A DNA stretch of 64,000 nt from an uncultured Nitrososphaerota archaeon (lineage in GTDB: Archaea > Thermoproteota > Nitrososphaeria > Nitrososphaerales > Nitrosopumilaceae). Positions 1-64,000 of this stretch are shown piece after piece. Positions within the stretch are counted from its first letter, which is position 1. The number at the start of each line of letters is the position of its first letter. The stretch spans positions 480,001 to 544,000 of the forward strand of contig CAWGPD010000004.1 of assembly GCA_963824385.1 (NCBI GenBank). Direction: 5' to 3'. Made by a program: the position numbers and the translations under genes. The notes below the pieces were generated by a model. The model made no database searches. It was not told the origin of the DNA and saw only the letters and a list, made by a program, of their open reading frames with translations.

Positions 1-456
1 GTTTCAAAAGCACATGCATTAATTGGTGAATATCCAGACGTATTTTCAGTTCCCGTAGATATTGCGGTAGAAAGAAATGGAAAAAGAGTGGAGATGGATG
101 TTCGTGAACTCATAAAAGGTGATCAAATATTTGACTTGGGACCAAAATCAGTAGATTATTATCTAAAATCAATCCAAAGTGCAGGAACTGTTTTTATGAG
201 CGGTCCTGCAGGATTTTTTGAAAATGAAGATTTCAAGTTTGGAACAGAGTCGCTGCTCAGAGGAGTAGCAAATTCATTTGCAACTACAATTGTAAGTGGA
301 GGTCACCTGACTGCTGCATTAAAGAGATATGGCCTTGCTGAAAAAATAAATCATATCAGTACTGCAGGAGGAGCTTTGGTATTATACTTGACAGGGGTAA
401 AGCTTCCAATGATACAGGCGTTAGAAGAAGCAGCTGCTAGATATCGTTCTAAATAG
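1..456 (+). CDS. pgk: Phosphoglycerate kinase, C-terminal part (5' truncated by the window edge)
   Basis: DLGPKS, SGPAGFFE, SGGH and HISTAGGA motifs of the PGK C-domain; frame open from base 1. Confidence 0.93.
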   Translation, partial: VSKAHALIGEYPDVFSVPVDIAVERNGKRVEMDVRELIKGDQIFDLGPKSVDYYLKSIQSAGTVFMSGPAGFFENEDFKFGTESLLRGVANSFATTIVSGGHLTAALKRYGLAEKINHISTAGGALVLYLTGVKLPMIQALEEAAARYRSK

Positions 457-787
457 TTGCCTTACACTCAGAGTTAGGACACACCCGAGGTTCCATTTTT
501 CCCAAGTAAATTTCTTGGTTGCACGAATTACATTTTATTTTCTCTACAACATCAAAGAGCTTGTAATGATTAGTAGTAAAGTTTTGGGCAATCTGTCTGA
601 TTAAACCACCATCACGTAATTGGTTAAAGTATTGTTCCACGTCATCAATTGTAATAGAAGGTTCCAATCCAGTATTTCTAAGCAATTCAAAGATTTCATC
701 ATTTGTAAATCTTAGATTAGGGTCATTGAACTTTTCAAAAATAATTTTTCTAATCTGGAGCGGTAGCGCCACACTCGGTATAGTCAA
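449..787 (-). CDS. Hypothetical protein, helical/wHTH-like N-terminus with C-terminal Zn ribbon
   Basis: CNSC...CPNSEC; last gene of the suf run. Confidence 0.65.
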   Translation of the reverse strand: MTIPSVALPLQIRKIIFEKFNDPNLRFTNDEIFELLRNTGLEPSITIDDVEQYFNQLRDGGLIRQIAQNFTTNHYKLFDVVEKIKCNSCNQEIYLGKMEPRVCPNSECKATI

Positions 788-788
788 T

Positions 789-1229
789 TTAGTAAAGACC
801 CGAGGCTTGTTCTTTTATCTGATCTGCTGACGCAGTGTCTTTTAGCTTGTCAACAATGTAGGAATAAAGTCCAGATTTGAGAACCTTTAATGATAATAAA
901 GCACATTTTATTCTAGCAGGTCCAAGATCACGAAGTCCCAGATTATCAAGAATGTCTTCTTTAGTAAGTTTTTTCACATATTCAAAATCTTTGCCCATGA
1001 TAAGCTCTGTAAGCATTGATGCACTTGCCTGGCTTATGGCACATCCTTTTCCAGTGAATTTCACGTCTGCAACCTTATCATCTTTTATGTTAAGATGCAT
1101 TTCCAGTTCATCTCCGCAAAGAGGGTTACTGTCACGTTGAGAAATATCTGGATCTGGTATCTTACCATAATTTCGTGGGTTTCTGTAATAATCAAGAATT
1201 ATCTCTCGGTAAATATCAGCACTACTCAT
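789..1229 (-). CDS. sufU: SufU/IscU-family Fe-S scaffold
   Basis: NPLCGD, GCAISQASAS and RIKCA motifs. Confidence 0.92.
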   Translation of the reverse strand: MSSADIYREIILDYYRNPRNYGKIPDPDISQRDSNPLCGDELEMHLNIKDDKVADVKFTGKGCAISQASASMLTELIMGKDFEYVKKLTKEDILDNLGLRDLGPARIKCALLSLKVLKSGLYSYIVDKLKDTASADQIKEQASGLY

Positions 1230-2470
1230 ATCCTAAACAATTCCTTTGCTCTGTTAAGGGATTTGATAAAAACATCTACCTCTTCTTTTGTATTATAGAT
1301 ATAAAAGCTTGCGCGAGATGTTGCAGATACATCTAATCTTTCCATCAAGACCTGTGCACAATGATGACCAGAACGTATTGCTATTCCATCTTCGTCAATT
1401 ATAGTAGCAAGATCATGTGGATGTATATCTCCCAAGTTAAAAGAAATAACACCTCCTCGTTTTGTTATGTCTTTTGGACCGTATAGAATTATCCCTTTCA
1501 TTTGAGAAAGTTTATCCAGCGCATATTTTGTTAATTCCATTTCATGTTCTCTCACCTTGTCCATACCTATTCTATCAAGATAATCTATTGCTGCTGCAAA
1601 TCCTATGACATCTGCAATATTAGGAGTTCCTGCTTCAAACTTGTATGGAAGATCGTTCCATGTTGTTTCATACTTGTGAACTTCACGTATCATATCTCCT
1701 CCCCCGTTAAAGGGAACCATTCCTTGAAGTAATTCTTTTCTTGCCCAAAGGATTCCTACTCCAGTAGGACCAAGCATTTTGTGTGCTGAAAAAGCAAAAA
1801 AGTCACAGTCAAGTTTTTGGAGGTCAACTTTAAGATGTGGTGCAGATTGTGCTCCATCAATCAATACTCGCACGCCATATTTTTTACACCTATTGACAAT
1901 TTCCTCAGAGTTTGTTATTGTTCCCAAAACATTAGACATTTGACTAAATGTTACAATTTTCACCTTGCCAGTCTGAAGATATTTATCCAGGTGATCAAGA
2001 ATAAGTTCCCCATTGTCATCAACTCCAATGTATTCCAGTTTCGCGCCTTTTTCTTTTGCCAAAAGTTGCCATGGAACTATGTTACTGTGATGCTCATATT
2101 CCGTAGTTACGATAATATCGTCTTTGTTAACATTCTGTCTTCCCCATGCATAAGCAACAAGATTGATTGCCTCAGTAGTTCCTCTAACAAAGACAATCTC
2201 TTCACGATTTTTTGCATTGATGAATTTTGCCACCTTGTCTCTTGTTGCTTCATATGCAAGTGTTGCCTCTTCAGCAAGTTCATGAACAGCCCTGTGTATA
2301 TTGGAATTGTAAGTTAGGTAATAGTTACTGATGGCGTCGATTACTTGAATGGGTTTTTGAGTAGTGGCAGCATTATCAAGATAAACAAGTGGTTTATCCT
2401 TGTGCACCTTTCTTTTTAGAATTGGAAAATCGTTTCTAATATTTTCAATATTTATGAAACTTGTTTGCAT
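1226..2470 (-). CDS. sufS: Cysteine desulfurase, SufS type
   Basis: YLDNAATTQKP, SAHKMLGP and RSGHHCA motifs. Confidence 0.96.
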   Translation of the reverse strand: MQTSFINIENIRNDFPILKRKVHKDKPLVYLDNAATTQKPIQVIDAISNYYLTYNSNIHRAVHELAEEATLAYEATRDKVAKFINAKNREEIVFVRGTTEAINLVAYAWGRQNVNKDDIIVTTEYEHHSNIVPWQLLAKEKGAKLEYIGVDDNGELILDHLDKYLQTGKVKIVTFSQMSNVLGTITNSEEIVNRCKKYGVRVLIDGAQSAPHLKVDLQKLDCDFFAFSAHKMLGPTGVGILWARKELLQGMVPFNGGGDMIREVHKYETTWNDLPYKFEAGTPNIADVIGFAAAIDYLDRIGMDKVREHEMELTKYALDKLSQMKGIILYGPKDITKRGGVISFNLGDIHPHDLATIIDEDGIAIRSGHHCAQVLMERLDVSATSRASFYIYNTKEEVDVFIKSLNRAKELFRI

Positions 2471-2471
2471 A

Positions 2472-2783
2472 TTAATTAACCTCGATGTAGATCTCGTTTT
2501 GTTCTATTTTAACATTGTAGATTTTTAATGGTATTTCGGCAGGGAGATTCTCTGGTACACCGGTTTTTAGATTAAAAGTTGAGAGATGTAATGGACACGT
2601 TACACCCTCTTCGGTCAATATGCCCGTTGAAAGGTCAGCATCTGCATGGGTACAAATTCTGTCTGATGCATATATTTTTCCATCTAGATTTGCAAGTAAG
2701 ATCTTCTTTTCTTTATAATCAAAGTCAATCATCTCACCTTTCTTTAGCTGATTTATTTTGCAAACATTTACCCAATTAGACAA
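2472..2783 (-). CDS. Rieske-type [2Fe-2S] ferredoxin
   Basis: CTH...CPLH; TTG start at 2783 chosen because the upstream part of the listed ORF overlaps the true sufD 3' end. Confidence 0.88.
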   Translation of the reverse strand: MSNWVNVCKINQLKKGEMIDFDYKEKKILLANLDGKIYASDRICTHADADLSTGILTEEGVTCPLHLSTFNLKTGVPENLPAEIPLKIYNVKIEQNEIYIEVN

Positions 2784-2787
2784 GATC

Positions 2788-4189
2788 TCACCTGTATTTG
2801 TAATGACTTTCAAATGTATCAGTTTCACGATATCTTGTTTCTTCAACTTCAAGCATAGTCTTCGAGTTGTTCATCGGTCTTGATAGTCAAATTGCGTCCT
2901 GCCCACTTGGAATCTATCAGGTAACTTATCCATGCACGAACCTGATATGACATCTTTCTTGAAAGAGGTTCAAGAAACCCTTCCACAATAATTTTCTGAG
3001 CATCAGATTTGCTCAAGCATCGTGTAGCAAGATAAAAGATCTGTTCCTCATCCATCTGAGCTACTGAAGCAGAGTGTGTTGCCTTGACATCATTTGTGAA
3101 TATTTCAAGCCCAGGTATAGAATCTGACTTGGCTCCCTTGTCCAATAAAATAGAGTGTCCTGAGAGGTATGATTCTGCATGGTGAGCATCTTTCTCAATT
3201 CGTATCATTCCCTTAAAGAGAGATTTTGCTGTATCTTTAAGGACAGATTTTTCTAAAACTCTGCCAATTGTAGATGGAGCATTATGAATCAAATTTGAAG
3301 CAAGATCGTATGATTGGTTTTTGTTTCCAAAAACCACTTCAGTATCTTGTGCAGTTGCGCCAGGACCATTAAGAAAATTATCTACCTTGTATCTAGAAAG
3401 ATGTGAGCCAAACAATCCAAGATACCAGTTCATTCTCCCATCACGCTCTATTCTTGCCACTCTTGAAGAGAAATTAACAGCTGTTTCATCCATTGCTTGG
3501 AGCGTAACCAAGTCAAATTGACTGTTAGAACCTACTGATATATCCAATAATTCAAGATACGCTTGTTGTTTTGTGGCCTGCGGAGCATAAATCTCTTGAA
3601 CAATTGATGCCTTGCTATTCTCCTCTGCCACTATAACATTACGAGATATTGTTGAAGTTTGATCTAGTGAGAGTGATGACACGACATGAATTGCTTTTTC
3701 CAAAATGAGATTTTTTGGGATATAGATAAAAATTCCAGAGTTGAAAAAAGCATTATTTAGTGCAATGTATTTGTCTCTCTTTGAATCAGTTTGTTCAAAT
3801 GACTTTTTTATTTTGTCACCATGATTTTTTATTGCGTCATGGATTGAACATATTACAAGGCCCTTGTCTCTTAACTCAGATGGAATGCTAATTTTATGAA
3901 TATTTGTTCCAATCTGAACTATGCTAGGATTTTCGCCAATTTCCAATAATCTGTCTTTTACAAAATCTGGAATAGTACTGTCAGAGCTTAAAGAGAATGT
4001 GATTTGTTCTGGATCCATCTTGTTTGCATCACTGTACTTGTTGTAAAGAGGAGAGACTTCTTGTGGAAGTTGCTGAAACATTGCAAAAGCATTTTTTCTA
4101 TATTCTTTTAGCCATGCAGGATCATTATTGACTTCAGAGATCTCTTCTATATGATTAGAGTCAAGTTTAGAGAGAACAAAAGATGACAT
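2788..4189 (-). CDS. sufD: Fe-S assembly protein SufD (1-nt insertion at ~2859)
   Basis: SufBD beta-helix (IPGLEIFTNDVKATHSA); restoring AGCT extends the C-terminus to ...LEAMLEVEETRYRETDTFESHYKYR*. Confidence 0.9.
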
Positions 4190-4217
4190 TTCAGATCACA
4201 AATTGACACAATCGGCA

Positions 4218-5618
4218 CTAGCCGACTGAGCCATCCATTTCCATTTTAATCAGCCTGTTGAGTTCTACTGCATATTCCATTGGAAGCTCTTTGGTAAATG
4301 GTTCAATGAATCCGTTTACAATAAGTGTAAGTGCTTCTTCCTCCGTGAATCCCCTTGTCATAAGATAGAAGATCTGTTCATCACCAATCTTACCGACAGT
4401 TGCCTCATGAGTTACTGTTGCGTCTTCTTGGTTAATTTCCATATATGGATAAGTGTCAGTTTTTGATATATCATCTAATAGTAAAGCATCACATCTAACA
4501 GAGGCCTTGACGTTGGTTGCACCCTTTGCTACATGTAAAAGACCTCGATAGGTGGTTCTTCCATTATTTTTGCTGACTGATTTAGATGTTGTTCTAGATG
4601 TGGTATTTGGAGCAAGATGTACCATTTTTGCACCAGTATCTTGATGTTGATTTTTGCCTGCAAATGCAATAGAAAGTGTTTCTCCATGTGCACGTTGACC
4701 TAGGAGATAAATTCCAGGATATTTCATCGTCAATTTACTGCCAATATTTCCATCAATCCATTCTACACGTGCGCCTTCGTATGCATATGCTCTCTTTGTA
4801 ACAAGATTGTAAACATCGTTACTCCAATTCTGAATTGTGGTGTATCTTAATTTTGCACCCTTCATGGCAATCAATTCCACAACTGCAGAGTGCAAAGATT
4901 CGGAAGAATATACAGGAGCAGTACAACCTTCGATATAATGTACTTCTGCACCCTCATCTGCAATTATAAGAGTTCTTTCAAATTGACCAATGTTTTCCTT
5001 GTTGATTCTAAAGTATGCTTGTAATGGTAAATCTACTTTAACTCCTTTTGGAACGTAGATAAATGATCCTCCACTCCATACAGCACTGTTGAGTGCTGCA
5101 AACTTGTTATCTTCTGGTGGTATTACTTTACCAAAATATTTTTTGAAGACTTCAGGATGCTCTTTTAATGCAGTATCAGTATCTAGGAATAGTACACCTT
5201 GTTTTGCAAGGTCTTCTCTGAGATGATGATAAACAACTTCTGACTCGTATTGAGCACCTACACCTGCTAGAAATTTCTTTTCGGCTTCTGGAATTCCTAA
5301 TTTATCAAATGTTGCTTTTACTTCAGCTGGAACATTATCCCAGTCCTTTTCTGTTTTTTCAGAAGCTTTTGCATAATAGTAGATATTATTAAAATCAATT
5401 TGGCCAAGAGAACCACCCCAATTTGGCATGGGTTTTTTCATAAATATGTCATATGAACGGAGTCTAAAGTCAAGCATCCATTGTGGTTCACCCTTCATTC
5501 TGCTAATTTCTTCGACGACTTCCTTTGACAGACCCTTTTTACTAGTGTATACATACATCTCAGTAGAATCTTTGAAATCATATTTACTGTAATCCATGTT
5601 TAGATTCTCAGAAGTCAT
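4218..5618 (-). CDS. sufB: Fe-S assembly protein SufB
   Basis: [24 protein letters not shown] and ELPMEYAVE motifs. Confidence 0.97.
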
Positions 5619-5624
5619 AGTGTC

Positions 5625-5649
5625 TATAACCCCGTTATATTATAAAAAA
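5625..5649 (-). promoter_or_regulatory. sufB TATA box with adjacent palindrome TATAAC-N3-GTTATA
   Basis: TTTTTTATAATA on the minus strand 20-31 nt upstream of the ATG; perfect 6-bp inverted repeat at 5625-5639. Confidence 0.55.
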
Positions 5650-5846
5650 GTTACACCACGCTTCACACTTGTATAGCGGAGTAGGCCAAGCTAAATAGTC
5701 CGAGAAAATAAAATGAAAAAAGACAAGTCATCTAAGAATCTCATTCCAATAACTTAGAATAAGAAATTGCTAACCTTTACGATGAAAGATAGAATTAAAA
5801 ATTATTTTTGGATCATTTTAGACCATTTTATGGTAATGATTCGTAT

Positions 5847-7023
5847 CTAACTCCAAACTTTTTCTTGGAAAGTCCATTTTTTATTTAGTAAGAAATTTCC
5901 TACTGACGCAATAGCGACTGCTAAGAATAACGCAATAGAGTAATTCAAGTGTCGCAATTCAACTAGACCATACACCAGCAACAGTTGAAAGACTGCACCA
6001 ATACCACTAAAACCAAGGAATAATCCATATTGAACCAGTGTTCTTTTTGGATTAAAGTTTCTATCTTCAAATGTCCAGATCTTGTTGAGGACAAAATTAG
6101 AACTCATTGAGAAAACAATTCCTATCATTGTAGCATAGATATACCAAAGATTGGAAAGGACAGCCCCAAACATAAAAGATACAAAATAGTTTACTAGCAA
6201 TCCAGAAGCACCAACAGTATAAAATCTTCCAGCCTTTGACAAGAAATGGACAGATGTACGCTTTTCAGTTGTTTTTACAGATTTACCATATCGATATAAT
6301 TTCCACACAGATTGTAAATAATTAATACATACTGAAAAATCCATCTTGCTTGAACCCATTGTGCGATCAATGAAATTATAAGGAATTTCTTTGACTTTTG
6401 CACCTCGCGCTTTTACAAGAATCTCAAGTAGTATTTTATATCCAATCGCATCAAATTTTATGTTATTTAGAATATGACGTTTGAATGCAAAAAATCCAGA
6501 CATTGGATCTTTAATTTTTATTCCAAGTCCATGTTGAGCAATTTTGGTGGCTCCTTTACTAATTAATTTTCTTTTAAATGGCCAACCTGAAACAGAGCCA
6601 CCTTTCACATATCGTGATGCCACAACAATATCGCAATCAGAATTTTGTAGTTCTTCTATCATTTGAGGTATAGTTTGTGGCGGATGAGATAGATCACTAT
6701 CCATTACGACTACAGCATCACCTTTTGCATGTTCTATACCAGTTACAATGGCAGAACTTAGTCCTCAGCTTGGTCTCACGACGTATTATATGAATAGAAT
6801 AATCATGGTTTTTGGAGTTTTTGGCGTACTCTTCAACAGTCTTACTTGTACCGTCAGGAGAATTATCATCTACTACTATTATTTCAGCATTCATTTCTCG
6901 TGTTAGTGCTGTCCTAAATGAATCAAGTATTTTTACAATATTTTTAGATTCATTATATGTAGGAATAACGATGGAAAGAGATCTTGCTCTACTAGATAAT
7001 ACTTCCTTCTGAATTATACTCAA
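5847..7023 (-). CDS. GT2 dolichol-phosphate-mannose synthase-like glycosyltransferase with C-terminal GtrA domain (frameshift at ~6766)
   Basis: IVIPTYNE, VDDNSPDGT, MDSDLSHPP and DPMSGFF motifs plus GtrA helices; the two ORFs join on removing 1 nt next to AGCT. Confidence 0.9.
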
Positions 7024-7073
7024 GTTGCTTTCTGTTATTTTATGCCTATTTGACCGTTATTAAAATTGTCCAT

Positions 7074-7868
7074 CTAACAAAAGCAATTCTTGATTGATTC
7101 CACTGCGCCAGATACGGTATGTACATCTGCAATGATAGGTTTTACTTCAAATTTCTTAAGCTCATCAGAAGTGAATGGTCCTATTGCAATAATAGTAGTT
7201 TTTCCCAATTGTTGCTTTAGAGTTTTTTCATCATAATCAGCTAACATTATATCAAAAAATGCTCTAACTGATGAAGCACTGGTAAAAATAATTCCATCAA
7301 CTTTATTTCGTGAAAAAAGTTCTTTGAATTCTACCCAATAAGATAATGCACTGGAAGATTTTACATCATACAGATAGACTTCTTTTACTTCAACTCCGAT
7401 CTTTTCTAGTAGATGTGCAAGAAATGGTGTTGATGCGCCACTTCTTGGTATAATTGCTTTTTTTCCTTCGGCATTAAGAGTGGTAAAGACTTCTCCCACT
7501 CCAACTGATGAAAATCTATCTGGAACATGTGATACTCTAATACCCTCTAATTCTAGAGCAGATTTTGTTTTAGGTCCTACTGCAATTACGGTAGTATTTG
7601 CAATAGCAAGCTGAAGCTTCTCATATTTTGAAATTTTCTTTGCAGTATCAAACAAAAGTTTTACCGCCTTTGAGCTCATAAATACAGAATAATCCGGATC
7701 ATCGTTTCTGATAGCATCAAGGAATTCGTCCACCATATCGTTGCCTTTGCTTACTAACTCTATTGTTGGTAACGATATTGCTTTTGCTTTTGCGTCAGAC
7801 ATTAATCGTATAAATTCCTCAGAATCATCTTTTGATCTGGTGATGGCAATCACTTTTCCTTGCATCAT
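7074..7868 (-). CDS. hemD: Uroporphyrinogen-III synthase
   Basis: AVGPKT, FTSASSV and AIGPFT motifs; position in the hem operon. Confidence 0.9.
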   Translation of the reverse strand: MMQGKVIAITRSKDDSEEFIRLMSDAKAKAISLPTIELVSKGNDMVDEFLDAIRNDDPDYSVFMSSKAVKLLFDTAKKISKYEKLQLAIANTTVIAVGPKTKSALELEGIRVSHVPDRFSSVGVGEVFTTLNAEGKKAIIPRSGASTPFLAHLLEKIGVEVKEVYLYDVKSSSALSYWVEFKELFSRNKVDGIIFTSASSVRAFFDIMLADYDEKTLKQQLGKTTIIAIGPFTSDELKKFEVKPIIADVHTVSGAVESIKNCFC

Positions 7869-8608
7869 TATCTCCACCCTATTTTATCAGAGAGATTTAC
7901 TACCTTGCCTACTATAATAATAGTCGGAGGTTTAATTTTTGCCTCGCTTACTTTTTTTGATATATTGGATAGAGTGCCTTTTATCAGTCTATGTTCATCA
8001 GTCGTTCCATTTTGAATTACAGCCACAGGTGTATTCTTGTCAAGTCCTCCACTAATCAATTTCTTTGATATTATCTCAAGTCGTGATAGGCCCATCATTA
8101 TCACTATGGTGTCAACTGCTTTTGCAAGTTTTTTCCAGTCAACTGCTCCTTCTGTTTTCTTGGCATCTTCGTGACCAGTAACAAATACTACAGATGATGC
8201 GTAATCTCTGTGTGTAAGAGGTATTCCAGAGTATTCTGCAGATCCAATACCAGACGTAATACCAGGAATTATTTCATATTTGACTTTGTGTTCTCTAAGG
8301 AATTCTGCCTCTTCTCCCCCTCTCCCAAAGATGAAAGGATCTCCTCCTTTCAATCTCACGACATTTTTATTTTTTTTAGCAAGTTTTACCATTAGATCAT
8401 TTGTAGTATCTTGATGTTTGTAATCATCACCAACGTCTCTTCCAACATACATTTTTTCAGCATTTTTTGGAATCATCGCAACAATTTTTTTACTGACTAG
8501 TCTATCATATAGAACTACATCCGACGATTTAATCGCTTCAACAGCTTTTAGTGTAATAAGTTTTGGATCACCAGGGCCAGCACCAACAATGAAAACTTTT
8601 CCTGTCAT
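7868..8608 (-). CDS. cobA: Uroporphyrinogen-III C-methyltransferase
   Basis: VGAGPGDP and RLKGGDPFIFGRGGEE motifs. Confidence 0.95.
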   Translation of the reverse strand: MTGKVFIVGAGPGDPKLITLKAVEAIKSSDVVLYDRLVSKKIVAMIPKNAEKMYVGRDVGDDYKHQDTTNDLMVKLAKKNKNVVRLKGGDPFIFGRGGEEAEFLREHKVKYEIIPGITSGIGSAEYSGIPLTHRDYASSVVFVTGHEDAKKTEGAVDWKKLAKAVDTIVIMMGLSRLEIISKKLISGGLDKNTPVAVIQNGTTDEHRLIKGTLSNISKKVSEAKIKPPTIIIVGKVVNLSDKIGWR

Positions 8609-9541
8609 TTACTATTCCATTCCTCTACTTTTTCTCTCCAATTTTTTGCAATATCAGAAATTCCCTTTTCTTTAAGTTCTGATGCAACTTGTCTACCAAG
8701 ATCATTTGCCTGATTTATCTCTGAATCTTTTTCCACCATTATAGATTTGCTTCCATCTACAGAATAGACTATTACTTTTAATCGTAGGCGATCATTATCT
8801 TTATGAGCAAATGCTCCAACTGGAAATCTACATCCAGAATCTACAAACATGGAAAGCGATCTTTCTGCTTCTATTGCGTTTCTAGTCTCAGGATCTTCAA
8901 TTTGTCGTAACAATTCAATTAATCCTACATTATCTCTTCTTGAAACAATACCAAGTGCACCTTGTCCAGGAGAAGGAGGAAATAAGTCCATGGAAAGTCT
9001 TTGAAATTTAACATCTAGTCCTAATCTTGAGATTCCAGCTTGGGCCAATACCACACCATCAAATTCTCCGTCATGTACTTTTCGTATTCTTGTTTCAATA
9101 TTTCCACGAATTGGTTTTACTGTAACATCTGGCCTAAGTCTGGTAATCTGAACTGCTCTTCTCAAGCTACTAGTCCCAATAACTGCCCCCTTTTTTATTG
9201 TGTCCAACATACTTCCATCGTTTGCTATAAAGACATCATTTGCCTCTTCTCTTTTTGGAACACATGCTAATACCAAATCATCAGGTAGTTCGGCAGGAAC
9301 ATCTTTCAGACTATGTACTGCAAAGTCAACTCTCTTTTCTGCAACCGCTTTATCGATTTCCTTTTCAAATATTCCTTTTTGATTGATAGTAAAAAGAGGA
9401 CGTGCGTCAGTATCACCTTGTGTCTTGATTGTAATTATCTCAAATTCTGTTTGGGGAGATTTATTTTTTATCTCAGATACTACCCAGTTTGTCTGAGTAA
9501 GTGAAAGCAAGACTACCCCTAGTACCAATTAGATATTTCAT
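8605..9541 (-). CDS. hemC: Hydroxymethylbilane synthase (1-nt insertion at ~9512)
   Basis: VHSLKDVP, GTSSLRR and RGNIETR motifs; repaired N-terminus MKYLIGTRGSLLSL carries the conserved GTRGS. Confidence 0.95.
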
Positions 9542-10815
9542 CATTTCACCGCTTTTAGTGCTTTTTCATAAGCAGAAATTGTTTTTCGTATATCATCTTT
9601 AGAGTGTTCATATGATAGAAAGACTGTCTCAAATTGAGACGGTGCAATGAAAATTCCATTTTTAAGCAACACTTCAAACAATTTTTTGAATTTTACCATA
9701 TCTGATTTTTTTGCGGAAGAATAATCCACAACTGGATCATTGGTAAAAAATATCTGGAACATGGACGAAATAGAATTAATTTGATGTGGAATTTTCATAT
9801 CGGATGCTAAATCATGTATTTCTGAAACTAGCTTTGTACAATTTTTTTCAAGTTTAGGATATAATTTGGACTGGAGTTTATTCATAGTTTTTACAGAAGA
9901 GACTCCCGCAGAAACAGATATTGGATTTCCTGCATAGGTACTAGCTTGATAGACTTTACCTTCAGGAGATAACATATCCATAATCTCATTTTTTCCTCCC
10001 ACTGCTGCAATTGGAAAACCATTTCCTAGCGATTTTCCAAGTGTGGTGATATCAGGTTTTATTGTAAAGTATTTTTGTGCACCTCCTGTAGACATTCTAA
10101 ATCCTGTAACTACCTCGTCAAAAATTAACATAGCATCATTTTCTGATGTGATCTTTCGTACCTCATTTAGAAAATTCTTTTCTGGTAGTACAAGACCCAT
10201 GTTTGCAAGAACTGGTTCTATAATTACTGCTGCCACGTCCTTTTCTTTTTCCAGCAGTGACTGTAATTCTTGAGAATTGTTATACTGTACTACAAGTGTG
10301 TTTTTTGAAACTTCTTCCAAACTTCCTTCTGAGACTGACATTCCAATATGTGCGGCACCTGAACCAGCTTTTACCAAAACATAATCATGTGCACCATGAT
10401 AACACCCCTCGAATTTTATTATTTTTTTCTTTTTTGTAAATCCCCTTGCTAATCTAATTGCAGTCATGGTTGCCTCGCTGCCAGTATTAACTAGACGTAT
10501 TTTTTCCATAGATGGAAAATTTCCATATATCAATTCAGAAAGTTCTACCTCAATTTCAGTAGGTGCACAATACAGAGTGCCCTTTTCTAGTTGTTTTTTA
10601 ACATTAGAGATGATTTCTTTTCGTCCATGTCCTAGGAGTAATGCACCATACGCATTACAATAATCAATGTAAGTTTTTCCATCTACATCCCACATCATAC
10701 TGCCTTTGGCTTTTTTAACAAAGAACGGATATGGATCATAATATCGTACAGGACTGTTAATACCGGATGGGATAATTTTTTTGGCACGTGCAAACAGATT
10801 CTTGGAACTTGTCAT
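9541..10815 (-). CDS. hemL: Glutamate-1-semialdehyde 2,1-aminomutase
   Basis: GINSPVR, FEGCYHG, FDEVVTGFR and APSQFE motifs. Confidence 0.96.
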   Translation of the reverse strand: MTSSKNLFARAKKIIPSGINSPVRYYDPYPFFVKKAKGSMMWDVDGKTYIDYCNAYGALLLGHGRKEIISNVKKQLEKGTLYCAPTEIEVELSELIYGNFPSMEKIRLVNTGSEATMTAIRLARGFTKKKKIIKFEGCYHGAHDYVLVKAGSGAAHIGMSVSEGSLEEVSKNTLVVQYNNSQELQSLLEKEKDVAAVIIEPVLANMGLVLPEKNFLNEVRKITSENDAMLIFDEVVTGFRMSTGGAQKYFTIKPDITTLGKSLGNGFPIAAVGGKNEIMDMLSPEGKVYQASTYAGNPISVSAGVSSVKTMNKLQSKLYPKLEKNCTKLVSEIHDLASDMKIPHQINSISSMFQIFFTNDPVVDYSSAKKSDMVKFKKLFEVLLKNGIFIAPSQFETVFLSYEHSKDDIRKTISAYEKALKAVK

Positions 10816-10875
10816 TTACCTAGAAAGAGATCGAATGTAATTATAATCTATATGAAAAATAACGTTATCAGAAAA

Positions 10876-13800
10876 TTAGTGGAGCTGCGACTGGCAATTT
10901 ACAACTGTGTCCTTTGAGGGACTGCCAAGATAGCAAGCATTCTGTCCACTTCCGCCTTGAATTATGTTACTTCCCGTACCGACAAAGACCTGCATGTTTC
11001 CAGATCCTCCTTTTATGACATTATCACCATTGCCTGCATAAATTGTGTTGGTTCCATTTCCAGCATATATGATATTGTTGCCATTACCGGCAATTACACA
11101 ATCTCCAGAAGGACCTTCATGAATTACATCATTACCATCTAGTCCAATTATCAAGTTAGGCACCATTGAACCTGTCAATGAATCGCTGCCATTTGTTCCC
11201 ATTACCAAGTTATAGTCAGAGGATGGTTTTCCACATGCAAGTACTGTAACAGTTTGATCTTGTGTATTTTCATTGCCAAACTTGTCAGTTGCAATCCACT
11301 GGATAACTGTTTTACCGAGTGGAAATAGTCCAGTAGAATTATTAGTTATCTTCGGAGACGTGTCTATAATTCCTGTACCATTGGCATCTCCTATAACTAG
11401 AGGTGTTTCAAATGCAGTTGCATCAGTCACTATGTTCTGAGGAATTGTTAATTGGGGCGGTAATTTGTCGACAACTTGAACTATCTGTGTTGCATTTGCC
11501 GTATTTCCTGCCTCATCTTTTGCTGTCCATACTACAGTAGTATTTCCAAATTGGAATAGTGTTGGAGTATTGTTTGTAATTGTAACTACCTGTACATTAT
11601 CACTACTGTAGCATTTCCAATATTTACACTAGTTCCAGCTGAACTTGTAGCGTTTACTATAACATTATGTGGTGCAGTTATCTTTGGAGCAGTTGTATCA
11701 ACTACATTAATTACTTGAGTAGCATTAGATATGTTTCCAGATAGATCAGTAGCAGTCCATAGTATGGAAGTCTTTCCTAATGGGAATGTCTTTGATGCGT
11801 TGTTGGCAATTGTAACTGGTTGAATATCAGTTGCAGTTGCATTGCCTATTGGTACTGTGTTGTCATTTAATGAAGTAGACTTCAAATGTTATGTTAGATG
11901 GTATGGCTAGTTTTGGAGGAATTGTGTTTAGTACATTAACTACCTGAGTTGTGTTTTCTTTGTTACCTGACTCATCAGTTGCTGTCCACAAGACAGTAGT
12001 TTTACCTAAGGGGAATGCCAATGGAGCATTGTTTGTAATTGCAACTGGTTCTATATCAGATACAAATGGTTTTACTAGTGAAATTGTATTATTATTAAGT
12101 GAAGTAGCTTCAAATGTGATGTTAGATGGTATGGCGAGTTTTGGAGGAATGGTATGAACTACATCTACAATTTGGGTGGCATTTGCCTTGTTACCTGATG
12201 CATCAGTTGCTACCCAGAGTACACTAGTCTTTCCTAACTGGAATTCTGTTGGAGCGTTATTTGTAATTGTAACTGGTTGGAGATCAGTTGCATTGGCACT
12301 ACCTATTGATACTGTATTATTGTTAAGTGAAGTGGCTTCAAATGTGATGTTAGATGGTATGGTTAGTTTTGGAGGAATTGTGTTTTCGACATCGACTATT
12401 TGGGTTGCATTTGCTTTGTTGCCTGCTTCATCAGTTGCTATCCATAGTACCGCAGTCTTTCCTAATGGGAATGTCTTTGATGCGTTGTTGGTAAGTGATA
12501 CTATCTTGACATTGTCAGAAGATGTTGCGTTACCTAATGATGCGATATTATTACCAAGAGAGGATGCTTGTACTGTAACATCTGTAGGAGCAATAATTTT
12601 TGGAGCAGTTGTATCAACTACATTAATTACTTGAGTAGCATTAGATATGTTTCCAGATACATCAGTAGCAGTCCATAGTATGGAAGTCTTTCCTAATGGG
12701 AATGTCTTTGATGCGTTGTTGGCAATTGTAACTGGTTGAATATCAGTTGCAGTTGCATTGCCTATTGGTACTGTGTTGTCATTTAATGAAGTAGCTTCAA
12801 ATGTTATGTTAGATGGTATGGCTAGTTTTGGAGGAATTGTGTTTTTTACCAGTACAGTTTGAGTGGCATTAGATGTATTTCCAGATGCATCCTTGGCAGT
12901 CCATGTGATAGTGGTCAATCCAATTGGAAATTGTTTTGGAGCATCATTTGTAACTGTCACTGGTTCAATGTCAACAACAGTTGGAGTTCCTAATGGAATA
13001 GTATTATTGTTAAGCGAAGTAACTTCAAATACAATACCTGTTGGAACTAGTAATCTTGGTGAAAGGGTATGAACTACATCTACAGTCTGAGTAGCATTAG
13101 ATATGTTTCCAGATAGATCAGTAGCAGTCCATAGTATGGAAGTCTTTCCTAATGGGAATGTCTTTGATGCGTTGTTGGCAATTGTAACTGGTTGAATATC
13201 AGTTGCAGTTGCATTGCCTATTGGTACTGTGTTGTCATTTAATGAAGTACTTCAAATGTTATGTTAGATGGTATGGCTAGTTTTGGAGGAATGGTATGAA
13301 CTACATCTACAATTTGGGTGGCATTTGCCTTGTTGCCTGATGCATCAGTTGCTACCCAGAGTACACTAGTCTTTCCTAACTGGAATTCTGTTGGAGCGTT
13401 ATTTGTAATTGTAACTGGTTGGAGATCAGTTGCATTGGCACTACCTATTGATACTGTATTATTGTTAAGTGAAGTGGCTTCAAATGTTATGTTAGATGGT
13501 ATGGTTAGTTTTGGAGGAATTGTGTTTTCGACATCGACTATTTGGGTTGCATTTGCTTTGTTGCCTGCTTCATCAGTTGCTATCCATAGTACCGCAGTCT
13601 TTCCTAATGGGAATGTCTTTGATGCGTTGTTGGCAATTGTAACTGGTTGAATATCAGTTGCAGTTGCATTGCCTATTGGTACTGTGTTGTCATTTAATGA
13701 AGTAGCTTCAAATGTTATGTTAGATGGTATGGCTAGTTTTGGAGGAATGGTATGAACTACATCTACAATTTGGGTTGCATTTGCCTTGTTGCCTGATGTA

Positions 13801-16171
13801 TCAGTTGCTACCCAGAGTACACTAGTCTTTCCTAACTGGAATTCTGTTGGAGCGTTATTTGTAATTGTAACTGGTTGGAGATCAACTACGTTTGGATTGT
13901 TCAATTGTACAGTATTGTTATTTAGTGATGTTGCTTCTACTGTTATGCTTACAGGTTGTGAAATATGTGGTGGAGTAGTATCAACTACATCAATTACTTG
14001 AGTAGCATTAGATATGTTTCCAGATAGATCAGTAGCAGTCCATAGTATGGAAGTCTTTCCTAATGGGAATGTCTTTGATGCGTTGTTGGCAATTGTAACT
14101 GGTTGAATATCAGTTGCAGTTGCATTGCCTATTGGTACTGTGTTGTCATTTAATGAAGTAGACTTCAAATGTTATGTTAGATGGTATGGCTAGTTTTGGA
14201 GGAATGGTATGAACTACATCTACAATTTGGGTGGCATTTGCCTTGTTACCTGCTTTGTCCAGTGCTGTCCATATTATAGTAGTCTTTCCTAGTCCAAAAA
14301 ATTGCGGAGCATTATTTGTAACTGATTGTATAATTCCATTATCAGTAACGGTTGCATTTCCTAGTGGTACAATGTTTTGATTAAGTGATGTAGCCTCAAA
14401 TGTAACTGTAGACGGTGGAGAAATTTTTGGTGGAGTTGTATCTATAATATTTACAACTTGTGTGGCAGTTGCGGAATTTCCAGATTGATCAGTAGCAGTC
14501 CAAGTTATCAGAGTCTGGCCTAGTGGAAATACCGATGGAGCATTATTTGCAACTGATTCAATTGTTCCAATGGCAGTAACAGTAGCATTGCCAAGATTTA
14601 CGATATTATTAGTTGGGCTAGTTGCTTCTTGTGTTATATCAGGGGGAGCATGAATTACAGGAGGAACCGTATCTTGTACTGTCACAACTTGTGTTGCAGT
14701 TGCGGAATTTCCAGATGTGTCTATTGCCTTCCAGGTTACTGTGGTCTTGCCAATTGGAAAGTATGGAGGAGCGTCATTTGTAACAGATTCTACGCCAACT
14801 GCATCATAAGTAGATGGCACCCCAAGATTCACCGAATTATTGTCAGGAGTAGTTGCTTCAACGGTTACAGGCGGAGGCGCTGTCAATACTGGCGGAGTGG
14901 TATCTTGAACTGTGATTGTCTGTACTGCTTTTGCCATATTACCGGCGTTGTCAATTGCAGTCCATGTTACCATTGTAATGCCTAGAGGGAATTTTGATGG
15001 AGCATTACTAGTAAGGGAAGATATACCAACAGTATCAGTGGCAGTAGACTTGACCAATTGATACTGGTGTTAAAACTCCAGTTGCTTCAATTGTCATATC
15101 TGAAGGAGCTGTAATAGATGGAGGAGTATGATCATTAGGATACAAATTTTTAGTTGCATTACTCTGAGTAGAATTTTGTGTGACTGTTACTTGTGGTGTT
15201 GGATTAATTGTTTGTGTAGGTGTTGGAGCTGGAGGTAAGGGTTGGACAAATTTTTCAATTCTGCTATTGGTAGAGTCTACAACAAAAATATTTCCATTAG
15301 AGTCTACCGCAGTACCTAGAGGATTATTAAATAATCCAGGATCTGTGCCTTGACTTCCCCAAGTTGTAACCGGATCTCCATTATCATCTAACTCAAAAAT
15401 TCTATTATTTCCACTGTCTGCCACATAGATATTTCCTGACTTGTCTACAGATATACCAGTGGGTTGTTGTAGAGCAGCCCCAGTTGAAGCACTAAAAGTG
15501 CTTAAAGATACACCAGTATTAGAAAATTTTTCTATTTTATTTCCTCCTGAATCAGTTACATAGACATTTCCTTGTGAATCTGCAGCAATTCCACTTGCAG
15601 AAAGAAATTGACCGTCATCAAGTCCACTTTGCCCAATATTTTGTAAAAAGTTTCCATTACTATCAAATTTTTCAACTCTGTTATTTCCTGTATCTACAAC
15701 ATACACATCACCAGTTGGATCTACTGCTATTCCTTTTGGAAGTAGAAGTGTACCATTGTTAGTTCCTTTTGTTCCCCATTGTGTTATGTATTTACCAGTA
15801 AGATCAAATTTTTGTACATTAGAATTTGCATTATCAACAACATAGATTGAATCATTGCCAATTGCAATTCCTGCAGGAGAAGTGAATTGGTCTGGACCAC
15901 TACCTTTTGATCCAAAACTAGAAAGAAAGTTTCCATTGGTATCAAATTTTTCTACCCTATCATTTCCAAGATCAGTTACATAGACATTACCTGAAGGGTC
16001 AATTGCTACATCTTGTGGAAATGCAAATTGGGTATGGTTCTGAAATCCGTATGAACCCCATTGGGTCGAAAAAGTAGGAGAGCTAGTTGCCCATGAATAA
16101 CCAACAAACATACTTGATAGTACAATTACCAAAATCCCAATTAATACTGGGTAAGTCTTCAACACATACAA
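10876..16171 (-). CDS. Giant secreted/surface protein (~1,764 aa after repair): signal/TM segment, NHL beta-propeller, ~17 HYR-like Ig repeats and a C-terminal Gly/Asn-rich RTX-like tail
   Basis: Six listed ORFs join into one frame after repairing five indels (~15048, 14162, 13249, 11879, 11606); NHL repeats (GIAVDxxGNVYVxD), FPLGxTxVxWTATD repeats and GGxGN/GNGDN nonamers. Confidence 0.88.
11215..15130 (-). repeat. Intragenic tandem array of ~228-nt (76-aa) HYR units, several near-identical at DNA level
   Basis: ~12110-12490 matches ~13250-13630 (offset 1142); ~11720-11920 matches ~14000-14200 (offset 2283); offsets are multiples of ~228. Confidence 0.9.
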
Positions 16172-16237
16172 GATTGTAAGACACTAAAAAGATCTCCTTA
16201 GTTAGCAATTGTTACAATTTTGGTCAATTCTGGTAAA

Positions 16238-17018
16238 TTAGAATGGCTTGTTGACTTCTCTTGTGAAGACATAGCTTGCAATGGCTACCATTACTACCAC
16301 AAATCCGCATATTACGGATATTTCTATAGCCGCTGATAATATTTGAGCAGTGCCAGTCATCATCTGCCTAATCAATAACACAGAATAGGTTACAGGATTG
16401 AGTCTTGCAACAAATGCAAGCCAAGACGGTAAGAGTTCCAAAGGAAAGAGAGCAGGACTGAGCATAAACAGAGGCATTCCCAGAAAGTTGATGAGGCCCC
16501 AAAAGGTTTCTTGTGATTTAGATGTGGCAGCTACAACAACAGATATTCCAGAGAAGCCAAGTGAAAATATGATTACAGTCAACAATATTGGAAACACCAT
16601 AAGCAAGTTTGACATATGAACTCCTAACGCAAGTGCAATTCCTAAAATCAAACTTGACTGTAGCGCAGATATCAAGGATATTGCAAGCATTTTACCTAAT
16701 GCAATAGACGACCTAGAGATTGGAGAAACAAGAGACTTTGTTCATGAAACCGTATCTTCGATCCCACAAAGTGTTTACTCCACCGAAAATACTTGTGAAT
16801 ATAGCAGTGAGCATTATCACACCTGGTGCCATAAATTCTATGTAAGAACCGTGAAAACCTACAGACTGAATCAAGGGTCTAGTACTTGCAAATGTGTTAC
16901 CCATAACTATAATCCATATGGCAGGTTGAATTAGTCGTATCAGTATTCCGCTTCGTGATTTCTTGTATCTTTTCATCTCCCTCCAGAAAATAGTATAAGT
17001 ATCCGATATCATCGTCAT
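16238..17018 (-). CDS. ABC-2 type exporter permease (1-nt insertion at ~16735)
   Basis: YIEFMAPG, DRRYGFM and NPVTYSV motifs; the two ORFs join on restoring AGCT. Confidence 0.9.
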
Positions 17019-18019
17019 GATACTCGGAGCCTCCTTAATCTTTCACGCATTTTTTTTCTGTCATACTTGCCTTCATCTTCTCTTAGCTCTCTACCAGTGT
17101 GTGATAAAAATACGTCATCAAGAGTTGGTTTGTTAAGAGAAATAGTTTCTATCTTAACTTTAAGATTATTCGCATGTTGAAAAATTTGAGGAGTAAGCTG
17201 ATCTCCACTAGTTGTAAAGACGGTTACTACAAGTCCATTTGTTGACACATCTTTTACTGTAGGAGTTTTTCGTATTTCTGAAACTAATTCCTCCAGTTTT
17301 GTTTCCGAATCAATTTCAAAAATAACTATTTCATTACCTAAAGAACTTTTCAATTCTTTTGGGGAACCTGTTACTTTGATTTTCCCATTATCAATTATAG
17401 AGATATTATTACACAGTTTATCAGCCTCTTCCATATAGTGAGTAGTAAGAAAAATGGACATTCCAAATTCGTCATGAATTTTTTTTATATATTCCCAGAT
17501 TTTGTACCTAGTCTGAATATCAAGCCCAAGAGTTGGCTCATCTAGGAATAAAACTTTAGGCATGTTCAGCAACCCTCCTCCTATGTCAAGTCTTTTTCTC
17601 ATGCCTCCGGAATATGTCACGGCTGCCTCATTTTGCCTATCTGCCAATTCAATTATCTCAAGTATTTCATCTATCCTCTTTGTTCTGATATCTTTTGGGA
17701 TGTGATCAAGTCTTGCTTGCAACTCGAGATTTTCTCTACCTGTAAGATATTCATCAACTGTAGAATCCTGTTGTACATATCCAATGTTTTGTCGAACATT
17801 CTTTGCTTGAGTCATAACATCAAATCCAGCAACAAATGCTTTGCCTGAGGTTGGTTTTAGCAAGGTAGTCAGAATCATAATAGTTGTACTTTTACCTGCC
17901 CCATTAGGTCCCAAGAAACCAAAGATCTCTCCATTTTCTAGCTTGATTGAAATTTCATCAACCGCCTTAAGTCCACTAGAATAAACTTTAGAAAGTTTGT
18001 CAGTCTCTACAGCGTACAA
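17015..18019 (-). CDS. ABC exporter ATP-binding subunit (DrrA-like)
   Basis: GPNGAGKS, YSGGM and LDEPT motifs. Confidence 0.95.
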   Translation of the reverse strand: MYAVETDKLSKVYSSGLKAVDEISIKLENGEIFGFLGPNGAGKSTTIMILTTLLKPTSGKAFVAGFDVMTQAKNVRQNIGYVQQDSTVDEYLTGRENLELQARLDHIPKDIRTKRIDEILEIIELADRQNEAAVTYSGGMRKRLDIGGGLLNMPKVLFLDEPTLGLDIQTRYKIWEYIKKIHDEFGMSIFLTTHYMEEADKLCNNISIIDNGKIKVTGSPKELKSSLGNEIVIFEIDSETKLEELVSEIRKTPTVKDVSTNGLVVTVFTTSGDQLTPQIFQHANNLKVKIETISLNKPTLDDVFLSHTGRELREDEGKYDRKKMRERLRRLRVS

Positions 18020-18089
18020 CGTAGAACAGAAAATTAATCTATTATAAATTGCTATTAGGAAAAATAAAGATTTCTACGTCTAAACAAAT

Positions 18090-18545
18090 ATGAGTAAATT
18101 TTTAATAATCCTAACTCGCATAATTTTTCTTGTGCTAAGACTAGATATCTTTTTGATTGGAATTTTAGCAATTACAGCAGTTGGAAGTGCACATGCATCA
18201 TCTAGCGATATAACATTGAGTCCTCCCAGCACTGTAGATGCCAGCGGCAATCAGATATCAGATATTCATGTGGGAGAGATGGTTGTTTTTTCATCGGTAA
18301 TATCAAATCATTCAGACGGGGCTAAACGATTTACATACCTAGTATCAGTTCTTAATCAAAACAATCAACTCGAAGTGCGAGACGGTATTTCAGCAGATAT
18401 AGGTCCAAATCAGCAATTCACTGTAGCTCAATCATGGATGCCAGAAGACCCTGGAACATACAATGTGCAGACAGTTCTACTTAATGGATATCTCATATCA
18501 AGCCCATTAACAGATACAATCAACACTCAGGTTATTGTAAAATAA
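18090..18545 (+). CDS. Secreted single Ig-like-domain protein
   Basis: Signal peptide; FTYLV...QSWMP..GTYNVQ; paralogue of 24308-24721; start uncertain. Confidence 0.7.
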   Translation: MSKFLIILTRIIFLVLRLDIFLIGILAITAVGSAHASSSDITLSPPSTVDASGNQISDIHVGEMVVFSSVISNHSDGAKRFTYLVSVLNQNNQLEVRDGISADIGPNQQFTVAQSWMPEDPGTYNVQTVLLNGYLISSPLTDTINTQVIVK

Positions 18546-18561
18546 AAAAGATAAAAAAGAT

Positions 18562-19008
18562 TTATGGAGTTTTGTATTCGTCTTTTGTTTGTCTGAGAAT
18601 TACCTTTTCACCAACACCCCAGATTTCTGAAGTGCGAAAGATTCTCGAGCCAATAAGACCGTCTGATACCTCGATAGATTCTAACTCGTTGGTTTCAGTA
18701 TTCATGTGAAGTCTTTTGATTTTACCGATCTTACGCCCGTCAATGTCAACCACTTGAGAGTCAATTCGTATCGGAGCAGATGATAGAAGTACTGATTCCT
18801 CAGTGAATCTATCTATATAGTCACGTGATAGAAAGTGATCTTTGTGTAATCCCTTGTGTACGGTTATTCCCACAACTTCTAGGGTATCTGAATTGATATG
18901 GACGTGCTTTACTTTACCATATTCGATTCCTTCTCTATCAACGACCTTTTTTCCTTTAAATTCATCTGCAGAGATTTGCTTTCGGTCAAGTTCGATTCTT
19001 GTAGCCAT
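18562..19008 (-). CDS. Tandem PRC-barrel domain protein
   Basis: Two repeats: GKKVVDREGIEYGKV and SQVVDIDGRKIGKI. Confidence 0.85.
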   Translation of the reverse strand: MATRIELDRKQISADEFKGKKVVDREGIEYGKVKHVHINSDTLEVVGITVHKGLHKDHFLSRDYIDRFTEESVLLSSAPIRIDSQVVDIDGRKIGKIKRLHMNTETNELESIEVSDGLIGSRIFRTSEIWGVGEKVILRQTKDEYKTP

Positions 19009-19012
19009 GTAC

Positions 19013-19029
19013 CCGACTTGTCAAGTCGG
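19013..19029. promoter_or_regulatory. Perfect inverted repeat CCGACTTG-T-CAAGTCGG, candidate operator
   Basis: Lies between the AT-rich promoter element (19030-19038) and the ATG (19008) of the PRC-barrel gene. Confidence 0.6.
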
Positions 19030-19096
19030 TTTATTGAAGGCGGTATCAGGGTTTTCAATCTAATCGGTTAAATTCTTTAAAACAAGACAAGATTTC

Positions 19097-19414
19097 ATGG
19101 AAATTCAAGAGGGAACCTTCAAGGCAACGCTAGTTACAACGGGGAGAAAGTCAGGCAAAGAGCACTCTGTTGAGATTAGGGCCGTATATTACAAGGGAAA
19201 ATTCTATTTTTCCAGAAGAAATCCAAATAGTGACTGGTTAAAAAATGCGCTTTACAATCCTAATGTCAAAATAGAATATCAAGGAAAATTTATTTTAGGA
19301 ACAGCGTCATTGGTCAATAATCAAGAATTATGTAAAAAGATATCACAGATGAAATATGCTGATAAACGATCTGAGGAAGTAAGAATAGTTTTACAAGTCA
19401 ACCCATGTGAATAA
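19097..19414 (+). CDS. Deazaflavin (F420)-dependent nitroreductase-like split-barrel protein
   Basis: LVTTGRKSG and SDWLKNALYNPNV motifs. Confidence 0.75.
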   Translation: MEIQEGTFKATLVTTGRKSGKEHSVEIRAVYYKGKFYFSRRNPNSDWLKNALYNPNVKIEYQGKFILGTASLVNNQELCKKISQMKYADKRSEEVRIVLQVNPCE

Positions 19415-20051
19415 TTGTAGTCATACCGCGTCGTTCATGTTCTTGACCATCTCTTGTTTCAGTTACAACAACCGTAAAAGAAACAACGTCTCTAGGATTA
19501 CATTTGTGAGCATCCATTTTCAAATGTAGATCTAAAAGTTCAAAGTCTTCATCAGAAATGTTTGATTCATCAATTATAACATGACTTGTAGAACTTATCA
19601 AAAATCTCTTATCCTTTTGATGCCATCCCAATTTTACTCTATACCCTTCTCTTCCAATTGCTTTTACAGTTATGTCTATTACTCCAGGTTTTGCAAGTGC
19701 ATAACCAGACATATTATTAACAAAAACTCCCACTTGAAATGGATATCCGGCAGTATTTTCTGCCATTTTTTGTATTCCATCATTCATGACAACATCAACT
19801 CCTTTTATCGTAGTAGCAATCTTTGCTATCCATTCATTTGTTCGTTCAACTATTGCATGTATTTGCGTGCGTCGTTTCTTGTCTTCGTCTTCAGGGAGTT
19901 TGTAATAATCAACCCATGCTAGATAATCCCCACATATGTCTTTGATAAATTGCATGCATGTTACCTTGTAATCTTCAACACTTGATGCTCTTTCAGAACC
20001 CTCATCATATGGTACATCGTCTTTATCCAATGGAAGCATGAGTTGTCTCAA
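19398..20051 (-). CDS. Hypothetical protein
   Basis: 217-aa ORF with typical composition; no recognised motif. Confidence 0.65.
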   Translation of the reverse strand: MRQLMLPLDKDDVPYDEGSERASSVEDYKVTCMQFIKDICGDYLAWVDYYKLPEDEDKKRRTQIHAIVERTNEWIAKIATTIKGVDVVMNDGIQKMAENTAGYPFQVGVFVNNMSGYALAKPGVIDITVKAIGREGYRVKLGWHQKDKRFLISSTSHVIIDESNISDEDFELLDLHLKMDAHKCNPRDVVSFTVVVTETRDGQEHERRGMTTIIHMG

Positions 20052-20067
20052 AATATCTTGTAATTAA

Positions 20068-20625
20068 GTGAAACCTAATGCATATATGAGAAAATTTTTT
20101 ATTATAATTATGAGTTTTTCTCAAATATCAACCAGACTTCAAAAAGAGTTAAAATCAAACAATCCACAGATTCGTTTTCTCTTAAAAAAAAGTCCTGGCC
20201 TTGCATTTACTACTATCAATGAGATTGCAATCAACATTGGAAAAACATACAATATCAAAGTCTCCCTTAATTTTCCTGAAAGGGGAAAGATTGAGGATTA
20301 TGATGCATATGGAACAGAAAATATCGGATTTGTATTTGAAAGAGATAGTAAAGCATTTCCTATCCCAAGAGAATCGATAAAATCAAAAGCATCTGAAATT
20401 CTAGGTAGTGTCAATATTCAAGATGCATACATGTATGAGGGAAAGGAAGGAGTCAGAGTGATAAATGATAATTATAGGCTAGACGTATTACCTGCTTCTT
20501 TACACTTGTGGGGCAAGATCAATGATGAAATTAGAAATTTTTGTGATTGGTTGCTTGAAAATTGTTATGGAGTTAAACCTGGTGTAGATGGCGCCTTTAA
20601 TGAAACTAATTCAAAAACATATTGA
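20068..20625 (+). CDS. Hypothetical protein
   Basis: Long ORF; likely start is the later ATG (MSFSQIS). Confidence 0.6.
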   Translation: MKPNAYMRKFFIIIMSFSQISTRLQKELKSNNPQIRFLLKKSPGLAFTTINEIAINIGKTYNIKVSLNFPERGKIEDYDAYGTENIGFVFERDSKAFPIPRESIKSKASEILGSVNIQDAYMYEGKEGVRVINDNYRLDVLPASLHLWGKINDEIRNFCDWLLENCYGVKPGVDGAFNETNSKTY

Positions 20626-21281
20626 AGATTTCCATCAGGATCATAAATTATAGCTTTTACAGGTATTGGTAAATTATCAACTATCCATATTTTGTTTATG
20701 TGTGCTCCAATTCTGTATGACAAAAGATATGCATTTGCAGAACCAAATCCAAATGACATTTTTCCAGAATCAGTTACTTTGAGTGTTTCATGATTTGCAC
20801 CAATGTAGAGGTCACCCCATTCCGCATCTTTTGCCAGATATTTTTCATCGGTTGCATAATCTCTCATTGAAAATATGGTTTGATCAAGAACATCAAAGTA
20901 GGGTTTGACATTAGAAGAGACATCCACAAAATCATAAACTAGGCCTATTGGTACAGTCTGACTTATTTTTTCACCACCATTGCTTGGATTTATCGTAACT
21001 AACAATGATTGATTTCCTTCTTGGATTGGAAGAAATTTTAGATCAGCAGTGAAATTTGTGTTGCTAAAAGAAACCGGATTAGATGATGAATTTGTGTTGT
21101 TAAAAGAAACCTGATAAATCATTTCAGGAGTATATTCTGAACCTTTGCCCATGTGCCATTGACTTGCTTGTATAGGTACCAAGAAGATAGGTTTTACATT
21201 AGAAAGAAATGGCCATGCAAGTCCGGCAGCTGCCACTATTATAATTACAGCAAAAATAGCTACAATTCTTATGTTAGGCAT
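20565..21281 (-). CDS. Membrane-anchored protein, paralogous to the N-terminal domain of 21301-22665
   Basis: N-terminal TM; NKIWIVDNLPIPVKAIIY versus NKIWIDSSLPFPVKAIVY in the neighbour. Confidence 0.75.
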   Translation of the reverse strand: MPNIRIVAIFAVIIIVAAAGLAWPFLSNVKPIFLVPIQASQWHMGKGSEYTPEMIYQVSFNNTNSSSNPVSFSNTNFTADLKFLPIQEGNQSLLVTINPSNGGEKISQTVPIGLVYDFVDVSSNVKPYFDVLDQTIFSMRDYATDEKYLAKDAEWGDLYIGANHETLKVTDSGKMSFGFGSANAYLLSYRIGAHINKIWIVDNLPIPVKAIIYDPDGNLQYVFELVSLKAPSTPGLTP

Positions 21282-21300
21282 GTTATCTCAATTAATTTTC

Positions 21301-22665
21301 TTATAGTCTAATACTAGATAGACTTGGATGCATTCTAACAAATAGAATTGTCAATCCAACTACAATTGCCATTATCATCAGAGAGCTCAATGGAAATTCT
21401 GGAATGGCGTTATTTACAGTGCCATTGGTCATGGTAGAATTATTCATAGAAGTGCCATTAGTCATAGTCATAGAAGTGCTATTGGTCATAGTAGAATTAG
21501 TCATAGAAGGTGTTGTTCCCATACTTGCAGGTGGCGAACCAAATGATGCTTGTGTATTTATATCAAATTGCACATTACCTGCAGTGCTGACATCTGGAGT
21601 AGAACCTTGAGCTCCTATTCCAAGGGCTGCTATTAAAACGTGTGACAGAGGAGTACTTCCGTTCAAGACAAATGTATTATCATCATCTCCAACTGGGGCA
21701 AATAGAGATGGTCTTCCCAGAGTTTGTGCAAGAGAAGATAGTTTCACTCCGTTATTATCCACTGTGAATATATCATATTGCACATTACTGACTTTTTGTG
21801 TTTGGTCATAGGCCTGCTCAAAAGATAATCTCATCTCTATCGGACAACCATTATGAGGATTAGATGGACTATACCTATATTCTACAACCATCGAGTTTGA
21901 ATCTGTTGTAGCAGTAGCGTGAACGGAATCTTGTAACATATTTGGTGCTTCACAACCTGAATTTACTCCAGCAGTTGTAGTAGAAGTCACTTGTAAGAAG
22001 CTAGGTTCTGTTTGACTATTTCCATTTTGTAACAAGTCCAAAGTATAATCGGGAGGAGGTGTTCCCGTGGTTACATCTACGTAAACAATAGCCTTTACAG
22101 GAAATGGAAGTGATGAATCGATCCAAATTTTATTATCAACATCTTTGTGCCAGCCAACTACCCATGTATCAAATGTTCCAGCTGGTTCTGTAATTGTGTC
22201 ATGGTTTAGAGGACCAACTGATTGTCCACCAACAGAACCTGTACGTCCCCATGCTGGAACATCAAAAGTTTTTGGTGAATCACTTGTTGCAAAAGCATCT
22301 AACCATGAGACTGTACTTCTGTAAACTGCAGTATAATCTGAAATATTAGGATCAAAAGTTTCTGGATCAGGAGTTATTTTCCCTATTGTCATGATTCCTT
22401 CTTGTACAATTGAGCCATCAACTGTTAGAAATACTAAATTCCAACCACTTCCATCGCTTGTCTGATTTTTCACCCAAAAACTCATCTGAAGTGGAGCGCA
22501 GTTATGCCAGTCTGTAAAGCAGACATTATAACTAAAATAATCACCTTGTTTGAGTCCCTTTCCAGGATACCATGAATCAGTAGATTTTGTAGCCTGTACA
22601 GACTGGAAAGCAACAGGCATGATTAATAAAAATGTAAAAATTGCAAATACTGCATACTTTTGCAT
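21301..22665 (-). CDS. Secreted protein with Met/Thr/Asn-rich linker and PEF(G)-CTERM-like sorting signal
   Basis: Signal peptide; C-terminal IPEFP + TM + basic residue; MTNST repeats. Confidence 0.8.
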   Translation of the reverse strand: MQKYAVFAIFTFLLIMPVAFQSVQATKSTDSWYPGKGLKQGDYFSYNVCFTDWHNCAPLQMSFWVKNQTSDGSGWNLVFLTVDGSIVQEGIMTIGKITPDPETFDPNISDYTAVYRSTVSWLDAFATSDSPKTFDVPAWGRTGSVGGQSVGPLNHDTITEPAGTFDTWVVGWHKDVDNKIWIDSSLPFPVKAIVYVDVTTGTPPPDYTLDLLQNGNSQTEPSFLQVTSTTTAGVNSGCEAPNMLQDSVHATATTDSNSMVVEYRYSPSNPHNGCPIEMRLSFEQAYDQTQKVSNVQYDIFTVDNNGVKLSSLAQTLGRPSLFAPVGDDDNTFVLNGSTPLSHVLIAALGIGAQGSTPDVSTAGNVQFDINTQASFGSPPASMGTTPSMTNSTMTNSTSMTMTNGTSMNNSTMTNGTVNNAIPEFPLSSLMIMAIVVGLTILFVRMHPSLSSIRL

Positions 22666-22740
22666 ATATTTGCTATAGAAAAAATGTTCTAGTTAAATCT
22701 TTCAAATAAGCAAATATAGTGGAACCATATTATTCCGAAT

Positions 22741-22911
22741 ATGTGTGAATGTGAAAAAGTCCACATGTATGAAGTTGACTTTAAGCTTGATGGAATGATT
22801 GTAGTTCCAACACATAAAAATTGCGGAGATGCCCTTAATGAGAAACAAGTAGACAAGTTTCAAAAAGAACTAGTTAAAACATGGGGCTTCAAAGACGAAA
22901 ACGAAAAGTAA
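22741..22911 (+). CDS. 56-aa putative metal-binding microprotein (CxCxxxH...HxxC), not in the ORF track
   Basis: Manual translation: MCECEKVHMYEVDFKLDGMIVVPTHKNCGDALNEKQVDKFQKELVKTWGFKDENEK*. Confidence 0.7.
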   Translation: MCECEKVHMYEVDFKLDGMIVVPTHKNCGDALNEKQVDKFQKELVKTWGFKDENEK

Positions 22912-22925
22912 AACTTGGGCATTTT

Positions 22926-22944
22926 AAAAAATAAAAGAAAAAAA
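22926..22944 (-). terminator. T-rich archaeal terminator downstream of the metallothionein-like gene
   Basis: Near-continuous T run on the minus strand starting ~15 nt after the stop. Confidence 0.45.
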
Positions 22945-22959
22945 GGTTACTAAAACCTA

Positions 22960-23100
22960 TTAGAATGAAGATACGTGATCTTTGCAAACTGATGCTTTGC
23001 AAGTACATTTAGCTTCACAAAGACAAGAGCCTTGCATTTCACAATCACATTCTGCATTATTTTCTTTGGATGATTCGCATCCACATGCTGCATCGGTCAT
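22960..23100 (-). CDS. 46-aa metallothionein-like protein, not in the ORF track
   Basis: MTDAACGCESSKENNAECDCEMQGSCLCEAKCTCKASVCKDHVSSF*; 9 Cys in four CxC motifs plus one; TTTTAAAA 23-30 nt upstream; T-tract downstream. Confidence 0.75.
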   Translation of the reverse strand: MTDAACGCESSKENNAECDCEMQGSCLCEAKCTCKASVCKDHVSSF

Positions 23101-23165
23101 ACTGTGGAGATCTCATACAGGGTTTTAAAAGTTATCGAATAATCACCATATTATGATTCGCTACC

Positions 23166-24050
23166 CTATGGCTGATTTTTTAGATCCCCTAGTATTTCGT
23201 TTGTAGACTGGAGTAAAGTTTTGGCTTGATTATCAATTACCACAGAGTCATGCTCCATATCAAGTCCTATTTTTAGCACATGAATAAATTCAGGATTTTT
23301 ATGAATCTGATTTTTAACTCTAAGGAGATTATTCCTGTTTACGTATCCTAGATAAAAGTAGCAATCTGAAAGAAGTAAATTATCTACAAGATATTCATAT
23401 TTTTTTGTTATAATATCAGAATTTCCATTATTTTCCACCATATTAGAAAATCCAACAGTCGACTTGACCATTCTTGAGAGAAGAGATGTTGATGATCTTT
23501 CAATACCAAGAATTTGATGTATTATAGAAAACGTTTGGTTTACTTTATCCTTCTTCATGTTTCTCATCACTTCAAGCATATGAGTTGGACTTGGTCTCTT
23601 CATATTAAGACAAAAAATAGCGTCTGCCAAAGAATATGATGCACATTTTATCCATGCCCCTGCAAAAGGATCACTGATTTTAATAGAATCTCTTGCTTTG
23701 TTAGCAAGAATCCCTGCATCAACAAGACAGCTCATAGCATGAGAGGTTGCAATTTGTTCTTTCTTTTCATTTATTTTTGACAATAACATTCTGAGCTTCC
23801 ATTGATCATCATTTATGATAGTTAAATCCTGGAGTTGGTGTAAGGTACTACTAGTAGTATCATTAAGTGAACAATGATGTATTTTGACAAAGTCATTTTC
23901 AATACGGTGAACTGATTCTCCAGATTTTTCATCCATCACAGTTATGTTATACTCACAACATTGGAAATGAGTTCCATTACTTCTACAACCTCCCAATCCA
24001 ACAGGAAAATCAGACATTGAAAGTAGAGATGGAATTTGTTTTACATCCAT
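23166..24050 (-). CDS. Hypothetical protein, possibly a degenerate nucleotidyltransferase fold
   Basis: VGLGGCR...CCEYNITVMD loosely resembles the Pol-beta hG[GS]...DxD motif; helical C-terminus. Confidence 0.6.
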   Translation of the reverse strand: MDVKQIPSLLSMSDFPVGLGGCRSNGTHFQCCEYNITVMDEKSGESVHRIENDFVKIHHCSLNDTTSSTLHQLQDLTIINDDQWKLRMLLSKINEKKEQIATSHAMSCLVDAGILANKARDSIKISDPFAGAWIKCASYSLADAIFCLNMKRPSPTHMLEVMRNMKKDKVNQTFSIIHQILGIERSSTSLLSRMVKSTVGFSNMVENNGNSDIITKKYEYLVDNLLLSDCYFYLGYVNRNNLLRVKNQIHKNPEFIHVLKIGLDMEHDSVVIDNQAKTLLQSTNEILGDLKNQP

Positions 24051-24159
24051 AAAGAACCAGTCTATGATTTTGCTATAAAGTATCAAAGCTGTTAAAATTT
24101 ACAAATCCATTCAAAGGCAAAACGTTCCTTTAAATTGCTATTCTTTATGGCTTAGCTAA

Positions 24160-24235
24160 GCTCCTGTGGTGTAGTCCGGCTAAGCATACTGCCCTCTCAA
24201 GGCAGTGATCCCGGGTTCAAATCCCGGCGGGAGCA
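24160..24235 (+). tRNA. tRNA-Glu(CTC)
   Basis: Acceptor GCTCCTG/CGGGAGC; anticodon arm CTGCC-CT-CTC-AA-GGCAG; T arm CCGGG-TTCAAAT-CCCGG. Confidence 0.96.
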
Positions 24236-24307
24236 TCTTTTCATATATTTTTTAAAAAATTCTACAATTTAAATTTAAAATTAGTATCTTACTATACCAA
24301 GATTTGA

Positions 24308-24721
24308 TCAAGTTACATTAATTGTAGTACTAAGTACACCAGTTAACGGAATAGCAGATGACAAGCTATCCCAGACAAATACTTCAATAGTATATTGTCC
24401 ACCGTTCTTTGGAATCCACACCTGTGATGCATTAAAGGATTGGTTTGAAAGCATTGATGCTGACATTCCTTGTAGAAAATCTGTACCACCGCTACTGTCC
24501 ATGACTTGAACCAAATAGGTGAACTTTTGATTAGATGTACCATGGTTTGTAAGTGTAGACTCGACTCCAATCTCTTGGCCAACTTGAAAACTAGAAACTG
24601 CGTGTCCAAAAGGATCTACCATACTAGGCGGGGTCAATGTTATACCCCCATCAGTTGCAAGAGCTGATTGTGTAAATCCAAATAAAATAACAGTTCCAAG
24701 TAAAAATAAACTAGTCTTCAA
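24308..24721 (-). CDS. Secreted single Ig-like-domain protein
   Basis: TTG start at 24721 with TTTTATAT upstream; signal peptide; YTIEVFVWDSL; paralogue of 18090-18545. Confidence 0.75.
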   Translation of the reverse strand: MKTSLFLLGTVILFGFTQSALATDGGITLTPPSMVDPFGHAVSSFQVGQEIGVESTLTNHGTSNQKFTYLVQVMDSSGGTDFLQGMSASMLSNQSFNASQVWIPKNGGQYTIEVFVWDSLSSAIPLTGVLSTTINVT

Positions 24722-24813
24722 TAATTTGAGGAGCCGATATCGATATAAAACACTTACGTACAAATCACAAGAAATAACAATCAACCTCATCTTAATCGCG
24801 TACAAACTTCTAG

Positions 24814-24975
24814 TCACGCAGTGATTCTCTTCACTACAATTTCATGTCCTTCATAAATGTGCGAGGCATGATTTATTTTTATTATCTCATTTATTTTTTG
24901 TTCTGAAAAATATTTTTCATTATACCGGCCTAAACTTTTTTTACAATTAAAACAGTAAATCTCTCTAAACTCCAC
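24814..24975 (-). CDS. 53-aa Zn-finger-like microprotein, not in the ORF track
   Basis: GTG start; MEFREIYCFNCKKSLGRYNEKYFSEQKINEIIKINHASHIYEGHEIVVKRITA*. Confidence 0.7.
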   Translation of the reverse strand: MEFREIYCFNCKKSLGRYNEKYFSEQKINEIIKINHASHIYEGHEIVVKRITA

Positions 24976-24999
24976 ACATAAAAAATGGTTTTATTGTAT

Positions 25000-25569
25000 T
25001 TAAGATTCTATATTTGAAGATCCAGGTTGGTCTTTATTTTGATAGAACTGAATTTTGGAGACTTTGTAATAAATTACTTCTCCTCTTCTTTCAATTACTG
25101 CAAGCACTGGTTCCTTGCCCATCGTGGTAATGTCTTCTATTTGTTTTTGAAGCAATCCAATTTTCTCTCTCTTACCTTCAGTTAATCCAAATACGACATA
25201 TTTTGCACCTTTTTCGCCAAATTGCCCCCTTTCATAAACCCGAAAATCGGACCCAAATCCAAATCCATCTTTTGCAATATATCCTCTAGTTCTAAGATCT
25301 CTATATATCAGAAATTTTGTGAAAGAATCAGGATCAAGTTTGATACATTCTGCCATCAAAGTATCAAAATCTATCTGATGGGTTCCTCTGAAGATCTTGA
25401 GTTTATCAATATAAAGTAAATATAGAGATTCAAATGGTTTAAGGAAAAATTTCTTTTTAATTATCTCTCCAAATCCTTTGAGCTCTAAAACATGCTGCAT
25501 ATCTTTGTCAGATACAAGAACATGATCTTTTACTAGAGCTCCTTCTACTCTAGACTCTAACTCGGACAT
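25000..25569 (-). CDS. tRNA splicing endonuclease subunit, probably the structural subunit
   Basis: ESLYL, YRDLRTRGY and GFGSDFRVY motifs; no His at the catalytic position. Confidence 0.85.
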   Translation of the reverse strand: MSELESRVEGALVKDHVLVSDKDMQHVLELKGFGEIIKKKFFLKPFESLYLLYIDKLKIFRGTHQIDFDTLMAECIKLDPDSFTKFLIYRDLRTRGYIAKDGFGFGSDFRVYERGQFGEKGAKYVVFGLTEGKREKIGLLQKQIEDITTMGKEPVLAVIERRGEVIYYKVSKIQFYQNKDQPGSSNIES

Positions 25570-25777
25570 TGAAATCCAATGGACTATTATCAATATAATA
25601 GATCTTGTCGTTCTAAAGAGAAATCGTTTCTAAGATAAACACGAAAGGAAGACATCTCTGGTGAGTGATACATCCAACATCAAGAATTTTTAGAGTTATT
25701 TCACTTCTAAAATACCTAGGAAGCACCGATATGATCTCACGGTTAAAATATAGGGCTTGAACAAAAAAAGTGTTATC

Positions 25778-26287
25778 ATGCACGGAGCAAATTACCGAGT
25801 TGGAAATGGCCAACCATATACAAGAAAGAAGTACATCAAGGGTAAGCCTCAGATAAAAATTGCTAAATTCTACGGAGGAAAAAAAGACGGAGATTACGAT
25901 TATTGCGTACAGCTTTGTTCACAACAAAAGATGCAGATAAGACACATGGCAATTGAATCTGCTAGATTATCTGCAAACAAGGCAATCGAAACAGTTACTG
26001 GAGAAACAGGATATTATTCTACATTAAGAGTATATCCACATATTTTGTTAAGAGAGAATAAAATGATTGCAACTGCAGGTGCAGACAGATTATCTGAAGG
26101 AATGCGAGGAGCATTTGGTAAAGCTGTGAGTTTAGCAGCACGCATAGAAATAGGACAAGTAATAATGGAGGCACATGTGAAAAAAGAACATCTTGATGCA
26201 GCAAAAAAAGCACTACATGGCGCGTCTGTAAAACTACCATGTACTCCAATGATCAAAGTAATTTCATTAAAAACAGTCTCAGCTTAA
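25778..26287 (+). CDS. rpl10e: 50S ribosomal protein uL16 (L10e)
   Basis: YPHILLRENKM and AGADRLSEGMRGAFGK motifs. Confidence 0.96.
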   Translation: MHGANYRVGNGQPYTRKKYIKGKPQIKIAKFYGGKKDGDYDYCVQLCSQQKMQIRHMAIESARLSANKAIETVTGETGYYSTLRVYPHILLRENKMIATAGADRLSEGMRGAFGKAVSLAARIEIGQVIMEAHVKKEHLDAAKKALHGASVKLPCTPMIKVISLKTVSA

Positions 26288-26554
26288 TTTTAAAGAGTTA
26301 AGAATTTCTTTTTGTTTTGTATTTAGAATATTAAGAAATTCATCAAACTCAGCACTTGTAGGATTACGTTTTAAAATTCTTCGACATTGATAATAAAATG
26401 AATTATACAATCTACCTATTACTATACCATAACCAAATGAGTCTGAGTGAGTCTTCAATTCATCTAGTGATTTTACAATTTTGAAAATTTCATCTGATTT
26501 ATCTGCAACCTCATTTATTTTTTGATTTAATTTTACTTCAAGTTGTTTGTCCAT
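26279..26554 (-). CDS. Hypothetical protein
   Basis: 91-aa ORF (GRLYNSFYYQCRRILKRNPT) with an AT-rich promoter upstream. Confidence 0.65.
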   Translation of the reverse strand: MDKQLEVKLNQKINEVADKSDEIFKIVKSLDELKTHSDSFGYGIVIGRLYNSFYYQCRRILKRNPTSAEFDEFLNILNTKQKEILNSLKLS

Positions 26555-26636
26555 GACATACCTTTACAACATCATGTTAAAAAATAGTATTCTAAACAGT
26601 ACCCTTTAATAGACTAATAATTTCTAAATCGGTTAA

Positions 26637-26711
26637 GCGGTTGTAGTATAGACTTGGTTATTATGCGGGATTGCCAATTCTGCGACCCGGGTCCAAATCC
26701 CGGCAACCGCA
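26637..26711 (+). tRNA. tRNA-Gly(GCC)
   Basis: Acceptor GCGGTTG/CAACCGC; anticodon loop TT-GCC-AA; T stem CCGGG/CCCGG (loop reads TCCAAAT). Confidence 0.93.
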
Positions 26712-26712
26712 T

Positions 26713-27135
26713 TTACTTATGCAAGCCTTTTCTAATTATGTCCAATGCATTTTGAGCTCTTTCAGGTTTTGGTAGCTGTATCATGAATACATTAGATTCA
26801 CCATATTGTGAATTAGGAGAAGAAAGAGCAAGTAGTGAAGTTTCTGCCAGTGCTTCAAAGAATTCTACATTTTCATTTGCGTATATTAAAAATTTTTCTT
26901 CAATATTTCCTTGTGAAAACTGTAATGTAACTTTAACAAAAACATGACCTAGTCCATCCTGGAGTATGTTTAGATTAGTCTCAATAGAAACTGGTTTTCC
27001 AGCTATAGTCTTCATTATATTATCAAATTTTCTTTCGTCCAGAATAATACAAGGGACTTGCTTCCCTTCAAAATCAGAGAGAGTAACATCTTTGTGCCTT
27101 TCTGAGAGAAATTTCTCTAGTTCTTCGTTAGCCAT
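26713..27135 (-). CDS. Hypothetical protein
   Basis: 140-aa ORF with TTTAAAAA upstream. Confidence 0.65.
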   Translation of the reverse strand: MANEELEKFLSERHKDVTLSDFEGKQVPCIILDERKFDNIMKTIAGKPVSIETNLNILQDGLGHVFVKVTLQFSQGNIEEKFLIYANENVEFFEALAETSLLALSSPNSQYGESNVFMIQLPKPERAQNALDIIRKGLHK

Positions 27136-27183
27136 AAAAGAAATGTATAATGACTTTTTAAAAAGATACTCTGTAAATTGAGA

Positions 27184-28785
27184 TCAAATGATGCTTAGAG
27201 TTTTTGCCAAAAACTCTATTCGTTCATTGTCTTCTTCAGAGATTTTCTTGCCACCATATTTGTTATTGAAATATATCAGATCTACCATCTTTGACTTGTC
27301 AATATTTACAACTGTGGCATTATACGGAGTTTGAATCTTTTTGTTTGTAAGTATAATCAGCTTGTCAACTATTGCCGATTTTGATATATCAGATATTTGA
27401 TCCAGATCAGGAATACCTAATTCATTGGCAATTATGGCCAATCCCACCTTTGAACCAAAATTATCCTGATACACAGCATCAAGAAGTAAATTTTGCTTTT
27501 CTAGTTTTTGTATTGTACCCATTTCCTGCGCAAAGATGGTCAGACTTTTGACTGCTTTTTTAATTTCCTTTTCACTATCGATGTTATTTCTTCGTATTGT
27601 TAAGAAATCAGATATTGGAATATTCATAATACTTCCTCGTACTCTAAGTCCTGGATATGATTGTCGTATTGCTTCATCAATTACATTTTCGTCAATTTTT
27701 TTAGAATTTGATTGCATTGCTTTTTCCATTGCTTGATACAATATATTAATAACAGAACGCACATTTCTAAACTCGCTAAATTCATCATAAAGTACTTGAA
27801 TTTTGTCTTCTAATTCTTGTTGTTCCTCTATTCCAAATTTACCATTTTTATCACAATGTTTTATGTATTCTGTCACAATTTCAGCAAGTTCATCTTTAGA
27901 GTTTGATCCTGCTAGATCTATTTTGTAATTTGCCTTTTCAAGCCTATCAAATACAGACGGATTAGTATTTTGTATCTCCAAATAACCTGATGGAGTAGAT
28001 ATTAGCAATAATATGGATGCAGGAAGATGTGCGTTTATCACACCCTTAATGAATTCAGTTGAATCTTTATTTCCATCAAGCTCGTCTATTTCAAAGACAA
28101 GAATTTTTCCTAAAAATCTATGAGTCAGACGAGATATTGAGGATAGCATTCCAATTAGCGTTTCCAAGTTTTTAACTTCATCAAAAGAATTCGAGATTAC
28201 ATTTCTAATTAAAATGGATTCGTGATATTCAAATTTGTGAACTAGATACTTGGTCAGATTTTCTATAGATATAGAGTGTTTTTCAGTTATGATATCCTCA
28301 GTTTTTTCTTTTATGGTCATCCCAGTGAGCTTATTTACAAAAGTATAATCAAGTGCCTTTTTGGCTAAATTGTCTCCTTGTTCAGCATTTTCTCGTATAT
28401 AATTTAAGAATTTTATTCTTAATTGTACAAAGAATTCATTATCAAATCCCTTGAGTATCGCATCATAAATTCCAGAGGTACTCTTTGGTGAAATCGTTGA
28501 CAAATCAACATACGAGCATTCAGTGTTGTATCGTCCTTTGAGACTCTTTACATGTAAAGCCAAATGAGTTTTTCCAGAACCTACATCTTGTACAACAGTA
28601 ATTACTCTAAAATCTCCATTTTCAGCAGTTCTACCTTCTACTTTTCTATTTAGTTCCTTTATACATTCAAGCACAGCAACTTTTGCTTCTTTATGTCTTC
28701 TACCTCCAAGTATTTTTGCGTCTTTTTCTGTTGGGGTTGGACTACTGGGATATGGATTTTGTTGTAGATGATAAGGATACATCAA
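27184..28785 (-). CDS. P-loop (AAA+-like) ATPase with an extra C-terminal alpha/beta domain
   Basis: N-terminal NPY; Walker A QDVGSGKT; Walker B LVFEIDE; putative Arg finger FDRL and sensor NVRSV. Confidence 0.8.
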   Translation of the reverse strand: MMYPYHLQQNPYPSSPTPTEKDAKILGGRRHKEAKVAVLECIKELNRKVEGRTAENGDFRVITVVQDVGSGKTHLALHVKSLKGRYNTECSYVDLSTISPKSTSGIYDAILKGFDNEFFVQLRIKFLNYIRENAEQGDNLAKKALDYTFVNKLTGMTIKEKTEDIITEKHSISIENLTKYLVHKFEYHESILIRNVISNSFDEVKNLETLIGMLSSISRLTHRFLGKILVFEIDELDGNKDSTEFIKGVINAHLPASILLLISTPSGYLEIQNTNPSVFDRLEKANYKIDLAGSNSKDELAEIVTEYIKHCDKNGKFGIEEQQELEDKIQVLYDEFSEFRNVRSVINILYQAMEKAMQSNSKKIDENVIDEAIRQSYPGLRVRGSIMNIPISDFLTIRRNNIDSEKEIKKAVKSLTIFAQEMGTIQKLEKQNLLLDAVYQDNFGSKVGLAIIANELGIPDLDQISDISKSAIVDKLIILTNKKIQTPYNATVVNIDKSKMVDLIYFNNKYGGKKISEEDNERIEFLAKTLSII

Positions 28786-29354
28786 ATATTCCTCACGTAA
28801 CCATGAACAAGTCCACGCATTACAATTCCCTCATGACCACCAGAAGAAATTTCATACCTGTCTCTATGATTTTCAATCAAACTTGATGCCATTTGATAGA
28901 ATTTATCCTTGGAAAGATTTTGAGTTTCACAGACTTTCTCTCTGATTTTTGTAAATGGAACCCAGCCTATTGAAGTCGAAGATTCATTTAATGAACTATT
29001 AAACACACCCTCGAAATCTTCGTTTTTAGATACACCTTCTTGCATTGAATATTTTTCCAATTCTTCTTCTAGAGTTTCTGCATGTGCTTTTACTTTTGCA
29101 AGAGACTGACTTACATTCACAAACATGTTAAGCATTAATTTGAATTTTGGATCATTTTGTGTTATATGTTGAATGTAGTTCTCTTTGGTCCAGATAAAAT
29201 ACGCTACACCTTTTTTTTCAATAAAGATTTGCTCTTTTGCCTTTAATTCTTCAAGTATACTCTCACAGTCCTTTCCAAATGTCTTTTTCAGCTCAGTTTT
29301 TTTTATTCCAGTAATCCCTGAAGATTCAATTGTTCCTAGTATCGCCTCTATCAT
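28782..29354 (-). CDS. Putative DNA-binding protein (wHTH - coiled coil - wHTH), translationally coupled to the ATPase
   Basis: 4-nt stop/start overlap; helix-helix-wing patterns at both ends (inference). Confidence 0.65.
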   Translation of the reverse strand: MIEAILGTIESSGITGIKKTELKKTFGKDCESILEELKAKEQIFIEKKGVAYFIWTKENYIQHITQNDPKFKLMLNMFVNVSQSLAKVKAHAETLEEELEKYSMQEGVSKNEDFEGVFNSSLNESSTSIGWVPFTKIREKVCETQNLSKDKFYQMASSLIENHRDRYEISSGGHEGIVMRGLVHGYVRNI

Positions 29355-29399
29355 AGATAAGACTCCATGAGATTTTATTTAATAGCCAATGTGATAGAG

Positions 29400-29427
29400 G
29401 GTAACAATTTGGTGAAGATTTGTTACC
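29400..29427. promoter_or_regulatory. Inverted repeat GGTAACAA-N12-TTGTTACC
   Basis: Perfect 8-bp arms just upstream of the promoter of the wHTH-ATPase operon. Confidence 0.5.
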
Positions 29428-29515
29428 TCATACATCAAGACATGGAACATATGAAAGAACCATTTTCAAAGCAAAGATCGGTCACAATATAAGGCATAAT
29501 GCGATAGAACACATT

Positions 29516-29574
29516 GCAGAATGATGATTAGGTATGCTGATTTATGATGAATTATACCTGGGGTATCTGACTGC
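29516..29574 (+). ncRNA. Box C/D sRNA
   Basis: GCAG/CTGC terminal stem; box C ATGATGA 29521-27; D' CTGA 29537-40; C' ATGATGA 29544-50; D CTGA 29567-70; AATATAA ~25 nt upstream. Confidence 0.88.
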
Positions 29575-29619
29575 TTTAGAAATATGAGACATGAAACCGA
29601 CAAAGATTAAATCTAAAAG

Positions 29620-30015
29620 ATGTTAACTAATGACATATTGAATTCATCAAGTGACCCATGGAAAGATAAACTAACTTCTGAGCAATATGACATTTGTAGA
29701 AGGAAAGGAACAGAGCCTCCCTTCACAGGGATATATTATGATTGTAAGGAAAAAGGCATGTACAAGTGCATATGCTGTGGAACTGAACTGTTTAACTCTG
29801 AGACAAAATTTGATTCAGGAACAGGATGGCCAAGCTTTTGGGAGTCAGTTTCGGACAATGTAAAGATGGAGAAAGATACTAGCTATGGGGTGTTAAGAGT
29901 AGAAGTCTTGTGCAAAAAGTGTGGTGCACATCTTGGGCATGTCTTTGAAGATGGACCAAATCCCACGGGTTTACGATATTGCATAAATTCTGCATCCCTA
30001 AAACTCGAAAAATAA
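29620..30015 (+). CDS. msrB: Methionine-R-sulfoxide reductase
   Basis: [23 protein letters not shown] and RYCINS motifs. Confidence 0.97.
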
Positions 30016-30071
30016 AGTAGGTAATAGCAAAGTTACCCTGTTATTAATAGTACCGTATGGTACCGTAATAC

Positions 30072-30179
30072 ATGTTAAATTGTGAGTTTTGTCCAAAGCA
30101 GTTCTTTGAAACTGCAAATGGTTTAGTAGCAAAGACTTTTCATGAGAGTCTTCATGATCCAGATTTAGTAAACAACTAA
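30072..30179 (+). CDS. 35-aa C2H2-type zinc-finger microprotein, not in the ORF track
   Basis: MLNCEFCPKQFFETANGLVAKTFHESLHDPDLVNN*; TTATTAATA 23-31 nt upstream. Confidence 0.68.
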   Translation: MLNCEFCPKQFFETANGLVAKTFHESLHDPDLVNN

Positions 30180-30247
30180 ACCTGGAAACCTTTTTTGTAC
30201 TATACAAAATCAAACCCTAACTTTTTTATCGGTTGTTATTATTCTAA

Positions 30248-31658
30248 TTGCAAGTGACTAAATCAAAACGAGTAGAATCAAAACCTAGATCTAAAGATCC
30301 TACGCATGATGTTGTCAAAAAAATGTCTTCAATCTCGGATGCTACCAAAATTCTAGCCACTGAAGTAAAAACAATGTCAAAGATATTTGTAGAGAATCAA
30401 AAGATATTGATTTCTTTAAAGGATATGATATCATCAGTAAATTCATCACTTGATCAAATTCAGAAAAATTCAAGACAAATAAACATAATAGAAGAAGATA
30501 CGCAGCGTCTATTTTCTGGGATAAGTCAAGTTAAAGCACATTCCAACATAATAGACAAGATTAACAACCAAATTAATAGACTTCAGGATCACGTAGAAAA
30601 AATTCGAGATAAACAAGAATCCATGCCAGACACCAACAAGATAATGCAAAGTGTTGCAGACAGTATGGATTCTATTAGAAATAACACCAAAATGATAATG
30701 CATGTATCAGAAAAAACTGAAAAAATACGTGAAGAGATCAAAAATGTAGCAGGCGGTAAAGAGTATCTATCAAATCTAAGTAAAGAAATAGAAGAATTAA
30801 GAAAAAGTACAAATGAAATGTCAGCCAAGACAGAATCATTATCTAATTTACATCAAGAAATTGAAGAGGTAAGACAGAATACAAAAGAGATCTCCTCAAA
30901 AACTGAAAAAATGTCAGGATTGGAAGATAGCATATCGAACCTAAAAGGGGAAATAAGTACAATCATTTCCAAAACAGATTCAATTTCAAGACTTGAATGC
31001 CCAGATAAGAAACATAGGCATAGAAATTGATTCAATGGGGAAGAAAACAGATTCGCTATCAGTACTGAGTGATGACATTAGGAACATAAATTCTGAATTT
31101 ACCAACTTCAAAACAAACATCCTTGGAAAGAGTAAAGATCTTGATGGAAAGATAACAGATTTTGCAGAATTATTAAACAGGAATTCATCATCTATCTCTG
31201 AGTTTAACAAGAAAACTTATGAGATTTCTCAGCAATTACAAGATATCAGTCATGTAACTCACAAGACATCTCAGAATACATCACATGAAGTAATGGGATT
31301 GCTGCGGTTATCAGAATTCCAATCAAATATCAGAATGCGTTCTGAATCAAAATATGGTACGTTGGAAGACATTGAGAAAATGGTAAGTCAAACTAAAGAC
31401 ATGATAAATCTGTTTGACCGTATTTCTATAGAGGTAGAAACAAAAATGTCACTGCCCTTCGAAGTAAAACAGTGGAGCATATCAAAGATCTTGGATTGTG
31501 CGGATAGATGGGAGATAAGGTTTACAGATGTGTTTAGACTTTTAATTACAGAACTTGGTTTGGATATTGTAAAAGAAGTAATTAGAATAGAACAAGTTCG
31601 TGATCTTTTTGGAATTAGAGCAGTAGATGAAATAAGACGTGAATTAAATATCTCTTAG
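30248..31658 (+). CDS. Long coiled-coil protein with a globular C-terminal domain (1-nt insertion at ~30991)
   Basis: Heptad repeats (LSNLxxEIEExR); the two ORFs join on restoring AGCT. Confidence 0.8.
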
Positions 31659-31659
31659 G

Positions 31660-33682
31660 TCAGTCTGTCATTTCAAAAGATTCTAGTCTTTCCTTTTTCT
31701 TCTTAAGAAGAGCAAAGATTCCAATTATTACTGCGACCCATATACTTCCAAACAACATGTTTGAAATACTGACATACATGTAGGGTGTTGCATCAAGCAA
31801 ATTGAATACTAATGTTGTGGCTTGAGAATGAATGTTAATCATACCTGTATGAAATGCCGCTGTGTCAGGTGAAGTAGTAGATACTTTATCAAGTGTAGAC
31901 AGCATTGTGTTAAGGTCTTTTTGCATCAATCCAAAATCAGTTTCGTCTGTTGGAAATATCCAAACAGGATTTCCAGATTTCGGTACGAGTTGTTGAACTA
32001 ATTGTATATCATCATGAATTACTTGTGGATCAGAAGTCAGCTTGAACCCTAGACAAAATTCCTCTAGATTGGTCAAGCGGGTAAATAATAGTGCTATATT
32101 CCTCAAAAGCCATTACTACGCCTACTACAATTAATCCGAGTATACCAGCCAATGCAGCTTTATAGTAATTATTTGCCATTTTCTCCGCCTTTGTTGCGAC
32201 TCTACTTCTTGATCTGCCTTTTTTAAATGTTGAATGAGATATGCTAAGATATGCAATATAAAGAAACCCAGTTACTTGAATGCCCAATATTGGAACAAAT
32301 ATAGAATTATTGGAAAATATCGCAATAAACATACCCATTATGCCATATACTCCAAAGAATATCTCAAGAAGTGTAGTTTTGGTAAACGGAAGAGCATATG
32401 CCTTGTCTCTCCAATCATCATCATTTTTTATTATTCCAAATTTTGGAGTACGTAAAAATTCATTTTTCTTTCCAAAAAATGCATCAAAGACTGCTACAGT
32501 ATTGTTAACCGACATACCTGCAGAATAGACAATCAAATACAAATAAGAAAGTGCTTTTGATTTCCACTTTTTTTGATACATTCCTTGAATTACCATGATG
32601 TATGCTACTGGCCCCATAGCTAGATATGCAATTACTGTTAATACTGGTAATCCACTTATGATGTAGAGATTTATTTTTGAAGCTAAAAGTATAGGCAAAA
32701 TCAAAAACTGTGCAAGAACTAGTGGGTGCACAATATGTCTTGTAAGTTGAACAAAAGCCTGGATTTTCGTATCAACCGGAATTCTTTTGATTGTAACATC
32801 TCCAAGTAATTTTATGGCACATTGAATAGAGCCTTTTGCCCATCGAAATTGTTGTCTTTTTGCAGAGTTCATTTGTACTGGAAGTTCTGCTTCTACCACA
32901 ATCTCAGGAACAAAGACACATTTCCAACCTTTCATCTGAGCTCTATAACTAAGATCTAAATCCTCAACTAGTGTAGCAGTATGCCAACCACCTGAATCTT
33001 CAATACATTTCTTTCTCCAGATACCCGCAGTACCATTGAAACTCATAAACAGATGAGAATTGCTTTTTGCCTTTTGCTCTATTAAGAAGTGAAAATCAAG
33101 ACTAAGAGCTTGGGCCTTTGTCAGTGGAGAATATTTTTCATTAACATGGCCCCACCTACATTGGACCAATCCAATATTTGGTTTACAGAAATAGGACATT
33201 GCTCTTTTTAGAAACCATGTTGGGGGAATAAAATCAGCATCAAATATGGCAATGAAATCACCTTTTGCAGATTTCATTGCATTTCGAAGTGCACCTGCCT
33301 TGTATCCTTTCCTATCTGACCTTTGAATATGCTGTATATCAAATCCTTTCTTTTGATAGTCTGAAACTAGATTCTCAAGTAGAACTTGAGTCTCATCAGT
33401 TGAATCATCAAGTACTTGAATGGAGAGTTTGTCCTTTGGATAATCTAATGCACAGACTGCATGTATCAATCTAGCAGCAACATACTTTTCATTATATATT
33501 GGAAGTTGAAGAGTGACAGTCGGGATTTCTTTTAGTTCTATAAAGTCATTCTTTTTTTGATGTCTTGAAATTACTACTAGATAATAAAAATTGCACGTAT
33601 AAAGAGTGATAATCAGTGCAATCCATATGAAAACATTCCATAGAAATTGCGATAAAGGACTAGCAAGAATATGTGTCAGCAT
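31660..33682 (-). CDS. Processive GT2 glycosyltransferase (cellulose synthase-like/CslA type) with a C-terminal membrane-anchored domain (frameshift at ~32038)
   Basis: QVLDDS, KAGAL, FDADF, VEDLDL and QQFRW motifs (D,D,D,QxxRW). Confidence 0.9.
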
Positions 33683-33733
33683 TTAGAATTTTTCAACTCT
33701 GCAGTCTTTATAGCCGTACCGCTAAAAATTTCG

Positions 33734-34688
33734 CTATCCTTTCTTGGATATTTTTATTGCTTGAACAGGACATACGTTTTCACAAGCTAGACAAAATATG
33801 CAATCTGGTTCTCGTGCCATCAATGGTTTTTTATCAGAAGCCGGATTTCCTGCAAATTCAGCCCATTCGTAAACTTTCACAGGACATGCATCAATACATG
33901 CACCATCCCCTACACAAACATCATAATCAACTGATACAAATTCTCCCCAGATTCCCAGTATTTCATTACCCTTTCGGTGGCCGAATACTTTTATCTTGTG
34001 ATTAGATGGAGCAGTAAAAGTCTCAACGACTTTGAGTTTTGATTTAAAGTCCACATCAATTGGACCAGGCTTTGCTCCTGAAGGTGTCTCAGGCTCTGCT
34101 TCTTGTGCAACTTGTTGTCCTGGCGGAGGAGCCGCAGGCTTTGGTTTTGGTTTTGCATTTGGAACAATCTGAGACTAGTGGTGTGAGTTCCTCTAATTCT
34201 TTTAATGCTTGCTCAGGTGTTAATTGTTTCATTTTCACTCCATGCTCTACCATTTTGTCAGCAAGTACACTATTTCTTAGAATTGTATCAATAACCATTT
34301 TTGCATTGGCATCTGCTTTTCTCCTATAATCTTTAACCCAAAGTCCATCTCCATATTTTTCAACTGGATAAATTTGATAAATCATGTCCACGACTTCGCC
34401 AGTTACTATCTCGACTTGAACTTCAAGATCAATTTCCTTGTATCCACTATCATCTGGATCTGGTAAATTTTCTTCTTTCCAACGATACGTTGCATAAACT
34501 CTATCAGCAAATTTATCCATTTCAAAAACTTTCTTAAATCCACTAACTATAGAATCAATTTCATAGGCATCTTCTAGTTTTACTGGAAGACGATAAAGAC
34601 CTAGCTTGTAACTGTGTAAAGGATATACTCCTCTTTTAGATGTGGCTGATTGAACTGTATACACCTTATCCTTTAGCAGGAGGGACAT
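33734..34688 (-). CDS. Multi-domain ferredoxin: unknown N-terminal domain, Pro/Ala/Lys linker and dicluster ferredoxin (1-nt insertion at ~34174)
   Basis: CVGDGACIDACP and CIFCLACENVCP; repair gives a continuous 317-aa frame through PNAKPKPKPAAPPPG. Confidence 0.85.
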
Positions 34689-34725
34689 CTGATTTGTATA
34701 TGGAAAAAGAGTTTAAAAATGCTTC

Positions 34726-35058
34726 CTAATAATCAGGGCAAGTCTCTTCTCGGATCTTTCTATATTTTTGTTCCATCTCTGTTGCATGTTCAAGTACTTT
34801 TTCAAACTCATACTTGTTTTTTGGAAAGTACCAACGAATTCCTACTTTATGACCAATTCCATCCATATCATAGATCATTCCTTTGTCAGAATTTACACCA
34901 TATTTCTCGTCAATTGATCTCTCTTGTACGGTAAGACCACGTTTGGTCTTATCCTCCATTATAATATCAGAGTCACTATCAAGTATAGCATAGAATATAC
35001 CTTTTTTTAGAATTGGTGGTTCTTTACTTGTTTCGTTATTTTTCGATTGGGTTTCCAA
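34726..35058 (-). CDS. Hypothetical protein
   Basis: 110-aa ORF overlapping the end of the rhodanese gene. Confidence 0.65.
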   Translation of the reverse strand: METQSKNNETSKEPPILKKGIFYAILDSDSDIIMEDKTKRGLTVQERSIDEKYGVNSDKGMIYDMDGIGHKVGIRWYFPKNKYEFEKVLEHATEMEQKYRKIREETCPDY

Positions 35059-35878
35059 TCATATTACCCCATTCAGTCCAAGAACCGTCATAATTTCTAA
35101 CCTGAGGATATCCTAGAAGATATTTCAGAACAAACCAAGTATGTGAAGATCTCTCTCCAATTCTACAATAACAAATGACATCTTTATCAGGTGTTACACC
35201 TTTTGTTTCATAAATTTTCTTGAGTTCTTCAACTGATTTGAAAGTACCATCAGTGTCATTAACTGCAGTTGCCCAAGGAATATTATTTGCATTAGGAATA
35301 TGTCCACCTCTCTGAGCATGCTCCATTGGGTATTCGGCTGGAGCAGTTACCTCTCCAGAAAATTCTTTTGGAGAACGTACATCGACTAGAACTGTATCAC
35401 TTTTTTCAAGAGCTCGTCTTACATCAAATAGATATGCTCGTAATCCTTCATTGGGTGGTTGTGCAACATAATTAGTTCTTGATATGGGCGGTTCGTCTTG
35501 GGTATAAGATTTATTTTCAATTTCCCATTTTTTCCTTCCACCGTTCATTATCTGTACTTTTTCATGTCCATAATACTTGAATACCCAAAACACAAAAGCT
35601 GCAAACCAATTGTTAAAGTCCCCGTACAAAATTACTTCAGATTGTGCAGTTATCCCATTTCTTGATAAAAGATCTTCAAATTGAGATTTGCTTATGATGT
35701 CACGTGTTATAGGATCATTAATGTCTCGCTTCCACCAGATTAGACTAGCTCCTTGTAGGTGGCCTTGTCGATAAGCATTTTCTGGATCATAATCAACTTC
35801 TATGACTTTGAACGATTTGTTGTTTAGATTATTTGCAACGGTTTGGGTATCAACTAAAACTTGGTGTGCATAATTCAT
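35036..35878 (-). CDS. Thiosulfate sulfurtransferase (tandem-domain rhodanese, CysA/SseA type)
   Basis: YCRIGERSS and NYDGSWTEW motifs. Confidence 0.95.
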   Translation of the reverse strand: MNYAHQVLVDTQTVANNLNNKSFKVIEVDYDPENAYRQGHLQGASLIWWKRDINDPITRDIISKSQFEDLLSRNGITAQSEVILYGDFNNWFAAFVFWVFKYYGHEKVQIMNGGRKKWEIENKSYTQDEPPISRTNYVAQPPNEGLRAYLFDVRRALEKSDTVLVDVRSPKEFSGEVTAPAEYPMEHAQRGGHIPNANNIPWATAVNDTDGTFKSVEELKKIYETKGVTPDKDVICYCRIGERSSHTWFVLKYLLGYPQVRNYDGSWTEWGNMIGNPIEK

Positions 35879-35967
35879 TTCTATCTCTATTATAATGAAC
35901 TCATATGGTTCTTAATATTTTATACTCATCATATGCTTTTTAAGTGAAATTAGAATAGTAGTTTTAA

Positions 35968-36783
35968 TTGGAACTTCATAATGTAGCACTAGTAAGTAAG
36001 GTTGGTTCAAAAGAATCGGAGGACGCAGTAAAGAAAGTAGCCAAGAAATTACTTGCAAAAAAAATCAAAGTATACACTGTCTCTCCCGTAGATGTCGATG
36101 GCGCAAAAAAAGTTAATGATTTAGAAGATCTCAAGACTACAAAACTAGATTTAACGATTACATTAGGAGGTGATGGAACTACTCTTCGAACTTTTAGATA
36201 TTTAGAAAATGAGGTTCCAAATCTTGCAATTAATGTTGGAGGAAATAGAGGAATATTATCAGAGATAACATTGCCACAAATCGATACAGCTATTGATCAA
36301 ATTATTTCAGACAAGGTTTTTTTTGATAGAAGAATTAGAGTGGTTGCATCTTGTGGAGGCCAAGACTTTCCACCAGCACTAAATGAGATCTACATCAACA
36401 GAGTAAATTTGACAAAGACTTCGCTATTTGAGATTAGATTTCAAAGTGATACTGTAACGCAAAAAATGGATGGTGTAATTGTAGCAACTCCAAGTGGTTC
36501 TACAGGTCATTCCTATTCTCTTGGAGGACCGATACTTCATGAGAGTCTAAATGTACTTATCATAACACCTGTTGCACCTGTCAACAAATTACCATCAATT
36601 GTGGTACCTGATGAAAAAGTTGAGATAATTAGTAATCATGATTCAAATATCATCATGGATGCACAGGTTATCAAAACTGCTAGATTTGATGAAGTAATAA
36701 CAATCAAAAAATACAAAAAACAAGCAGTGTTTGTAAGACTAAAGAAACAAGGTCTTAGACAGATGAGTAAGCTTGGCTTCTAG
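35968..36783 (+). CDS. nadK: NAD kinase
   Basis: GGDGT, ALNE and DGVIVATPSGSTGHSYSLGG motifs. Confidence 0.93.
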   Translation: MELHNVALVSKVGSKESEDAVKKVAKKLLAKKIKVYTVSPVDVDGAKKVNDLEDLKTTKLDLTITLGGDGTTLRTFRYLENEVPNLAINVGGNRGILSEITLPQIDTAIDQIISDKVFFDRRIRVVASCGGQDFPPALNEIYINRVNLTKTSLFEIRFQSDTVTQKMDGVIVATPSGSTGHSYSLGGPILHESLNVLIITPVAPVNKLPSIVVPDEKVEIISNHDSNIIMDAQVIKTARFDEVITIKKYKKQAVFVRLKKQGLRQMSKLGF

Positions 36784-37291
36784 AGTTTTAGATGCCACGT
36801 CATTTTATGCCGGAATACCATTTTCTTCACAAGAGAAAAGTTTTACAACTCCTCTAGTTTTTGAAGAAATCAAACATATTAAAAAAAGTCATGATGCGGT
36901 CCAAGCTCTGATTGATTTAGACAGACTAAAAATTATTGAACCAGATCAAAAAAATACTAATTTTGTTTTAGAGAAGGCAAGAAATACAGGCGACTTGTCC
37001 GAGTTGTCAAAAGAAGACGTATCAGTACTTGCATTGTGCGTCCAATTAAATGGAGAACTGGTAACAGATGATTATACAGTATCAAATGTTGCTAAACATT
37101 TGAATTTGAAAGTCATTCCGATAATGACTAAAGGAATATCCAAGATATTAGATAGTGTGCATATTTGCCCTGCTTGTAACAAGGTATATGAAAAAATCTC
37201 AAATTGTCCCATTTGTGGAAGTAAATTAAAGAAAAAATCAGGCCAGAGGAAGTCTCCTTCCAACCCAATCAGCAAAAGACCCATCGTATAA
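36773..37291 (+). CDS. nob1: Nob1-family PIN endonuclease with Zn ribbon
   Basis: VLDATSF, LSKED, TDDYTVSN, CPAC...CPICG. Confidence 0.9.
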   Translation: MASRVLDATSFYAGIPFSSQEKSFTTPLVFEEIKHIKKSHDAVQALIDLDRLKIIEPDQKNTNFVLEKARNTGDLSELSKEDVSVLALCVQLNGELVTDDYTVSNVAKHLNLKVIPIMTKGISKILDSVHICPACNKVYEKISNCPICGSKLKKKSGQRKSPSNPISKRPIV

Positions 37292-37996
37292 CTTTACATT
37301 ATCATATCCGGCCATTTTTAATTGAGTAAATACATTTGCAGCTCTGTGACCTAGGGCACAGTAACATACCAATTCTTTATCTTTTGGCATCTGTTGTTCA
37401 GTAAAAATTCGCAAAAGCTCATCTTTTTCTTTAAAAAGAGTTTCACCCTCACCCACACCTTCAGTAAAGGGAAAAAGTACCGCATTCAAGATTCTACCTG
37501 CTAGGAATTCTTGAGTAGACCTAGCATCAATTATCACTGCACTGTCAATTTTTTTATGAAGTTCTTCGGCTTCAATTCTGATTGAAGAATTTATTTTTGG
37601 AATGAATTTTACAAGTATTGGTTTTGGGATATCTCTAGTAATAGGAAGTTCTTTTTTCTGCCAAGTTCTTATACCTATGTCAAGAATTTTTGTTTTTTCA
37701 TGTCCAAAATATAGTAAGGTCCAATATATCCTAGCAGCAGATGGATCCAAGTAATCTCCATATATTACAACAGTTTTGGATTCATCAATTCCAAGTGAAC
37801 CAAATAGAGTTGCTGCCTGATCACTTTCAATTACAAGATTAACTCCATATTGATTAATTTCTATAACTTTTTCAACTCCGAGAGGTTGGGAATTTGGAAT
37901 ATGAGCATATGAATATGCAATACTACCACGAGAATCCAATATTACTAAATCAGGATCATTGTAATGTTCTGCCAACCATTGATGAGAAACTATCAA
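37238..37996 (-). CDS. Rhodanese-family sulfurtransferase
   Basis: YCALGHRAA and LYDGSFADW motifs. Confidence 0.9.
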   Translation of the reverse strand: MIVSHQWLAEHYNDPDLVILDSRGSIAYSYAHIPNSQPLGVEKVIEINQYGVNLVIESDQAATLFGSLGIDESKTVVIYGDYLDPSAARIYWTLLYFGHEKTKILDIGIRTWQKKELPITRDIPKPILVKFIPKINSSIRIEAEELHKKIDSAVIIDARSTQEFLAGRILNAVLFPFTEGVGEGETLFKEKDELLRIFTEQQMPKDKELVCYCALGHRAANVFTQLKMAGYDNVKLYDGSFADWVGRRLPLA

Positions 37997-38030
37997 TTAT
38001 TTTATGAGTCTAAACGATATATTTGAAGTG

Positions 38031-38738
38031 TCATATGTCATGTAATGTCTTTTGATCAGTCTTTTTTGCATTTTTACTTGCAGCGTCAAGTATTTTTCTA
38101 ATTTTTTGAGCACGTGTTTCTCCCATTCCATTTATTTTGGATAATTCTACTGACGAGGCGTTCAATGATCTACTTGCAGAACCAAATTTTTCTAGCATTC
38201 TAGATGCAAGTTTTTCTCCAACACCTGGCAAACTAGACAAGATTGACAATTGTTGTTGTTGCAAATCACCAGATTTCTTAATTTTTTTAAGGAAAGGTCC
38301 TTTCATTGTCCCTTGTCTTGCACACATTGATATTAACAACTTGGCAGTATGTGATGCATTAGGGGTCGGGATTACAGGTATTTTGAAATCTAACACTACT
38401 GAAGACATTGCCCCATAGAACACAAGCGGATTTTCTGTAATTTTATCAATTTCATCAACATTTCCTTCTATAATTATAGCAGGATGTTCAAAGTGTTCTT
38501 TTAGTCTATTGCATTGATCAAATAAACGTCCATCAAAAACTGATGAGATAAAATCACTAACACTTTTTCTTTCCACTATTGTTTCAGATGCAACAATATA
38601 ATCACCCACAGGCAGATTCATCATTTCTACTTTGACACCTACCTGTTTTAGCAGATCAGGGATTCCACTTTTTCGCTCCCTTTCATCAACTACCATTCGA
38701 AGATCTTCAATTTTCATCAAACCGTTAAGTTTCTGCAA
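38031..38738 (-). CDS. xpf: Short XPF/ERCC4 nuclease with HhH domain
   Basis: VDERE, GDY, VERKS and LPGVG motifs. Confidence 0.92.
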   Translation of the reverse strand: MQKLNGLMKIEDLRMVVDERERKSGIPDLLKQVGVKVEMMNLPVGDYIVASETIVERKSVSDFISSVFDGRLFDQCNRLKEHFEHPAIIIEGNVDEIDKITENPLVFYGAMSSVVLDFKIPVIPTPNASHTAKLLISMCARQGTMKGPFLKKIKKSGDLQQQQLSILSSLPGVGEKLASRMLEKFGSASRSLNASSVELSKINGMGETRAQKIRKILDAASKNAKKTDQKTLHDI

Positions 38739-38743
38739 ATATT

Positions 38744-39154
38744 TTATTTAGGAGTATCTGTCTTATTTTGTCCTGATTGAGGAGGACCTCTTAACATTTC
38801 TCTGATTTTAGTCTCAGCTTCTTTCAAATTTTCTTTTACTCGTACTTCTTGTTTTGTTAATACTGTAAGTCGGGTATTTACAAGTTCTTTCTTTTCTTGT
38901 AATTCTGAAACCAGACTAGTCTTATTAGATTTCACAAGAATTGATCCTGCAGTTTTGTAAACAATATCATCATCATTTGCTTTTACCAGTAATTCAAGTG
39001 CTCTTTCCGTCTCAAGATGTTCAGATTCAAGATGTTGTTTCTGAATCATTATAGATTGAAGATTTTGTTGTAATTGTTGTAATCTACCTACTTGTTCTTG
39101 TAACCAAGGAGGCATTTGTTGTTCGCCAGAAGACATGAATGTTTGACCTGCCAT
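38744..39154 (-). CDS. pfdB: Prefoldin beta subunit
   Basis: Coiled coils flanking VYKTAGSILV; exosome superoperon position. Confidence 0.92.
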   Translation of the reverse strand: MAGQTFMSSGEQQMPPWLQEQVGRLQQLQQNLQSIMIQKQHLESEHLETERALELLVKANDDDIVYKTAGSILVKSNKTSLVSELQEKKELVNTRLTVLTKQEVRVKENLKEAETKIREMLRGPPQSGQNKTDTPK

Positions 39155-39159
39155 TTTGT

Positions 39160-39405
39160 TTATATCTTTACCGATTCAATTGAATCATTACTTGCCTGTA
39201 CAAGTCTCAAGGTAGAATTAAGATTAGCTCTTAGATGTGAAATTTCTTGTGCATCGATCATAATTGTAATTTTACCATCAAATGAGAAACTTGTGTGAGT
39301 GGGATTTTCATCATAAAATTTGTTATCAGTATCAATAGAGTGAAAGATTGCTTTTGTTTTTGTACCAGCAGAGATTTCTATCTTAGATTTATAGTTTGAT
39401 GTCAT
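39160..39405 (-). CDS. pcc1: KEOPS subunit Pcc1
   Basis: LRANLNSTLRL motif; sits between rpl37ae and pfdB. Confidence 0.85.
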   Translation of the reverse strand: MTSNYKSKIEISAGTKTKAIFHSIDTDNKFYDENPTHTSFSFDGKITIMIDAQEISHLRANLNSTLRLVQASNDSIESVKI

Positions 39406-39604
39406 ATGCCAGACCTGCTACTTTAAAATTACATTTTTTACAGACCCAGATTCCTACTGCTTCTCTGCCAAATTTTTCAGAACCACATTCAGGACATTTT
39501 CTTTGTGCTTTTAGTTGTCTATGCACTGAAGTATATTTTTTTCTTGGCTTGAGGCCATATTTTTGACCCAGTCCTTTTAGTGAAGCGCTCTTACCTTTTG
39601 CCAT
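39389..39604 (-). CDS. rpl37ae: 50S ribosomal protein eL43 (L37Ae)
   Basis: KYG, CPEC and GIWVCKKC motifs. Confidence 0.93.
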   Translation of the reverse strand: MAKGKSASLKGLGQKYGLKPRKKYTSVHRQLKAQRKCPECGSEKFGREAVGIWVCKKCNFKVAGLAYDIKL

Positions 39605-39605
39605 A

Positions 39606-40409
39606 CTACATCAACTGCTCAAATTGCTTCCTTATTTTTCTTCCTACAGAAAGGGCGGTTTCAGAGCATTGAATGAGCTGTTCAGCAGTAAATCCATCAC
39701 TTCCACCCTTTTGTACTGCACAAATGTTACCATCAGAGTTTGTAGTAATTGTGATTCTTGCATCCATGCAGGATTCCTCATCCTTAGTTGGATCAACGAT
39801 TATGTAATCACCAATTCTTGCCATGGTTACTGATACTGGTAGTGTCTTAATCGGAGGTTTGGATGTTACGCCTTCTACAAGTACAGGAGCTTCGTCTTTA
39901 ACTTCATATTTAGGAACAGTACAAGAAAGAATACCAGCTACAGATGCATAAGAACAAGCATCAAACAAGTTTCCACCAGAATCAATGACACTACTATCAA
40001 TGAACATGCCAATAACTGATTTATTTTCAATTAGAACAAGTTTGTGCAAGTCAATCATTTCAGTTTCACGTATTCCCCTATCAACAACTCTTGCAAGTTC
40101 AATGACCTCTTCATTTGGTGGTCCAGGTTCTGCGTTTGGATCTGCCAATGGTAAAATTTCTGCAGTACAGATAAGAATTCCTTTATCACCAAGATCTGGA
40201 AATGGTTTATCAAGTTGTATCTTTACACCAGTTATAATTTCGGTATTTCCTAGTTTTACTCTAGCAGAACCATTAGCTTTTGGAATTACTCCTGTTTCAA
40301 TTGTCAAGTGTCTTTGTTCATCAAGAGATCTTCCATCAATTCTTTTTCCAGTTTTTAGAAGATCAAGAATTTTATCTCGTTTTAGTTGATCTAATATTTG
40401 AGAATTCAA
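39606..40409 (-). CDS. rrp42: Exosome subunit Rrp42
   Basis: RNase PH fold; ELARVVDRGIRE. Confidence 0.95.
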   Translation of the reverse strand: MNSQILDQLKRDKILDLLKTGKRIDGRSLDEQRHLTIETGVIPKANGSARVKLGNTEIITGVKIQLDKPFPDLGDKGILICTAEILPLADPNAEPGPPNEEVIELARVVDRGIRETEMIDLHKLVLIENKSVIGMFIDSSVIDSGGNLFDACSYASVAGILSCTVPKYEVKDEAPVLVEGVTSKPPIKTLPVSVTMARIGDYIIVDPTKDEESCMDARITITTNSDGNICAVQKGGSDGFTAEQLIQCSETALSVGRKIRKQFEQLM

Positions 40410-40411
40410 TT

Positions 40412-41140
40412 TTATTGCTCACCAGATTGGAAGTATTTTTCCATTAATGCCTTTCTTTGAATTTCATAAACACGTCTACAACCTACTAGTGCGGTTTGCA
40501 TACATGTTTTGAATTCCTCAGGTTTTAACATACCATCAAGTTGTAAAAGTGTAATTTTTCCTACATTTGGCATCAAGGCAACTGGCATGTCTGCCTGTCC
40601 CTCTTGATCTTCTTCATTATTGACATCTAAAACTATTCTATCTGCGACCTTACCTGCAGCACATGCAGATACCAAGTCACGCATTGGAATGCCTGCATCT
40701 GCAAGAGCTACAGATGCAGCATCAAGTGCAGCACATCTTGAACCACCATCTGCTTGAAGTACTTCAATAAACACATCAATTACAGTACGTGGATAGTCTT
40801 TTAGTATCACAGCTGGTTGTAATGCTTCTTTGATAACCTTAGAAATTTCAATTTCTCGTCTAGATGGCGCAGGATTCTTTCTTTCAGTAACAGAAAACGG
40901 TGACATGTGATATCTACAACGCAAAATTCCAGAATCTTGGTTTGCCATGTGTTTTGGATGAACATCCCTTGGACCAAAAACACCAGCTAAAATCTTGTTC
41001 TTTCCAAATTCAATATATGCAGAACCGTCTGCATTTTTTAGTACTCCTACTTTAATTGAGATATCTCTAAGCTCGTCTAGTTTTCTCCCGTCACATCTAA
41101 TTCCATCTTCAGTCATTAATTGTGTCATTATTTTCACCAT
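40412..41140 (-). CDS. rrp41: Exosome subunit Rrp41
   Basis: SRREIEISK and QADGGSR motifs. Confidence 0.96.
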   Translation of the reverse strand: MVKIMTQLMTEDGIRCDGRKLDELRDISIKVGVLKNADGSAYIEFGKNKILAGVFGPRDVHPKHMANQDSGILRCRYHMSPFSVTERKNPAPSRREIEISKVIKEALQPAVILKDYPRTVIDVFIEVLQADGGSRCAALDAASVALADAGIPMRDLVSACAAGKVADRIVLDVNNEEDQEGQADMPVALMPNVGKITLLQLDGMLKPEEFKTCMQTALVGCRRVYEIQRKALMEKYFQSGEQ

Positions 41141-41813
41141 CTGTTACCCCAAGCATAGATTTGACTCTTTCAGTCAAGTTCGGTGTATGCGCCAGGGCAT
41201 CGATCATTTTCACTGCTTCTACTGCCTTTAATAATCCCTCTGAATCTTCACATGAAATTACTATCCATCCATTTTGACCTATTGTTATAATTGCTTTAGT
41301 AGCCATTTCAATTGTTTGAATCATAGAACCACGTTTGCCAATTAATCGAGGTACTTTGCTTGGAGAAATCTCAACGAGTTCACCTGAATCGATCTTGCCA
41401 AGATCTCTATCTTGTACTGTCAAAAGTGGATCTCTTGATCTATCAAAATTAGCAATTCTAGTTGCAACCAAATCTCCGATATCTAATCTTTGTTTGAGTT
41501 CATCTTTAGTAGGAGAATAATCTCTACCAAAAACATCTTGGGCTGGCAAAAATCCCACAAAGCATGAATTTATGTCAAACTCCCAAGAAAGAGGAGAAGT
41601 TCCAATTACTTTTCCTATAACCAAGTCATTTGCCTTTGGCATATATCCACCAGTGAGAGGAATAACTTTTACAGAATTTTCAAAAATTTCAGAAATTCCA
41701 ACACATGTTGAAATCATTCTGTCACCATCTTGGTACACATTTTGTTCAGGTCGTAGAGGACCAGTTGCTATAACATCGCCAGGAATAACATATCGTCTTT
41801 TTACATCCATCAT
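41109..41813 (-). CDS. rrp4: Exosome RNA-binding subunit Rrp4
   Basis: S1 + KH domains (KVPRLIGKRGSM, GQNGWI). Confidence 0.95.
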   Translation of the reverse strand: MMDVKRRYVIPGDVIATGPLRPEQNVYQDGDRMISTCVGISEIFENSVKVIPLTGGYMPKANDLVIGKVIGTSPLSWEFDINSCFVGFLPAQDVFGRDYSPTKDELKQRLDIGDLVATRIANFDRSRDPLLTVQDRDLGKIDSGELVEISPSKVPRLIGKRGSMIQTIEMATKAIITIGQNGWIVISCEDSEGLLKAVEAVKMIDALAHTPNLTERVKSMLGVTDGENNDTIND

Positions 41814-42500
41814 TTTGAAACCTCAATAGAAGCAGTACCCTTTGTTACCGATCCTAATCTGTCCATTACATTTGCTCTTGCCGCCGCCGGTATATCTAGT
41901 ATTACTTTGAGTCCACCGTTTGATTGCCATTCTTCTTTTTTCAAAGTTCCAAAGGACTTTAAAACAGAATAAGATTGTGCGGCAAATTGAGCCGGCACTA
42001 GAATTTCTAGAAGCATATTTTCAGACTTTAACGGAATTATCGATCGAAGTTGTTCTATTATTTCTTTTATCTGTTCATCAGTATTTCTAAAAGGATCAAC
42101 TGATACCCTTGCATCATCCATAGACTTGTTCTATCCTAAGTGGAGGATGCGGAAGATGGGATCTTGGATCAACATAGCTTTTAGCAATAAAGTCTACTAT
42201 TTGTTTACGTTTCTCAGACACCATCTTTCTTCGCTGATCAGTAGTAAGATTCAGTTCTCCTTTTTCAAGCATTATAGTAGCAATTACATTTGAGTCAGTG
42301 GTTTTGAATGCCTTCATAAGTTTCTCTGTAGATGCCCTTGTTCCTTTATTGGAATCAGTGTAAATCTCATCTGAAATCAATACTCCAGAGATGTCCTTAC
42401 GCTTACCTATCTTAAATTCCAAAGCAGGATCTGGTTTTACCAATATTTCGAACTTTTCTCCTTCTACTGAGAACCTCACGACTGTTACTTTGGTATCCAT
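41810..42500 (-). CDS. Ribosome maturation factor SBDS/Sdo1 (1-nt insertion at ~42124)
   Basis: FEILVKPD and PHPPLRIEQAMDDA after repair. Confidence 0.94.
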
Positions 42501-42585
42501 AATTGGGGTACTCGTACACGGTATTTATCTATAAAGAAAAACTCGCTAGATTTTTATTTGGAATTTTAGTCCCTTTTCGTAAGAT

Positions 42586-43222
42586 TTGACTTCTTTAGAG
42601 ATTGTTGAGGAAAGTGGTAACAATATGGTTGTAAAATTGAAAGGCATACCTATTCAATATGCTAATGCACTTAGACGAATTTGCCTATCAGGAATTCCCA
42701 CATTTGCTATCGACGATGTTGTAATTATTGAAAATTCATCAGTTTTGCCTGATGAAGGAGTAGCTCATAGACTTGCAATGATGCCATTAAAAACAGATCT
42801 TGAGAGATTTATTGAGCCATCCGCATGTGACTGCCATAGTGAACTTGGTTGTAGTCGATGCAGAGTCTTACTTATGCTTGATTCCGGCAGTACAGATACA
42901 ACTCGTACAATAACTTCAGCAGAAATTAGCTCAGAAGATGAAGTTGTAAAGCCTGTTAGTCCTAACATTCCAATTGTTGCACTCAGCTCCTAGTCAGAAA
43001 TTAAAGGTTGAAGCATATGCAAGATTAGGCAGAGGCAGTGATCATGCCAAATGGAATTCTGCCACAGTCTCAGCCCTTACATCTACAAATAATCCCGATG
43101 AACATGTTTTATTGATAGAGACTACAGGTAGTTTGACCCCAAAAGAGGTTCTAAGAGCAGCCATTGAAGAGCTTGAAAAAAGATTAGGCGAATTCCAGAA
43201 GAACGTAGCCGCACTCGGTTGA
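42586..43222 (+). CDS. rpoD: RNA polymerase subunit Rpo3/D (frameshift at ~42984)
   Basis: ANALRR, NSSVLPDEGVAHRL and HAKW motifs. Confidence 0.95.
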
Positions 43223-43262
43223 AGCATATATTATATTTGGGTAAAAGTGGGCATTATTACAC

Positions 43263-43610
43263 ATGACTAATCAAGTTGTTATTCAAATGGTAAAGACCTT
43301 GCGTAGCGCATCAAAGAAGAATAATGCACCCATCTGGGAAAAACTGGCAGAACTTGCCTTAAAACCAACTAGAGCCAAGAGAACACTCAACTTGGGCCAG
43401 ATCGATAAATTTGCATCAGACAATGATGTAATAATAGTTCCAGGAAAAATATTAGGAACAGGAAGCCTTTCACATAAAATAACATTATGTTCATTTTCAA
43501 TATCATCTAGCGGTGCAAAGAAGATAGTAGAGTCTGGTGGAAAGATATTAGATATCTCTCAAATTATCAAGAATCATCCAACAGGAAAAGGAGTGAAAAT
43601 CATTGGTTAA
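43263..43610 (+). CDS. rpl18e: 50S ribosomal protein eL18
   Basis: IIVPGKILGTG; follows rpoD. Confidence 0.95.
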   Translation: MTNQVVIQMVKTLRSASKKNNAPIWEKLAELALKPTRAKRTLNLGQIDKFASDNDVIIVPGKILGTGSLSHKITLCSFSISSSGAKKIVESGGKILDISQIIKNHPTGKGVKIIG

Positions 43611-44083
43611 ACAAGTTACCGAAGTAAAATCATTAGAGAAGAATCCAGCTTCACAAACAATCATAGTGGATGGAACAAATTTAATTGCAGGTAGACTTTG
43701 TTCGCATGTTGCCAAACTACTCATAAAAGGAAATAGAGTATCAATTGTAAATTCTGAAAATATCATGATTTCGGGAGATAGAAAAGCAATCATAGAAGAA
43801 TATAGAAAGTTTTTGGAAGTAGCTAGTATCAATAATCCTAAATTTGGTCCATTTCATCCTCGTAGACCAGACACTATCATAAGCAGAATGGTAAGAGGAA
43901 TGCTACCAAAGAACAAGCCATCAGGTAAGACATCTTTGAAAAGATTAAGAGCTTATCTCGGAGTACCAAATGAATTAAGAATCAAAGAAGACAACACAGT
44001 TCGATGATGCAAAAATTAGAAGACCTTCTCCATATTATACAACTCTGGGAGAATTAGGTAAGATGGTTGGGTGGCACGAATAA
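43603..44083 (+). CDS. rpl13: 50S ribosomal protein uL13 (1-nt insertion at ~43981)
   Basis: GPFHPRRPD and VRGMLP motifs; restoring GATC gives the C-terminus ...TTLGELGKMVGWHE*. Confidence 0.95.
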
Positions 44084-44526
44084 TGGTAAAGTTGGAAAGC
44101 TATTATGCATCTAGAAAGACTGCACGAGCACATGCATTTATCACAAAAGGAGTAGGTCGTGTTAGAATTAACAATGTTCCAGTAGAAATGGTTCAACAAG
44201 AAGTAGCACGAGAAATAATGTTAGGACCTTTAGAAGTTGCAGGAGATCTTAGAAACAAAATAGATGTTTCAGTCAAAGTCAAAGGCGGTGGTTTTGTTGG
44301 ACAATCATATGCAAGTGCAATTGCAATTTCAAGAGCCATGACAGGATGGACAAAGACTAGAAAAGAACCAAAGGATCACCCACTTACAAGAACTGTGAGA
44401 GAAGATCTTAGAAAACGATTAACAGAATTCGACAAACATTTGCTAAGCGGTGATGATAGACGCAAGGAACCAAAGAAATTTGGCGGTCCTGGTGCTAGAA
44501 GAAGAAAACAGAAATCGTATAGATAG
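44083..44526 (+). CDS. rps9: 30S ribosomal protein uS9
   Basis: EPKKFGGPGARRRKQKSYR C-terminus. Confidence 0.97.
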   Translation: MVKLESYYASRKTARAHAFITKGVGRVRINNVPVEMVQQEVAREIMLGPLEVAGDLRNKIDVSVKVKGGGFVGQSYASAIAISRAMTGWTKTRKEPKDHPLTRTVREDLRKRLTEFDKHLLSGDDRRKEPKKFGGPGARRRKQKSYR

Positions 44527-44528
44527 TC

Positions 44529-45263
44529 TTGAAAGCTGTAATTCTGGCAGGAGGCCGTGGAACACGTGGAAGGCCATTTACAGATTACATTCCAAAAGCA
44601 ATGATTCCAGTACAGGGAAGACCTCTCATTTATCATGTTGTTAGATATCTTTCCAAGTTTGATATTATTGATAGCATAATCATACTAGGGGATTTCTCAG
44701 GAATTGGAAAACAGATAGAGAAATATTTTGAAAATCACATTTCAGTTAAAAAACCAATAAAATTCATACAAGATTCACAGAGTGGAACAGGTGGAGACCT
44801 CATTCACCTAAGCACGGCAATTGGAAAGAATAAAGAGTTCATTTTGTGGTTTGTTGACAATCTATGCCCTGTTGACATAAACAAGATGTATCGTTTTCAC
44901 ATGGACTCCAAGACTACTGCTACAATAGCTGTGAGAAGATATAGAAAAGAAGAAACAGGATTTGCGATAGTAAATAATGGAATCATTGATGAATTTAAAG
45001 AAAAACCTACAATTGAATTACAGATGGCAGAATGTCTAGGGATATATATCATAAATTCTGAAATAATAAATAAAATAAAAATTAAAAAACAAAAAAAGAA
45101 AGATCTGAATTTGTCTTATGATATTTTGCAACCATTATCCAAAAAAAGAAAGATTGCAGCTTATGATATAGGAAAAACCCAGTGGTTAGACATAGATTCT
45201 CCAACACGTGTTGATAGAAACAAAGAATTAGTTGATTCCATAATAAAGAAATGCGGCACTTAG
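44529..45263 (+). CDS. Sugar-phosphate nucleotidyltransferase
   Basis: ILAGGRGTR, PKAMIPV and FKEKP motifs. Confidence 0.9.
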   Translation: MKAVILAGGRGTRGRPFTDYIPKAMIPVQGRPLIYHVVRYLSKFDIIDSIIILGDFSGIGKQIEKYFENHISVKKPIKFIQDSQSGTGGDLIHLSTAIGKNKEFILWFVDNLCPVDINKMYRFHMDSKTTATIAVRRYRKEETGFAIVNNGIIDEFKEKPTIELQMAECLGIYIINSEIINKIKIKKQKKKDLNLSYDILQPLSKKRKIAAYDIGKTQWLDIDSPTRVDRNKELVDSIIKKCGT

Positions 45264-45832
45264 ATTTTGTGAGAACGTTCGTATTTCGTAATTTGACTTT
45301 CGTGTTGTAAAGTCATTGCAATATCATCGAGACCTTCAAGTAGAATCTTTTTCCAATGATGCTCAATATCAAATGAGACATGTGTGGAATTTACCACGAT
45401 TGTTTGATTTTCCAAATCTACTTCAATTTCAGATTTTGTTGAAAATAATTTCTGTAGTATTTCATCTGATACCCTAATTGGTAAAATTCCATTTTTGAAA
45501 CAATTATTATAAAATATATCAGCAAAAGATGTAGAGATTATCACCTTAAACCCAAAATCATCAAGTGCCCACACTGCATGTTCCCTGCTAGAACCGCAGC
45601 CAAAGTTATCTCTAGCAAGTAAGATCTTGGAATTCTTGTATGTCGGATCATTTAAGACGAAATCTTTTCTTAGAATACCACTTTGGTCATACCTCCAGTC
45701 ATAAAACAAGTATTGACCAAAACCAGTTCTCTGAATTAGTTTTAGAAATTGTTTTGGAACCATTTGATCAGTATCAACATTAACCTTGTCAAGTGGTGTA
45801 ACTATGCTTTTTATCTTCTGGAATGGTTCCAT
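45260..45832 (-). CDS. leuD: 3-isopropylmalate dehydratase small subunit
   Basis: VDTDQMVPKQFL and NFGCGSSREHA motifs. Confidence 0.94.
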   Translation of the reverse strand: MEPFQKIKSIVTPLDKVNVDTDQMVPKQFLKLIQRTGFGQYLFYDWRYDQSGILRKDFVLNDPTYKNSKILLARDNFGCGSSREHAVWALDDFGFKVIISTSFADIFYNNCFKNGILPIRVSDEILQKLFSTKSEIEVDLENQTIVVNSTHVSFDIEHHWKKILLEGLDDIAMTLQHESQITKYERSHKI

Positions 45833-45833
45833 T

Positions 45834-47246
45834 CTAATTCAGATCCAATTCTCTTACATCTATAAAATGACCATTAATTGCAGCTGCAGCAGCCATTACA
45901 GGACTTACAAGGTGTGTCCTCCCACCAGAACCTTGTCTTCCTTCAAAGTTTCTGTTTGAGGTACTAGCACATCTCTCACCTGCTGCTAAAATATCAGGAT
46001 TCATGCCAAGACACATGCTACAGCCAGATTCTCTCCATTCAAATCCAGCATCTTTGAATATTTTATCAAGACCCATCTCTTCTGCATTTTTCTTTACTAG
46101 TTGTGACCCAGGTACTACCATTGCTCGCACTTTTGATGAAACCTTTTTTCCTTTTACAACTTTTGCTGCTTCCATCAAGTCTTCTAATCTTGCATTAGTG
46201 CATGATCCAATGAATACTCTATCAATTACAATATCCACAATAGGAGTGCCAGGTTTAAGATCCATATACTGGAGTGCCTTTGTTGCACCTTTCACTTCTT
46301 CTGGATTTCCTTTACCATATTCTTCTGGGAATGGTACACTCTCGGTTACATCAGATGTCATGGCAGGATTAGTTCCCCAGCTAACCTGAGGTGCAATGTT
46401 TTCTGCACTTAGGGTAAAGGATTTATCAAATTTTGCTCCGCTGTCTGTTTTTAGATTTTCACGCCAATCATTTACAAGTTCATCGTAATTATTTGGAGTA
46501 TATTTTCGTCCTTTAAGATACTGGAAAGTTTTTTCGTCAGGTGCAATCAATCCAGCACGTGCTCCTGCCTCTATAGACATGTTACATATTGTCATTCTCT
46601 GCTCCATTGTCAATTCAGATATAGTGTCACCACGGTATTCAATTACAGTTCCAGTTCCTCCCGCAGTTCCAATTTTTCTAATAATTGACAAGATTATGTC
46701 TTTTGCAGTTACAGCATGTGGATTCTTTCTTTTTCCTTGGATTTTGATTTCAAAAGTTTTCGGTTTTTCCATCATAATACATTGTGTTGCTAAGACATGT
46801 TCAACATCACTTGTACCAATTCCAAATGCAAGCGAGCCAAAAGCACCATGTGTTGATGTATGACTATCACCACAGACGATTGTTGTTCCCGGAAGGGTAA
46901 TTCCTAATTCTGGACCTATTACGTGCACAATACCTTGATTTGGACTATGAATGTCAAAGAGAGTAATTCCAAATTCTTTACAATTTCTTTCAAGGACTTT
47001 GATTTGCACAGATGATGTCTGATCTAAGATAGGTAATGATCTATCACTTGTAGGTACGTTATGATCCATTGTTGCATATGTAAGATCAGGACGTCTTACT
47101 TTTCTTGAATTAAGGCGTAAACCATCAAAAGCTTGAGGAGATGTAACTTCATGAATAAGATGTCTGTCTACATAAAGTAGAGAACGTCCATCTTCATCTA
47201 CAACAATATGCGAGTCCCATATTTTTTCAAATAATGTTTTTGACAT
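45834..47246 (-). CDS. leuC: 3-isopropylmalate dehydratase large subunit (bacterial-type)
   Basis: [28 protein letters not shown] and NRNFEGRQG motifs. Confidence 0.95.
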
Positions 47247-47294
47247 TCAGATCATCTTAATCAAAACCGGAGATATAATGGTATTATATTCAAT

Positions 47295-47777
47295 CTAAGG
47301 TTTGTAATTGAATAGCCCGCCAGCTTCTATTATTTTACCTATCAATTCTGGAAAAGGCTTCATTTTGTAAATTTTATTTTTGGTTAGGTTTTTAATTTCG
47401 TTTTTAGATATATCTACTTCAAGTGAATCTGTATCAGATATATCATGATATGCACTTTCATCAATTTCAATTGGGAGTAAGAAGACTCCGTCTACAGCAT
47501 TTCTATAAAAAATTCTTGCAAAAGACAAAGCCAATACTGCCTTTACTCCAGAATAAGATAGAGCTATAGGAGCATGTTCTCTAGAAGAGCCACAGCCAAA
47601 GTTTTTTCCTGCGACAATAAAATCACCGGGTTTAACCCGTTTATGAAAATCCTTGTCAAGTCCTTCCATGGCATGTTTTGCCAACTCGGCATAATCATGA
47701 ATCTTAAGATAAGGACCTGGTAAAATTACATCAGTATCTATGTTATCTCGTTCATATTTTATTACAGAGCCTTTCAT
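47295..47777 (-). CDS. Second aconitase-family small subunit (homoaconitase/IPMI type)
   Basis: IDTDVILPG, NFGCGSSREHAP and SFARIFYRN motifs. Confidence 0.9.
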   Translation of the reverse strand: MKGSVIKYERDNIDTDVILPGPYLKIHDYAELAKHAMEGLDKDFHKRVKPGDFIVAGKNFGCGSSREHAPIALSYSGVKAVLALSFARIFYRNAVDGVFLLPIEIDESAYHDISDTDSLEVDISKNEIKNLTKNKIYKMKPFPELIGKIIEAGGLFNYKP

Positions 47778-49048
47778 TTCAAATCCCTCGGATCAGTAAT
47801 CTTTCCTGTTATAGCAGATGCTGCTGCAACAAGTGGAGATGCAAGATATGTCTGAGATTCCACATGCCCCATTCTTCCTGGAAAGTTTCTGTTTGTAGTA
47901 CTGATACAAATTTCATCTTTTGCCAATACTCCCATATGAGCACCGCAGCAGGCGCCACAGGTAGGAGGTCCTACAACTACTCCAGCATCTAAGAAAATTT
48001 TCAACAATCCTTCTTCCATGGCTTTTCTAAATATCGATATTGCCGCAGGTAACACCTCAGTTCTTATTTTTACAGTTCGTCCCTTGAGAATTTTTGCTGC
48101 AGCTCGTAAATCTTCTAGCTTTGCACCAGTGCATGAACCAATGTATGCTTTATCAAGTTCAATTGAAGACAAGTCACGTGCAATAGCAATATTTTCAGGA
48201 GAGAATGGTTTTGCTACAGTTGGTTCTATTTCTGAACCTTCATACTCGTAAATTTTTTCATATTGAGCATCTGCATCACTATGAACTTCGTCATATTTTG
48301 TAGCTCCTTTTGCTGCAAGATAATCTCGTAATTTTTGGTCTGGTTCAACTATACCACTCTTGGCACCTGCTTCGGTTGTCATATTTGTTAGTGTCAATCT
48401 ACCTTCAACTGACATTTCGGATATGCCTGTACCTCCAAATTGCATTGTCTTGTATGCTGCACCATCATTTCCAATGTCTCCAATTATTTTCAATATCAAA
48501 TCTTTTGCCATCACATGATCTGGAAGTTTTCCATTTCACTTAAAGTATAATGTCTCAGGTACCTTGAACCAAATTTTACCATTTAATAAAACATATGCAA
48601 CATCTGTATGTCCAAGACCTGCCGCAAATGCCCCAAGAGCACCTGTAGTATTTGTGTGAGAATCTCCTCCAACATACACTTCTCCTGGAAGCACCATGGC
48701 TTCCTCGTGAGACAAAGTATGACATATGCCATATTGACCCATTCCATATTTGAAATGCTTCTTAATTCCAAATTGTTTTGTAAAGTTTGTTAGTGATACA
48801 ATATTTTGTGCTGATATTTTATCGGCTGCAGGTACAAAGTGATCTTCTGCAACCCACACTCTATCTGGATTCCATAATTTTTCAATTTTCATTCCAGTCT
48901 TCTTCAATTTTTCAAAAACTGCTATTACTCCTGGTCCAGATACATCGTGAATCATCACCTTATCAACATTAACAAAAATCACGTCTCCGGGGGAAACCTT
49001 TGATTTTCCAGAAGCACGGGCTAGGATCTTTTCAGTAATATTCAACAT
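47774..49048 (-). CDS. Second aconitase-family large subunit (homoaconitase/IPMI type); in-frame TGA at 48536-48538 is probably a miscalled CTA
   Basis: Both ORFs are in the same frame; GDSHT, GSCTG, CGAC and NRNFPGRMG motifs. Confidence 0.9.
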
Positions 49049-49117
49049 AAAAAATCAACTTGCAAGAAATTAAAATGTTTGCAGAACCCTAAATAGTAAT
49101 TATTATTTAAAACAGAC

Positions 49118-49888
49118 ATGCCTCTTACAGTTTTACCTATAAAATCCACATTAAAAAAAGAACAATTCGATTTGTTTGAAAGCCTTGTAATAGATTTGAA
49201 TGATGCTAATATGGTTCCTGTAAATGGCGATGTAATAGTTATTTCAAGCAAGTATGTTGCAAATTCACAGGACAGAATTTTAGAGTATGGTAAAGTTATG
49301 CCTTCATTTGATGCAGAAAAAATTGGCAAGAAATTCCACATGAAACCCACGATAACAGAAATAATTCTTAGGGAGTCAGATACAATATTTGGTGGAATTC
49401 CAGGATTTGTTATCACATCGTCAGACAATATTATGGCACCAAATGCAGGAATAGATAAATCCAATACACAGAGTGGAACTGTAATTTTATATCCAAACGA
49501 GCCATATCTTGTGGCAGAACATCTCAGAAGAAAATTTCTGTTAAAGTATAATGTACATGTTGGAATAATCATCACAGACAGCAGACTAATGCCTGGAAGA
49601 GTTGGAACTGTAGGAGTTGCAATAGCTTGTTCAGGTATTGAGCCAACTTCTGATCTTCGAGGAGAAAAGGATTTGTATGGTAATTCTCTCAAAGTTACTT
49701 TTCAAGCCATAGCAGATGATCTTGCATCAATAGCAAATCTAAAGATGGGTGAAGGTTCAGATGCAACTCCATATGCGTTAATTAGAGATTCTGATGCGAT
49801 ACTCACTGATAGAAAAATAAGAGAAAATGACATGGCTATATCGTATGAACAATGTGTCTATGTTCGTGGACTAGGAACGAGAATTTAA
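49118..49888 (+). CDS. cofE: Coenzyme F420-0:L-glutamate ligase
   Basis: NAGIDKSN, IITDSR, DLRGEKDLYG and MGEG motifs. Confidence 0.9.
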   Translation: MPLTVLPIKSTLKKEQFDLFESLVIDLNDANMVPVNGDVIVISSKYVANSQDRILEYGKVMPSFDAEKIGKKFHMKPTITEIILRESDTIFGGIPGFVITSSDNIMAPNAGIDKSNTQSGTVILYPNEPYLVAEHLRRKFLLKYNVHVGIIITDSRLMPGRVGTVGVAIACSGIEPTSDLRGEKDLYGNSLKVTFQAIADDLASIANLKMGEGSDATPYALIRDSDAILTDRKIRENDMAISYEQCVYVRGLGTRI

Positions 49889-49929
49889 GACAACTATAGT
49901 TTTAATATGACTAAAATGGACGCAGAGTC

Positions 49930-50481
49930 ATGGTAGAGTTTCTTACAAGATATCCCAAAACCATGTATTTTGTAGATGGCAACAAGAGCAAGGTCAAGGT
50001 TGACACAAAAGGAGTAGAACAACTCACCATAGTAGTAAAGAAAAGCGTCGAGGAACTATTGAAGATATTTTCTCACGAAGGTTTCACTCATGTAAAATTT
50101 GAACACAAACAGGAAGCGCAGATTGGCAGTGGTTTGTCTCTTAAGCTAAAAAAACCATGGGAGATGCATGTAAGACTATTAGAAATGAAAAAAGGCCTTG
50201 TTGCAATACAGGCAGAAGTAGAAGTATCACGTGATTATCTACAGCATCTCTTTTGTCAGAGAACTCCAGTATTTTATGAGGTAGAAACACTGCTAAAAAA
50301 ACATCAGATAGAATACAAAATTTGGAACGAACGAATAAGAAAGTATGTCAATACAGTCATCGATAACTACAAAGTCAAACTTGCCACTCCAAGTTTTCCA
50401 GTATTAGCATGGAAACCTATGGTATATGCGATTTCAACAATAGGCATATTGTATCTTTTCAAGTATATCATGACAGTTTAG
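49930..50481 (+). CDS. Hypothetical protein with C-terminal TM anchor
   Basis: 183-aa ORF; hydrophobic C-terminus. Confidence 0.65.
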   Translation: MVEFLTRYPKTMYFVDGNKSKVKVDTKGVEQLTIVVKKSVEELLKIFSHEGFTHVKFEHKQEAQIGSGLSLKLKKPWEMHVRLLEMKKGLVAIQAEVEVSRDYLQHLFCQRTPVFYEVETLLKKHQIEYKIWNERIRKYVNTVIDNYKVKLATPSFPVLAWKPMVYAISTIGILYLFKYIMTV

Positions 50482-50516
50482 AACCTTTAATTAGAAATTT
50501 TCACCATTGTCTGTAA

Positions 50517-51050
50517 ATGAGTACAACCAAACTTCCACTTTCTCTAAGATTTTATGGTATTTCTCCATGGGAGCTTGAAATTTTTTACACTCTATTACAT
50601 AACATGTTCAGTGTAAATGAAGATCCCAATGCTAACCAAGATGAAGATTTTACAACGATGATGAATATTACATTTCCAATAGAGTTCAATGAAACATTTT
50701 TCAAATGGTTTGGAACTCCACGATGGGACAAAGTCAAGGGAATAATAAAAGAAATGAAACGCAGAAGAGGAGGAGGGAATAGTTTACGTGTATACTTAAA
50801 ATTCACAGGAAAGCCAGATATTACATTTACAATAGATCTAGACGACAGACGTTCATTTGACACTGCTGTTGATAAGATTGACTTTGTCCTAGAATTGTTA
50901 CCATATCATCTTGATCCCAAAAAATTACCCAAAGAAATTACCGAAGTTTCATATCAATTTGATTACATCAGTGGAAAATGGAATGTTAGAGCAGGTCCAG
51001 TAGGAGAACAAACATATCAATTTTCAGAAAATGAATGGAAGATTACTTGA
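50517..51050 (+). CDS. Hypothetical protein
   Basis: 177-aa ORF with TTTAATTA upstream. Confidence 0.65.
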   Translation: MSTTKLPLSLRFYGISPWELEIFYTLLHNMFSVNEDPNANQDEDFTTMMNITFPIEFNETFFKWFGTPRWDKVKGIIKEMKRRRGGGNSLRVYLKFTGKPDITFTIDLDDRRSFDTAVDKIDFVLELLPYHLDPKKLPKEITEVSYQFDYISGKWNVRAGPVGEQTYQFSENEWKIT

Positions 51051-51477
51051 TTTCTTTTTCAAGAGGTTCTAACATAGAATGCAGTTCACGGTATTTTTTT
51101 TCAATAAAATCTAGTGATTCTTCCAGTTTCTTTGATTTCCCATACTTGTATCTGATTAATTCTCTATGTCTCCAAAAATTTTTCCCCTCTCCTATTGATA
51201 CAGTACTAAAATAATCAGGACCTTTGAGTTTATCAGGAATCTTAATACTATATGGAAAAAGAAATTCTGCCATAAACCATTCATCGCCATCAGGATAATC
51301 AGAACCCGTATCAATATCAAAGAAGAGATGTAGTAAATTAGTTTGCATTAGTCCATCATCTCTAATTGTGGGATGTTTCACGTTTGATTTTTTAAAATCA
51401 AGTTTTACCAAGTTGGGTTCGAAATATCCATCAATTATAGATTTACGAAATATCTTGTTTACTTCTTCCAGATTCAA
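51043..51477 (-). CDS. Hypothetical protein
   Basis: 144-aa ORF. Confidence 0.6.
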   Translation of the reverse strand: MNLEEVNKIFRKSIIDGYFEPNLVKLDFKKSNVKHPTIRDDGLMQTNLLHLFFDIDTGSDYPDGDEWFMAEFLFPYSIKIPDKLKGPDYFSTVSIGEGKNFWRHRELIRYKYGKSKKLEESLDFIEKKYRELHSMLEPLEKEIK

Positions 51478-51550
51478 AGTAGAATTACTCTTTTTACGAA
51501 GATGCTAATAACTTATTTCATTATTTGAGATACTACTGTGTTTCCAAAAG

Positions 51551-52516
51551 TTAGATTTCTAGCTTGTCAAGCATTTTAGATATATCAGATATTGACTTGC
51601 CTCCAGCAGAAATTTCTTGATATGCGGGAGGATTTTCAAGATAGTTTGGAATTCGGTCTAACATTCTTTGGTCATATGATTGTGCTATATCATTTTGGTA
51701 AAATATTCCTGTTGGGATCTTTGAATCCCATTCGTTAGATTTTATCAATGCTTGAGTTAGTTTTTCATTTTCTTCTTCTGGCGAGTCAATATGTACAACT
51801 GGATCATACCCCACATCCTCAAGCTTGTAGATTCTAGGTCTTGGCCTATTTGTCATTTCATCAATGTTATCCATTCCTGAGAACCAATCTCTTGTATTGA
51901 TATCATTGTAAGTAGGACATGGTTGTAAAACATCAAGAAATGAAAGACCTCTGTGTTTTATTGCTGCAATAATCAAGTCCTTGAGCTGTCTAACATCATA
52001 TGCATAACCTCTTGCAACAAATGTAAATCCACTTGCAATAGCTAATGCAATAGGATTTACTGATTGATTGACATTGGGTTCTGGGAGAGATTTGGTCTTC
52101 AATCCAAGTTTTAGTGTAGGAGACGCTTGTCCTTTTGTAAGACCGTACACTCCATTATTAAAAATAAGATAAGTCATGTCCACATTTCTTCTACCTGCTG
52201 CGACAAAATGTCCTGCTCCAATTCCCAATCCATCACCGTCTCCACCTACTGCAACAACAGTCATCTCAGGATTTGCAAGTTTTGCACCCTGTGAAAATGG
52301 AAGTACTCTACCATGCAAAGTATGAACACCATACACATTAAGATAATGAGATGTTTTTCCAGAACATCCAACTCCAGAAAATATCGCAGCTTTATGTCTT
52401 GGAATTTCCATTTCTGCCATTGCCATTTGAATTGCACTAACAATTCCAAAATCTCCACATCCTGGACACCAATCATTGTGTACTTCAGTCTTGTAATCTG
52501 CTACATTAGACACCAT
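51551..52516 (-). CDS. 2-oxoacid:ferredoxin oxidoreductase beta subunit
   Basis: WCPGCG, GDGD...NN TPP-binding motif and GQASPT. Confidence 0.95.
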   Translation of the reverse strand: MVSNVADYKTEVHNDWCPGCGDFGIVSAIQMAMAEMEIPRHKAAIFSGVGCSGKTSHYLNVYGVHTLHGRVLPFSQGAKLANPEMTVVAVGGDGDGLGIGAGHFVAAGRRNVDMTYLIFNNGVYGLTKGQASPTLKLGLKTKSLPEPNVNQSVNPIALAIASGFTFVARGYAYDVRQLKDLIIAAIKHRGLSFLDVLQPCPTYNDINTRDWFSGMDNIDEMTNRPRPRIYKLEDVGYDPVVHIDSPEEENEKLTQALIKSNEWDSKIPTGIFYQNDIAQSYDQRMLDRIPNYLENPPAYQEISAGGKSISDISKMLDKLEI

Positions 52517-54419
52517 ATTTTAGCACCTGTTTTTTCTCCGCTTTGTTGTCGATAATTTTCTTGATAGAATCAAAGAGTTCATCACATGTCATTGGTCTTC
52601 CAGTGTATTTTAATATGTAATAGTCAACTTTTCTGTCTAGATATTCATTAAGTAATGAGCCCATTTGGCCAGATTGATTTGCTTCAATATCAATTATTTT
52701 TTTAACTCCTGAAAGCAAGGACTGGATGTATTTTGTTGGAAATGGATGAAGCATCTTAATTTGAATAAACCCAACCTTATAGCCTGCTTTATTGAGCATT
52801 TCAATGGCATCTAAAATAGGTCCTTTTGTTGAACCCCAGCTAAGAATACAATAATCTGATACTCCATAGTTTATTGCCTGATCTTCTTTAGGAATTTGTT
52901 CTAGCGCAAGTTCCATTTTACGTTCACGTTTATCCATTTTATAGATACGATTTTCTGGGTCTTCTGATATGTGACCTGATTCATCACTTTCATCTCCAGT
53001 ATTCCAAAATATTCCATTTTCAAGCCCAAGTCTTGATCTTGGAGATATACCGTCTGGTGATGGAGTGAATCTTTTATAATCAGGCTCTTCAATTTTTTGA
53101 AGAAGTTTTCCTCGTTCTATTGTAATTTTAGTTGGATCAAATCTTTTCACTGTAGAAACTGTACTTGCAATAAATTTGTCCATCATGTGAATTACAGGAA
53201 TTTGATAAATGTCTGCAAAGTTGAAACATTTTGCAGTATCGTAAAATCCTTCCTCTGTGTCACCTGACGCATATACAATTCTTGGAAAGTCACCATGTCC
53301 AGCATGAATTGCAAATTGTAAATCATCTTGTCCATGTCTTGTAGGAAGACCTGTTGAGGGACCACTTCTTTGATACAAAGTTAATACAAGTGGGACTTCG
53401 TTTATCCCAGCCCAACCAAGAGCTTCTGCCATAAGAGAGAAACCTGGACCAGATGTACTTGTCGAAGATCTTGCTCCTGTCAAGGACGCACCAATTACCA
53501 TGCCAATTGCAGATATCTCATCTTCTGTTTGTACAACTAGAGTTGAACCAGGTCTGTTGTTTTCAACCTCAATAATTTCATTTGATTCCAAAAATACACT
53601 TTCATCTGATGCTGGAGTAATTGGATAGTATGATTGGAACCTACAACCACATGCTATCTTTCCAAGACTAGTAGATTGAAAGCCTTGGGCTAGCATGATA
53701 TGGTCTTCTTTTGTAATTGGAGATAATTGATATTTGAATTTAGAATATTTTACCGTAGAAAAATTATATGCATAATTTGCTGCAGTTTTATTCATTTCTG
53801 CAATCTCTGCTTTTCTTGAAAATATAGAACCAACTGATTTCAATAATGTTTCAGGAGGTAGTCCTAGCAACCCAATAGATATAGAGACAGCAAGGACATT
53901 TTGCATACGAAACATTCCACGCAATTTTGGGTTATTGGTTTCATCTGATAAATTACCTAGAATTTCCTTAAATGAGACAGGATATAGTGTAACGCCCCTC
54001 TCCTTTGCTGCATCAAGTGCTCCTTGTATTGTAAACGGTTTATTTTTGGATGAAAGGTATGTCTCAAGACGTTTCTTGAATTGTGCATCAAGTGTATGTA
54101 CTTCATCTGTTTTTATTGCAGATAGATCAGATTCATACACTATAGCACCATCATCAAATACAGCATCTGCGTGCCGAAATATGGTCTCAGCATCAAAGCC
54201 CACTAGCATTGTAATTCCACTAACATTTGATCTAACTATTTTATCAGAAACCCTAACTCCAAAGTAACTGTGCTCACCTTTGATATTAGAATAAAATTCT
54301 CTTTTACCAAATACTTTCAGACCACAACCTGCACATGCACCAGCAAAAATATTTGCCGCAGTCTCTACACCGCCTCCCTGAGGACCACCAATAACCCAAG
54401 TTAGATCAATAGAGGACAT
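52506..54419 (-). CDS. 2-oxoacid:ferredoxin oxidoreductase alpha subunit (gamma-alpha fusion)
   Basis: YPITP, TSGPG and GPSTGLPT motifs. Confidence 0.95.
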   Translation of the reverse strand: MSSIDLTWVIGGPQGGGVETAANIFAGACAGCGLKVFGKREFYSNIKGEHSYFGVRVSDKIVRSNVSGITMLVGFDAETIFRHADAVFDDGAIVYESDLSAIKTDEVHTLDAQFKKRLETYLSSKNKPFTIQGALDAAKERGVTLYPVSFKEILGNLSDETNNPKLRGMFRMQNVLAVSISIGLLGLPPETLLKSVGSIFSRKAEIAEMNKTAANYAYNFSTVKYSKFKYQLSPITKEDHIMLAQGFQSTSLGKIACGCRFQSYYPITPASDESVFLESNEIIEVENNRPGSTLVVQTEDEISAIGMVIGASLTGARSSTSTSGPGFSLMAEALGWAGINEVPLVLTLYQRSGPSTGLPTRHGQDDLQFAIHAGHGDFPRIVYASGDTEEGFYDTAKCFNFADIYQIPVIHMMDKFIASTVSTVKRFDPTKITIERGKLLQKIEEPDYKRFTPSPDGISPRSRLGLENGIFWNTGDESDESGHISEDPENRIYKMDKRERKMELALEQIPKEDQAINYGVSDYCILSWGSTKGPILDAIEMLNKAGYKVGFIQIKMLHPFPTKYIQSLLSGVKKIIDIEANQSGQMGSLLNEYLDRKVDYYILKYTGRPMTCDELFDSIKKIIDNKAEKKQVLKYGV

Positions 54420-54480
54420 GATGCGTCTAGACGCTCATCAAATATTAATAATTCTATGATTTTTTTGAAAAGACGGTATA

Positions 54481-54621
54481 CTAACCGCCAGTTGCAGCAT
54501 CAAATAAGGCGCATTCACATTTATCACGTTCACCACAAAATGGGCAAACACATACACATTTTTCTAAAGGATTCCTACATTGGACACAAATAGCAAACTC
54601 ATCTTTGTGTTTCAATTGCAT
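54481..54621 (-). CDS. 46-aa Cys-rich microprotein ending in Gly-Gly, not in the ORF track
   Basis: MQLKHKDEFAICVQCRNPLEKCVCVCPFCGERDKCECALFDAATGG*; TTTATAAT upstream. Confidence 0.75.
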   Translation of the reverse strand: MQLKHKDEFAICVQCRNPLEKCVCVCPFCGERDKCECALFDAATGG

Positions 54622-54754
54622 ATCATTACTTTGATTAATTATAAATGAGTTGTTGTAAAGGCGTAAAATGAATTAATTATGTGGATTTTTACTTGGGAAC
54701 AGTTGATTTTTCATCATGATACGCTTAAAATTGTCATTTACTCATTGAAAATAG

Positions 54755-55713
54755 TTGAAAATATTACTTACGCGAAGGCTTCATGATTTTGCTGTAAAGG
54801 AACTCAAAAAGAAATACGTTGTAGAAATCCACACTGGAAAGATTCCTATGCCAAAAAAATTACTGATATCAAAAATCAAGGATAAAGATGGCCTAATCTG
54901 TTACCCTTATGATTTCATAGATGCTGACGTAATTAATGCCGGGATTAAACTTAAGGCAATTTCTACCTATAGCGTTGGTTATGATCATATAGACATCAAG
55001 ACTGCTACGAGTAGAGGTATTACAGTTGGTTATACGCCAGAAGTATTGACCCGAGCTACTGCAGATATGACTATGGCTTTGATGTTATCTCTTTTTAGAA
55101 GAATACCTGAAGGTAACCAGATAATTCGCAAGGATAAATGGAATATAATATTTGGTCCCTATGATTTTCTTGGAACAGATCTATATCAAAAAACTCTAGG
55201 CATATTTGGAATGGGAAGAATAGGAAAAGCAGTAGCAAAAAGAGTGCAGGTTTTGAGATGAAGGTAATTTATCATAACAGAACTAGATTATCAATCAAGG
55301 AGGAAAAAAAAATAGGAGTAAAATACGTATCATTGAATAATCTTTTTAGAACAAGTGATGTTGTAAGTATTCATTCTCCGCATACACCTCAAACACATGA
55401 AATTGTGAATTTAAAATTATTAAAGAAAATGAAAAGAACTTCATTTTTAATTAATACTGCGCGTGGCAAAATAATTAATGAAAAAGATCTTGCAATTGCA
55501 TTACAAAGAAAAATAATTGCAGGAGCTGGACTTGATGTATTCCAAAAGGAGCCAATTAATTCCAAACATCCAATTGTAAAAACAAATAATTCTATACTAA
55601 CACCTCATAGTGGAAGTGCTACGATTGAAACTAGAAAAGAAATGGCAGAGATTGCAGTCAAGAATCTAGTACTTTCACTTGCTGGCAAAAAACCAATTTA
55701 CCAAATTAAATGA
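54755..55713 (+). CDS. D-2-hydroxyacid dehydrogenase/glyoxylate reductase (1-nt deletion at ~55244)
   Basis: GMGRIG, INTARG, LDVFQKEP and TPH motifs. Confidence 0.92.
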
Positions 55714-55732
55714 TATAATAATTAATTTAAAA

Positions 55733-55993
55733 TTAAAGCTCAATTAGATCATTTGGATCTATTTTGATACAACTAGTGCCTACAGGTTTTAAGCCAGTAA
55801 AATTAATAGTTCCTTGGGGAACTTTACCTTCTTTTTGGAGAGACTCTAACTTTTCAGTAAATGCATTTTTGTGCCCATCACATGCAACACCAACCATGTA
55901 TTCTCCATCTTCAGATTGGATAGAAATTACAAATTCAGGCGGCATTGGGCAATCCTTGCCCATTTTTCTAATAGAACAATGTTCAGGGAACAC
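55733..55993 (-). CDS. Small hypothetical protein, possibly Zn-binding
   Basis: C...C...CDGH pattern. Confidence 0.65.
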   Translation of the reverse strand: MFPEHCSIRKMGKDCPMPPEFVISIQSEDGEYMVGVACDGHKNAFTEKLESLQKEGKVPQGTINFTGLKPVGTSCIKIDPNDLIEL

Positions 55994-56040
55994 AGATTCA
56001 TTTTTTGTTTTCAGAATATTAATCTTGATTCAAGTTATTT

Positions 56041-57330
56041 TCAGACAATAGTTTCAAAATCCCAAATAGAATCAGTCTTTCTGGGCTTATACTGTAATAG
56101 TCCTTTTTCCTGCATGGATTTTACTACAAATGCAGAATATGCAGGAGCCCCGGTTGCACCAGGAGAGTTGTAGTTTAGAACATGATATGAGTTTGGACCG
56201 GTAAGTTCTAGCACGTCTGGCAAGAAGTTTCCATCAGGAGTTATGATAGGAGTTCTAATTCCAGCAGTGCCTCGTTCAGAAAAGAACTCGGGTTTTACCT
56301 TTGGCATAAATTCTTGTACACGCTCAATCATGACAGTTTTTGACAAGGAACTCAGCCACTCCTTTGCCACCAAATTCATAAAATCTGCATTAAGAAGTAA
56401 TTTTCTTGTACTACCTGTTACTACCTCTGTGAGTTTAGAAATTAATGTTTCAACATCTCCTACATAGCCAGAATAAGTTTCAGGGCTTGGCACAGGAACT
56501 GCATTTGGGCCAACCTCACTTTTTCCATCAGATCTAATAATCCAATGAGGATCAAGAAAAGGAAAATCAGGATATTTTGGAACAGAGTAAACATTGGTCT
56601 TGACTAGATTAGAATATTGTTCACTTGCAATCCAGTATTCCCCTCTAAAATGAAGACTGGAATAATTATTTGCCAATCCAAACTTTTTTGCAATATCAAG
56701 GGAATAACCACCAGCACAGTTGACTATAATCTTTGAACTAATTTTTTCCTTATTTTGAAATGCAAGTTCTGTGGAACCATCTAGTTCTTCAATTGATTCT
56801 AGTTTTTTATTTAACAAAAATTTAGTCCCATTTCTTTGGGATTCTTCTTTTAGTTTTCTTGTAAATTCGCCATAATCAACCACCGCGTCAGTTTTACAAT
56901 GAATTGCAGAGTGACATCTGATATTTGGCTCTCTTTGGGCGACTTTATTACTATTTAGTAGTTCAATATCTTTCTCTGACATGCAATTTTTTTGACCCCA
57001 ATCCATATACTTTTCAAGAATTTTGTGTTGGTTTTCATCAAGTGCAACTTCCATGGTACCAACCATATTCCATGGCAATCCCTTTTTTTGGGCAAATGTC
57101 TTCCACATTTCATGAGAAAGAAATGCAGCTCTTGCAATTTTCCCTTTTTTGTCAGGATTAAGATAAAACGGAGAATGAACTACTCCCGTATTACGACTGC
57201 TAGTATGCATTGCAACGTCAGATTCTTTCTCAATTACTGCAACTTTTGCATCGTACAAATTTGAAATCCAATACGATATTGAAGTTCCAAGTAAACCTCC
57301 TCCAATTATTGCAATATCATATTTTTCCAA
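56041..57330 (-). CDS. FAD-dependent oxidoreductase, L-2-hydroxyglutarate oxidase (LhgO)-like
   Basis: GGGLLG, HTSSRNTGVVH, FRGEY and SPGAT motifs. Confidence 0.88.
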   Translation of the reverse strand: MEKYDIAIIGGGLLGTSISYWISNLYDAKVAVIEKESDVAMHTSSRNTGVVHSPFYLNPDKKGKIARAAFLSHEMWKTFAQKKGLPWNMVGTMEVALDENQHKILEKYMDWGQKNCMSEKDIELLNSNKVAQREPNIRCHSAIHCKTDAVVDYGEFTRKLKEESQRNGTKFLLNKKLESIEELDGSTELAFQNKEKISSKIIVNCAGGYSLDIAKKFGLANNYSSLHFRGEYWIASEQYSNLVKTNVYSVPKYPDFPFLDPHWIIRSDGKSEVGPNAVPVPSPETYSGYVGDVETLISKLTEVVTGSTRKLLLNADFMNLVAKEWLSSLSKTVMIERVQEFMPKVKPEFFSERGTAGIRTPIITPDGNFLPDVLELTGPNSYHVLNYNSPGATGAPAYSAFVVKSMQEKGLLQYKPRKTDSIWDFETIV

Positions 57331-57373
57331 TGATCTGAAAATACCATAGAGAGATTAATGGATTTGTAAAAGG

Positions 57374-57472
57374 CGCCGGGAGAGAGATTTGAACTCTCGA
57401 ACCCTTGCGAGTACGCGCTTTATGGTTTACTAATTTCCAGGCGCGCGCCCTACCAGGCTAGGCGACCCCGGC
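57374..57472 (-). tRNA. tRNA-Ser(GGA) with a 15-nt intron at 37/38 (57420-57434)
   Basis: Acceptor GCCGGGG/TCCCGGC; CGCGC-CT-GGA-A[intron]A-GCGCG; long variable arm; GTTCAAATC T arm. Confidence 0.93.
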
Positions 57473-57531
57473 ATTTATCTCGCCAATTCAATTTCGTTGT
57501 AAAACCGACTATATATTACTGTAAGAGATGA

Positions 57532-58215
57532 TCAGTTCACAAACTTTTTTCTGTAAATAACAGCAACTATTGTAGACCCTATGAAGGGAGCAGTCCAGTA
57601 TAACCAAAGATCATTAAGATATCCAGATATTATTGCAGGTGCTAATGCCCTTGCTGGATTCATGGAAGCTCCTGAAATAAACGCCAAAAAGAAGATATCA
57701 AGACCCACCATTGTACCGATTACAATTCCACCAAATCCTTTTAGTCCTTTTGTATGAACAACCACCATAATTACAGCCATCAGTAATGCAGTAGCTATAA
57801 TCTCAACACTCACAATGAGAGGAATAGGAAAATAATAATCTGGGGCGTTTGCTCCAAGATTTGCTTCCGTTCCTATAATGTATTTTACAAAGATACTACC
57901 TAACAGTGCGCCGATTATCTCTGCAACAAGATATAGCGGAAAGAGATTTTTTGGCATGTGTTTTGTAATAAAAAATCCGACAGTTACTGCAGGATTAAAG
58001 TGAGCCATGGATATTTTCCCAAATGCATATACCATTACCGCTACTGCAACCGCTGGAGCCAAAGCTACAAACCATAGACCAAATATTCCAGAATATTTTA
58101 CAGCCAATACAACAGAACCTGTTGCAAATACTACTACAATAAATGTACCAATTAATTCAGCAAAGAATCTTTTTTGGTTTGAGGATAATCTGTTTGCTAT
58201 TCTAGAGTTTTGCAA
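57532..58215 (-). CDS. MIP/aquaporin-family channel in the ars cluster (putative arsenite channel)
   Basis: HFNPAVT and SMNPARA (two NPA boxes); last gene of the ars operon. Confidence 0.92.
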   Translation of the reverse strand: MQNSRIANRLSSNQKRFFAELIGTFIVVVFATGSVVLAVKYSGIFGLWFVALAPAVAVAVMVYAFGKISMAHFNPAVTVGFFITKHMPKNLFPLYLVAEIIGALLGSIFVKYIIGTEANLGANAPDYYFPIPLIVSVEIIATALLMAVIMVVVHTKGLKGFGGIVIGTMVGLDIFFLAFISGASMNPARALAPAIISGYLNDLWLYWTAPFIGSTIVAVIYRKKFVN

Positions 58216-58619
58216 AGTTGTCTCACCTTTAGTTCAATTGTATCTCTAATCTCTCTGACTTTATCAATTGATTTACCCTTAGGATCTTCAATATTCCAGT
58301 CAACAGAATGTTTCACAAAAAGTGCAGGACATTCAGTTTTATCCATACATCCCATGTTTATGTTTAGAATCGAATCTGAAATAATCTCATTAGTTAGCAC
58401 CTTGGGTTTCTGTTTGCCAAGGTCTATGCCAATTTCTTTCATTGCTTCTACTGCAATAGGATTAATTTCTGGTGTGGGTTTTGTTCCAGCACTTACTGCT
58501 TCATATCCATTTGGTGCATATTTCCTAAAGAAACCTTCTGCCATCTGGCTTCGTCCAGCATTTTCAACGCAAACAAATAGAATCTTTTTTTTGTCATTTG
58601 ATTTCCCAAAAAAATTCAT
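58197..58619 (-). CDS. arsC: Arsenate reductase (LMW-PTP family)
   Basis: CVENAGRSQMAEG; MGC....CP; DPKG. Confidence 0.92.
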   Translation of the reverse strand: MNFFGKSNDKKKILFVCVENAGRSQMAEGFFRKYAPNGYEAVSAGTKPTPEINPIAVEAMKEIGIDLGKQKPKVLTNEIISDSILNINMGCMDKTECPALFVKHSVDWNIEDPKGKSIDKVREIRDTIELKVRQLCKTLE

Positions 58620-58625
58620 AAAAAA

Positions 58626-59384
58626 TCACTTTATTGCTTTAATTACAAGACTGGTGATTTTTCTGCCATTTACTTTTTCACCTTCCAGGTACACCCGCTG
58701 ATCTAGAACACTGACATCGTGAAATCCTGCTTTCTTGATACTTTCGATATAATGTTCTTGTGTTAATGCACCATCAATACAACTGCACCATTGCTCTGCA
58801 TTGACTTGGTCTTGTTCTATCTCCTTATCGGTTACTAGATCAGAGATTACCATTCTTCCACCTTTTTTTAATATTCTATAAACTTCCTTAAACGCACTTG
58901 TCTTATCTGAAGTAAGATTAATCACACAGTTACTGATTACAACATCAATGGCTTCATCATTAACTGGAATATTTTTTTCAATGTCTCCTTTTCTAAATTC
59001 TACATTTGTATAATTGCCGACTAGTGCATATGTTCTTGCTTTATCCAACATTTCATCAGTCATGTCAATGCCAATTACTTTGCCTGATTTTGTTACCTTG
59101 TTTGCAGACAGGAATGCATCAATTCCTGCACCTGAACCAAGATCTAGAACCGTTTCACCTTCCTTAAGATCTGCAAATTTTATTGGTGCACCACACCCGA
59201 CACCTAAAATAGATTCTTGTGGAATTGATTCTAATTCTTTTGGATCATAGCCAATTATTTTTGTAGCATCAATAACAGAATCATTTGTACTACATTCGCC
59301 GGGCATGCAACAACAGTCAGAGTTGCCAGTCAATGCAATCTTGCCATATCGCTCCTTTACCTTTTCTTTTATTACATCATTCAT
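58626..59384 (-). CDS. arsM: Arsenite S-adenosylmethionine methyltransferase
   Basis: GVGCGAP, LDLGSGAGID, SNCVINL and WCSCIDGA motifs. Confidence 0.93.
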   Translation of the reverse strand: MNDVIKEKVKERYGKIALTGNSDCCCMPGECSTNDSVIDATKIIGYDPKELESIPQESILGVGCGAPIKFADLKEGETVLDLGSGAGIDAFLSANKVTKSGKVIGIDMTDEMLDKARTYALVGNYTNVEFRKGDIEKNIPVNDEAIDVVISNCVINLTSDKTSAFKEVYRILKKGGRMVISDLVTDKEIEQDQVNAEQWCSCIDGALTQEHYIESIKKAGFHDVSVLDQRVYLEGEKVNGRKITSLVIKAIK

Positions 59385-59801
59385 TTTAATCCCTTGACAA
59401 GTTCTTTTACTCTAATTTCTATCCCATCTCTTATCTCTCGAACTTTCTCTATTGGCTTGTCTTTAGGATCCTCAATTCCCCAATCTACATACCTACCAAG
59501 AATAAGAGTTGGACATTCTGCAGTATCCATGCATCCCATATTCACCTTCAATTCTGCACCTCGGATTTGTTCATCAGATAACCTCTTTGCCTTGTGATTG
59601 CTGATATCTACTCCAGTCTTCTTTCATTACCTCTATTGCAAGTGGATTAACATATGATTTTGGAACAGAACCACCACTCATTGCACTCCAACCCTTTGGG
59701 GCATATTTTCTAAAGAAACCTTCTGCCATCTGACTTCGTCCAGCATTTTCTATGCATGCAAACAAGACATATTTTTCTGGTTTTTTCCCAAACAATCCCA
59801 T
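59381..59801 (-). CDS. arsC: Second arsenate reductase (1-nt insertion at ~59617)
   Basis: CIENAGRSQMAEG; repair continues ...MGCMDTAECP...DWGIEDPK... to a TGA overlapping the arsM ATG. Confidence 0.9.
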
Positions 59802-59874
59802 TGTATCTCTGACATTAGTTTAGTCAGTAAACCATTTAAGTTGTCAAGGATAAACAATTACAGTTAGTGTAAAG

Positions 59875-60255
59875 ATGGAAACTAAAAGAAAATCACTTCC
59901 AATGGTTAAAGATAGTTGTAGTTTTGAAGGATATGATGCCTCTTCATTAATGTCTGAAACATCAAAGCTGAGAAAAATAATTACAAAAAGGGGCACACTT
60001 GAAATTCTAATTCCATTATGTTGTACGACAGAACCAGTACGCCATAAAGAATTCAAACAGGCATTAAAGGGGATAAGCAGTAAGACTCTTGCCATCAGAT
60101 TAAAAGAACTTGAAAAAAGTGGAGTGTTAGAAAGATTATCTTATAATGAAATTCCTCCTAGGGTGGAATACAAGCTAACTAACAAAGGGCAAGAACTTGT
60201 TGAGTCCATGATTAATCTTTTGCAATGGATGAAAAAATGGTCTAAATCAAAATAG
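59875..60255 (+). CDS. HxlR-family winged-helix regulator, divergent from the ars operon
   Basis: GISSKTLAIRLKELE and EIPPRVEYKLT motifs. Confidence 0.9.
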   Translation: METKRKSLPMVKDSCSFEGYDASSLMSETSKLRKIITKRGTLEILIPLCCTTEPVRHKEFKQALKGISSKTLAIRLKELEKSGVLERLSYNEIPPRVEYKLTNKGQELVESMINLLQWMKKWSKSK

Positions 60256-60291
60256 ATATTGCCTAGAATTGAGTGTTTTTCATTTTAAAGA

Positions 60292-60741
60292 TTATTTCAA
60301 TAGATTTATGGCAACAGATTTTGTCAATGAGACTCCTGTATCCTCAATGGTATTTGATACTATCTTGTATCTTCCCTGATATGCGTTTCCGCCATCAGAT
60401 TTTGTTTGATTCCAGACAAATGTTTTTTCTTCTTTTGGTTCTAATGTAGAGATTACCTGTGAAGACAAGGGGGAATAGACTAGAATTCCATCAAGCCTAG
60501 TTATCTTTAATCCATAAGAAGTGTCAGAAAATGTAAGAGGTAGGGTTCCTGAATTTATGATTCTAATGTGAACCGGTTCTCCAATATGATAGTTAATTTT
60601 ATCAGGAATGAGAGTAAGAGATGGGCCGTTCTCATATACAAGAGTTGGAACCTGATTTGCAATTTGAGAAAGATAATATCCCAAGAAGCCAGCTGATACT
60701 ACTCCCACTATGAAAAAGATTGCAGCGCCTTTTGGTATCAC
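60292..60741 (-). CDS. Membrane-anchored Ig-like domain protein
   Basis: N-terminal TM; DKINYHIGEPV...WNQ...GRY. Confidence 0.7.
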   Translation of the reverse strand: MIPKGAAIFFIVGVVSAGFLGYYLSQIANQVPTLVYENGPSLTLIPDKINYHIGEPVHIRIINSGTLPLTFSDTSYGLKITRLDGILVYSPLSSQVISTLEPKEEKTFVWNQTKSDGGNAYQGRYKIVSNTIEDTGVSLTKSVAINLLK

Positions 60742-60766
60742 TTGAAAAATTTAATTTGATTCCTTT

Positions 60767-61765
60767 TTAATTGTTAACTACGGGCTTTGTTCTCCAACTT
60801 TTTGGATATGTGTTTGGAGCCATGATAATTCTCTTAATCTTAAAGGCAAAGCCTTTGGTATTTTCAATAATCTCATCTTCATTCAGAGTTGCTTCTGCAA
60901 GAGCTACAACCTCTCCTTTTTGTGTGTATATTGCAACAAAATCTCCACGCTTCAGTCCAGGAGATATTTCAAGAATACCAGGTATTGCAAGTTGAGCTCC
61001 ATGACACAGAGCATCTACTGCAGAATCTCTTATTACAACTGATTTTATCTCGCTTAGAGTAAATTCTATTGGCATCATTATTCTTCTTAGTTTTTTATCA
61101 TCACCATTTTCTTTCCACAAAGCATAGGCATCGACAAGATCGTGTATTTTTACTAAATTAGAATCCTCATTGAAGTGTCCCACCCTACTTCTTCGGAGCT
61201 CAATCATTGTTGCACCTTCACCAAGAATCTCTCCCATATCATAGAAAATTTTTCGGACATAGGTTCCTGCTTCACACAAAATTCGTAAAAGTAGCAATCT
61301 TTCCTTTTGTTCTATGACTTCAATTTCATACACATGTCTAATTCTGGTTTGTCTTGATACAGCAGATCTCTGCGGTGGTTTTTGAAATATTTTACCAGTA
61401 AGTTGTTTGAGTACATCAGCCAATTTTTCTTTGGGTGGAAGTGTATGCAGTCTTCCAAGAGCATGATATTCTTTTGGACCAAGTAATAAAACTATGAGAG
61501 CCTTTGTTGCTTCTCCTAGTCCTATTGGTAAAAGTCCAGATACTTGCGGGTCAAGTGTTCCACTATGACCTGCTTTTGGAACATTCAATATTTTCTTTAC
61601 CCATGCTACAGTTTCATGACTTGTAGGACCATTTGGTTTGTCTAACAAAATAAAACCATAGTTGAGAAGCTGCTCTATTGATCTCTGGTCATAATACGTA
61701 CCATGGGCATCATTTGTGATGTCCTGGTCGATTACTCTAAGATTTTGTAATTGTTTGAGTGTCAT
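60767..61765 (-). CDS. cbf5: H/ACA pseudouridine synthase Cbf5
   Basis: GHSGTLDP, CEAGTYVR and a PUA domain. Confidence 0.95.
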   Translation of the reverse strand: MTLKQLQNLRVIDQDITNDAHGTYYDQRSIEQLLNYGFILLDKPNGPTSHETVAWVKKILNVPKAGHSGTLDPQVSGLLPIGLGEATKALIVLLLGPKEYHALGRLHTLPPKEKLADVLKQLTGKIFQKPPQRSAVSRQTRIRHVYEIEVIEQKERLLLLRILCEAGTYVRKIFYDMGEILGEGATMIELRRSRVGHFNEDSNLVKIHDLVDAYALWKENGDDKKLRRIMMPIEFTLSEIKSVVIRDSAVDALCHGAQLAIPGILEISPGLKRGDFVAIYTQKGEVVALAEATLNEDEIIENTKGFAFKIKRIIMAPNTYPKSWRTKPVVNN

Positions 61766-62321
61766 AGTAGTATTTCACTGCATTTTTTGCCTGTTCAAGA
61801 ACTTGTTCAGGTCCAAGATCATCTGTATTTATTATTTTATCAAAGACAGAAAGGTCTTCTCCAAAATTAAAATCATAAAGCTTCTTGTATAATGTCTTAT
61901 TTTCATCGTATCTCTTTTTTACTATTCCCAATGCGTCTTGTAATGATATACTATCTCGCATTGTCATTCTTTTTGCACTATTTTCATGAGAACCTGCAAG
62001 CCAAATTTTAATTCCGTCTTTAACTAACCAAGGCAATGTGTCACTTGTTATGATTACATCTTCAGTTAGAAATATTTTTTTTAATTTTTCGTCAACTTCT
62101 TTATCAAATTCTGAATTTGCTTTTCTGATATTAAGAAAACTCATTCCTTCTGACGTATCCCAAAAATCATCATTATCTGTTTCAAAGCCTTGTTCCTTGG
62201 CCATTTCTTTTAGCACATCACCACCGCTAAGATATTTCAAGCCAAATTCTTCTCCCAATCCTTTTGCTATGGTAGTCTTTCCTATGGCTGGTGGACCAGA
62301 AATTATAACTGAACGAAGCAA
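61737..62321 (-). CDS. cmk: Cytidylate kinase
   Basis: SGPPAIGKTT; secY-adk-DUF106-cmk-cbf5 gene order. Confidence 0.88.
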   Translation of the reverse strand: MLRSVIISGPPAIGKTTIAKGLGEEFGLKYLSGGDVLKEMAKEQGFETDNDDFWDTSEGMSFLNIRKANSEFDKEVDEKLKKIFLTEDVIITSDTLPWLVKDGIKIWLAGSHENSAKRMTMRDSISLQDALGIVKKRYDENKTLYKKLYDFNFGEDLSVFDKIINTDDLGPEQVLEQAKNAVKYYYDTQTITKS

Positions 62322-62322
62322 T

Positions 62323-62956
62323 TTAACTTGTATCCATTGTAGTTTTTGTAACTCTCATTATGATACCACTAAAGGAGGCAGACGATAAGAAGTACCATGC
62401 CCAGAAATACAAATCGTTTACATGATGACAAATGTTGGGATTACCAGGAATTTGAGAAGATGCTACTTTTGCCGCAGTACAAGTTAATTCAAAAAATCCT
62501 CCAGGTATAATGTTTAACGATATTGGTGCAACAGACTACTGTATAGGAAAATAGTGGAGGAAGCACAAAATAGAATACTAGAATCAATGGGAGAAAAGTA
62601 ATCATCATAGGTCTCATATTCATTTGCATAACTTCCATGTTCATCTTGTTCATGTATGCAGATTTCTTGTTAAGCTCATCAGTTTTTTCTTGATCTTTTG
62701 ATTTGAATGCAGCCATTCTTTCCTTTTGCCAAGCTCTTGTTTCTTTGAGTAATCTTTTCAATTTATCTTGGTCAACCATCTTTCGTTTTATTATAGCATT
62801 AAGCAGATTAAGACCAATAGAGATACACATTATTCCTAAAGCAGCTGGAACCATTCCCTTTACTATCGGATTTGCACTTCCCATTGGACCCCTGTTTAGA
62901 CCTGGGATTTGTAGTGCTATTGTATTTATGAAATCAAAGAATATACTATGTTCCAT
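62323..62956 (-). CDS. DUF106/EMC3-TMCO1 (Oxa1 superfamily) membrane protein (1-nt insertion at ~62535)
   Basis: TM, coiled coil and MRPMMITFLP; repair restores the WAWYFL C-terminal helix. Confidence 0.88.
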
Positions 62957-63536
62957 TGTTAAACCCCATTGCACTTAGGATACCTCTAGCCGCTTCATCA
63001 ACCTTACCCTCAGTATTAAGAACCATCTTGATTGGTGAGCCACAAAGTATTGAACAAGTAGACAACATTGCACTTGTAACATCAAGTTCTTTTTTTATTG
63101 CATCAATTGATACTATATCTCTAGTTCGGGTAGTGTCTGTCATTCTACGATTATAGATCTCTTCGGGTCTTGCCGATATCATAATAAAACTATCAGGATT
63201 GAGTATCTCTAAAACATTTTGTGGAAGTCCAGGATAGAATCCCTCCTGCGTAGAAATGAATGCATGAGTATCTACAATCACTACATCATCAGAGATTGAA
63301 GCTATTGTTCTTGCTGCCATAGATTGCAATTCTCTTTGCTCTTTAACTGAAAGTTTTCTTAGATCATCCCTATTCTGAACTCCTTTCTTTTTAGCTTCAT
63401 CAAACATCACGGTTCCAAAAATTGAGACGCTTACTTTGACATTTTTCTCTTTTAATAATTCCACTACGCGTGATACAACTGTAGTCTTTCCAACACCTGG
63501 AATTCCTACAATTATTACTCGATTACTTTCTGCCAA
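62946..63536 (-). CDS. adkA: Adenylate kinase, archaeal type
   Basis: GIPGVGKTT, VDTH and GFYPGLP motifs. Confidence 0.94.
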   Translation of the reverse strand: MAESNRVIIVGIPGVGKTTVVSRVVELLKEKNVKVSVSIFGTVMFDEAKKKGVQNRDDLRKLSVKEQRELQSMAARTIASISDDVVIVDTHAFISTQEGFYPGLPQNVLEILNPDSFIMISARPEEIYNRRMTDTTRTRDIVSIDAIKKELDVTSAMLSTCSILCGSPIKMVLNTEGKVDEAARGILSAMGFNNGT

Positions 63537-64000
63537 GTAATGCACCCAGTGAAGGCATTACTTCTTCGACTCTTTCTCGAACAAGTAAATTGTAATAGTT
63601 AATCAGAATATCAACTGTCAACAACATTCCTGTCCCTGATCCAAATGTTCCTAGTACATCAGAAGTACCAGCTAACAATCCAAGTATCATAGAACCAATT
63701 ATAGTAACGGATGGAATATATTTTTGAAGTAGATTTTCTACTGGTTGATTTGAACGTCTAAAACCTGGAATTTGTACGTCAGCGTCAAGTAAGTTTTTGG
63801 CTGCACTCTTTGCAGAAAGACCACCAAGCTCAATCCATAACCTACCAAATAAGACTACAATTCCTATCATAAATAGAATATACAAAACAGACTCTCATTG
63901 GATCTAATGCAACAATATCCAAACCACGTGGTGCTGTAACATAGTACAGTATACCACCTGTTGGAGTGGATGGTGATGTAGGATCAAACATTCCTAAGAA
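63523..64000 (-). CDS. secY: Preprotein translocase SecY, C-terminal part (5' end outside the window; 1-nt insertion at ~63891)
   Basis: QIPGFRR and GSGTGMLLTV motifs. Confidence 0.95.

Follow-up and report, generated by a model that had tools for sequence, protein, structure and literature searches.

The question raised by this locus is why the reading frames of so many genes, some of them essential, are interrupted by one-letter changes at the same short word, and whether those genes are broken in the cell or only in the assembly. The window, i.e. the whole 64,000-nucleotide stretch analysed here from the assembly under study (G000), had been predicted from its letters to contain 20 disruptions, 19 of them on the palindrome AGCT and the other on GATC, written as GAATC in rpl13.

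One-letter breaks in the window

All 20 of the listed words were present at their coordinates, and a single in silico edit to AGCT or GATC gave a longer open frame at every one of them, for example at 42122, where the shorter side grows from 44 to 104 codons, and at 48536, where it grows from 9 to 172, with a slight gain at 2857 and 9510, which both lie close to gene ends. In site alignments with up to four relatives per site (drawn from genomes G041, G072, G074 and G024), a one-base length difference from at least one relative was seen at 19 of the 20 sites, and the motif itself was carried by at least one relative at 17. At 6765, 15046 and 59615 the relatives give a length difference with no AGCT in any of them; AGCT is presumably the true word at these three, a presumption at 15046 because the relatives have AGCCT. 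The predicted list was confirmed but was one site short, having missed the same error at 26650 inside a tRNA gene. Intact AGCT occurs 149 times in the window. The sites, two intact repeat copies and one frame-neutral candidate are as follows (window coordinates).

2857..2861: AGTCT for AGCT; 5' end of Rieske gene / sufBD end; AGCT in G041, G074 and G024
6765..6770: TCAGCT, one base added; GT2/GtrA gene; no relative with AGCT
9510..9514: AGACT for AGCT; near hemC start
11605..11607: ACT for AGCT, one base lost; NHL/HYR surface-protein gene
11877..11881: AGACT; HYR repeat copy
12793..12796: AGCT intact; identical HYR context, internal control
13249..13251: ACT; HYR repeat copy
13704..13707: AGCT intact; identical HYR context, internal control
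14160..14164: AGACT; HYR repeat copy
15046..15050: AGACT, one base added; AGCCT in relatives
16733..16737: AGACT for AGCT; ABC-2 permease gene
26650..26654: AGACT for AGCT; inside tRNA-Gly(GCC), 26637-26711; AGCT in 3/3 relatives
30989..30993: AGACT for AGCT; coiled-coil gene
32037..32042: TCAGCT for TAGCT; GT2 gene; TAGCT in 4/4 relatives
34172..34176: AGACT for AGCT; AGCT in 4/4 relatives
42122..42126: AGACT for AGCT; SBDS
42983..42988: TCAGCT for TAGCT; rpo3 (rpoD)
43979..43983: GAATC for GATC; rpl13; GATC in 4/4 relatives
48536..48540: TCACT for TAGCT, which creates a TGA in frame; LeuC-type aconitase gene; TCACT also in G072
55243..55245: AGT for AGCT; 2-hydroxyacid dehydrogenase gene
59615..59619: AGTCT, one base added; LMW phosphatase/ArsC-like gene; no relative with AGCT
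62041..62045: TCACT, against TAGCT in G041; frame-neutral miscall candidate; cytidylate kinase-like gene
62533..62537: AGACT for AGCT; EMC3/TMCO1-like gene
63889..63893: AGACT for AGCT; secY; AGCT also in locus L234

Essential genes are hit, as had been proposed, and these are single-copy: Pfam matches to Rpo3/RpoD, SBDS, LeuC-type aconitase, GT2, ABC2 permease and 2-hydroxyacid dehydrogenase are each divided between two ORFs, and L13 and SecY are each matched as a single fragment with one end at the site. The claim that near-identical HYR repeats carry the site both intact and broken was also borne out, as the word in five copies that share the same flanks is AGACT (11877), AGCT (12793), ACT (13249), AGCT (13704) and AGACT (14160), so that identical contexts led to three different outcomes, and G074 has AGCT at each of the three broken copies. 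At 48536, three of the four relatives have TAGCT without a gap and G072 has TCACT like G000, which tells against a simple miscall in that the two genomes could have in common either an error or a real change.

Breaks across the genome

The assembly comprises five contigs of 1.68 Mb in total, is rated 86% complete and falls in the genus Nitrosotalea by AmoA cluster. The main comparison was with G041, at 90% identity over 1.39 Mb aligned, within which G000 has 308 frame breaks and G041 has 26; a by-eye check of 24 listed short G041 'breaks' found at least seven to be AGCT forms on the G000 side that the script had wrongly assigned. The frames are intact in relatives, and 238 of the 1322 aligned ORFs (18%) are broken in G000. 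G041 has AGCT at 138 of the 308 G000 breaks, where 7.9 would be expected (Poisson p ~4e-117). By fit, 207 breaks (67%) were assigned to AGCT, of which about 31 would be expected by chance among 308, with 34 assigned to GATC and 67 to neither motif, the last of these counting against a complete account by the two words. The original prediction that nearly every break sits on AGCT thus stands for the window (19/20) but not for the genome. Most breaks are insertions (260/308), and homopolymer slips account for just 10.

Counting indels at each 4-mer genome-wide, a check that the original prediction had proposed, placed AGCT first, with a one-base gap at 187 of 3654 sites (5.1%) against a median 4-mer of 0.56%, and 197 of 2259 conserved AGCT sites (8.7%) were hit. 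In the reciprocal control, G000 had an extra base at 152 of 3654 AGCT sites and G041 at 5 of 3217, the latter ranking 93rd of 136 words against a background of 0.20%. The change from AGCTA to AGTGA was similarly one-directional (26 vs 2, p 3e-6), and in locus L234 (94.6% identical) AGCT stands at four of the five isolated single-base gaps relative to G000. AGCT excesses of their own, with the same error forms, were seen in G072 (6/452), G074 (16/488) and G024 (5/110). Once AGCT events were removed GATC became the top word (24 vs 5.0 expected), and no third motif survived correction in that word test; CTAG, TCGA and ACGT, which at first looked enriched, were at background among insertions after the same removal. 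Single-base substitutions at AGCT were likewise rejected as a signal, their asymmetry being mild (1.2 to 1.5) and in the same range as control words. Because AGCT is not depleted in the k-mer counts of G000 (ratio 1.01) and AGACT/AGTCT show no visible enrichment (1.02), the footprint is invisible from composition alone.

Among sequencing runs (20 holders, 10 studies, three flagged as a possible source), the best contain 0.96-0.98 of sampled words, a share that fits reads without the error words and also fits coverage gaps. A metagenome scan around the secY site returned one contig, and around the SBDS site no match.

Candidate methyltransferases and known methylomes

The enzymes had been predicted to be encoded outside the window, and a genome search located two DNA amino-methyltransferase genes there, for an orphan SPPY beta-class N4/N6 enzyme (C4:401980-402825) and a Dam homolog (C3:101675-102422). 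The two motifs match the two enzymes in number. Searches of G000 found no other DNA amino-methyltransferase, no C5 methyltransferase (PF00145) and no dndC (TIGR03183), and other enzymes could be missing because the assembly is 86% complete.

In the SPPY enzyme, motif IV (TSPPY) precedes motif I (DPFVGSG), the beta order, the reading frame is intact, and matches were obtained to PF01555 (E 2.7e-42) and PADLOC MTase_II (E 7e-70). Its homolog in G041 is 95% identical. Of 63 genomes of the genus 61 have the enzyme, as do 25 of the 26 from family f15, adjoined in both by the DHQS II gene, with a patchy, non-syntenic occurrence in other genera of the host's family. Genomes labelled Nitrosocosmicus contain relatives, at 84-94% identity, of a syntenic homolog that is itself 47% identical to the enzyme; Nitrosocosmicus is the genus to which strain MY3 presumably belongs. 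For MY3, REBASE gives AGCT as m4C (table in PMC11033074). The neighbours within 1.5 kb flanks are DHQS II, a 67-aa ORF, Alba and a 101-aa ORF, with no cognate endonuclease among them and no PADLOC match for the two small ORFs; the locus thus differs from a type II restriction-modification system, which has an adjacent endonuclease, and AGCT is not avoided in the genome. Plasmid matches are distant (29-35% identity among the matches listed), as is the best PDB match (E 1.6e-23), and neither fixes the specificity. The enzyme is the candidate AGCT m4C methyltransferase and may be of M.Mma5219II / M.NspBD3I type. A second PF01555 match (C2:191735-191923) was rejected as an RMKL-like/UPF0020 methyltransferase without motif IV.

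The Dam homolog resembles Dam-family D12 adenine methyltransferases in scoring above the TIGR00571 cut-off (205.7 vs 114.85 bits) and in its DPPY motif, and PF02086 was found in 33 of the 35 genus genomes searched. It differs in that the gene as assembled in G000 has one extra base that breaks it, which is absent from 4/4 relatives. The break resembles the common AGCTGA error form, although a true AGCT may be lacking at this site because three of four relatives have GAGCGA there.

Both the class of artefact and the two-motif methylome are already known. Consensus errors that base modification causes in Oxford Nanopore assemblies, which the original prediction had invoked, are described by Chiou et al. 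2023 (PMC10687267) and in the Hammerhead report (PMC11610603), and these reports share with G000 the clustering on short motifs, the lineage specificity and the exposure by comparison of close genomes. Their cases are bacterial and mainly mismatches, with mismatches rather than indels predominating in Listeria (PMC10687267), whereas in G000 most errors add a single base and so disrupt a reading frame; the word AGCT does not occur in the main text of either paper. The predicted precedent in ammonia-oxidising archaea also checks out, as both AG(m4C)T and G(m6A)TC have been reported for Nitrosarchaeum BD3 (PMC6329791), two marine MAGs (PMC8919816), and N. catalina SPOT01 and strain MY3 (table in PMC11033074). 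In these methylomes, measured by SMRT kinetics in contrast to the motifs read here from errors alone, each motif is tied to one type II methyltransferase, and the account of BD3 lists neither in a restriction system (PMC6329791). A literature search found no AGCT motif for Nitrosotalea, nor, across titles and abstract openings, AGCT assembly errors in archaea.

Origin and meaning of the breaks

The broken genes are almost certainly one-letter sequencing mistakes concentrated on AGCT and, to a lesser extent, on GATC. The whole explanation, that these are long-read consensus errors at methylated AGCT and GATC and that the genes are intact in the cell, is judged very probable from the sequence comparisons; it agrees with the predicted AGCT footprint and weaker GATC one and fits all tests, with the mark itself presumptive. 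The organism most likely methylates both words: the orphan beta-class enzyme would methylate AGCT on both strands, most likely to AG(m4C)T, and the Dam homolog would methylate GATC to G(m6A)TC, although m4C as the modification type and the assignment of each enzyme to its motif are themselves presumed. The modified base would then perturb the base calling of long reads, most likely nanopore given the error load and an assembly of 1.68 Mb in five contigs, and the wrong call would outlive consensus at roughly 9% of the AGCT and 1% of the GATC sites. Such errors would take the form of an extra base, either within the word after its G (AGACT/AGTCT) or beside the word (AGCTGA/TCAGCT), the loss of G or C, or an insertion and loss together (AGTGA/TCACT) that can mimic a TGA stop. 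Because AGCT and GATC methylation is known in relatives, the breaks are interpreted as a known artefact rather than new biology.

The breaks could also be artefactual with a mark at AGCT other than plain m4C made by the SPPY enzyme, such as m5C, a phosphorothioate, a bulkier base or the product of an enzyme absent from the assembly. The predominance of insertions, where the published Listeria case shows mismatches (PMC10687267), the unclassified low-ratio AGCT modification reported in Ca. Poseidoniia and the incompleteness of the assembly all lean this way, but with neither PF00145 nor DndC found, the remaining enzyme intact with SPPY and DPFxGxG in beta order and present across nearly all of the genus, and AGCT typed as m4C in related archaea, such a mark appears improbable. 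An unmodified AGCT context that the base caller or polisher handles poorly, with no methylation involved, would account for the dependence of the error rate on flanks, from 2.9% (AAGCTT) to 20.6% (GAGCTA; chi-square p 2e-9), and for the same error forms in three other assemblies of the genus. This reading is nonetheless very improbable, given that methylation has been typed in related archaea at just the two words enriched here, that these match two enzymes present, and that other palindromes are at background once AGCT events are removed.

Real indels, arising by motif-targeted mutagenesis, phase variation or programmed frameshifting at AGCT, are more improbable still. The TCACT shared with G072 at 48536 would fit them, and true pseudogenes probably make up part of the 67 other breaks and of the 28 in-frame stops; against this, nearly a fifth of the aligned ORFs are broken, including rpo3, secY, rpl13 and SBDS, the +1, -1 and stop forms are mixed such that no single recoding rule repairs all of them, a tRNA gene is affected, AGCT is not depleted, and the breaks over 16 bins show no departure from an even distribution (p 0.15). 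Because G041 has the same enzyme without an AGCT excess and three other relatives show the excess, the pattern follows the assembly and not the lineage.

The main use of the interpretation as consensus errors at methylated motifs is as a quality warning on this assembly, the broken genes probably explaining its completeness score, and three other species representatives of the genus have the same fault. In an important nitrifier, false frameshifts and TGA stops could otherwise be taken for pseudogenes, recoding or the loss of genes. The known two-motif methylome is extended, indirectly, to Nitrosotalea, with a candidate enzyme named. If true, a footprint readable from public long-read assemblies without raw signal would permit a survey of archaeal methylomes from errors alone. 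More tentatively, and with the balance somewhat against it, soil ammonia-oxidising archaea may share AG(m4C)T as a core mark that is free of restriction and serves in housekeeping or regulation, as Dam or CcrM does in bacteria.

Frame disruptions within the window

All 20 of the miswritten words identified in the original prediction were found at the positions claimed, and at each of these sites the open frame was lengthened by a single edit. In alignments with four relatives (genomes G041, G074, G072 and G024), a one-base difference was seen at 19 of the sites, and for 17 of the 20 one or more of these relatives carried the motif itself; at 6765, 15046 and 59615 it is presumed for the assembly under study (G000). 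Gap-free TAGCT was aligned at 48536 in three of the four relatives, with TCACT common to G000 and G072. We read this as one miscall arising twice, although it could be a real change common to the two genomes. Five HYR repeat copies with identical flanks were written as AGACT (two), ACT (one) and AGCT (two). Reading through the breaks between 11400 and 16300 joins NHL beta-propeller and HYR repeat fragments into one large surface protein, which differs in repeat number in G041. One further break falls in an RNA gene, and translation-based accounts are therefore excluded:

26650, AGACT inside tRNA-Gly (AGCT in three of three relatives)

Elsewhere in the window, a Methyltransf_31 gene (58626-59801), which we take to be arsM-like, adjoins an LMW phosphatase/ArsC-like gene; G072 has no alignment across 57691-60290.

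Breaks across the genome and among relatives

The G000 assembly, in which the window occupies C4:480001-544000, comprises 1.68 Mb in five contigs with a completeness rating of 86%, and its contig number and error load point to a long-read origin. It encodes an archaeal AmoA (PF12942) whose 90% cluster includes Nitrosotalea among its named members. The organism is therefore an ammonia-oxidising archaeon and most likely belongs to Nitrosotalea. Across the whole genome, CTTA/TAAG (0.67), GATC (0.73), GGCC (0.76) and GTAC (0.76) are under-represented, and AGCT is not (1.01).

Comparison with the whole of G041 (1.55 Mb) aligned 1,385,390 G000 bases at 90.4% identity and yielded 2640 indels, 778 of which were isolated, well flanked and of a length not a multiple of three. 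These broke the frame in G000 in 308 cases and in G041 in 26, with 434 outside ORFs of 100 codons in both genomes and 10 left unassigned. Judged from the G041 sequence only, AGCT was present at 138 of the 308 G000 breaks versus 7.9 expected, and GATC at 21 versus 7.7. Judged from the G000 side, 207 were AGCT-compatible, 34 GATC and 67 neither, a classification in which random places would give approximately 31 AGCT calls. The predicted attribution of 19 of 20 disruptions to AGCT thus holds within the window, but the genome-wide share is only two thirds. AGACT was the commonest form (71 cases), followed by insertions adjacent to the word (54), AGTCT (40) and loss of a base (25).

In an ORF-independent test, AGCT ranked first, with a one-base gap at 187/3654 sites (5.1%) versus 0.56% for the median word; GATC had such a gap at 47/4799 sites. 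Among conserved AGCT sites, 197/2259 were affected, at a rate that varied with the flanking bases; their distribution over the genome did not deviate from uniformity. With AGCT events removed, GATC became the top word (24 versus 5.0 expected among 82 insertions), and a search for a third motif in the remaining 53 insertions returned no word that survived correction for 136 tests. Frame-neutral miscalls were also apparent, with AGCTA becoming AGTGA 26 times versus 2 in reverse and AGCTT becoming AGTCT 23 times versus 7, and among the 28 listed in-frame stops, five were CTA-to-TGA changes within an AGCTA context. Overall, 238 of 1322 aligned ORFs (18%) contained a break, a figure near the 14% completeness shortfall, to which we infer it is linked.

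If the indels were real biology driven by an enzyme, they would be expected in enzyme-bearing relatives. G041 carries the candidate methyltransferase at 95% identity, and its AGCT sites have an extra base at background level, in just 5 cases out of 3217. Within the stretches covered (240 kb of G074, 198 kb of G072 and 50 kb of G024), these three relatives had AGCT excesses of their own, at 16/488, 6/452 and 5/110 sites respectively, in the same letter forms as G000. At four of the five isolated single-base gaps between G000 and a public metagenome contig (94.6% identical), the contig has AGCT; the fifth gap is the AGACT of G000 at 62533. G074 is 72% complete in nine contigs, has numerous non-motif indels besides its AGCT excess, bears several indels in its methyltransferase copy (G074:C3; loci L120, L121, L126 and L127), and is a poor species representative.

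Candidate modification genes

When all six frames of G000 were scanned for motif IV, segments of at least 80 residues gave seven matches, two of them in DNA methyltransferases. The candidate at C4:401980-402825 is an intact beta-class protein of 283 aa that contains TSPPY and DPFVGSG; the SPPY motif is typical of N4-cytosine methyltransferases. It is flanked by DHQS II and Alba, and no endonuclease was found within its 1.5 kb flanks. The DHQS II gene beside it (L011 57-895; G000:C4 near 401197) is split by a 2-base insertion directly after an AGCT. Matches to the methyltransferase occurred in 61/63 genus genomes, including 33/33 near-complete ones, and in only 10/27 genomes of the host's own family, where the four mid-identity loci fetched had no DHQS II neighbour. 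In another family (f15), homologs near 50% identity were present in 25/26 genomes, with DHQS II adjoining in all four loci fetched; for one of these four, Nitrosocosmicus-labelled genomes contain relatives at 84-94% identity. The homologs of the methyltransferase at L137 (G166) and L141 (G132), at 45-51% identity, have no DHQS II neighbour and occupy open frames 445-469 codons long, suggestive of an extra domain.

A second candidate modification gene was located on another contig:

G000:C3:101675-102422 (locus L013 1347-2214), Dam homolog, directly downstream of amoA

This homolog was present in 33/35 genus genomes searched. The G000 copy has one extra base absent from all four relatives, at a site that may not be a true AGCT, and the GATC excess suggests that the gene is intact in the living organism. 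The 179-aa ORF that follows has a weak PADLOC AbiTii match (E 2e-12). Neither a C5 methyltransferase nor DndC was found in the incomplete G000 assembly.

Published methylomes and interpretation

Both motifs are reported for Nitrosarchaeum BD3 (GATC m6A 98.2%, AGCT m4C 96.0%), with two matching enzymes (PMC6329791), and AGCT at 82-91% for two Thaumarchaeota MAGs (PMC8919816). Both are also tabulated for N. catalina SPOT01 and strain MY3 in PMC11033074, which cites Ahlgren et al. 2017 and prints AGTC once in running text. Modified motifs are shown to give rise to systematic nanopore errors (PMC10687267, PMC11610603). Neither AGCT methylation in Nitrosotalea nor AGCT indels in assemblies of archaea were the subject of any paper listed in the literature searches.

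The AGCT break pattern is real, and its original interpretation as a modification footprint is very probably correct. It brings together an artefact class and a methylome that were both known already, and is a new, indirect case of this kind. On the boldest reading, soil ammonia oxidisers may have AG(m4C)T as a core orphan mark, mappable via assembly errors.

Follow-up and report, generated by a model that had tools for sequence, protein, structure and literature searches.

The locus studied here raises the question of whether an ammonia-oxidizing archaeon of the genus Nitrosotalea makes a metallothionein. A stretch of DNA of 64,000 nucleotides from an uncultured Nitrososphaerota archaeon (hereafter the window) is the subject, and a sequence-only reading of it had proposed that a very short, cysteine-rich open reading frame (ORF) on the minus strand is an unannotated metallothionein-like gene. 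We asked whether this ORF is a gene at all, in which organisms it occurs and in what forms, and what its product may do.

The nine-cysteine gene and its distribution

The ORF in question is the following.

22960..23100, minus strand: nine-cysteine mini-protein gene of 46 codons, stop TAA included, supported by intact orthologues, dN/dS and the codon-position pattern

The translation of this interval is MTDAACGCESSKENNAECDCEMQGSCLCEAKCTCKASVCKDHVSSF, a peptide of 46 amino acid residues with nine cysteines at positions 6, 8, 18, 20, 26, 28, 32, 34, and 39, that is, four CxC motifs and one further cysteine. Cysteine makes up 19.6% of the residues, there are eight acidic residues against four basic ones, the sole histidine is at position 42, and the sole aromatic residue is the terminal F46. 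The length, the nine cysteines, the four CxC motifs, the single histidine, and the single terminal aromatic residue are as the sequence-only reading had given them.

When 60 relatives were searched in tblastn fashion, 32 of 36 Nitrosotalea genomes gave a full-length, stop-free match at 63 to 98% identity; the nearest relatives belong to Candidatus Nitrosotalea (N. bavarica SBT1, 98% identity, and N. devanaterra, 80%). An intact ORF of 46 to 48 residues was present at the expected site in 29 of the 30 loci retrieved. At the exceptional locus, L029 (the same DNA as L106), a one-base insertion shifts the frame after residue 30 of the nine-cysteine gene, which may be an assembly error or the mark of a pseudogene. 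For 61 distinct coding sequences, the median pairwise dN/dS was 0.21 (1744 pairs with dS >0.05; 64 pairs saturated), and the variable sites at codon positions 1, 2, and 3 numbered 22, 23, and 43 of 46, respectively. Eight of the nine cysteine codons switch between TGT and TGC, with the residue remaining cysteine. These comparisons show that the 46-codon ORF is a real protein-coding gene under purifying selection.

A six-frame scan of the organism's own genome returned 24 ATG-initiated ORFs of 30 to 90 residues with at least seven cysteines and at least 15% cysteine, against 1, 3, and 1 in three block-shuffled genomes, and most of these 24 look like wrong-frame products. The ORF described here stands beyond chance because its open frame and the purifying selection on it persist across hundreds of genomes. 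The idea of a chance ORF or a non-coding element could draw on the small size and on the few gene calls in one database search, which gave two unnamed clusters; set against the orthologue conservation, the codon-position pattern, the dN/dS, and the absence of any Rfam family over 22000–24000 at E up to 1, its probability is vanishingly small.

The cysteines of the encoded unit (hereafter the module) are spaced as CxC-x9-CxC-x5-CxC-x3-CxC-x4-C. This spacing is identical in 40 of 43 modules, the other three having one extra residue. All nine cysteines are invariant in an alignment of the 43 modules from many genera (A2), although ORFs were chosen by cysteine-pattern or N-terminal-motif filters, so that cysteine invariance in those sets is partly by construction; the support that is independent of these filters comes from the full-length, stop-free matches of the similarity searches. 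Outside the cysteines, all 43 modules share G7, D19, and Q23, and conservation reaches 90% or more at A4, A5, G24, and K40. Aromatic residues number 0, 1, and 2 in 9, 19, and 15 of the modules, respectively, a tyrosine within CYC being common among relatives. Histidine is absent from 18 of the 43. His42 is not a conserved ligand because Gln or another residue replaces it in many orthologues.

With a profile built from 24 orthologues and a cutoff of E 0.001, the module was detected in 282 of the 301 Nitrosopumilaceae genomes, in 189 of the 194 high-quality ones, and in all 27 genera. In a draw of genomes from the whole order that were at least 85% complete, it was present in 49 of 49 Nitrosopumilaceae and in none of 151 genomes from 15 other families. 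The gene is single-copy and core. The homologue search, the cysteine spacing, and the dN/dS, which the sequence-only reading had named as a check, thus came out positive (32 of 36 genomes of the same genus, 282 of 301 of the family, median 0.21), and composition and conservation together bear out its description of a genuine coding gene of metallothionein-like make-up in an ammonia-oxidizing archaeon, here Nitrosotalea.

A profile search of all 1.84 billion representative proteins gave 29 matches at E up to 0.001. The module is present in all 19 that were inspected, which comprise the free form, sequences whose start was wrongly called, and complete or partial fusions, and none of these 19 looks like a bacterial or eukaryotic metallothionein. 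Exact look-ups found relatives recorded at NCBI, JGI, and ENA, for example from Nitrosopumilus sp. K4, always as "hypothetical protein." The gene had been called unannotated, which holds in that the family is unnamed but not in that relatives are on record in these databases. A literature search, judged on titles and the openings of abstracts, found no paper linking metallothionein to ammonia-oxidizing archaea, and the phrase "archaeal metallothionein" was absent from the literature searched. As far as these searches go, the nine-cysteine family is unnamed and unstudied.

Promoter, transcript ends, and neighboring genes

The elements around the gene, and the gene that converges on it, are as follows.

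23131..23137, minus strand: conserved CGATAAC / TAATAAC just upstream of the TATA box, at the BRE position (seen by eye, uncounted)
23123..23130, minus strand: TATA box TTTTAAAA, whose TTTAAAA core ends 22 nt before the ATG
23107..23114, minus strand: palindromic core GAGATCTC in the TATA-to-ATG interval, with GATC starting 12 nt before the ATG
22926..22944, minus strand: T-runs of 7, 4, and 6 T, 16 to 34 nt past the stop, with the CTTTTTTTCTTTTATTTTTT block kept in relatives
22741..22911, plus strand: convergent gene for a 56-residue protein (MCECxKVH...PTHKNCG...WG), a conserved, single-copy neighbor

Archaeal TATA boxes are centered about 26 nt before the transcription start. Among 73 distinct promoters of the free gene, the distance from the end of TTTAAAA to the ATG is 22 nt in 59 and 21 to 23 nt in 68, and the spacing is common to Nitrosotalea, Nitrosopumilus-type, and other genera. 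Taken with the archaeal rule, this geometry predicts a leaderless mRNA that would start at or next to the start codon, and the claim of a TATA box at leaderless spacing is thereby confirmed.

An imperfect palindrome had likewise been placed over the expected start site. It is present, as CTGT-AT-GAGATCTC-C-ACAG at 23102–23120, but its long form is not conserved. What recurs is the GnGATCnC core, located where transcription is predicted to begin and restricted to Nitrosotalea-like genera. Of 73 distinct promoters, 45 have the GATC 12 nt before the ATG; those of the Nitrosopumilus type lack the element. In 41 of 48 cases the flanking G..C pair is preserved, the bases next to GATC are complementary in only 25 of 48, and those farther out are so in 15 and 8 of 48; the palindrome is therefore without convincing covariation, and a compensatory change from GAGATCTC to GGGATCCC, considered as a candidate, was rejected by the same counts. 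The GnGATCnC core could be an operator or a part of the initiator region, and the repressor control that the sequence-only reading had proposed is a hypothesis only. Across the 1.68-Mb genome, the nine-cysteine promoter is the sole place where a TATA box and a GRGATCYC core occur together, so no regulon was found.

At the other end, the TAA stop of the window's gene is followed by an in-frame TAG. The tandem stops that had been described are thus real in the window but do not extend to relatives, in which TGA or TAG is followed by a sense codon. The T-tract described after the stop is present and its T-runs are conserved among relatives; those at 22926–22944 are likely archaeal oligo-T termination signals, and no hairpin terminator of the bacterial type was found after the gene.

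Metatranscriptome contigs from four RNA libraries of four studies mapped solely within 22668–23144 when 22400–23700 (1301 bases) was examined, and the uncovered parts of that interval are no sign of low expression of the flanking genes. An RNA insert of 329 bases at 99% identity or more covers 22759–23087, others cover 22921–23118 and 22998–23144, and a relative's RNA contig with a depth of 210 lies over the gene for the 56-residue protein (22668–22912). The contigs fit transcription of both small genes, while being silent on starts, strands, and levels and open to DNA carry-over.

The 20 ORFs at 15038–31655, about 8 kb on each side, include an ABC-2 exporter, a tRNA-intron endonuclease, ribosomal protein L10e, and MsrB; no gene for a metal transporter, metal sensor, chaperone, or ArsR/SmtB-type regulator is among them. 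In the same region, an ABC-2 permease beside an ABC ATPase is split into two ORFs (16238–17018, minus strand), of which the 101-residue ORF matches positions 3 to 83 of PF01061 and the 150-residue ORF positions 101 to 209; the split may be either a frameshift, a pseudogene, or genuine. Two secreted or membrane-anchored proteins without a Pfam family are encoded at 21301–22665 and 20565–21281, both on the minus strand. The 454-residue protein of this pair has a linker rich in Asn, Ser, Thr, and Met and a C-terminal PEF followed by a hydrophobic anchor, which we take to resemble archaeal PEF-CTERM sorting signals.

Of 81 distinct loci with the stand-alone gene, 76 have the convergent gene no more than 330 nt away, the stop-to-stop distance being 18 to 146 nt (median 42). 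In the 56-residue protein, C2, C4, H8, and C28 are invariant and H25 is nearly so (alignment A4). It had no match to known families, its profile gave only a chance-level row against PDB sequences (E 0.94), and NCBIfam held no family for it, for the module, or for the upstream 306-residue ORF. By family of the order, its gene was found in 49 of 49, 7 of 7, 10 of 10, 42 of 49, and 0 of 47 genomes. The two genes are thus neighbors that are not co-distributed. Given this spread across families, the microprotein itself has the look of a small zinc-binding protein that is core to ammonia oxidizers, its conserved Cys and His residues being likely metal ligands.

The size and cysteine content of the module are like those of SCIFF/ranthipeptide and chalkophore-type precursors, which would make the gene a source of a ribosomally synthesized and modified peptide (RiPP) with a cysteine-rich core. 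However, the roughly 8 kb to each side contain no gene for a radical-SAM enzyme or other maturase, for a protease, or for an exporter. In addition, conservation runs evenly along the whole peptide without a split between leader and core, and the module also ends a 454-residue membrane protein, as described below. We regard a RiPP precursor as highly improbable.

Fused forms of the module

In many genera, a second match to the module was found at the extreme end of a frame of 455 to 527 codons. In Nitrosopumilus and Nitrosarchaeum, the module is also the C-terminus of a membrane protein of about 454 residues. In the 454-residue protein of Nitrosarchaeum, a signal peptide is followed by an ectodomain of about 300 residues, a single membrane helix with basic residues after it, and a linker of about 75 residues; the module makes up the final 45 residues (L093:1774–3138, plus strand). 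Because basic residues come after the membrane helix, the fused module is placed in the cytoplasm, a predicted topology that was assigned by eye. A second type of fusion is a 129-residue protein (P0184) with hydrophobic N-terminal segments that ends in the nine-cysteine module.

When 8000 candidates were scored against the protein of about 454 residues, 2916 proved to be relatives at E up to 1e-5, and every named one among the 120 matches listed is called "hypothetical"; neither Pfam nor NCBIfam has a family for it. The predicted ectodomain reached a pLDDT of about 90 over residues 40–200, with the linker and tail at low confidence. Foldseek returned no match for the fused protein at E up to 0.001, all TM-scores being below 0.2, and the best VIA-align hit (Z 4.8) gave no convincing fold match.

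Members of this membrane protein family are about 400 to 454 residues long and are encoded beside a CofD-like gene. The window's own genome has a tail-less orthologue adjoining the same CofD-like gene (G000:C4:335645–336724; L111:1459–2658). In Nitrosotalea, the free form was the only one found.

Relation to known cysteine-rich proteins and proposed function

Metallothioneins are defined operationally as small, cysteine-rich proteins with CxC motifs that form metal-thiolate clusters (PMC7826182, PMC7558416). By sequence, the module has all the marks of such a protein: 46 residues, 19.6% cysteine, four CxC motifs and a further cysteine, and no more than two aromatic residues. Nevertheless, the window's peptide had no Pfam match even at an E-value cutoff of 1, and the thresholds of the metallothionein families (PF00131, PF02069, PF01439, PF02067, PF02068, and others) were not reached; one of the 43 modules matched PF00131 at E 0.058, below threshold, in a scan at E up to 10. 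In a protein-language-model comparison, which provides leads only, the named neighbors were all metallothionein Pfam families (0.86 to 0.75), behind unnamed clusters. The module profile found only a chance-level row among PDB sequences (E 0.6). An AlphaFold model of the 46 residues has three short helices at a mean pLDDT of 70.2; being short, metal-free, and of that confidence, it says little by having no Foldseek match in the PDB at E up to 10, and the same metal-free model had no VIA-align match at Z of at least 2 against 48,161 chains.

The vertebrate β domain consists, as the module does, of four CxC motifs followed by one cysteine. The 9-cysteine (β) domain of PF00131 in vertebrates and mollusks resembles the module in being short, dominated by CxC, and nearly free of aromatic residues, but the two share no detectable homology. 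Unlike that domain, the module has longer spacers (9, 5, 3, 4) and strongly conserved non-cysteine residues, is archaeal, and is a single domain that doubles as a membrane-protein tail. The nine cysteines of the vertebrate β domain are described in PMC7826182, according to which every 9-cysteine domain holds three divalent ions.

Among prokaryotic proteins, the module shares with MymT of Mycobacterium a size of about 5 kDa, its cysteine richness, and the fate of a small ORF missed by annotation. MymT is described as a small cysteine-rich Cu(I) protein that at first went unannotated, with a predicted capacity of as many as six Cu(I) (PMC7558416). The two have no sequence match, and MymT is copper-induced and needed for resistance, whereas the module gene is core. 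SmtA uses histidine ligands. SmtA/BmtA proteins (PF02069) are, like the module, prokaryotic, cytoplasmic, and of similar size, and they carry a multi-metal thiolate cluster of the kind that is predicted for the module; unlike them, the module has no Pfam match and lacks histidine in 18 of 43 cases. The fold of SmtA is that of a zinc finger (PMC7558416). In the text available from that source, bacterial metallothioneins are described as rare and archaeal ones go unmentioned. These comparisons suggest that the module is metallothionein-like by make-up and yet a separate, new family that doubles as a domain.

It is quite probable that the module binds metal through a thiolate cluster at all. Nine reduced cytoplasmic thiols so spaced would wrap an M3S9-type cluster, with three Zn(II)-type ions, or about four to six Cu(I); the M3S9-type cluster is inferred from the nine cysteines, as in 9-cysteine metallothionein domains. 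Free in the cytoplasm, the small protein would then buffer metal or hand it over, and in the fused form the same metal site would be tethered to the inner face of the membrane. The C-terminus of yeast Ctr1 is a cytoplasmic cysteine-rich tail that forms a Cu(I)-thiolate cluster for hand-over. The fused module is a possible analogue of such a tail, although its archaeal partner has one helix and a large ectodomain and is no known transporter. We consider the chances about even that the module is a metal-thiolate cluster mini-protein working in the manner of metallothioneins and founding a new family.

Several observations weigh on the question of whether metal is the function of the module or its scaffold. 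Its non-cysteine residues vary less than those of typical metallothioneins do, which would agree with a particular fold or partner; this conservation, together with the fusion to a membrane protein, exceeds, and would partly contradict, a simple metal sponge. A core gene with a promoter constant across genera has no obvious accessory, metal-inducible character. The copper enzymes of ammonia oxidizers sit outside the cytoplasm, so a cytoplasmic copper store answers no obvious need.

The main alternative is a structural docking module of the Zn3Cys9 type, in which metal would be the scaffold and the conserved surface (AACGC, ECDCxMQG, CK) the binding site for a specific protein or nucleic acid. 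On its own the module would act as a soluble adaptor, and its fused counterpart would bring that partner to a membrane protein. The invariance of G7, D19, and Q23 and the near-invariance of A4, A5, G24, and K40 in the 43 modules argue for it, as do the fixed cysteine spacing, the core status of the gene with its constant promoter, and the use of the module as a C-terminal add-on of two different membrane proteins. A precedent is found in domains of the CXC and pre-SET type, in which nine-cysteine Zn3 clusters are structural or DNA-binding; Zn3Cys9 clusters, those of metallothioneins included, have six cysteines that are terminal and three that bridge (PMC3447885). These domains (MSL2, tesmin/TSO1, SUV39) have, like the module, nine invariant cysteines in about 50 residues together with conserved non-cysteine residues, and they hold a structural three-zinc cluster of the kind that the module may form, but they are eukaryotic and nuclear, and the module is archaeal. 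Their consensus, CX[C/H]X2-13CX4-7CXCX5-60CX2-4CX1-2CX2-15CXN (PMC3447885), was fitted by none of the 43 modules, which lack the C-x-N signature at its end, and the short, metal-free model gave no fold match. We regard a docking module as possible but unlikely. A role that is metallothionein-like rather than structural is about evenly poised.

A further reading makes the product a thiol protein active in redox chemistry, which would carry an iron-sulfur cluster or else scavenge peroxide or nitric oxide, sacrificially or with regeneration, in a lineage without glutathione-type thiols. Nine reduced cytoplasmic thiols in 46 residues would suit such a protein. The gain of γ-glutamylcysteine ligase only by the soil lineage (PMC7554672) and the listing of oxidative-stress defense among metallothionein roles (PMC7558416) point the same way. 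The MsrB gene 6.5 kb away (29620–30015) is weak context in its favor. On the other hand, the sequence has neither a CxxC motif nor the CxxCxxCxxxC motif of ferredoxins but CxC pairs only, and no gene for Fe-S assembly or thioredoxin is next to the module gene. Since CxC pairs are typical of metal-thiolate clusters and less so of Fe-S or dithiol-disulfide chemistry, their presence counts against a redox protein, which we hold to be improbable.

The copper storage protein Csp (PF03860) provides the comparison of distributions. Csp is, like the module, cysteine-rich and cytoplasmic, and it is a Cu(I) store, but it is a four-helix bundle of about 120 residues with DUF326 repeats and no similarity to the module. 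The module is not Csp itself, a candidate rejected because there is no Pfam match and PF03860 was not found in the organism's own genome. The soil ammonia oxidizer Nitrososphaera viennensis has a Csp homologue that is up-regulated under copper limitation and has been proposed as its cytoplasmic Cu(I) store (PMC7785015), and Csp was acquired together with gshA, for γ-glutamylcysteine ligase, only by the soil lineage (PMC7554672). In our draw, PF03860 occurred in 15 of 49 genomes of one family of the order (f15), in 1 of 7 of another, and in 0 of 49 Nitrosopumilaceae genomes. The taxonomic distributions of Csp and the module are complementary, the module's (49 of 49 against 0 of 151) mirroring that of Csp, which is suggestive of a substitute for Csp.

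Another cysteine-rich ORF of the same genome, at G000:C1:245715–245819 on the plus strand (L138:1501–1605), has 35 residues with 10 cysteines and five CxC motifs. It was rejected as a paralogue, being a sporadic accessory gene that was intact in 3 of 40 other Nitrosotalea genomes and turned up in none of 200 order-wide. It is divergent from a gene for a 153-residue membrane protein with Met/His-rich repeats, which resemble copper-binding "Mets" motifs. The pair may form an accessory copper island.

Nitrosopumilaceae ammonia oxidizers drive nitrification in the oceans and in acid soils and depend on copper enzymes. For the question of how copper and zinc are handled inside these archaea, a core, family-wide module offers a concrete target. 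The 46-residue peptide can be synthesized cheaply, and the module may also serve as a marker for metal physiology in metatranscriptomes. In its fullest form, the metallothionein reading would describe the first archaeal metallothionein family, an invention of the Nitrosopumilaceae ancestor that handles cytoplasmic Cu(I)/Zn(II) in place of Csp and glutathione-type thiols, with the fused form wiring a membrane protein to the metal pool; we put this forward tentatively, with the balance tilted slightly against it. If the module is instead a docking unit, it would represent a new lineage-specific small domain attached to a conserved membrane protein. If the metallothionein reading is true, archaea that are among the most abundant on the planet would keep the gene for such a protein in their core genome.

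What the first reader, a model, noticed from the sequence alone, without database searches (positions are those of the whole stretch)
54481..54645. 8-Cys microprotein with a free C-terminal Gly-Gly, upstream of the 2-oxoacid:ferredoxin oxidoreductase
Seen: the 46-aa ORF has the pattern CxxC-x6-CxCxCxxC-x5-CxC followed by the tail ALFDAATGG-stop. It has its own TATA element and lies on the same strand as the oxidoreductase genes. Established: a terminal GG is the activation handle of ubiquitin, SAMP, MoaD and ThiS, used by E1/ThiF enzymes, but those proteins have a beta-grasp fold that this peptide is too short and Cys-rich to form. Inference: it could be a non-beta-grasp conjugatable tag or sulfur carrier built on a two-metal Cys8 core, or a metal/Fe-S chaperone for the neighbouring enzyme. 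The window also holds two rhodaneses and SUF genes, but no linkage is shown.
Basis: partly seen in the sequence, partly recalled or inferred. Interest (0 to 1): 0.75.

Follow-up and report, generated by a model that had tools for sequence, protein, structure and literature searches.

The report
Gly-Gly-tipped partner of archaeal oxidoreductase
A tiny, unnamed eight-cysteine protein ending in Gly-Gly is encoded right in front of a central carbon-metabolism iron-sulfur enzyme in nearly all ammonia-oxidising archaea sampled and in several other archaeal groups, and probably helps build or guard that enzyme's iron-sulfur cluster.

Summary
The ORF is real (true start probably TTG 54615, 44 aa). It defines a family with no Pfam, NCBIfam or PDB match. 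A tail-free query hit 311 of 401 class genomes (a few hits are unrelated zinc ribbons); it also occurs in Bathyarchaeia, Thermoplasmata and Methanoperedens records. The Thr-Gly-Gly-stop end is under protein-level selection: 71 of 72 enzyme-adjacent copies found without using the tail end in GG; 190 of 196 overall. Context, however, points to the 2-oxoacid:ferredoxin oxidoreductase (OFOR) and iron-sulfur handling, not to an E1 system. 196 of 214 tail-bearing copies lie directly upstream of OFOR alpha, one lineage fuses it to an Nfu iron-sulfur carrier domain, and 0 of 121 large loci hold an E1, ubiquitin-like or JAB gene. Best reading (0.42): a non-covalent OFOR accessory whose Cys8 core holds metal and whose GG arm reaches the enzyme's exposed cluster. 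E1 activation (sulfur carrier or tag) remains open (0.25). No binding, metal or expression data were obtained. The SUF and rhodanese genes in the window show no linkage.

The parts
54481..54615 (-). Cys8 microprotein, probable true CDS (TTG start, 44 aa); first-ATG reading 54481..54621 gives 46 aa
   Evidence: start judged from 12 same-genus upstream regions; purifying selection
54511..54588 (-). Cys8 core CxxC-x6-CxCxC(P)xCG-x4-CxC; all eight Cys and the final GG invariant in a 93-sequence alignment (built from motif-matching, GG-ending members, so invariance is partly by construction)
   Evidence: core length 26 aa in 220 of 226 motif ORFs
54481..54510 (-). C-terminal arm ALFDAATGG plus stop; T-G-G conserved, arm length 8-14 aa in relatives
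54638..54655 (-). BRE-like run and TATA box (TTTATAAT at 54645..54638) of the microprotein gene
   Evidence: sequence; kept in 12 of 12 printed relatives; function inferred
54440..54451 (-). AT-rich TATA-like element of OFOR alpha inside the 61-nt gap, suggesting a separate promoter in this lineage
   Evidence: conserved in same-genus intergenic sequences printed; function inferred
52506..54419 (-). 2-oxoacid:ferredoxin oxidoreductase alpha subunit (two-subunit archaeal type), proposed partner
   Evidence: NF041170 over cut-off; PDB 5B48/5B46 relatives at E 1e-158
51551..52516 (-). OFOR beta subunit (carries the single 4Fe-4S cluster in solved relatives), proposed partner
   Evidence: NF041171 over cut-off; PMC5020499 passages

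Best explanation
It is a dedicated, dispensable accessory protein of one clade of archaeal two-subunit OFOR. Shown: real conserved gene, fixed position before OFOR alpha, fusion to an Nfu domain in one lineage. Inferred: the Cys8 core binds metal (two Zn, or Fe/Fe-S); the 8-14-residue arm ending in Thr-Gly-Gly-COO- threads, without covalent activation, to the enzyme's single 4Fe-4S cluster, which in this enzyme type sits near the surface of the empty ferredoxin-domain pocket. There it helps load, repair or shield the cluster. The small glycines allow entry and the free carboxylate docks on a basic site or on iron.
For: Position: 196 of 214 tail-bearing copies lie within 400 nt upstream of OFOR alpha on the same strand; 17 of 18 fetched copies from other classes of the phylum; also in records named Methanoperedens, Methanocellales and Thermoplasmata, i.e. 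it moved with the enzyme. Operons ferredoxin-microprotein-alpha-beta with gaps of 14 nt or less in L045, L069, L090. Co-occurrence in family f31: 11 of 25 carry it and all 11 are among the 12 with this OFOR. Two genomes whose first-found copy was detached have a second copy in front of their OFOR (L321, L323). Two off-locus paralogues sit 11 and about 20 nt before a lone beta copy (L076, L082). Fusion behind an Nfu domain (PF01106, invariant CxxC) in L048 and six 90%-identity clusters, five with the Pfam hit. Neighbours in 121 loci: ferredoxin 15, ferritin-like 21, rubrerythrin 7, IscU/SufU-like 4; E1, Ubl, JAB 0. A second, unrelated ~100-aa Cys-rich protein with its own conserved acidic tail fills the same slot in 13 of 40 OFOR loci lacking the microprotein. 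Arm length varies 8-14 aa and the end tolerates +G, +D, +E, and G to E/A. The enzyme type lacks the internal ferredoxin domain and has its cluster near the pocket surface (PMC5020499).
Against: Many OFORs of the same or sister clades lack it: 67 of 80 microprotein-negative class genomes have an NF041170 hit, with several separate losses on the tree, and no OFOR residue tracks its presence cleanly. One single-contig genome (G541, 97% complete) keeps an intact copy but has only a distant OFOR. Many Nitrosopumilus-type paralogues keep the full tail far from any OFOR gene, amid Lrp/AsnC-domain genes, three clusters even fused to that domain. The Nfu fusion is one lineage. Neighbour counts come from related genomes and are not independent. 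Strict GG conservation is more naturally explained by enzymatic activation than by docking. No metal, binding or expression data.
Confidence: 0.42

Rival explanations
1. Non-beta-grasp E1 substrate: the housekeeping E1 adenylates the terminal Gly; the protein then carries sulfur as a thiocarboxylate to OFOR's cluster (or another Fe-S site), or is conjugated to OFOR lysines as a SAMP-like tag. One-residue extensions (GG+G/D/E) would be trimmed by a JAB protease.
For: GG-stop in 205 of 226 motif ORFs, all four Gly codons and all three stop codons used. E1 present in 66 of 70 carrier genomes and 5 of 5 more; own genome has an E1 and two JABs. Its two canonical Ubl domains are fused at their GG (Ubl-E1, Ubl-Cgi121), so this is the only small conserved free-GG protein seen among 6 GG-ending ORFs. 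A thiocarboxylated GG tail binding a 4Fe-4S cluster has precedent (TtuB-TtuA, PMC7138817 abstract). Non-beta-grasp GG proteins were predicted to exist in archaea (PMC2948915).
Against: 0 of 121 loci hold E1, Ubl or JAB; no E1 fusion among 30 longer hits. E1 is also in 10 of 10 genomes lacking the microprotein, so co-occurrence says nothing; 4 carriers (90-95% complete drafts) show no E1. TGE (3 distinct copies) and TGA (2) ends in OFOR-adjacent genes. No beta-grasp surface for E1 recognition. No thiocarboxylate route to Fe-S assembly is known to me (recalled).
Confidence: 0.25
2. Redox-switched post-translational regulator: the cysteines sense oxidation or metal status and the arm plugs OFOR's substrate or ferredoxin site to set flux direction or rate (works like chloroplast CP12 on GAPDH; recalled analogy).
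For: Same synteny evidence; separate promoters for microprotein and OFOR in this lineage allow independent dosage; paralogue expansion and fusion to an amino-acid-sensing Lrp/AsnC domain; terminal carboxylate could mimic a 2-oxoacid.
Against: Nfu fusion and iron-storage neighbours fit cluster handling better; no structural support obtained.
Confidence: 0.13
3. Brz-like zinc-finger microprotein that regulates transcription of the downstream OFOR operon.
For: Two C(P)xCG-type knuckles; Brz is a small zinc-finger gene directly upstream of, and regulating, bop (PMC2253796 abstract); 10 of 46 members match Pfam Zn_ribbon_3 weakly.
Against: Does not explain the invariant TGG end, the Nfu fusion or the extra four cysteines; the protein is acidic rather than basic in most members.
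Confidence: 0.08
4. Metallothionein-like metal store or detoxifier with no specific partner.
For: 8-9 Cys in 44 aa (a ninth Cys follows the motif in 136 of 205 GG-ending copies); ferritin-like neighbours.
Against: No metallothionein family match; fixed synteny with OFOR and a conserved non-metal-binding tail are unexplained.
Confidence: 0.05

Closest known systems
Archaeal Ubl proteins (SAMP1/2, MoaD, ThiS, TtuB, Urm1-like)
   Same: Small protein with a free, selected C-terminal Gly-Gly on an extended arm; one-residue extensions occur.
   Different: No beta-grasp fold, half the size, Cys8 core, no E1/Ubl/JAB neighbours; not among the 8 GG/CC-ending arCOGs of the 2010 screen (PMC2948915 passages).
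C(P)xCG zinc-finger microproteins of haloarchaea (Brz, HVO_2753 class)
   Same: Under 70 aa, two C(P)xCG-type knuckles, gene directly upstream of a same-strand target gene (Brz).
   Different: Four further Cys in CxC pairs, conserved TGG arm, Nfu fusion, fixed link to OFOR. Metal cannot be read from the motif: of 14 such proteins purified, 9 bound zinc (PMC11241148 abstract).
Extra small subunits of OFORs (epsilon subunit of Aquificae five-subunit PFOR; PorE/PorF polyferredoxins of Methanococcus; domain VII arm of Desulfovibrio PFOR)
   Same: Small extra gene in the OFOR cluster of unclear role, not always needed; domain VII is an arm that shields the proximal cluster from oxygen (PMC13768988, PMC5020499 passages).
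   Different: No ferredoxin motif or Fer4 match; belongs to the two-subunit archaeal type, for which the 2026 review passages I saw list no extra subunit. Sequence likeness to the epsilon subunit was not tested directly.
Nfu/NfuA Fe-S carrier proteins
   Same: Fused to the microprotein in one lineage, directly upstream of OFOR alpha.
   Different: The microprotein itself has no Nfu domain; most carriers lack the fusion.
LysW-type carrier proteins, Pup/UBact, CP12 (all recalled, no call)
   Same: Small metal-knuckle or disordered body plus a conserved reactive or docking C-terminus.
   Different: They end in a reactive Glu/Gln or acidic tail with a dedicated neighbouring ligase or target; no ligase neighbour was seen here.

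Membership tests
Ubiquitin-like / SAMP / MoaD / ThiS | Beta-grasp fold | tested here: not met
   No ThiS/MoaD match in Pfam or NCBIfam; two models (pLDDT 68, 67) have no beta sheet; no structural match (low-confidence models)
Ubiquitin-like / SAMP / MoaD / ThiS | Conserved free C-terminal Gly-Gly | tested here: met
   71 of 72 OFOR-adjacent copies from tail-free searches; 190 of 196 overall; pN 0 in last four codons
Ubiquitin-like / SAMP / MoaD / ThiS | Genomic link or fusion to E1, JAB or sulfur-transfer partner | tested here: not met
   0 of 121 loci with E1, Ubl or JAB; rhodanese 1, SufS/IscS-like 2; no E1 fusion in 30 longer hits
Ubiquitin-like / SAMP / MoaD / ThiS | E1 present in the same genome | tested here: inconclusive
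   66 of 70 carriers but also 10 of 10 non-carriers
Ubiquitin-like / SAMP / MoaD / ThiS | E1-dependent adenylation, thiocarboxylation or conjugation | not testable with these tools
   needs in vitro assay or proteomics
C(P)xCG zinc-finger microproteins | Under 70 aa with two C(P)xCG-like motifs | tested here: met
   consensus CxxCGN ... CPYCG; the window's copy has Arg in place of the first Gly
C(P)xCG zinc-finger microproteins | Bound zinc; role in transcription of the adjacent gene (Brz) | not testable with these tools
   no metal or transcript data
Ferredoxin / OFOR delta subunit | CxxCxxCxxxCP cluster motif, Fer4 match | tested here: not met
   motif absent; no Fer4 hit in 46 members, whereas true ferredoxin neighbours hit
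OFOR accessory subunit | Conserved place in the OFOR gene cluster | tested here: met
OFOR accessory subunit | Physical association with the enzyme | not testable with these tools
   needs co-purification; see Tried and rejected for the one prediction job
Metallothionein | Match to a metallothionein family; metal-induced, multi-metal loading | tested here: not met
   no family match; loading and induction not testable

The most novel reading that the evidence does not exclude
A Cys8 metal-knuckle protein with no beta-grasp fold is activated by the archaeal E1 at its Gly-Gly end and delivers thiocarboxylate sulfur (with Nfu or its own core supplying iron) to build or repair the 4Fe-4S cluster of the central carbon enzyme OFOR, or is conjugated to it. 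That would be a new structural class of E1 substrate and a new route to Fe-S maintenance, near-universal in ammonia-oxidising archaea.
Probability: 0.25. Interest if true: 0.87.

Novelty: new variant of a known kind. Interest (0 to 1): 0.66.

Why it matters
Ammonia-oxidising archaea are among the most abundant microbes, and this OFOR links their carbon fixation to biosynthesis (own knowledge). A near-core gene sitting in front of it has gone unnamed in Pfam, NCBIfam and the papers I could search. It gives a direct, cheap handle on two open questions: how oxygen-sensitive OFORs are matured or protected in aerobic archaea, and whether archaeal E1 enzymes act on substrates outside the beta-grasp fold, as proposed in 2010 (PMC2948915). 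The same gene slot is filled by a second unnamed Cys-rich family in other lineages, hinting at a general, overlooked OFOR accessory function.

Tried and rejected
Complex prediction of the microprotein with OFOR alpha (3-632) and beta (6-300): no verdict, score 0.00 in two runs, partner fold uncertain; not used as evidence. Structure models: pLDDT 67.9 and 67.4; Foldseek PDB nothing under E 3.5, VIA wide no match at Z 2; PDB sequence search 0 hits. ESM Atlas: only unnamed clusters for the microprotein and for the ~100-aa slot-filler. Expression: no RNA holder listed; two probably-DNA runs laid, no information. Overlapping RNA or DNA-level constraint on the tail: rejected, Rfam 0 hits, synonymous changes abundant. 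Sigma-70 scan is not suited to archaeal promoters. OFOR residues tracking microprotein presence: none clean among 106 carriers versus 19 non-carriers (one of 20 fetched non-carrier loci dropped for incomplete genes). Homology between the microprotein and the ~100-aa family: none (hhalign probability 0.4). SUF/rhodanese linkage: not conserved. MoaE not found in the own 86%-complete genome. GTDB scan with P0172 alone found nothing. Weak hits rejected as unrelated zinc ribbons: G071, G360, G388, L087-L089, L138, L139, L149. Literature searches that found no description of this family: (open-access library only; supplements not read, and arCOG or core-genome tables there could list it as a hypothetical protein). 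Earlier-findings look-ups returned nothing.

Full report
Observation. The minus-strand ORF 54481..54621 reads MQLKHKDEFAICVQCRNPLEKCVCVCPFCGERDKCECALFDAATGG-stop, exactly as described. It sits 61 nt upstream of a two-subunit archaeal 2-oxoacid:ferredoxin oxidoreductase (OFOR; NF041170 and NF041171 over their cut-offs), whose closest solved relatives are the Sulfolobus tokodaii enzymes. The TATA box at 54645..54638 is conserved. The ATG is not: three of 12 printed relatives have a stop just before the shared TTG at 54615, so the product is probably 44 aa.

It is a gene, and the GG is selected as protein. The first homologue set (107 of 121 ending in GG) is biased, because the search uses shared words that include the tail. 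I therefore searched with the core only (window 54511..54603). It hit 311 of 401 class genomes: 218 of 223 in f1, 10 of 10 in f2, 72 of 78 in f3, and 10 of 89 in the other families. These counts include a few unrelated zinc ribbons (G071, G360, G388). In loci cut from those tail-free hits, 71 of 72 OFOR-adjacent copies end in GG-stop. Over all loci fetched, 242 motif ORFs reduce to 226 distinct ones (16 identical copies dropped): 205 end in GG (153 TGG-type, 52 GGG), 4 in GG plus D or E, 5 in TGE or TGA, and 12 have other ends, all of them off-locus paralogues or a duplicate. The residue before the glycines is Thr in 206 of 209. All four Gly codons and all three stops are used; among 30 same-genus copies pN/pS is 0.036 (core), 0.078 (tail) and 0 (last four codons, pS 0.45). 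Only 6 of 8912 ORFs of 40 aa or more in the own genome end in GG. Rfam finds nothing over the region. The arm from the last motif Cys to the end is 8-14 residues; two copies insert five residues but keep AATGG-stop, so the terminal motif behaves as a unit on a flexible arm.

Range and context. A profile search of 401 phylum genomes found 79 carriers, 19 outside the class; of 18 fetched, 17 lie directly before OFOR alpha (G722, a weak hit in a long frame, was not fetched). A GTDB scan confirmed 548 stretches; the 80 shown are named Bathyarchaeia, Nitrososphaeraceae, Thermoplasmata, Methanoperedens, Methanocellales, and three bacterial bins that may be mis-binned. Overall 196 of 214 tail-bearing copies are within 400 nt upstream of OFOR alpha, 1 precedes a beta copy, 16 are elsewhere and 1 is at a locus end. 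In deep lineages the gap is a few bases and the order is ferredoxin-microprotein-alpha-beta (L045, L069, L090). In family f31, 11 of 25 genomes carry it, all among the 12 with this OFOR. Two genomes with a detached copy have another in front of their OFOR. Two paralogues precede a lone beta copy, the cluster-bearing subunit (L076, L082). A search for longer forms gave 30 hits (weak for absence): six clusters, five with the Pfam hit, fuse the microprotein behind an Nfu Fe-S carrier domain with an invariant CxxC, as in L048, where the fusion precedes OFOR alpha; two there and one fuse it to an Lrp/AsnC ligand-binding domain; none to an E1. In 121 loci of 5 kb or more the neighbours include OFOR alpha 110, ferritin-like 21, ferredoxin 15, rubrerythrin 7, IscU/SufU-like 4, cysteine desulfurase 2, rhodanese 1, and E1, Ubl or JAB 0. 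These genomes are related, so the counts are descriptive.

Limits of the link. The enzyme often lacks the microprotein: 67 of 80 negative class genomes have an NF041170 hit at E 1e-100 (50 over cut-off), as do Sulfolobales-like and other lineages. On an alpha+beta tree of 125 enzymes the carriers fall in one clade with several losses (support values not examined), and no residue tracks presence. One single-contig genome keeps it with only a distant OFOR (G541). So it is an accessory, not a core subunit. Of note, 13 of 40 microprotein-free OFOR loci have a different ~100-aa Cys-rich ORF in the same slot, with its own conserved acidic tail and no family match.

The E1 question. The own genome has one E1, two JABs and two Ubl domains, both fused at their GG (Ubl-E1, Ubl-Cgi121), as described for this group (PMC2948915 passages). 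E1 is found in 66 of 70 carriers and in 10 of 10 non-carriers, which neither supports nor refutes. For activation: the strict GG and single-residue extensions that a JAB could trim; and the precedent of TtuB's thiocarboxylated end binding a 4Fe-4S cluster (PMC7138817, abstract only). Against: no genomic link, no beta-grasp body, and TGE/TGA ends in five distinct adjacent copies from two genera.

Mechanism. Shown: gene, selection on Cys8 and TGG, tight and mobile coupling to one OFOR clade, one Nfu fusion lineage. Inferred: metal binding by the core (metal unknown; such motifs can bind zinc, other metals or none, PMC11241148 abstract), contact with OFOR, and a role at its cluster. Two-subunit OFORs lack the internal ferredoxin domain, so the single cluster lies near the surface of a large pocket, and another OFOR shields its cluster with a C-terminal arm (PMC5020499 passages; PMC13768988 passages). 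I put 0.42 on a non-covalent maturation or protection role, 0.25 on E1 activation (which could serve the same end), 0.13 on a redox-switched inhibitor, 0.08 on a Brz-like transcription regulator (PMC2253796 abstract), 0.05 on metal storage, and the rest on other roles.

Novelty. No Pfam or NCBIfam family over cut-off for the window protein (10 of 46 members touch Zn_ribbon_3 at best E 9e-5), no PDB sequence or fold match, only unnamed Atlas clusters, and sources name it hypothetical or not at all. The 2010 screen for small archaeal proteins with conserved GG or CC ends lists 8 arCOGs, none fitting this family by its description. Seven literature searches found no description (open-access only, supplements unread). 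By motif it is a C(P)xCG microprotein and by context an OFOR accessory, so I file it as a new variant of a known kind; it would be categorically new if E1 activation is shown. Papers seen: PMC2948915, PMC5020499, PMC13768988 as passages; PMC7138817, PMC11241148, PMC2253796 as abstract and outline; others as listings only. LysW, Pup/UBact and CP12 analogies are recalled, not from calls.

Noticed in passing
L126:1004-1342, L127:348-698, L129:948-1334, L130:1152-1469, L134:1114-1434, L137:338-646, L151-L154, L158-L160: A second unnamed ~100-aa Cys-rich family (CxxC...GxC...C...CxxC...H, tail like EEAPSAD / EEAPGGD) sits directly upstream of OFOR alpha in 13 of 40 loci lacking the microprotein; no Pfam/NCBIfam family, unnamed archaeal Atlas clusters; no detectable homology to the microprotein.
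   Followed up: partly
L048:3344-3697; P0162, P0278, P0279, P0281, P0283, P0284: Nfu-domain plus microprotein fusion; annotated by sources only as NfuA/NifU family.
   Followed up: yes
L073, L074, L077, L079-L086; P0208, P0285, P0286: Nitrosopumilus-type genomes hold up to 6-7 paralogues in islands rich in stand-alone Lrp/AsnC ligand-binding domains: a His-containing type that keeps the GG tail, and types that keep the Cys8 core but end in a different conserved tail without GG; three clusters fuse the GG type to an Lrp/AsnC domain.
   Followed up: partly
L076:3701-4489 and L082:3821-4786: Lone extra OFOR beta genes (263 and 322 aa) without alpha in the fetched stretch, each directly behind a microprotein paralogue.
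   Followed up: partly
P0146, P0280, P0282: Microprotein fused behind an unknown ~85-aa N-terminal domain with a CPxC motif, in clusters of 4-33 members; no Pfam match.
   Followed up: no
G217, G255, G265 (genus g20; L168, L169, L309): Reduced genomes (0.8-0.9 Mb) of the own family keep OFOR and E1 but have lost the microprotein; their beta subunits also lose otherwise conserved Trp residues.
   Followed up: partly
window 54755-55261 and 55258-55713; 5847-7023; 16238-17018; 41810-42500; G000:C2 around 19243-19449: Several genes are split into two overlapping frames or interrupted (2-hydroxyacid dehydrogenase, glycosyltransferase, ABC permease, SBDS, Ubl part of the E1), suggesting indel errors in this assembly rather than biology.
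   Followed up: no
window 55733-55993 (-): 86-aa ORF with Cys/His motif, conserved near the locus in 12 loci including distant families; no Pfam or NCBIfam match.
   Followed up: no
G000:C1:179221-179709 (-) and C1:293478-293876 (+): Two larger ORFs of the own genome (162 and 132 aa) also end in GG; the first ends in TGG like the microprotein. Not examined.
   Followed up: no
L222, L223, L226 (records named Thermoplasmata): Detached copies ending in TGG plus Asp with a conserved N-terminal extension; their genomes hold the same OFOR clade elsewhere.
   Followed up: partly
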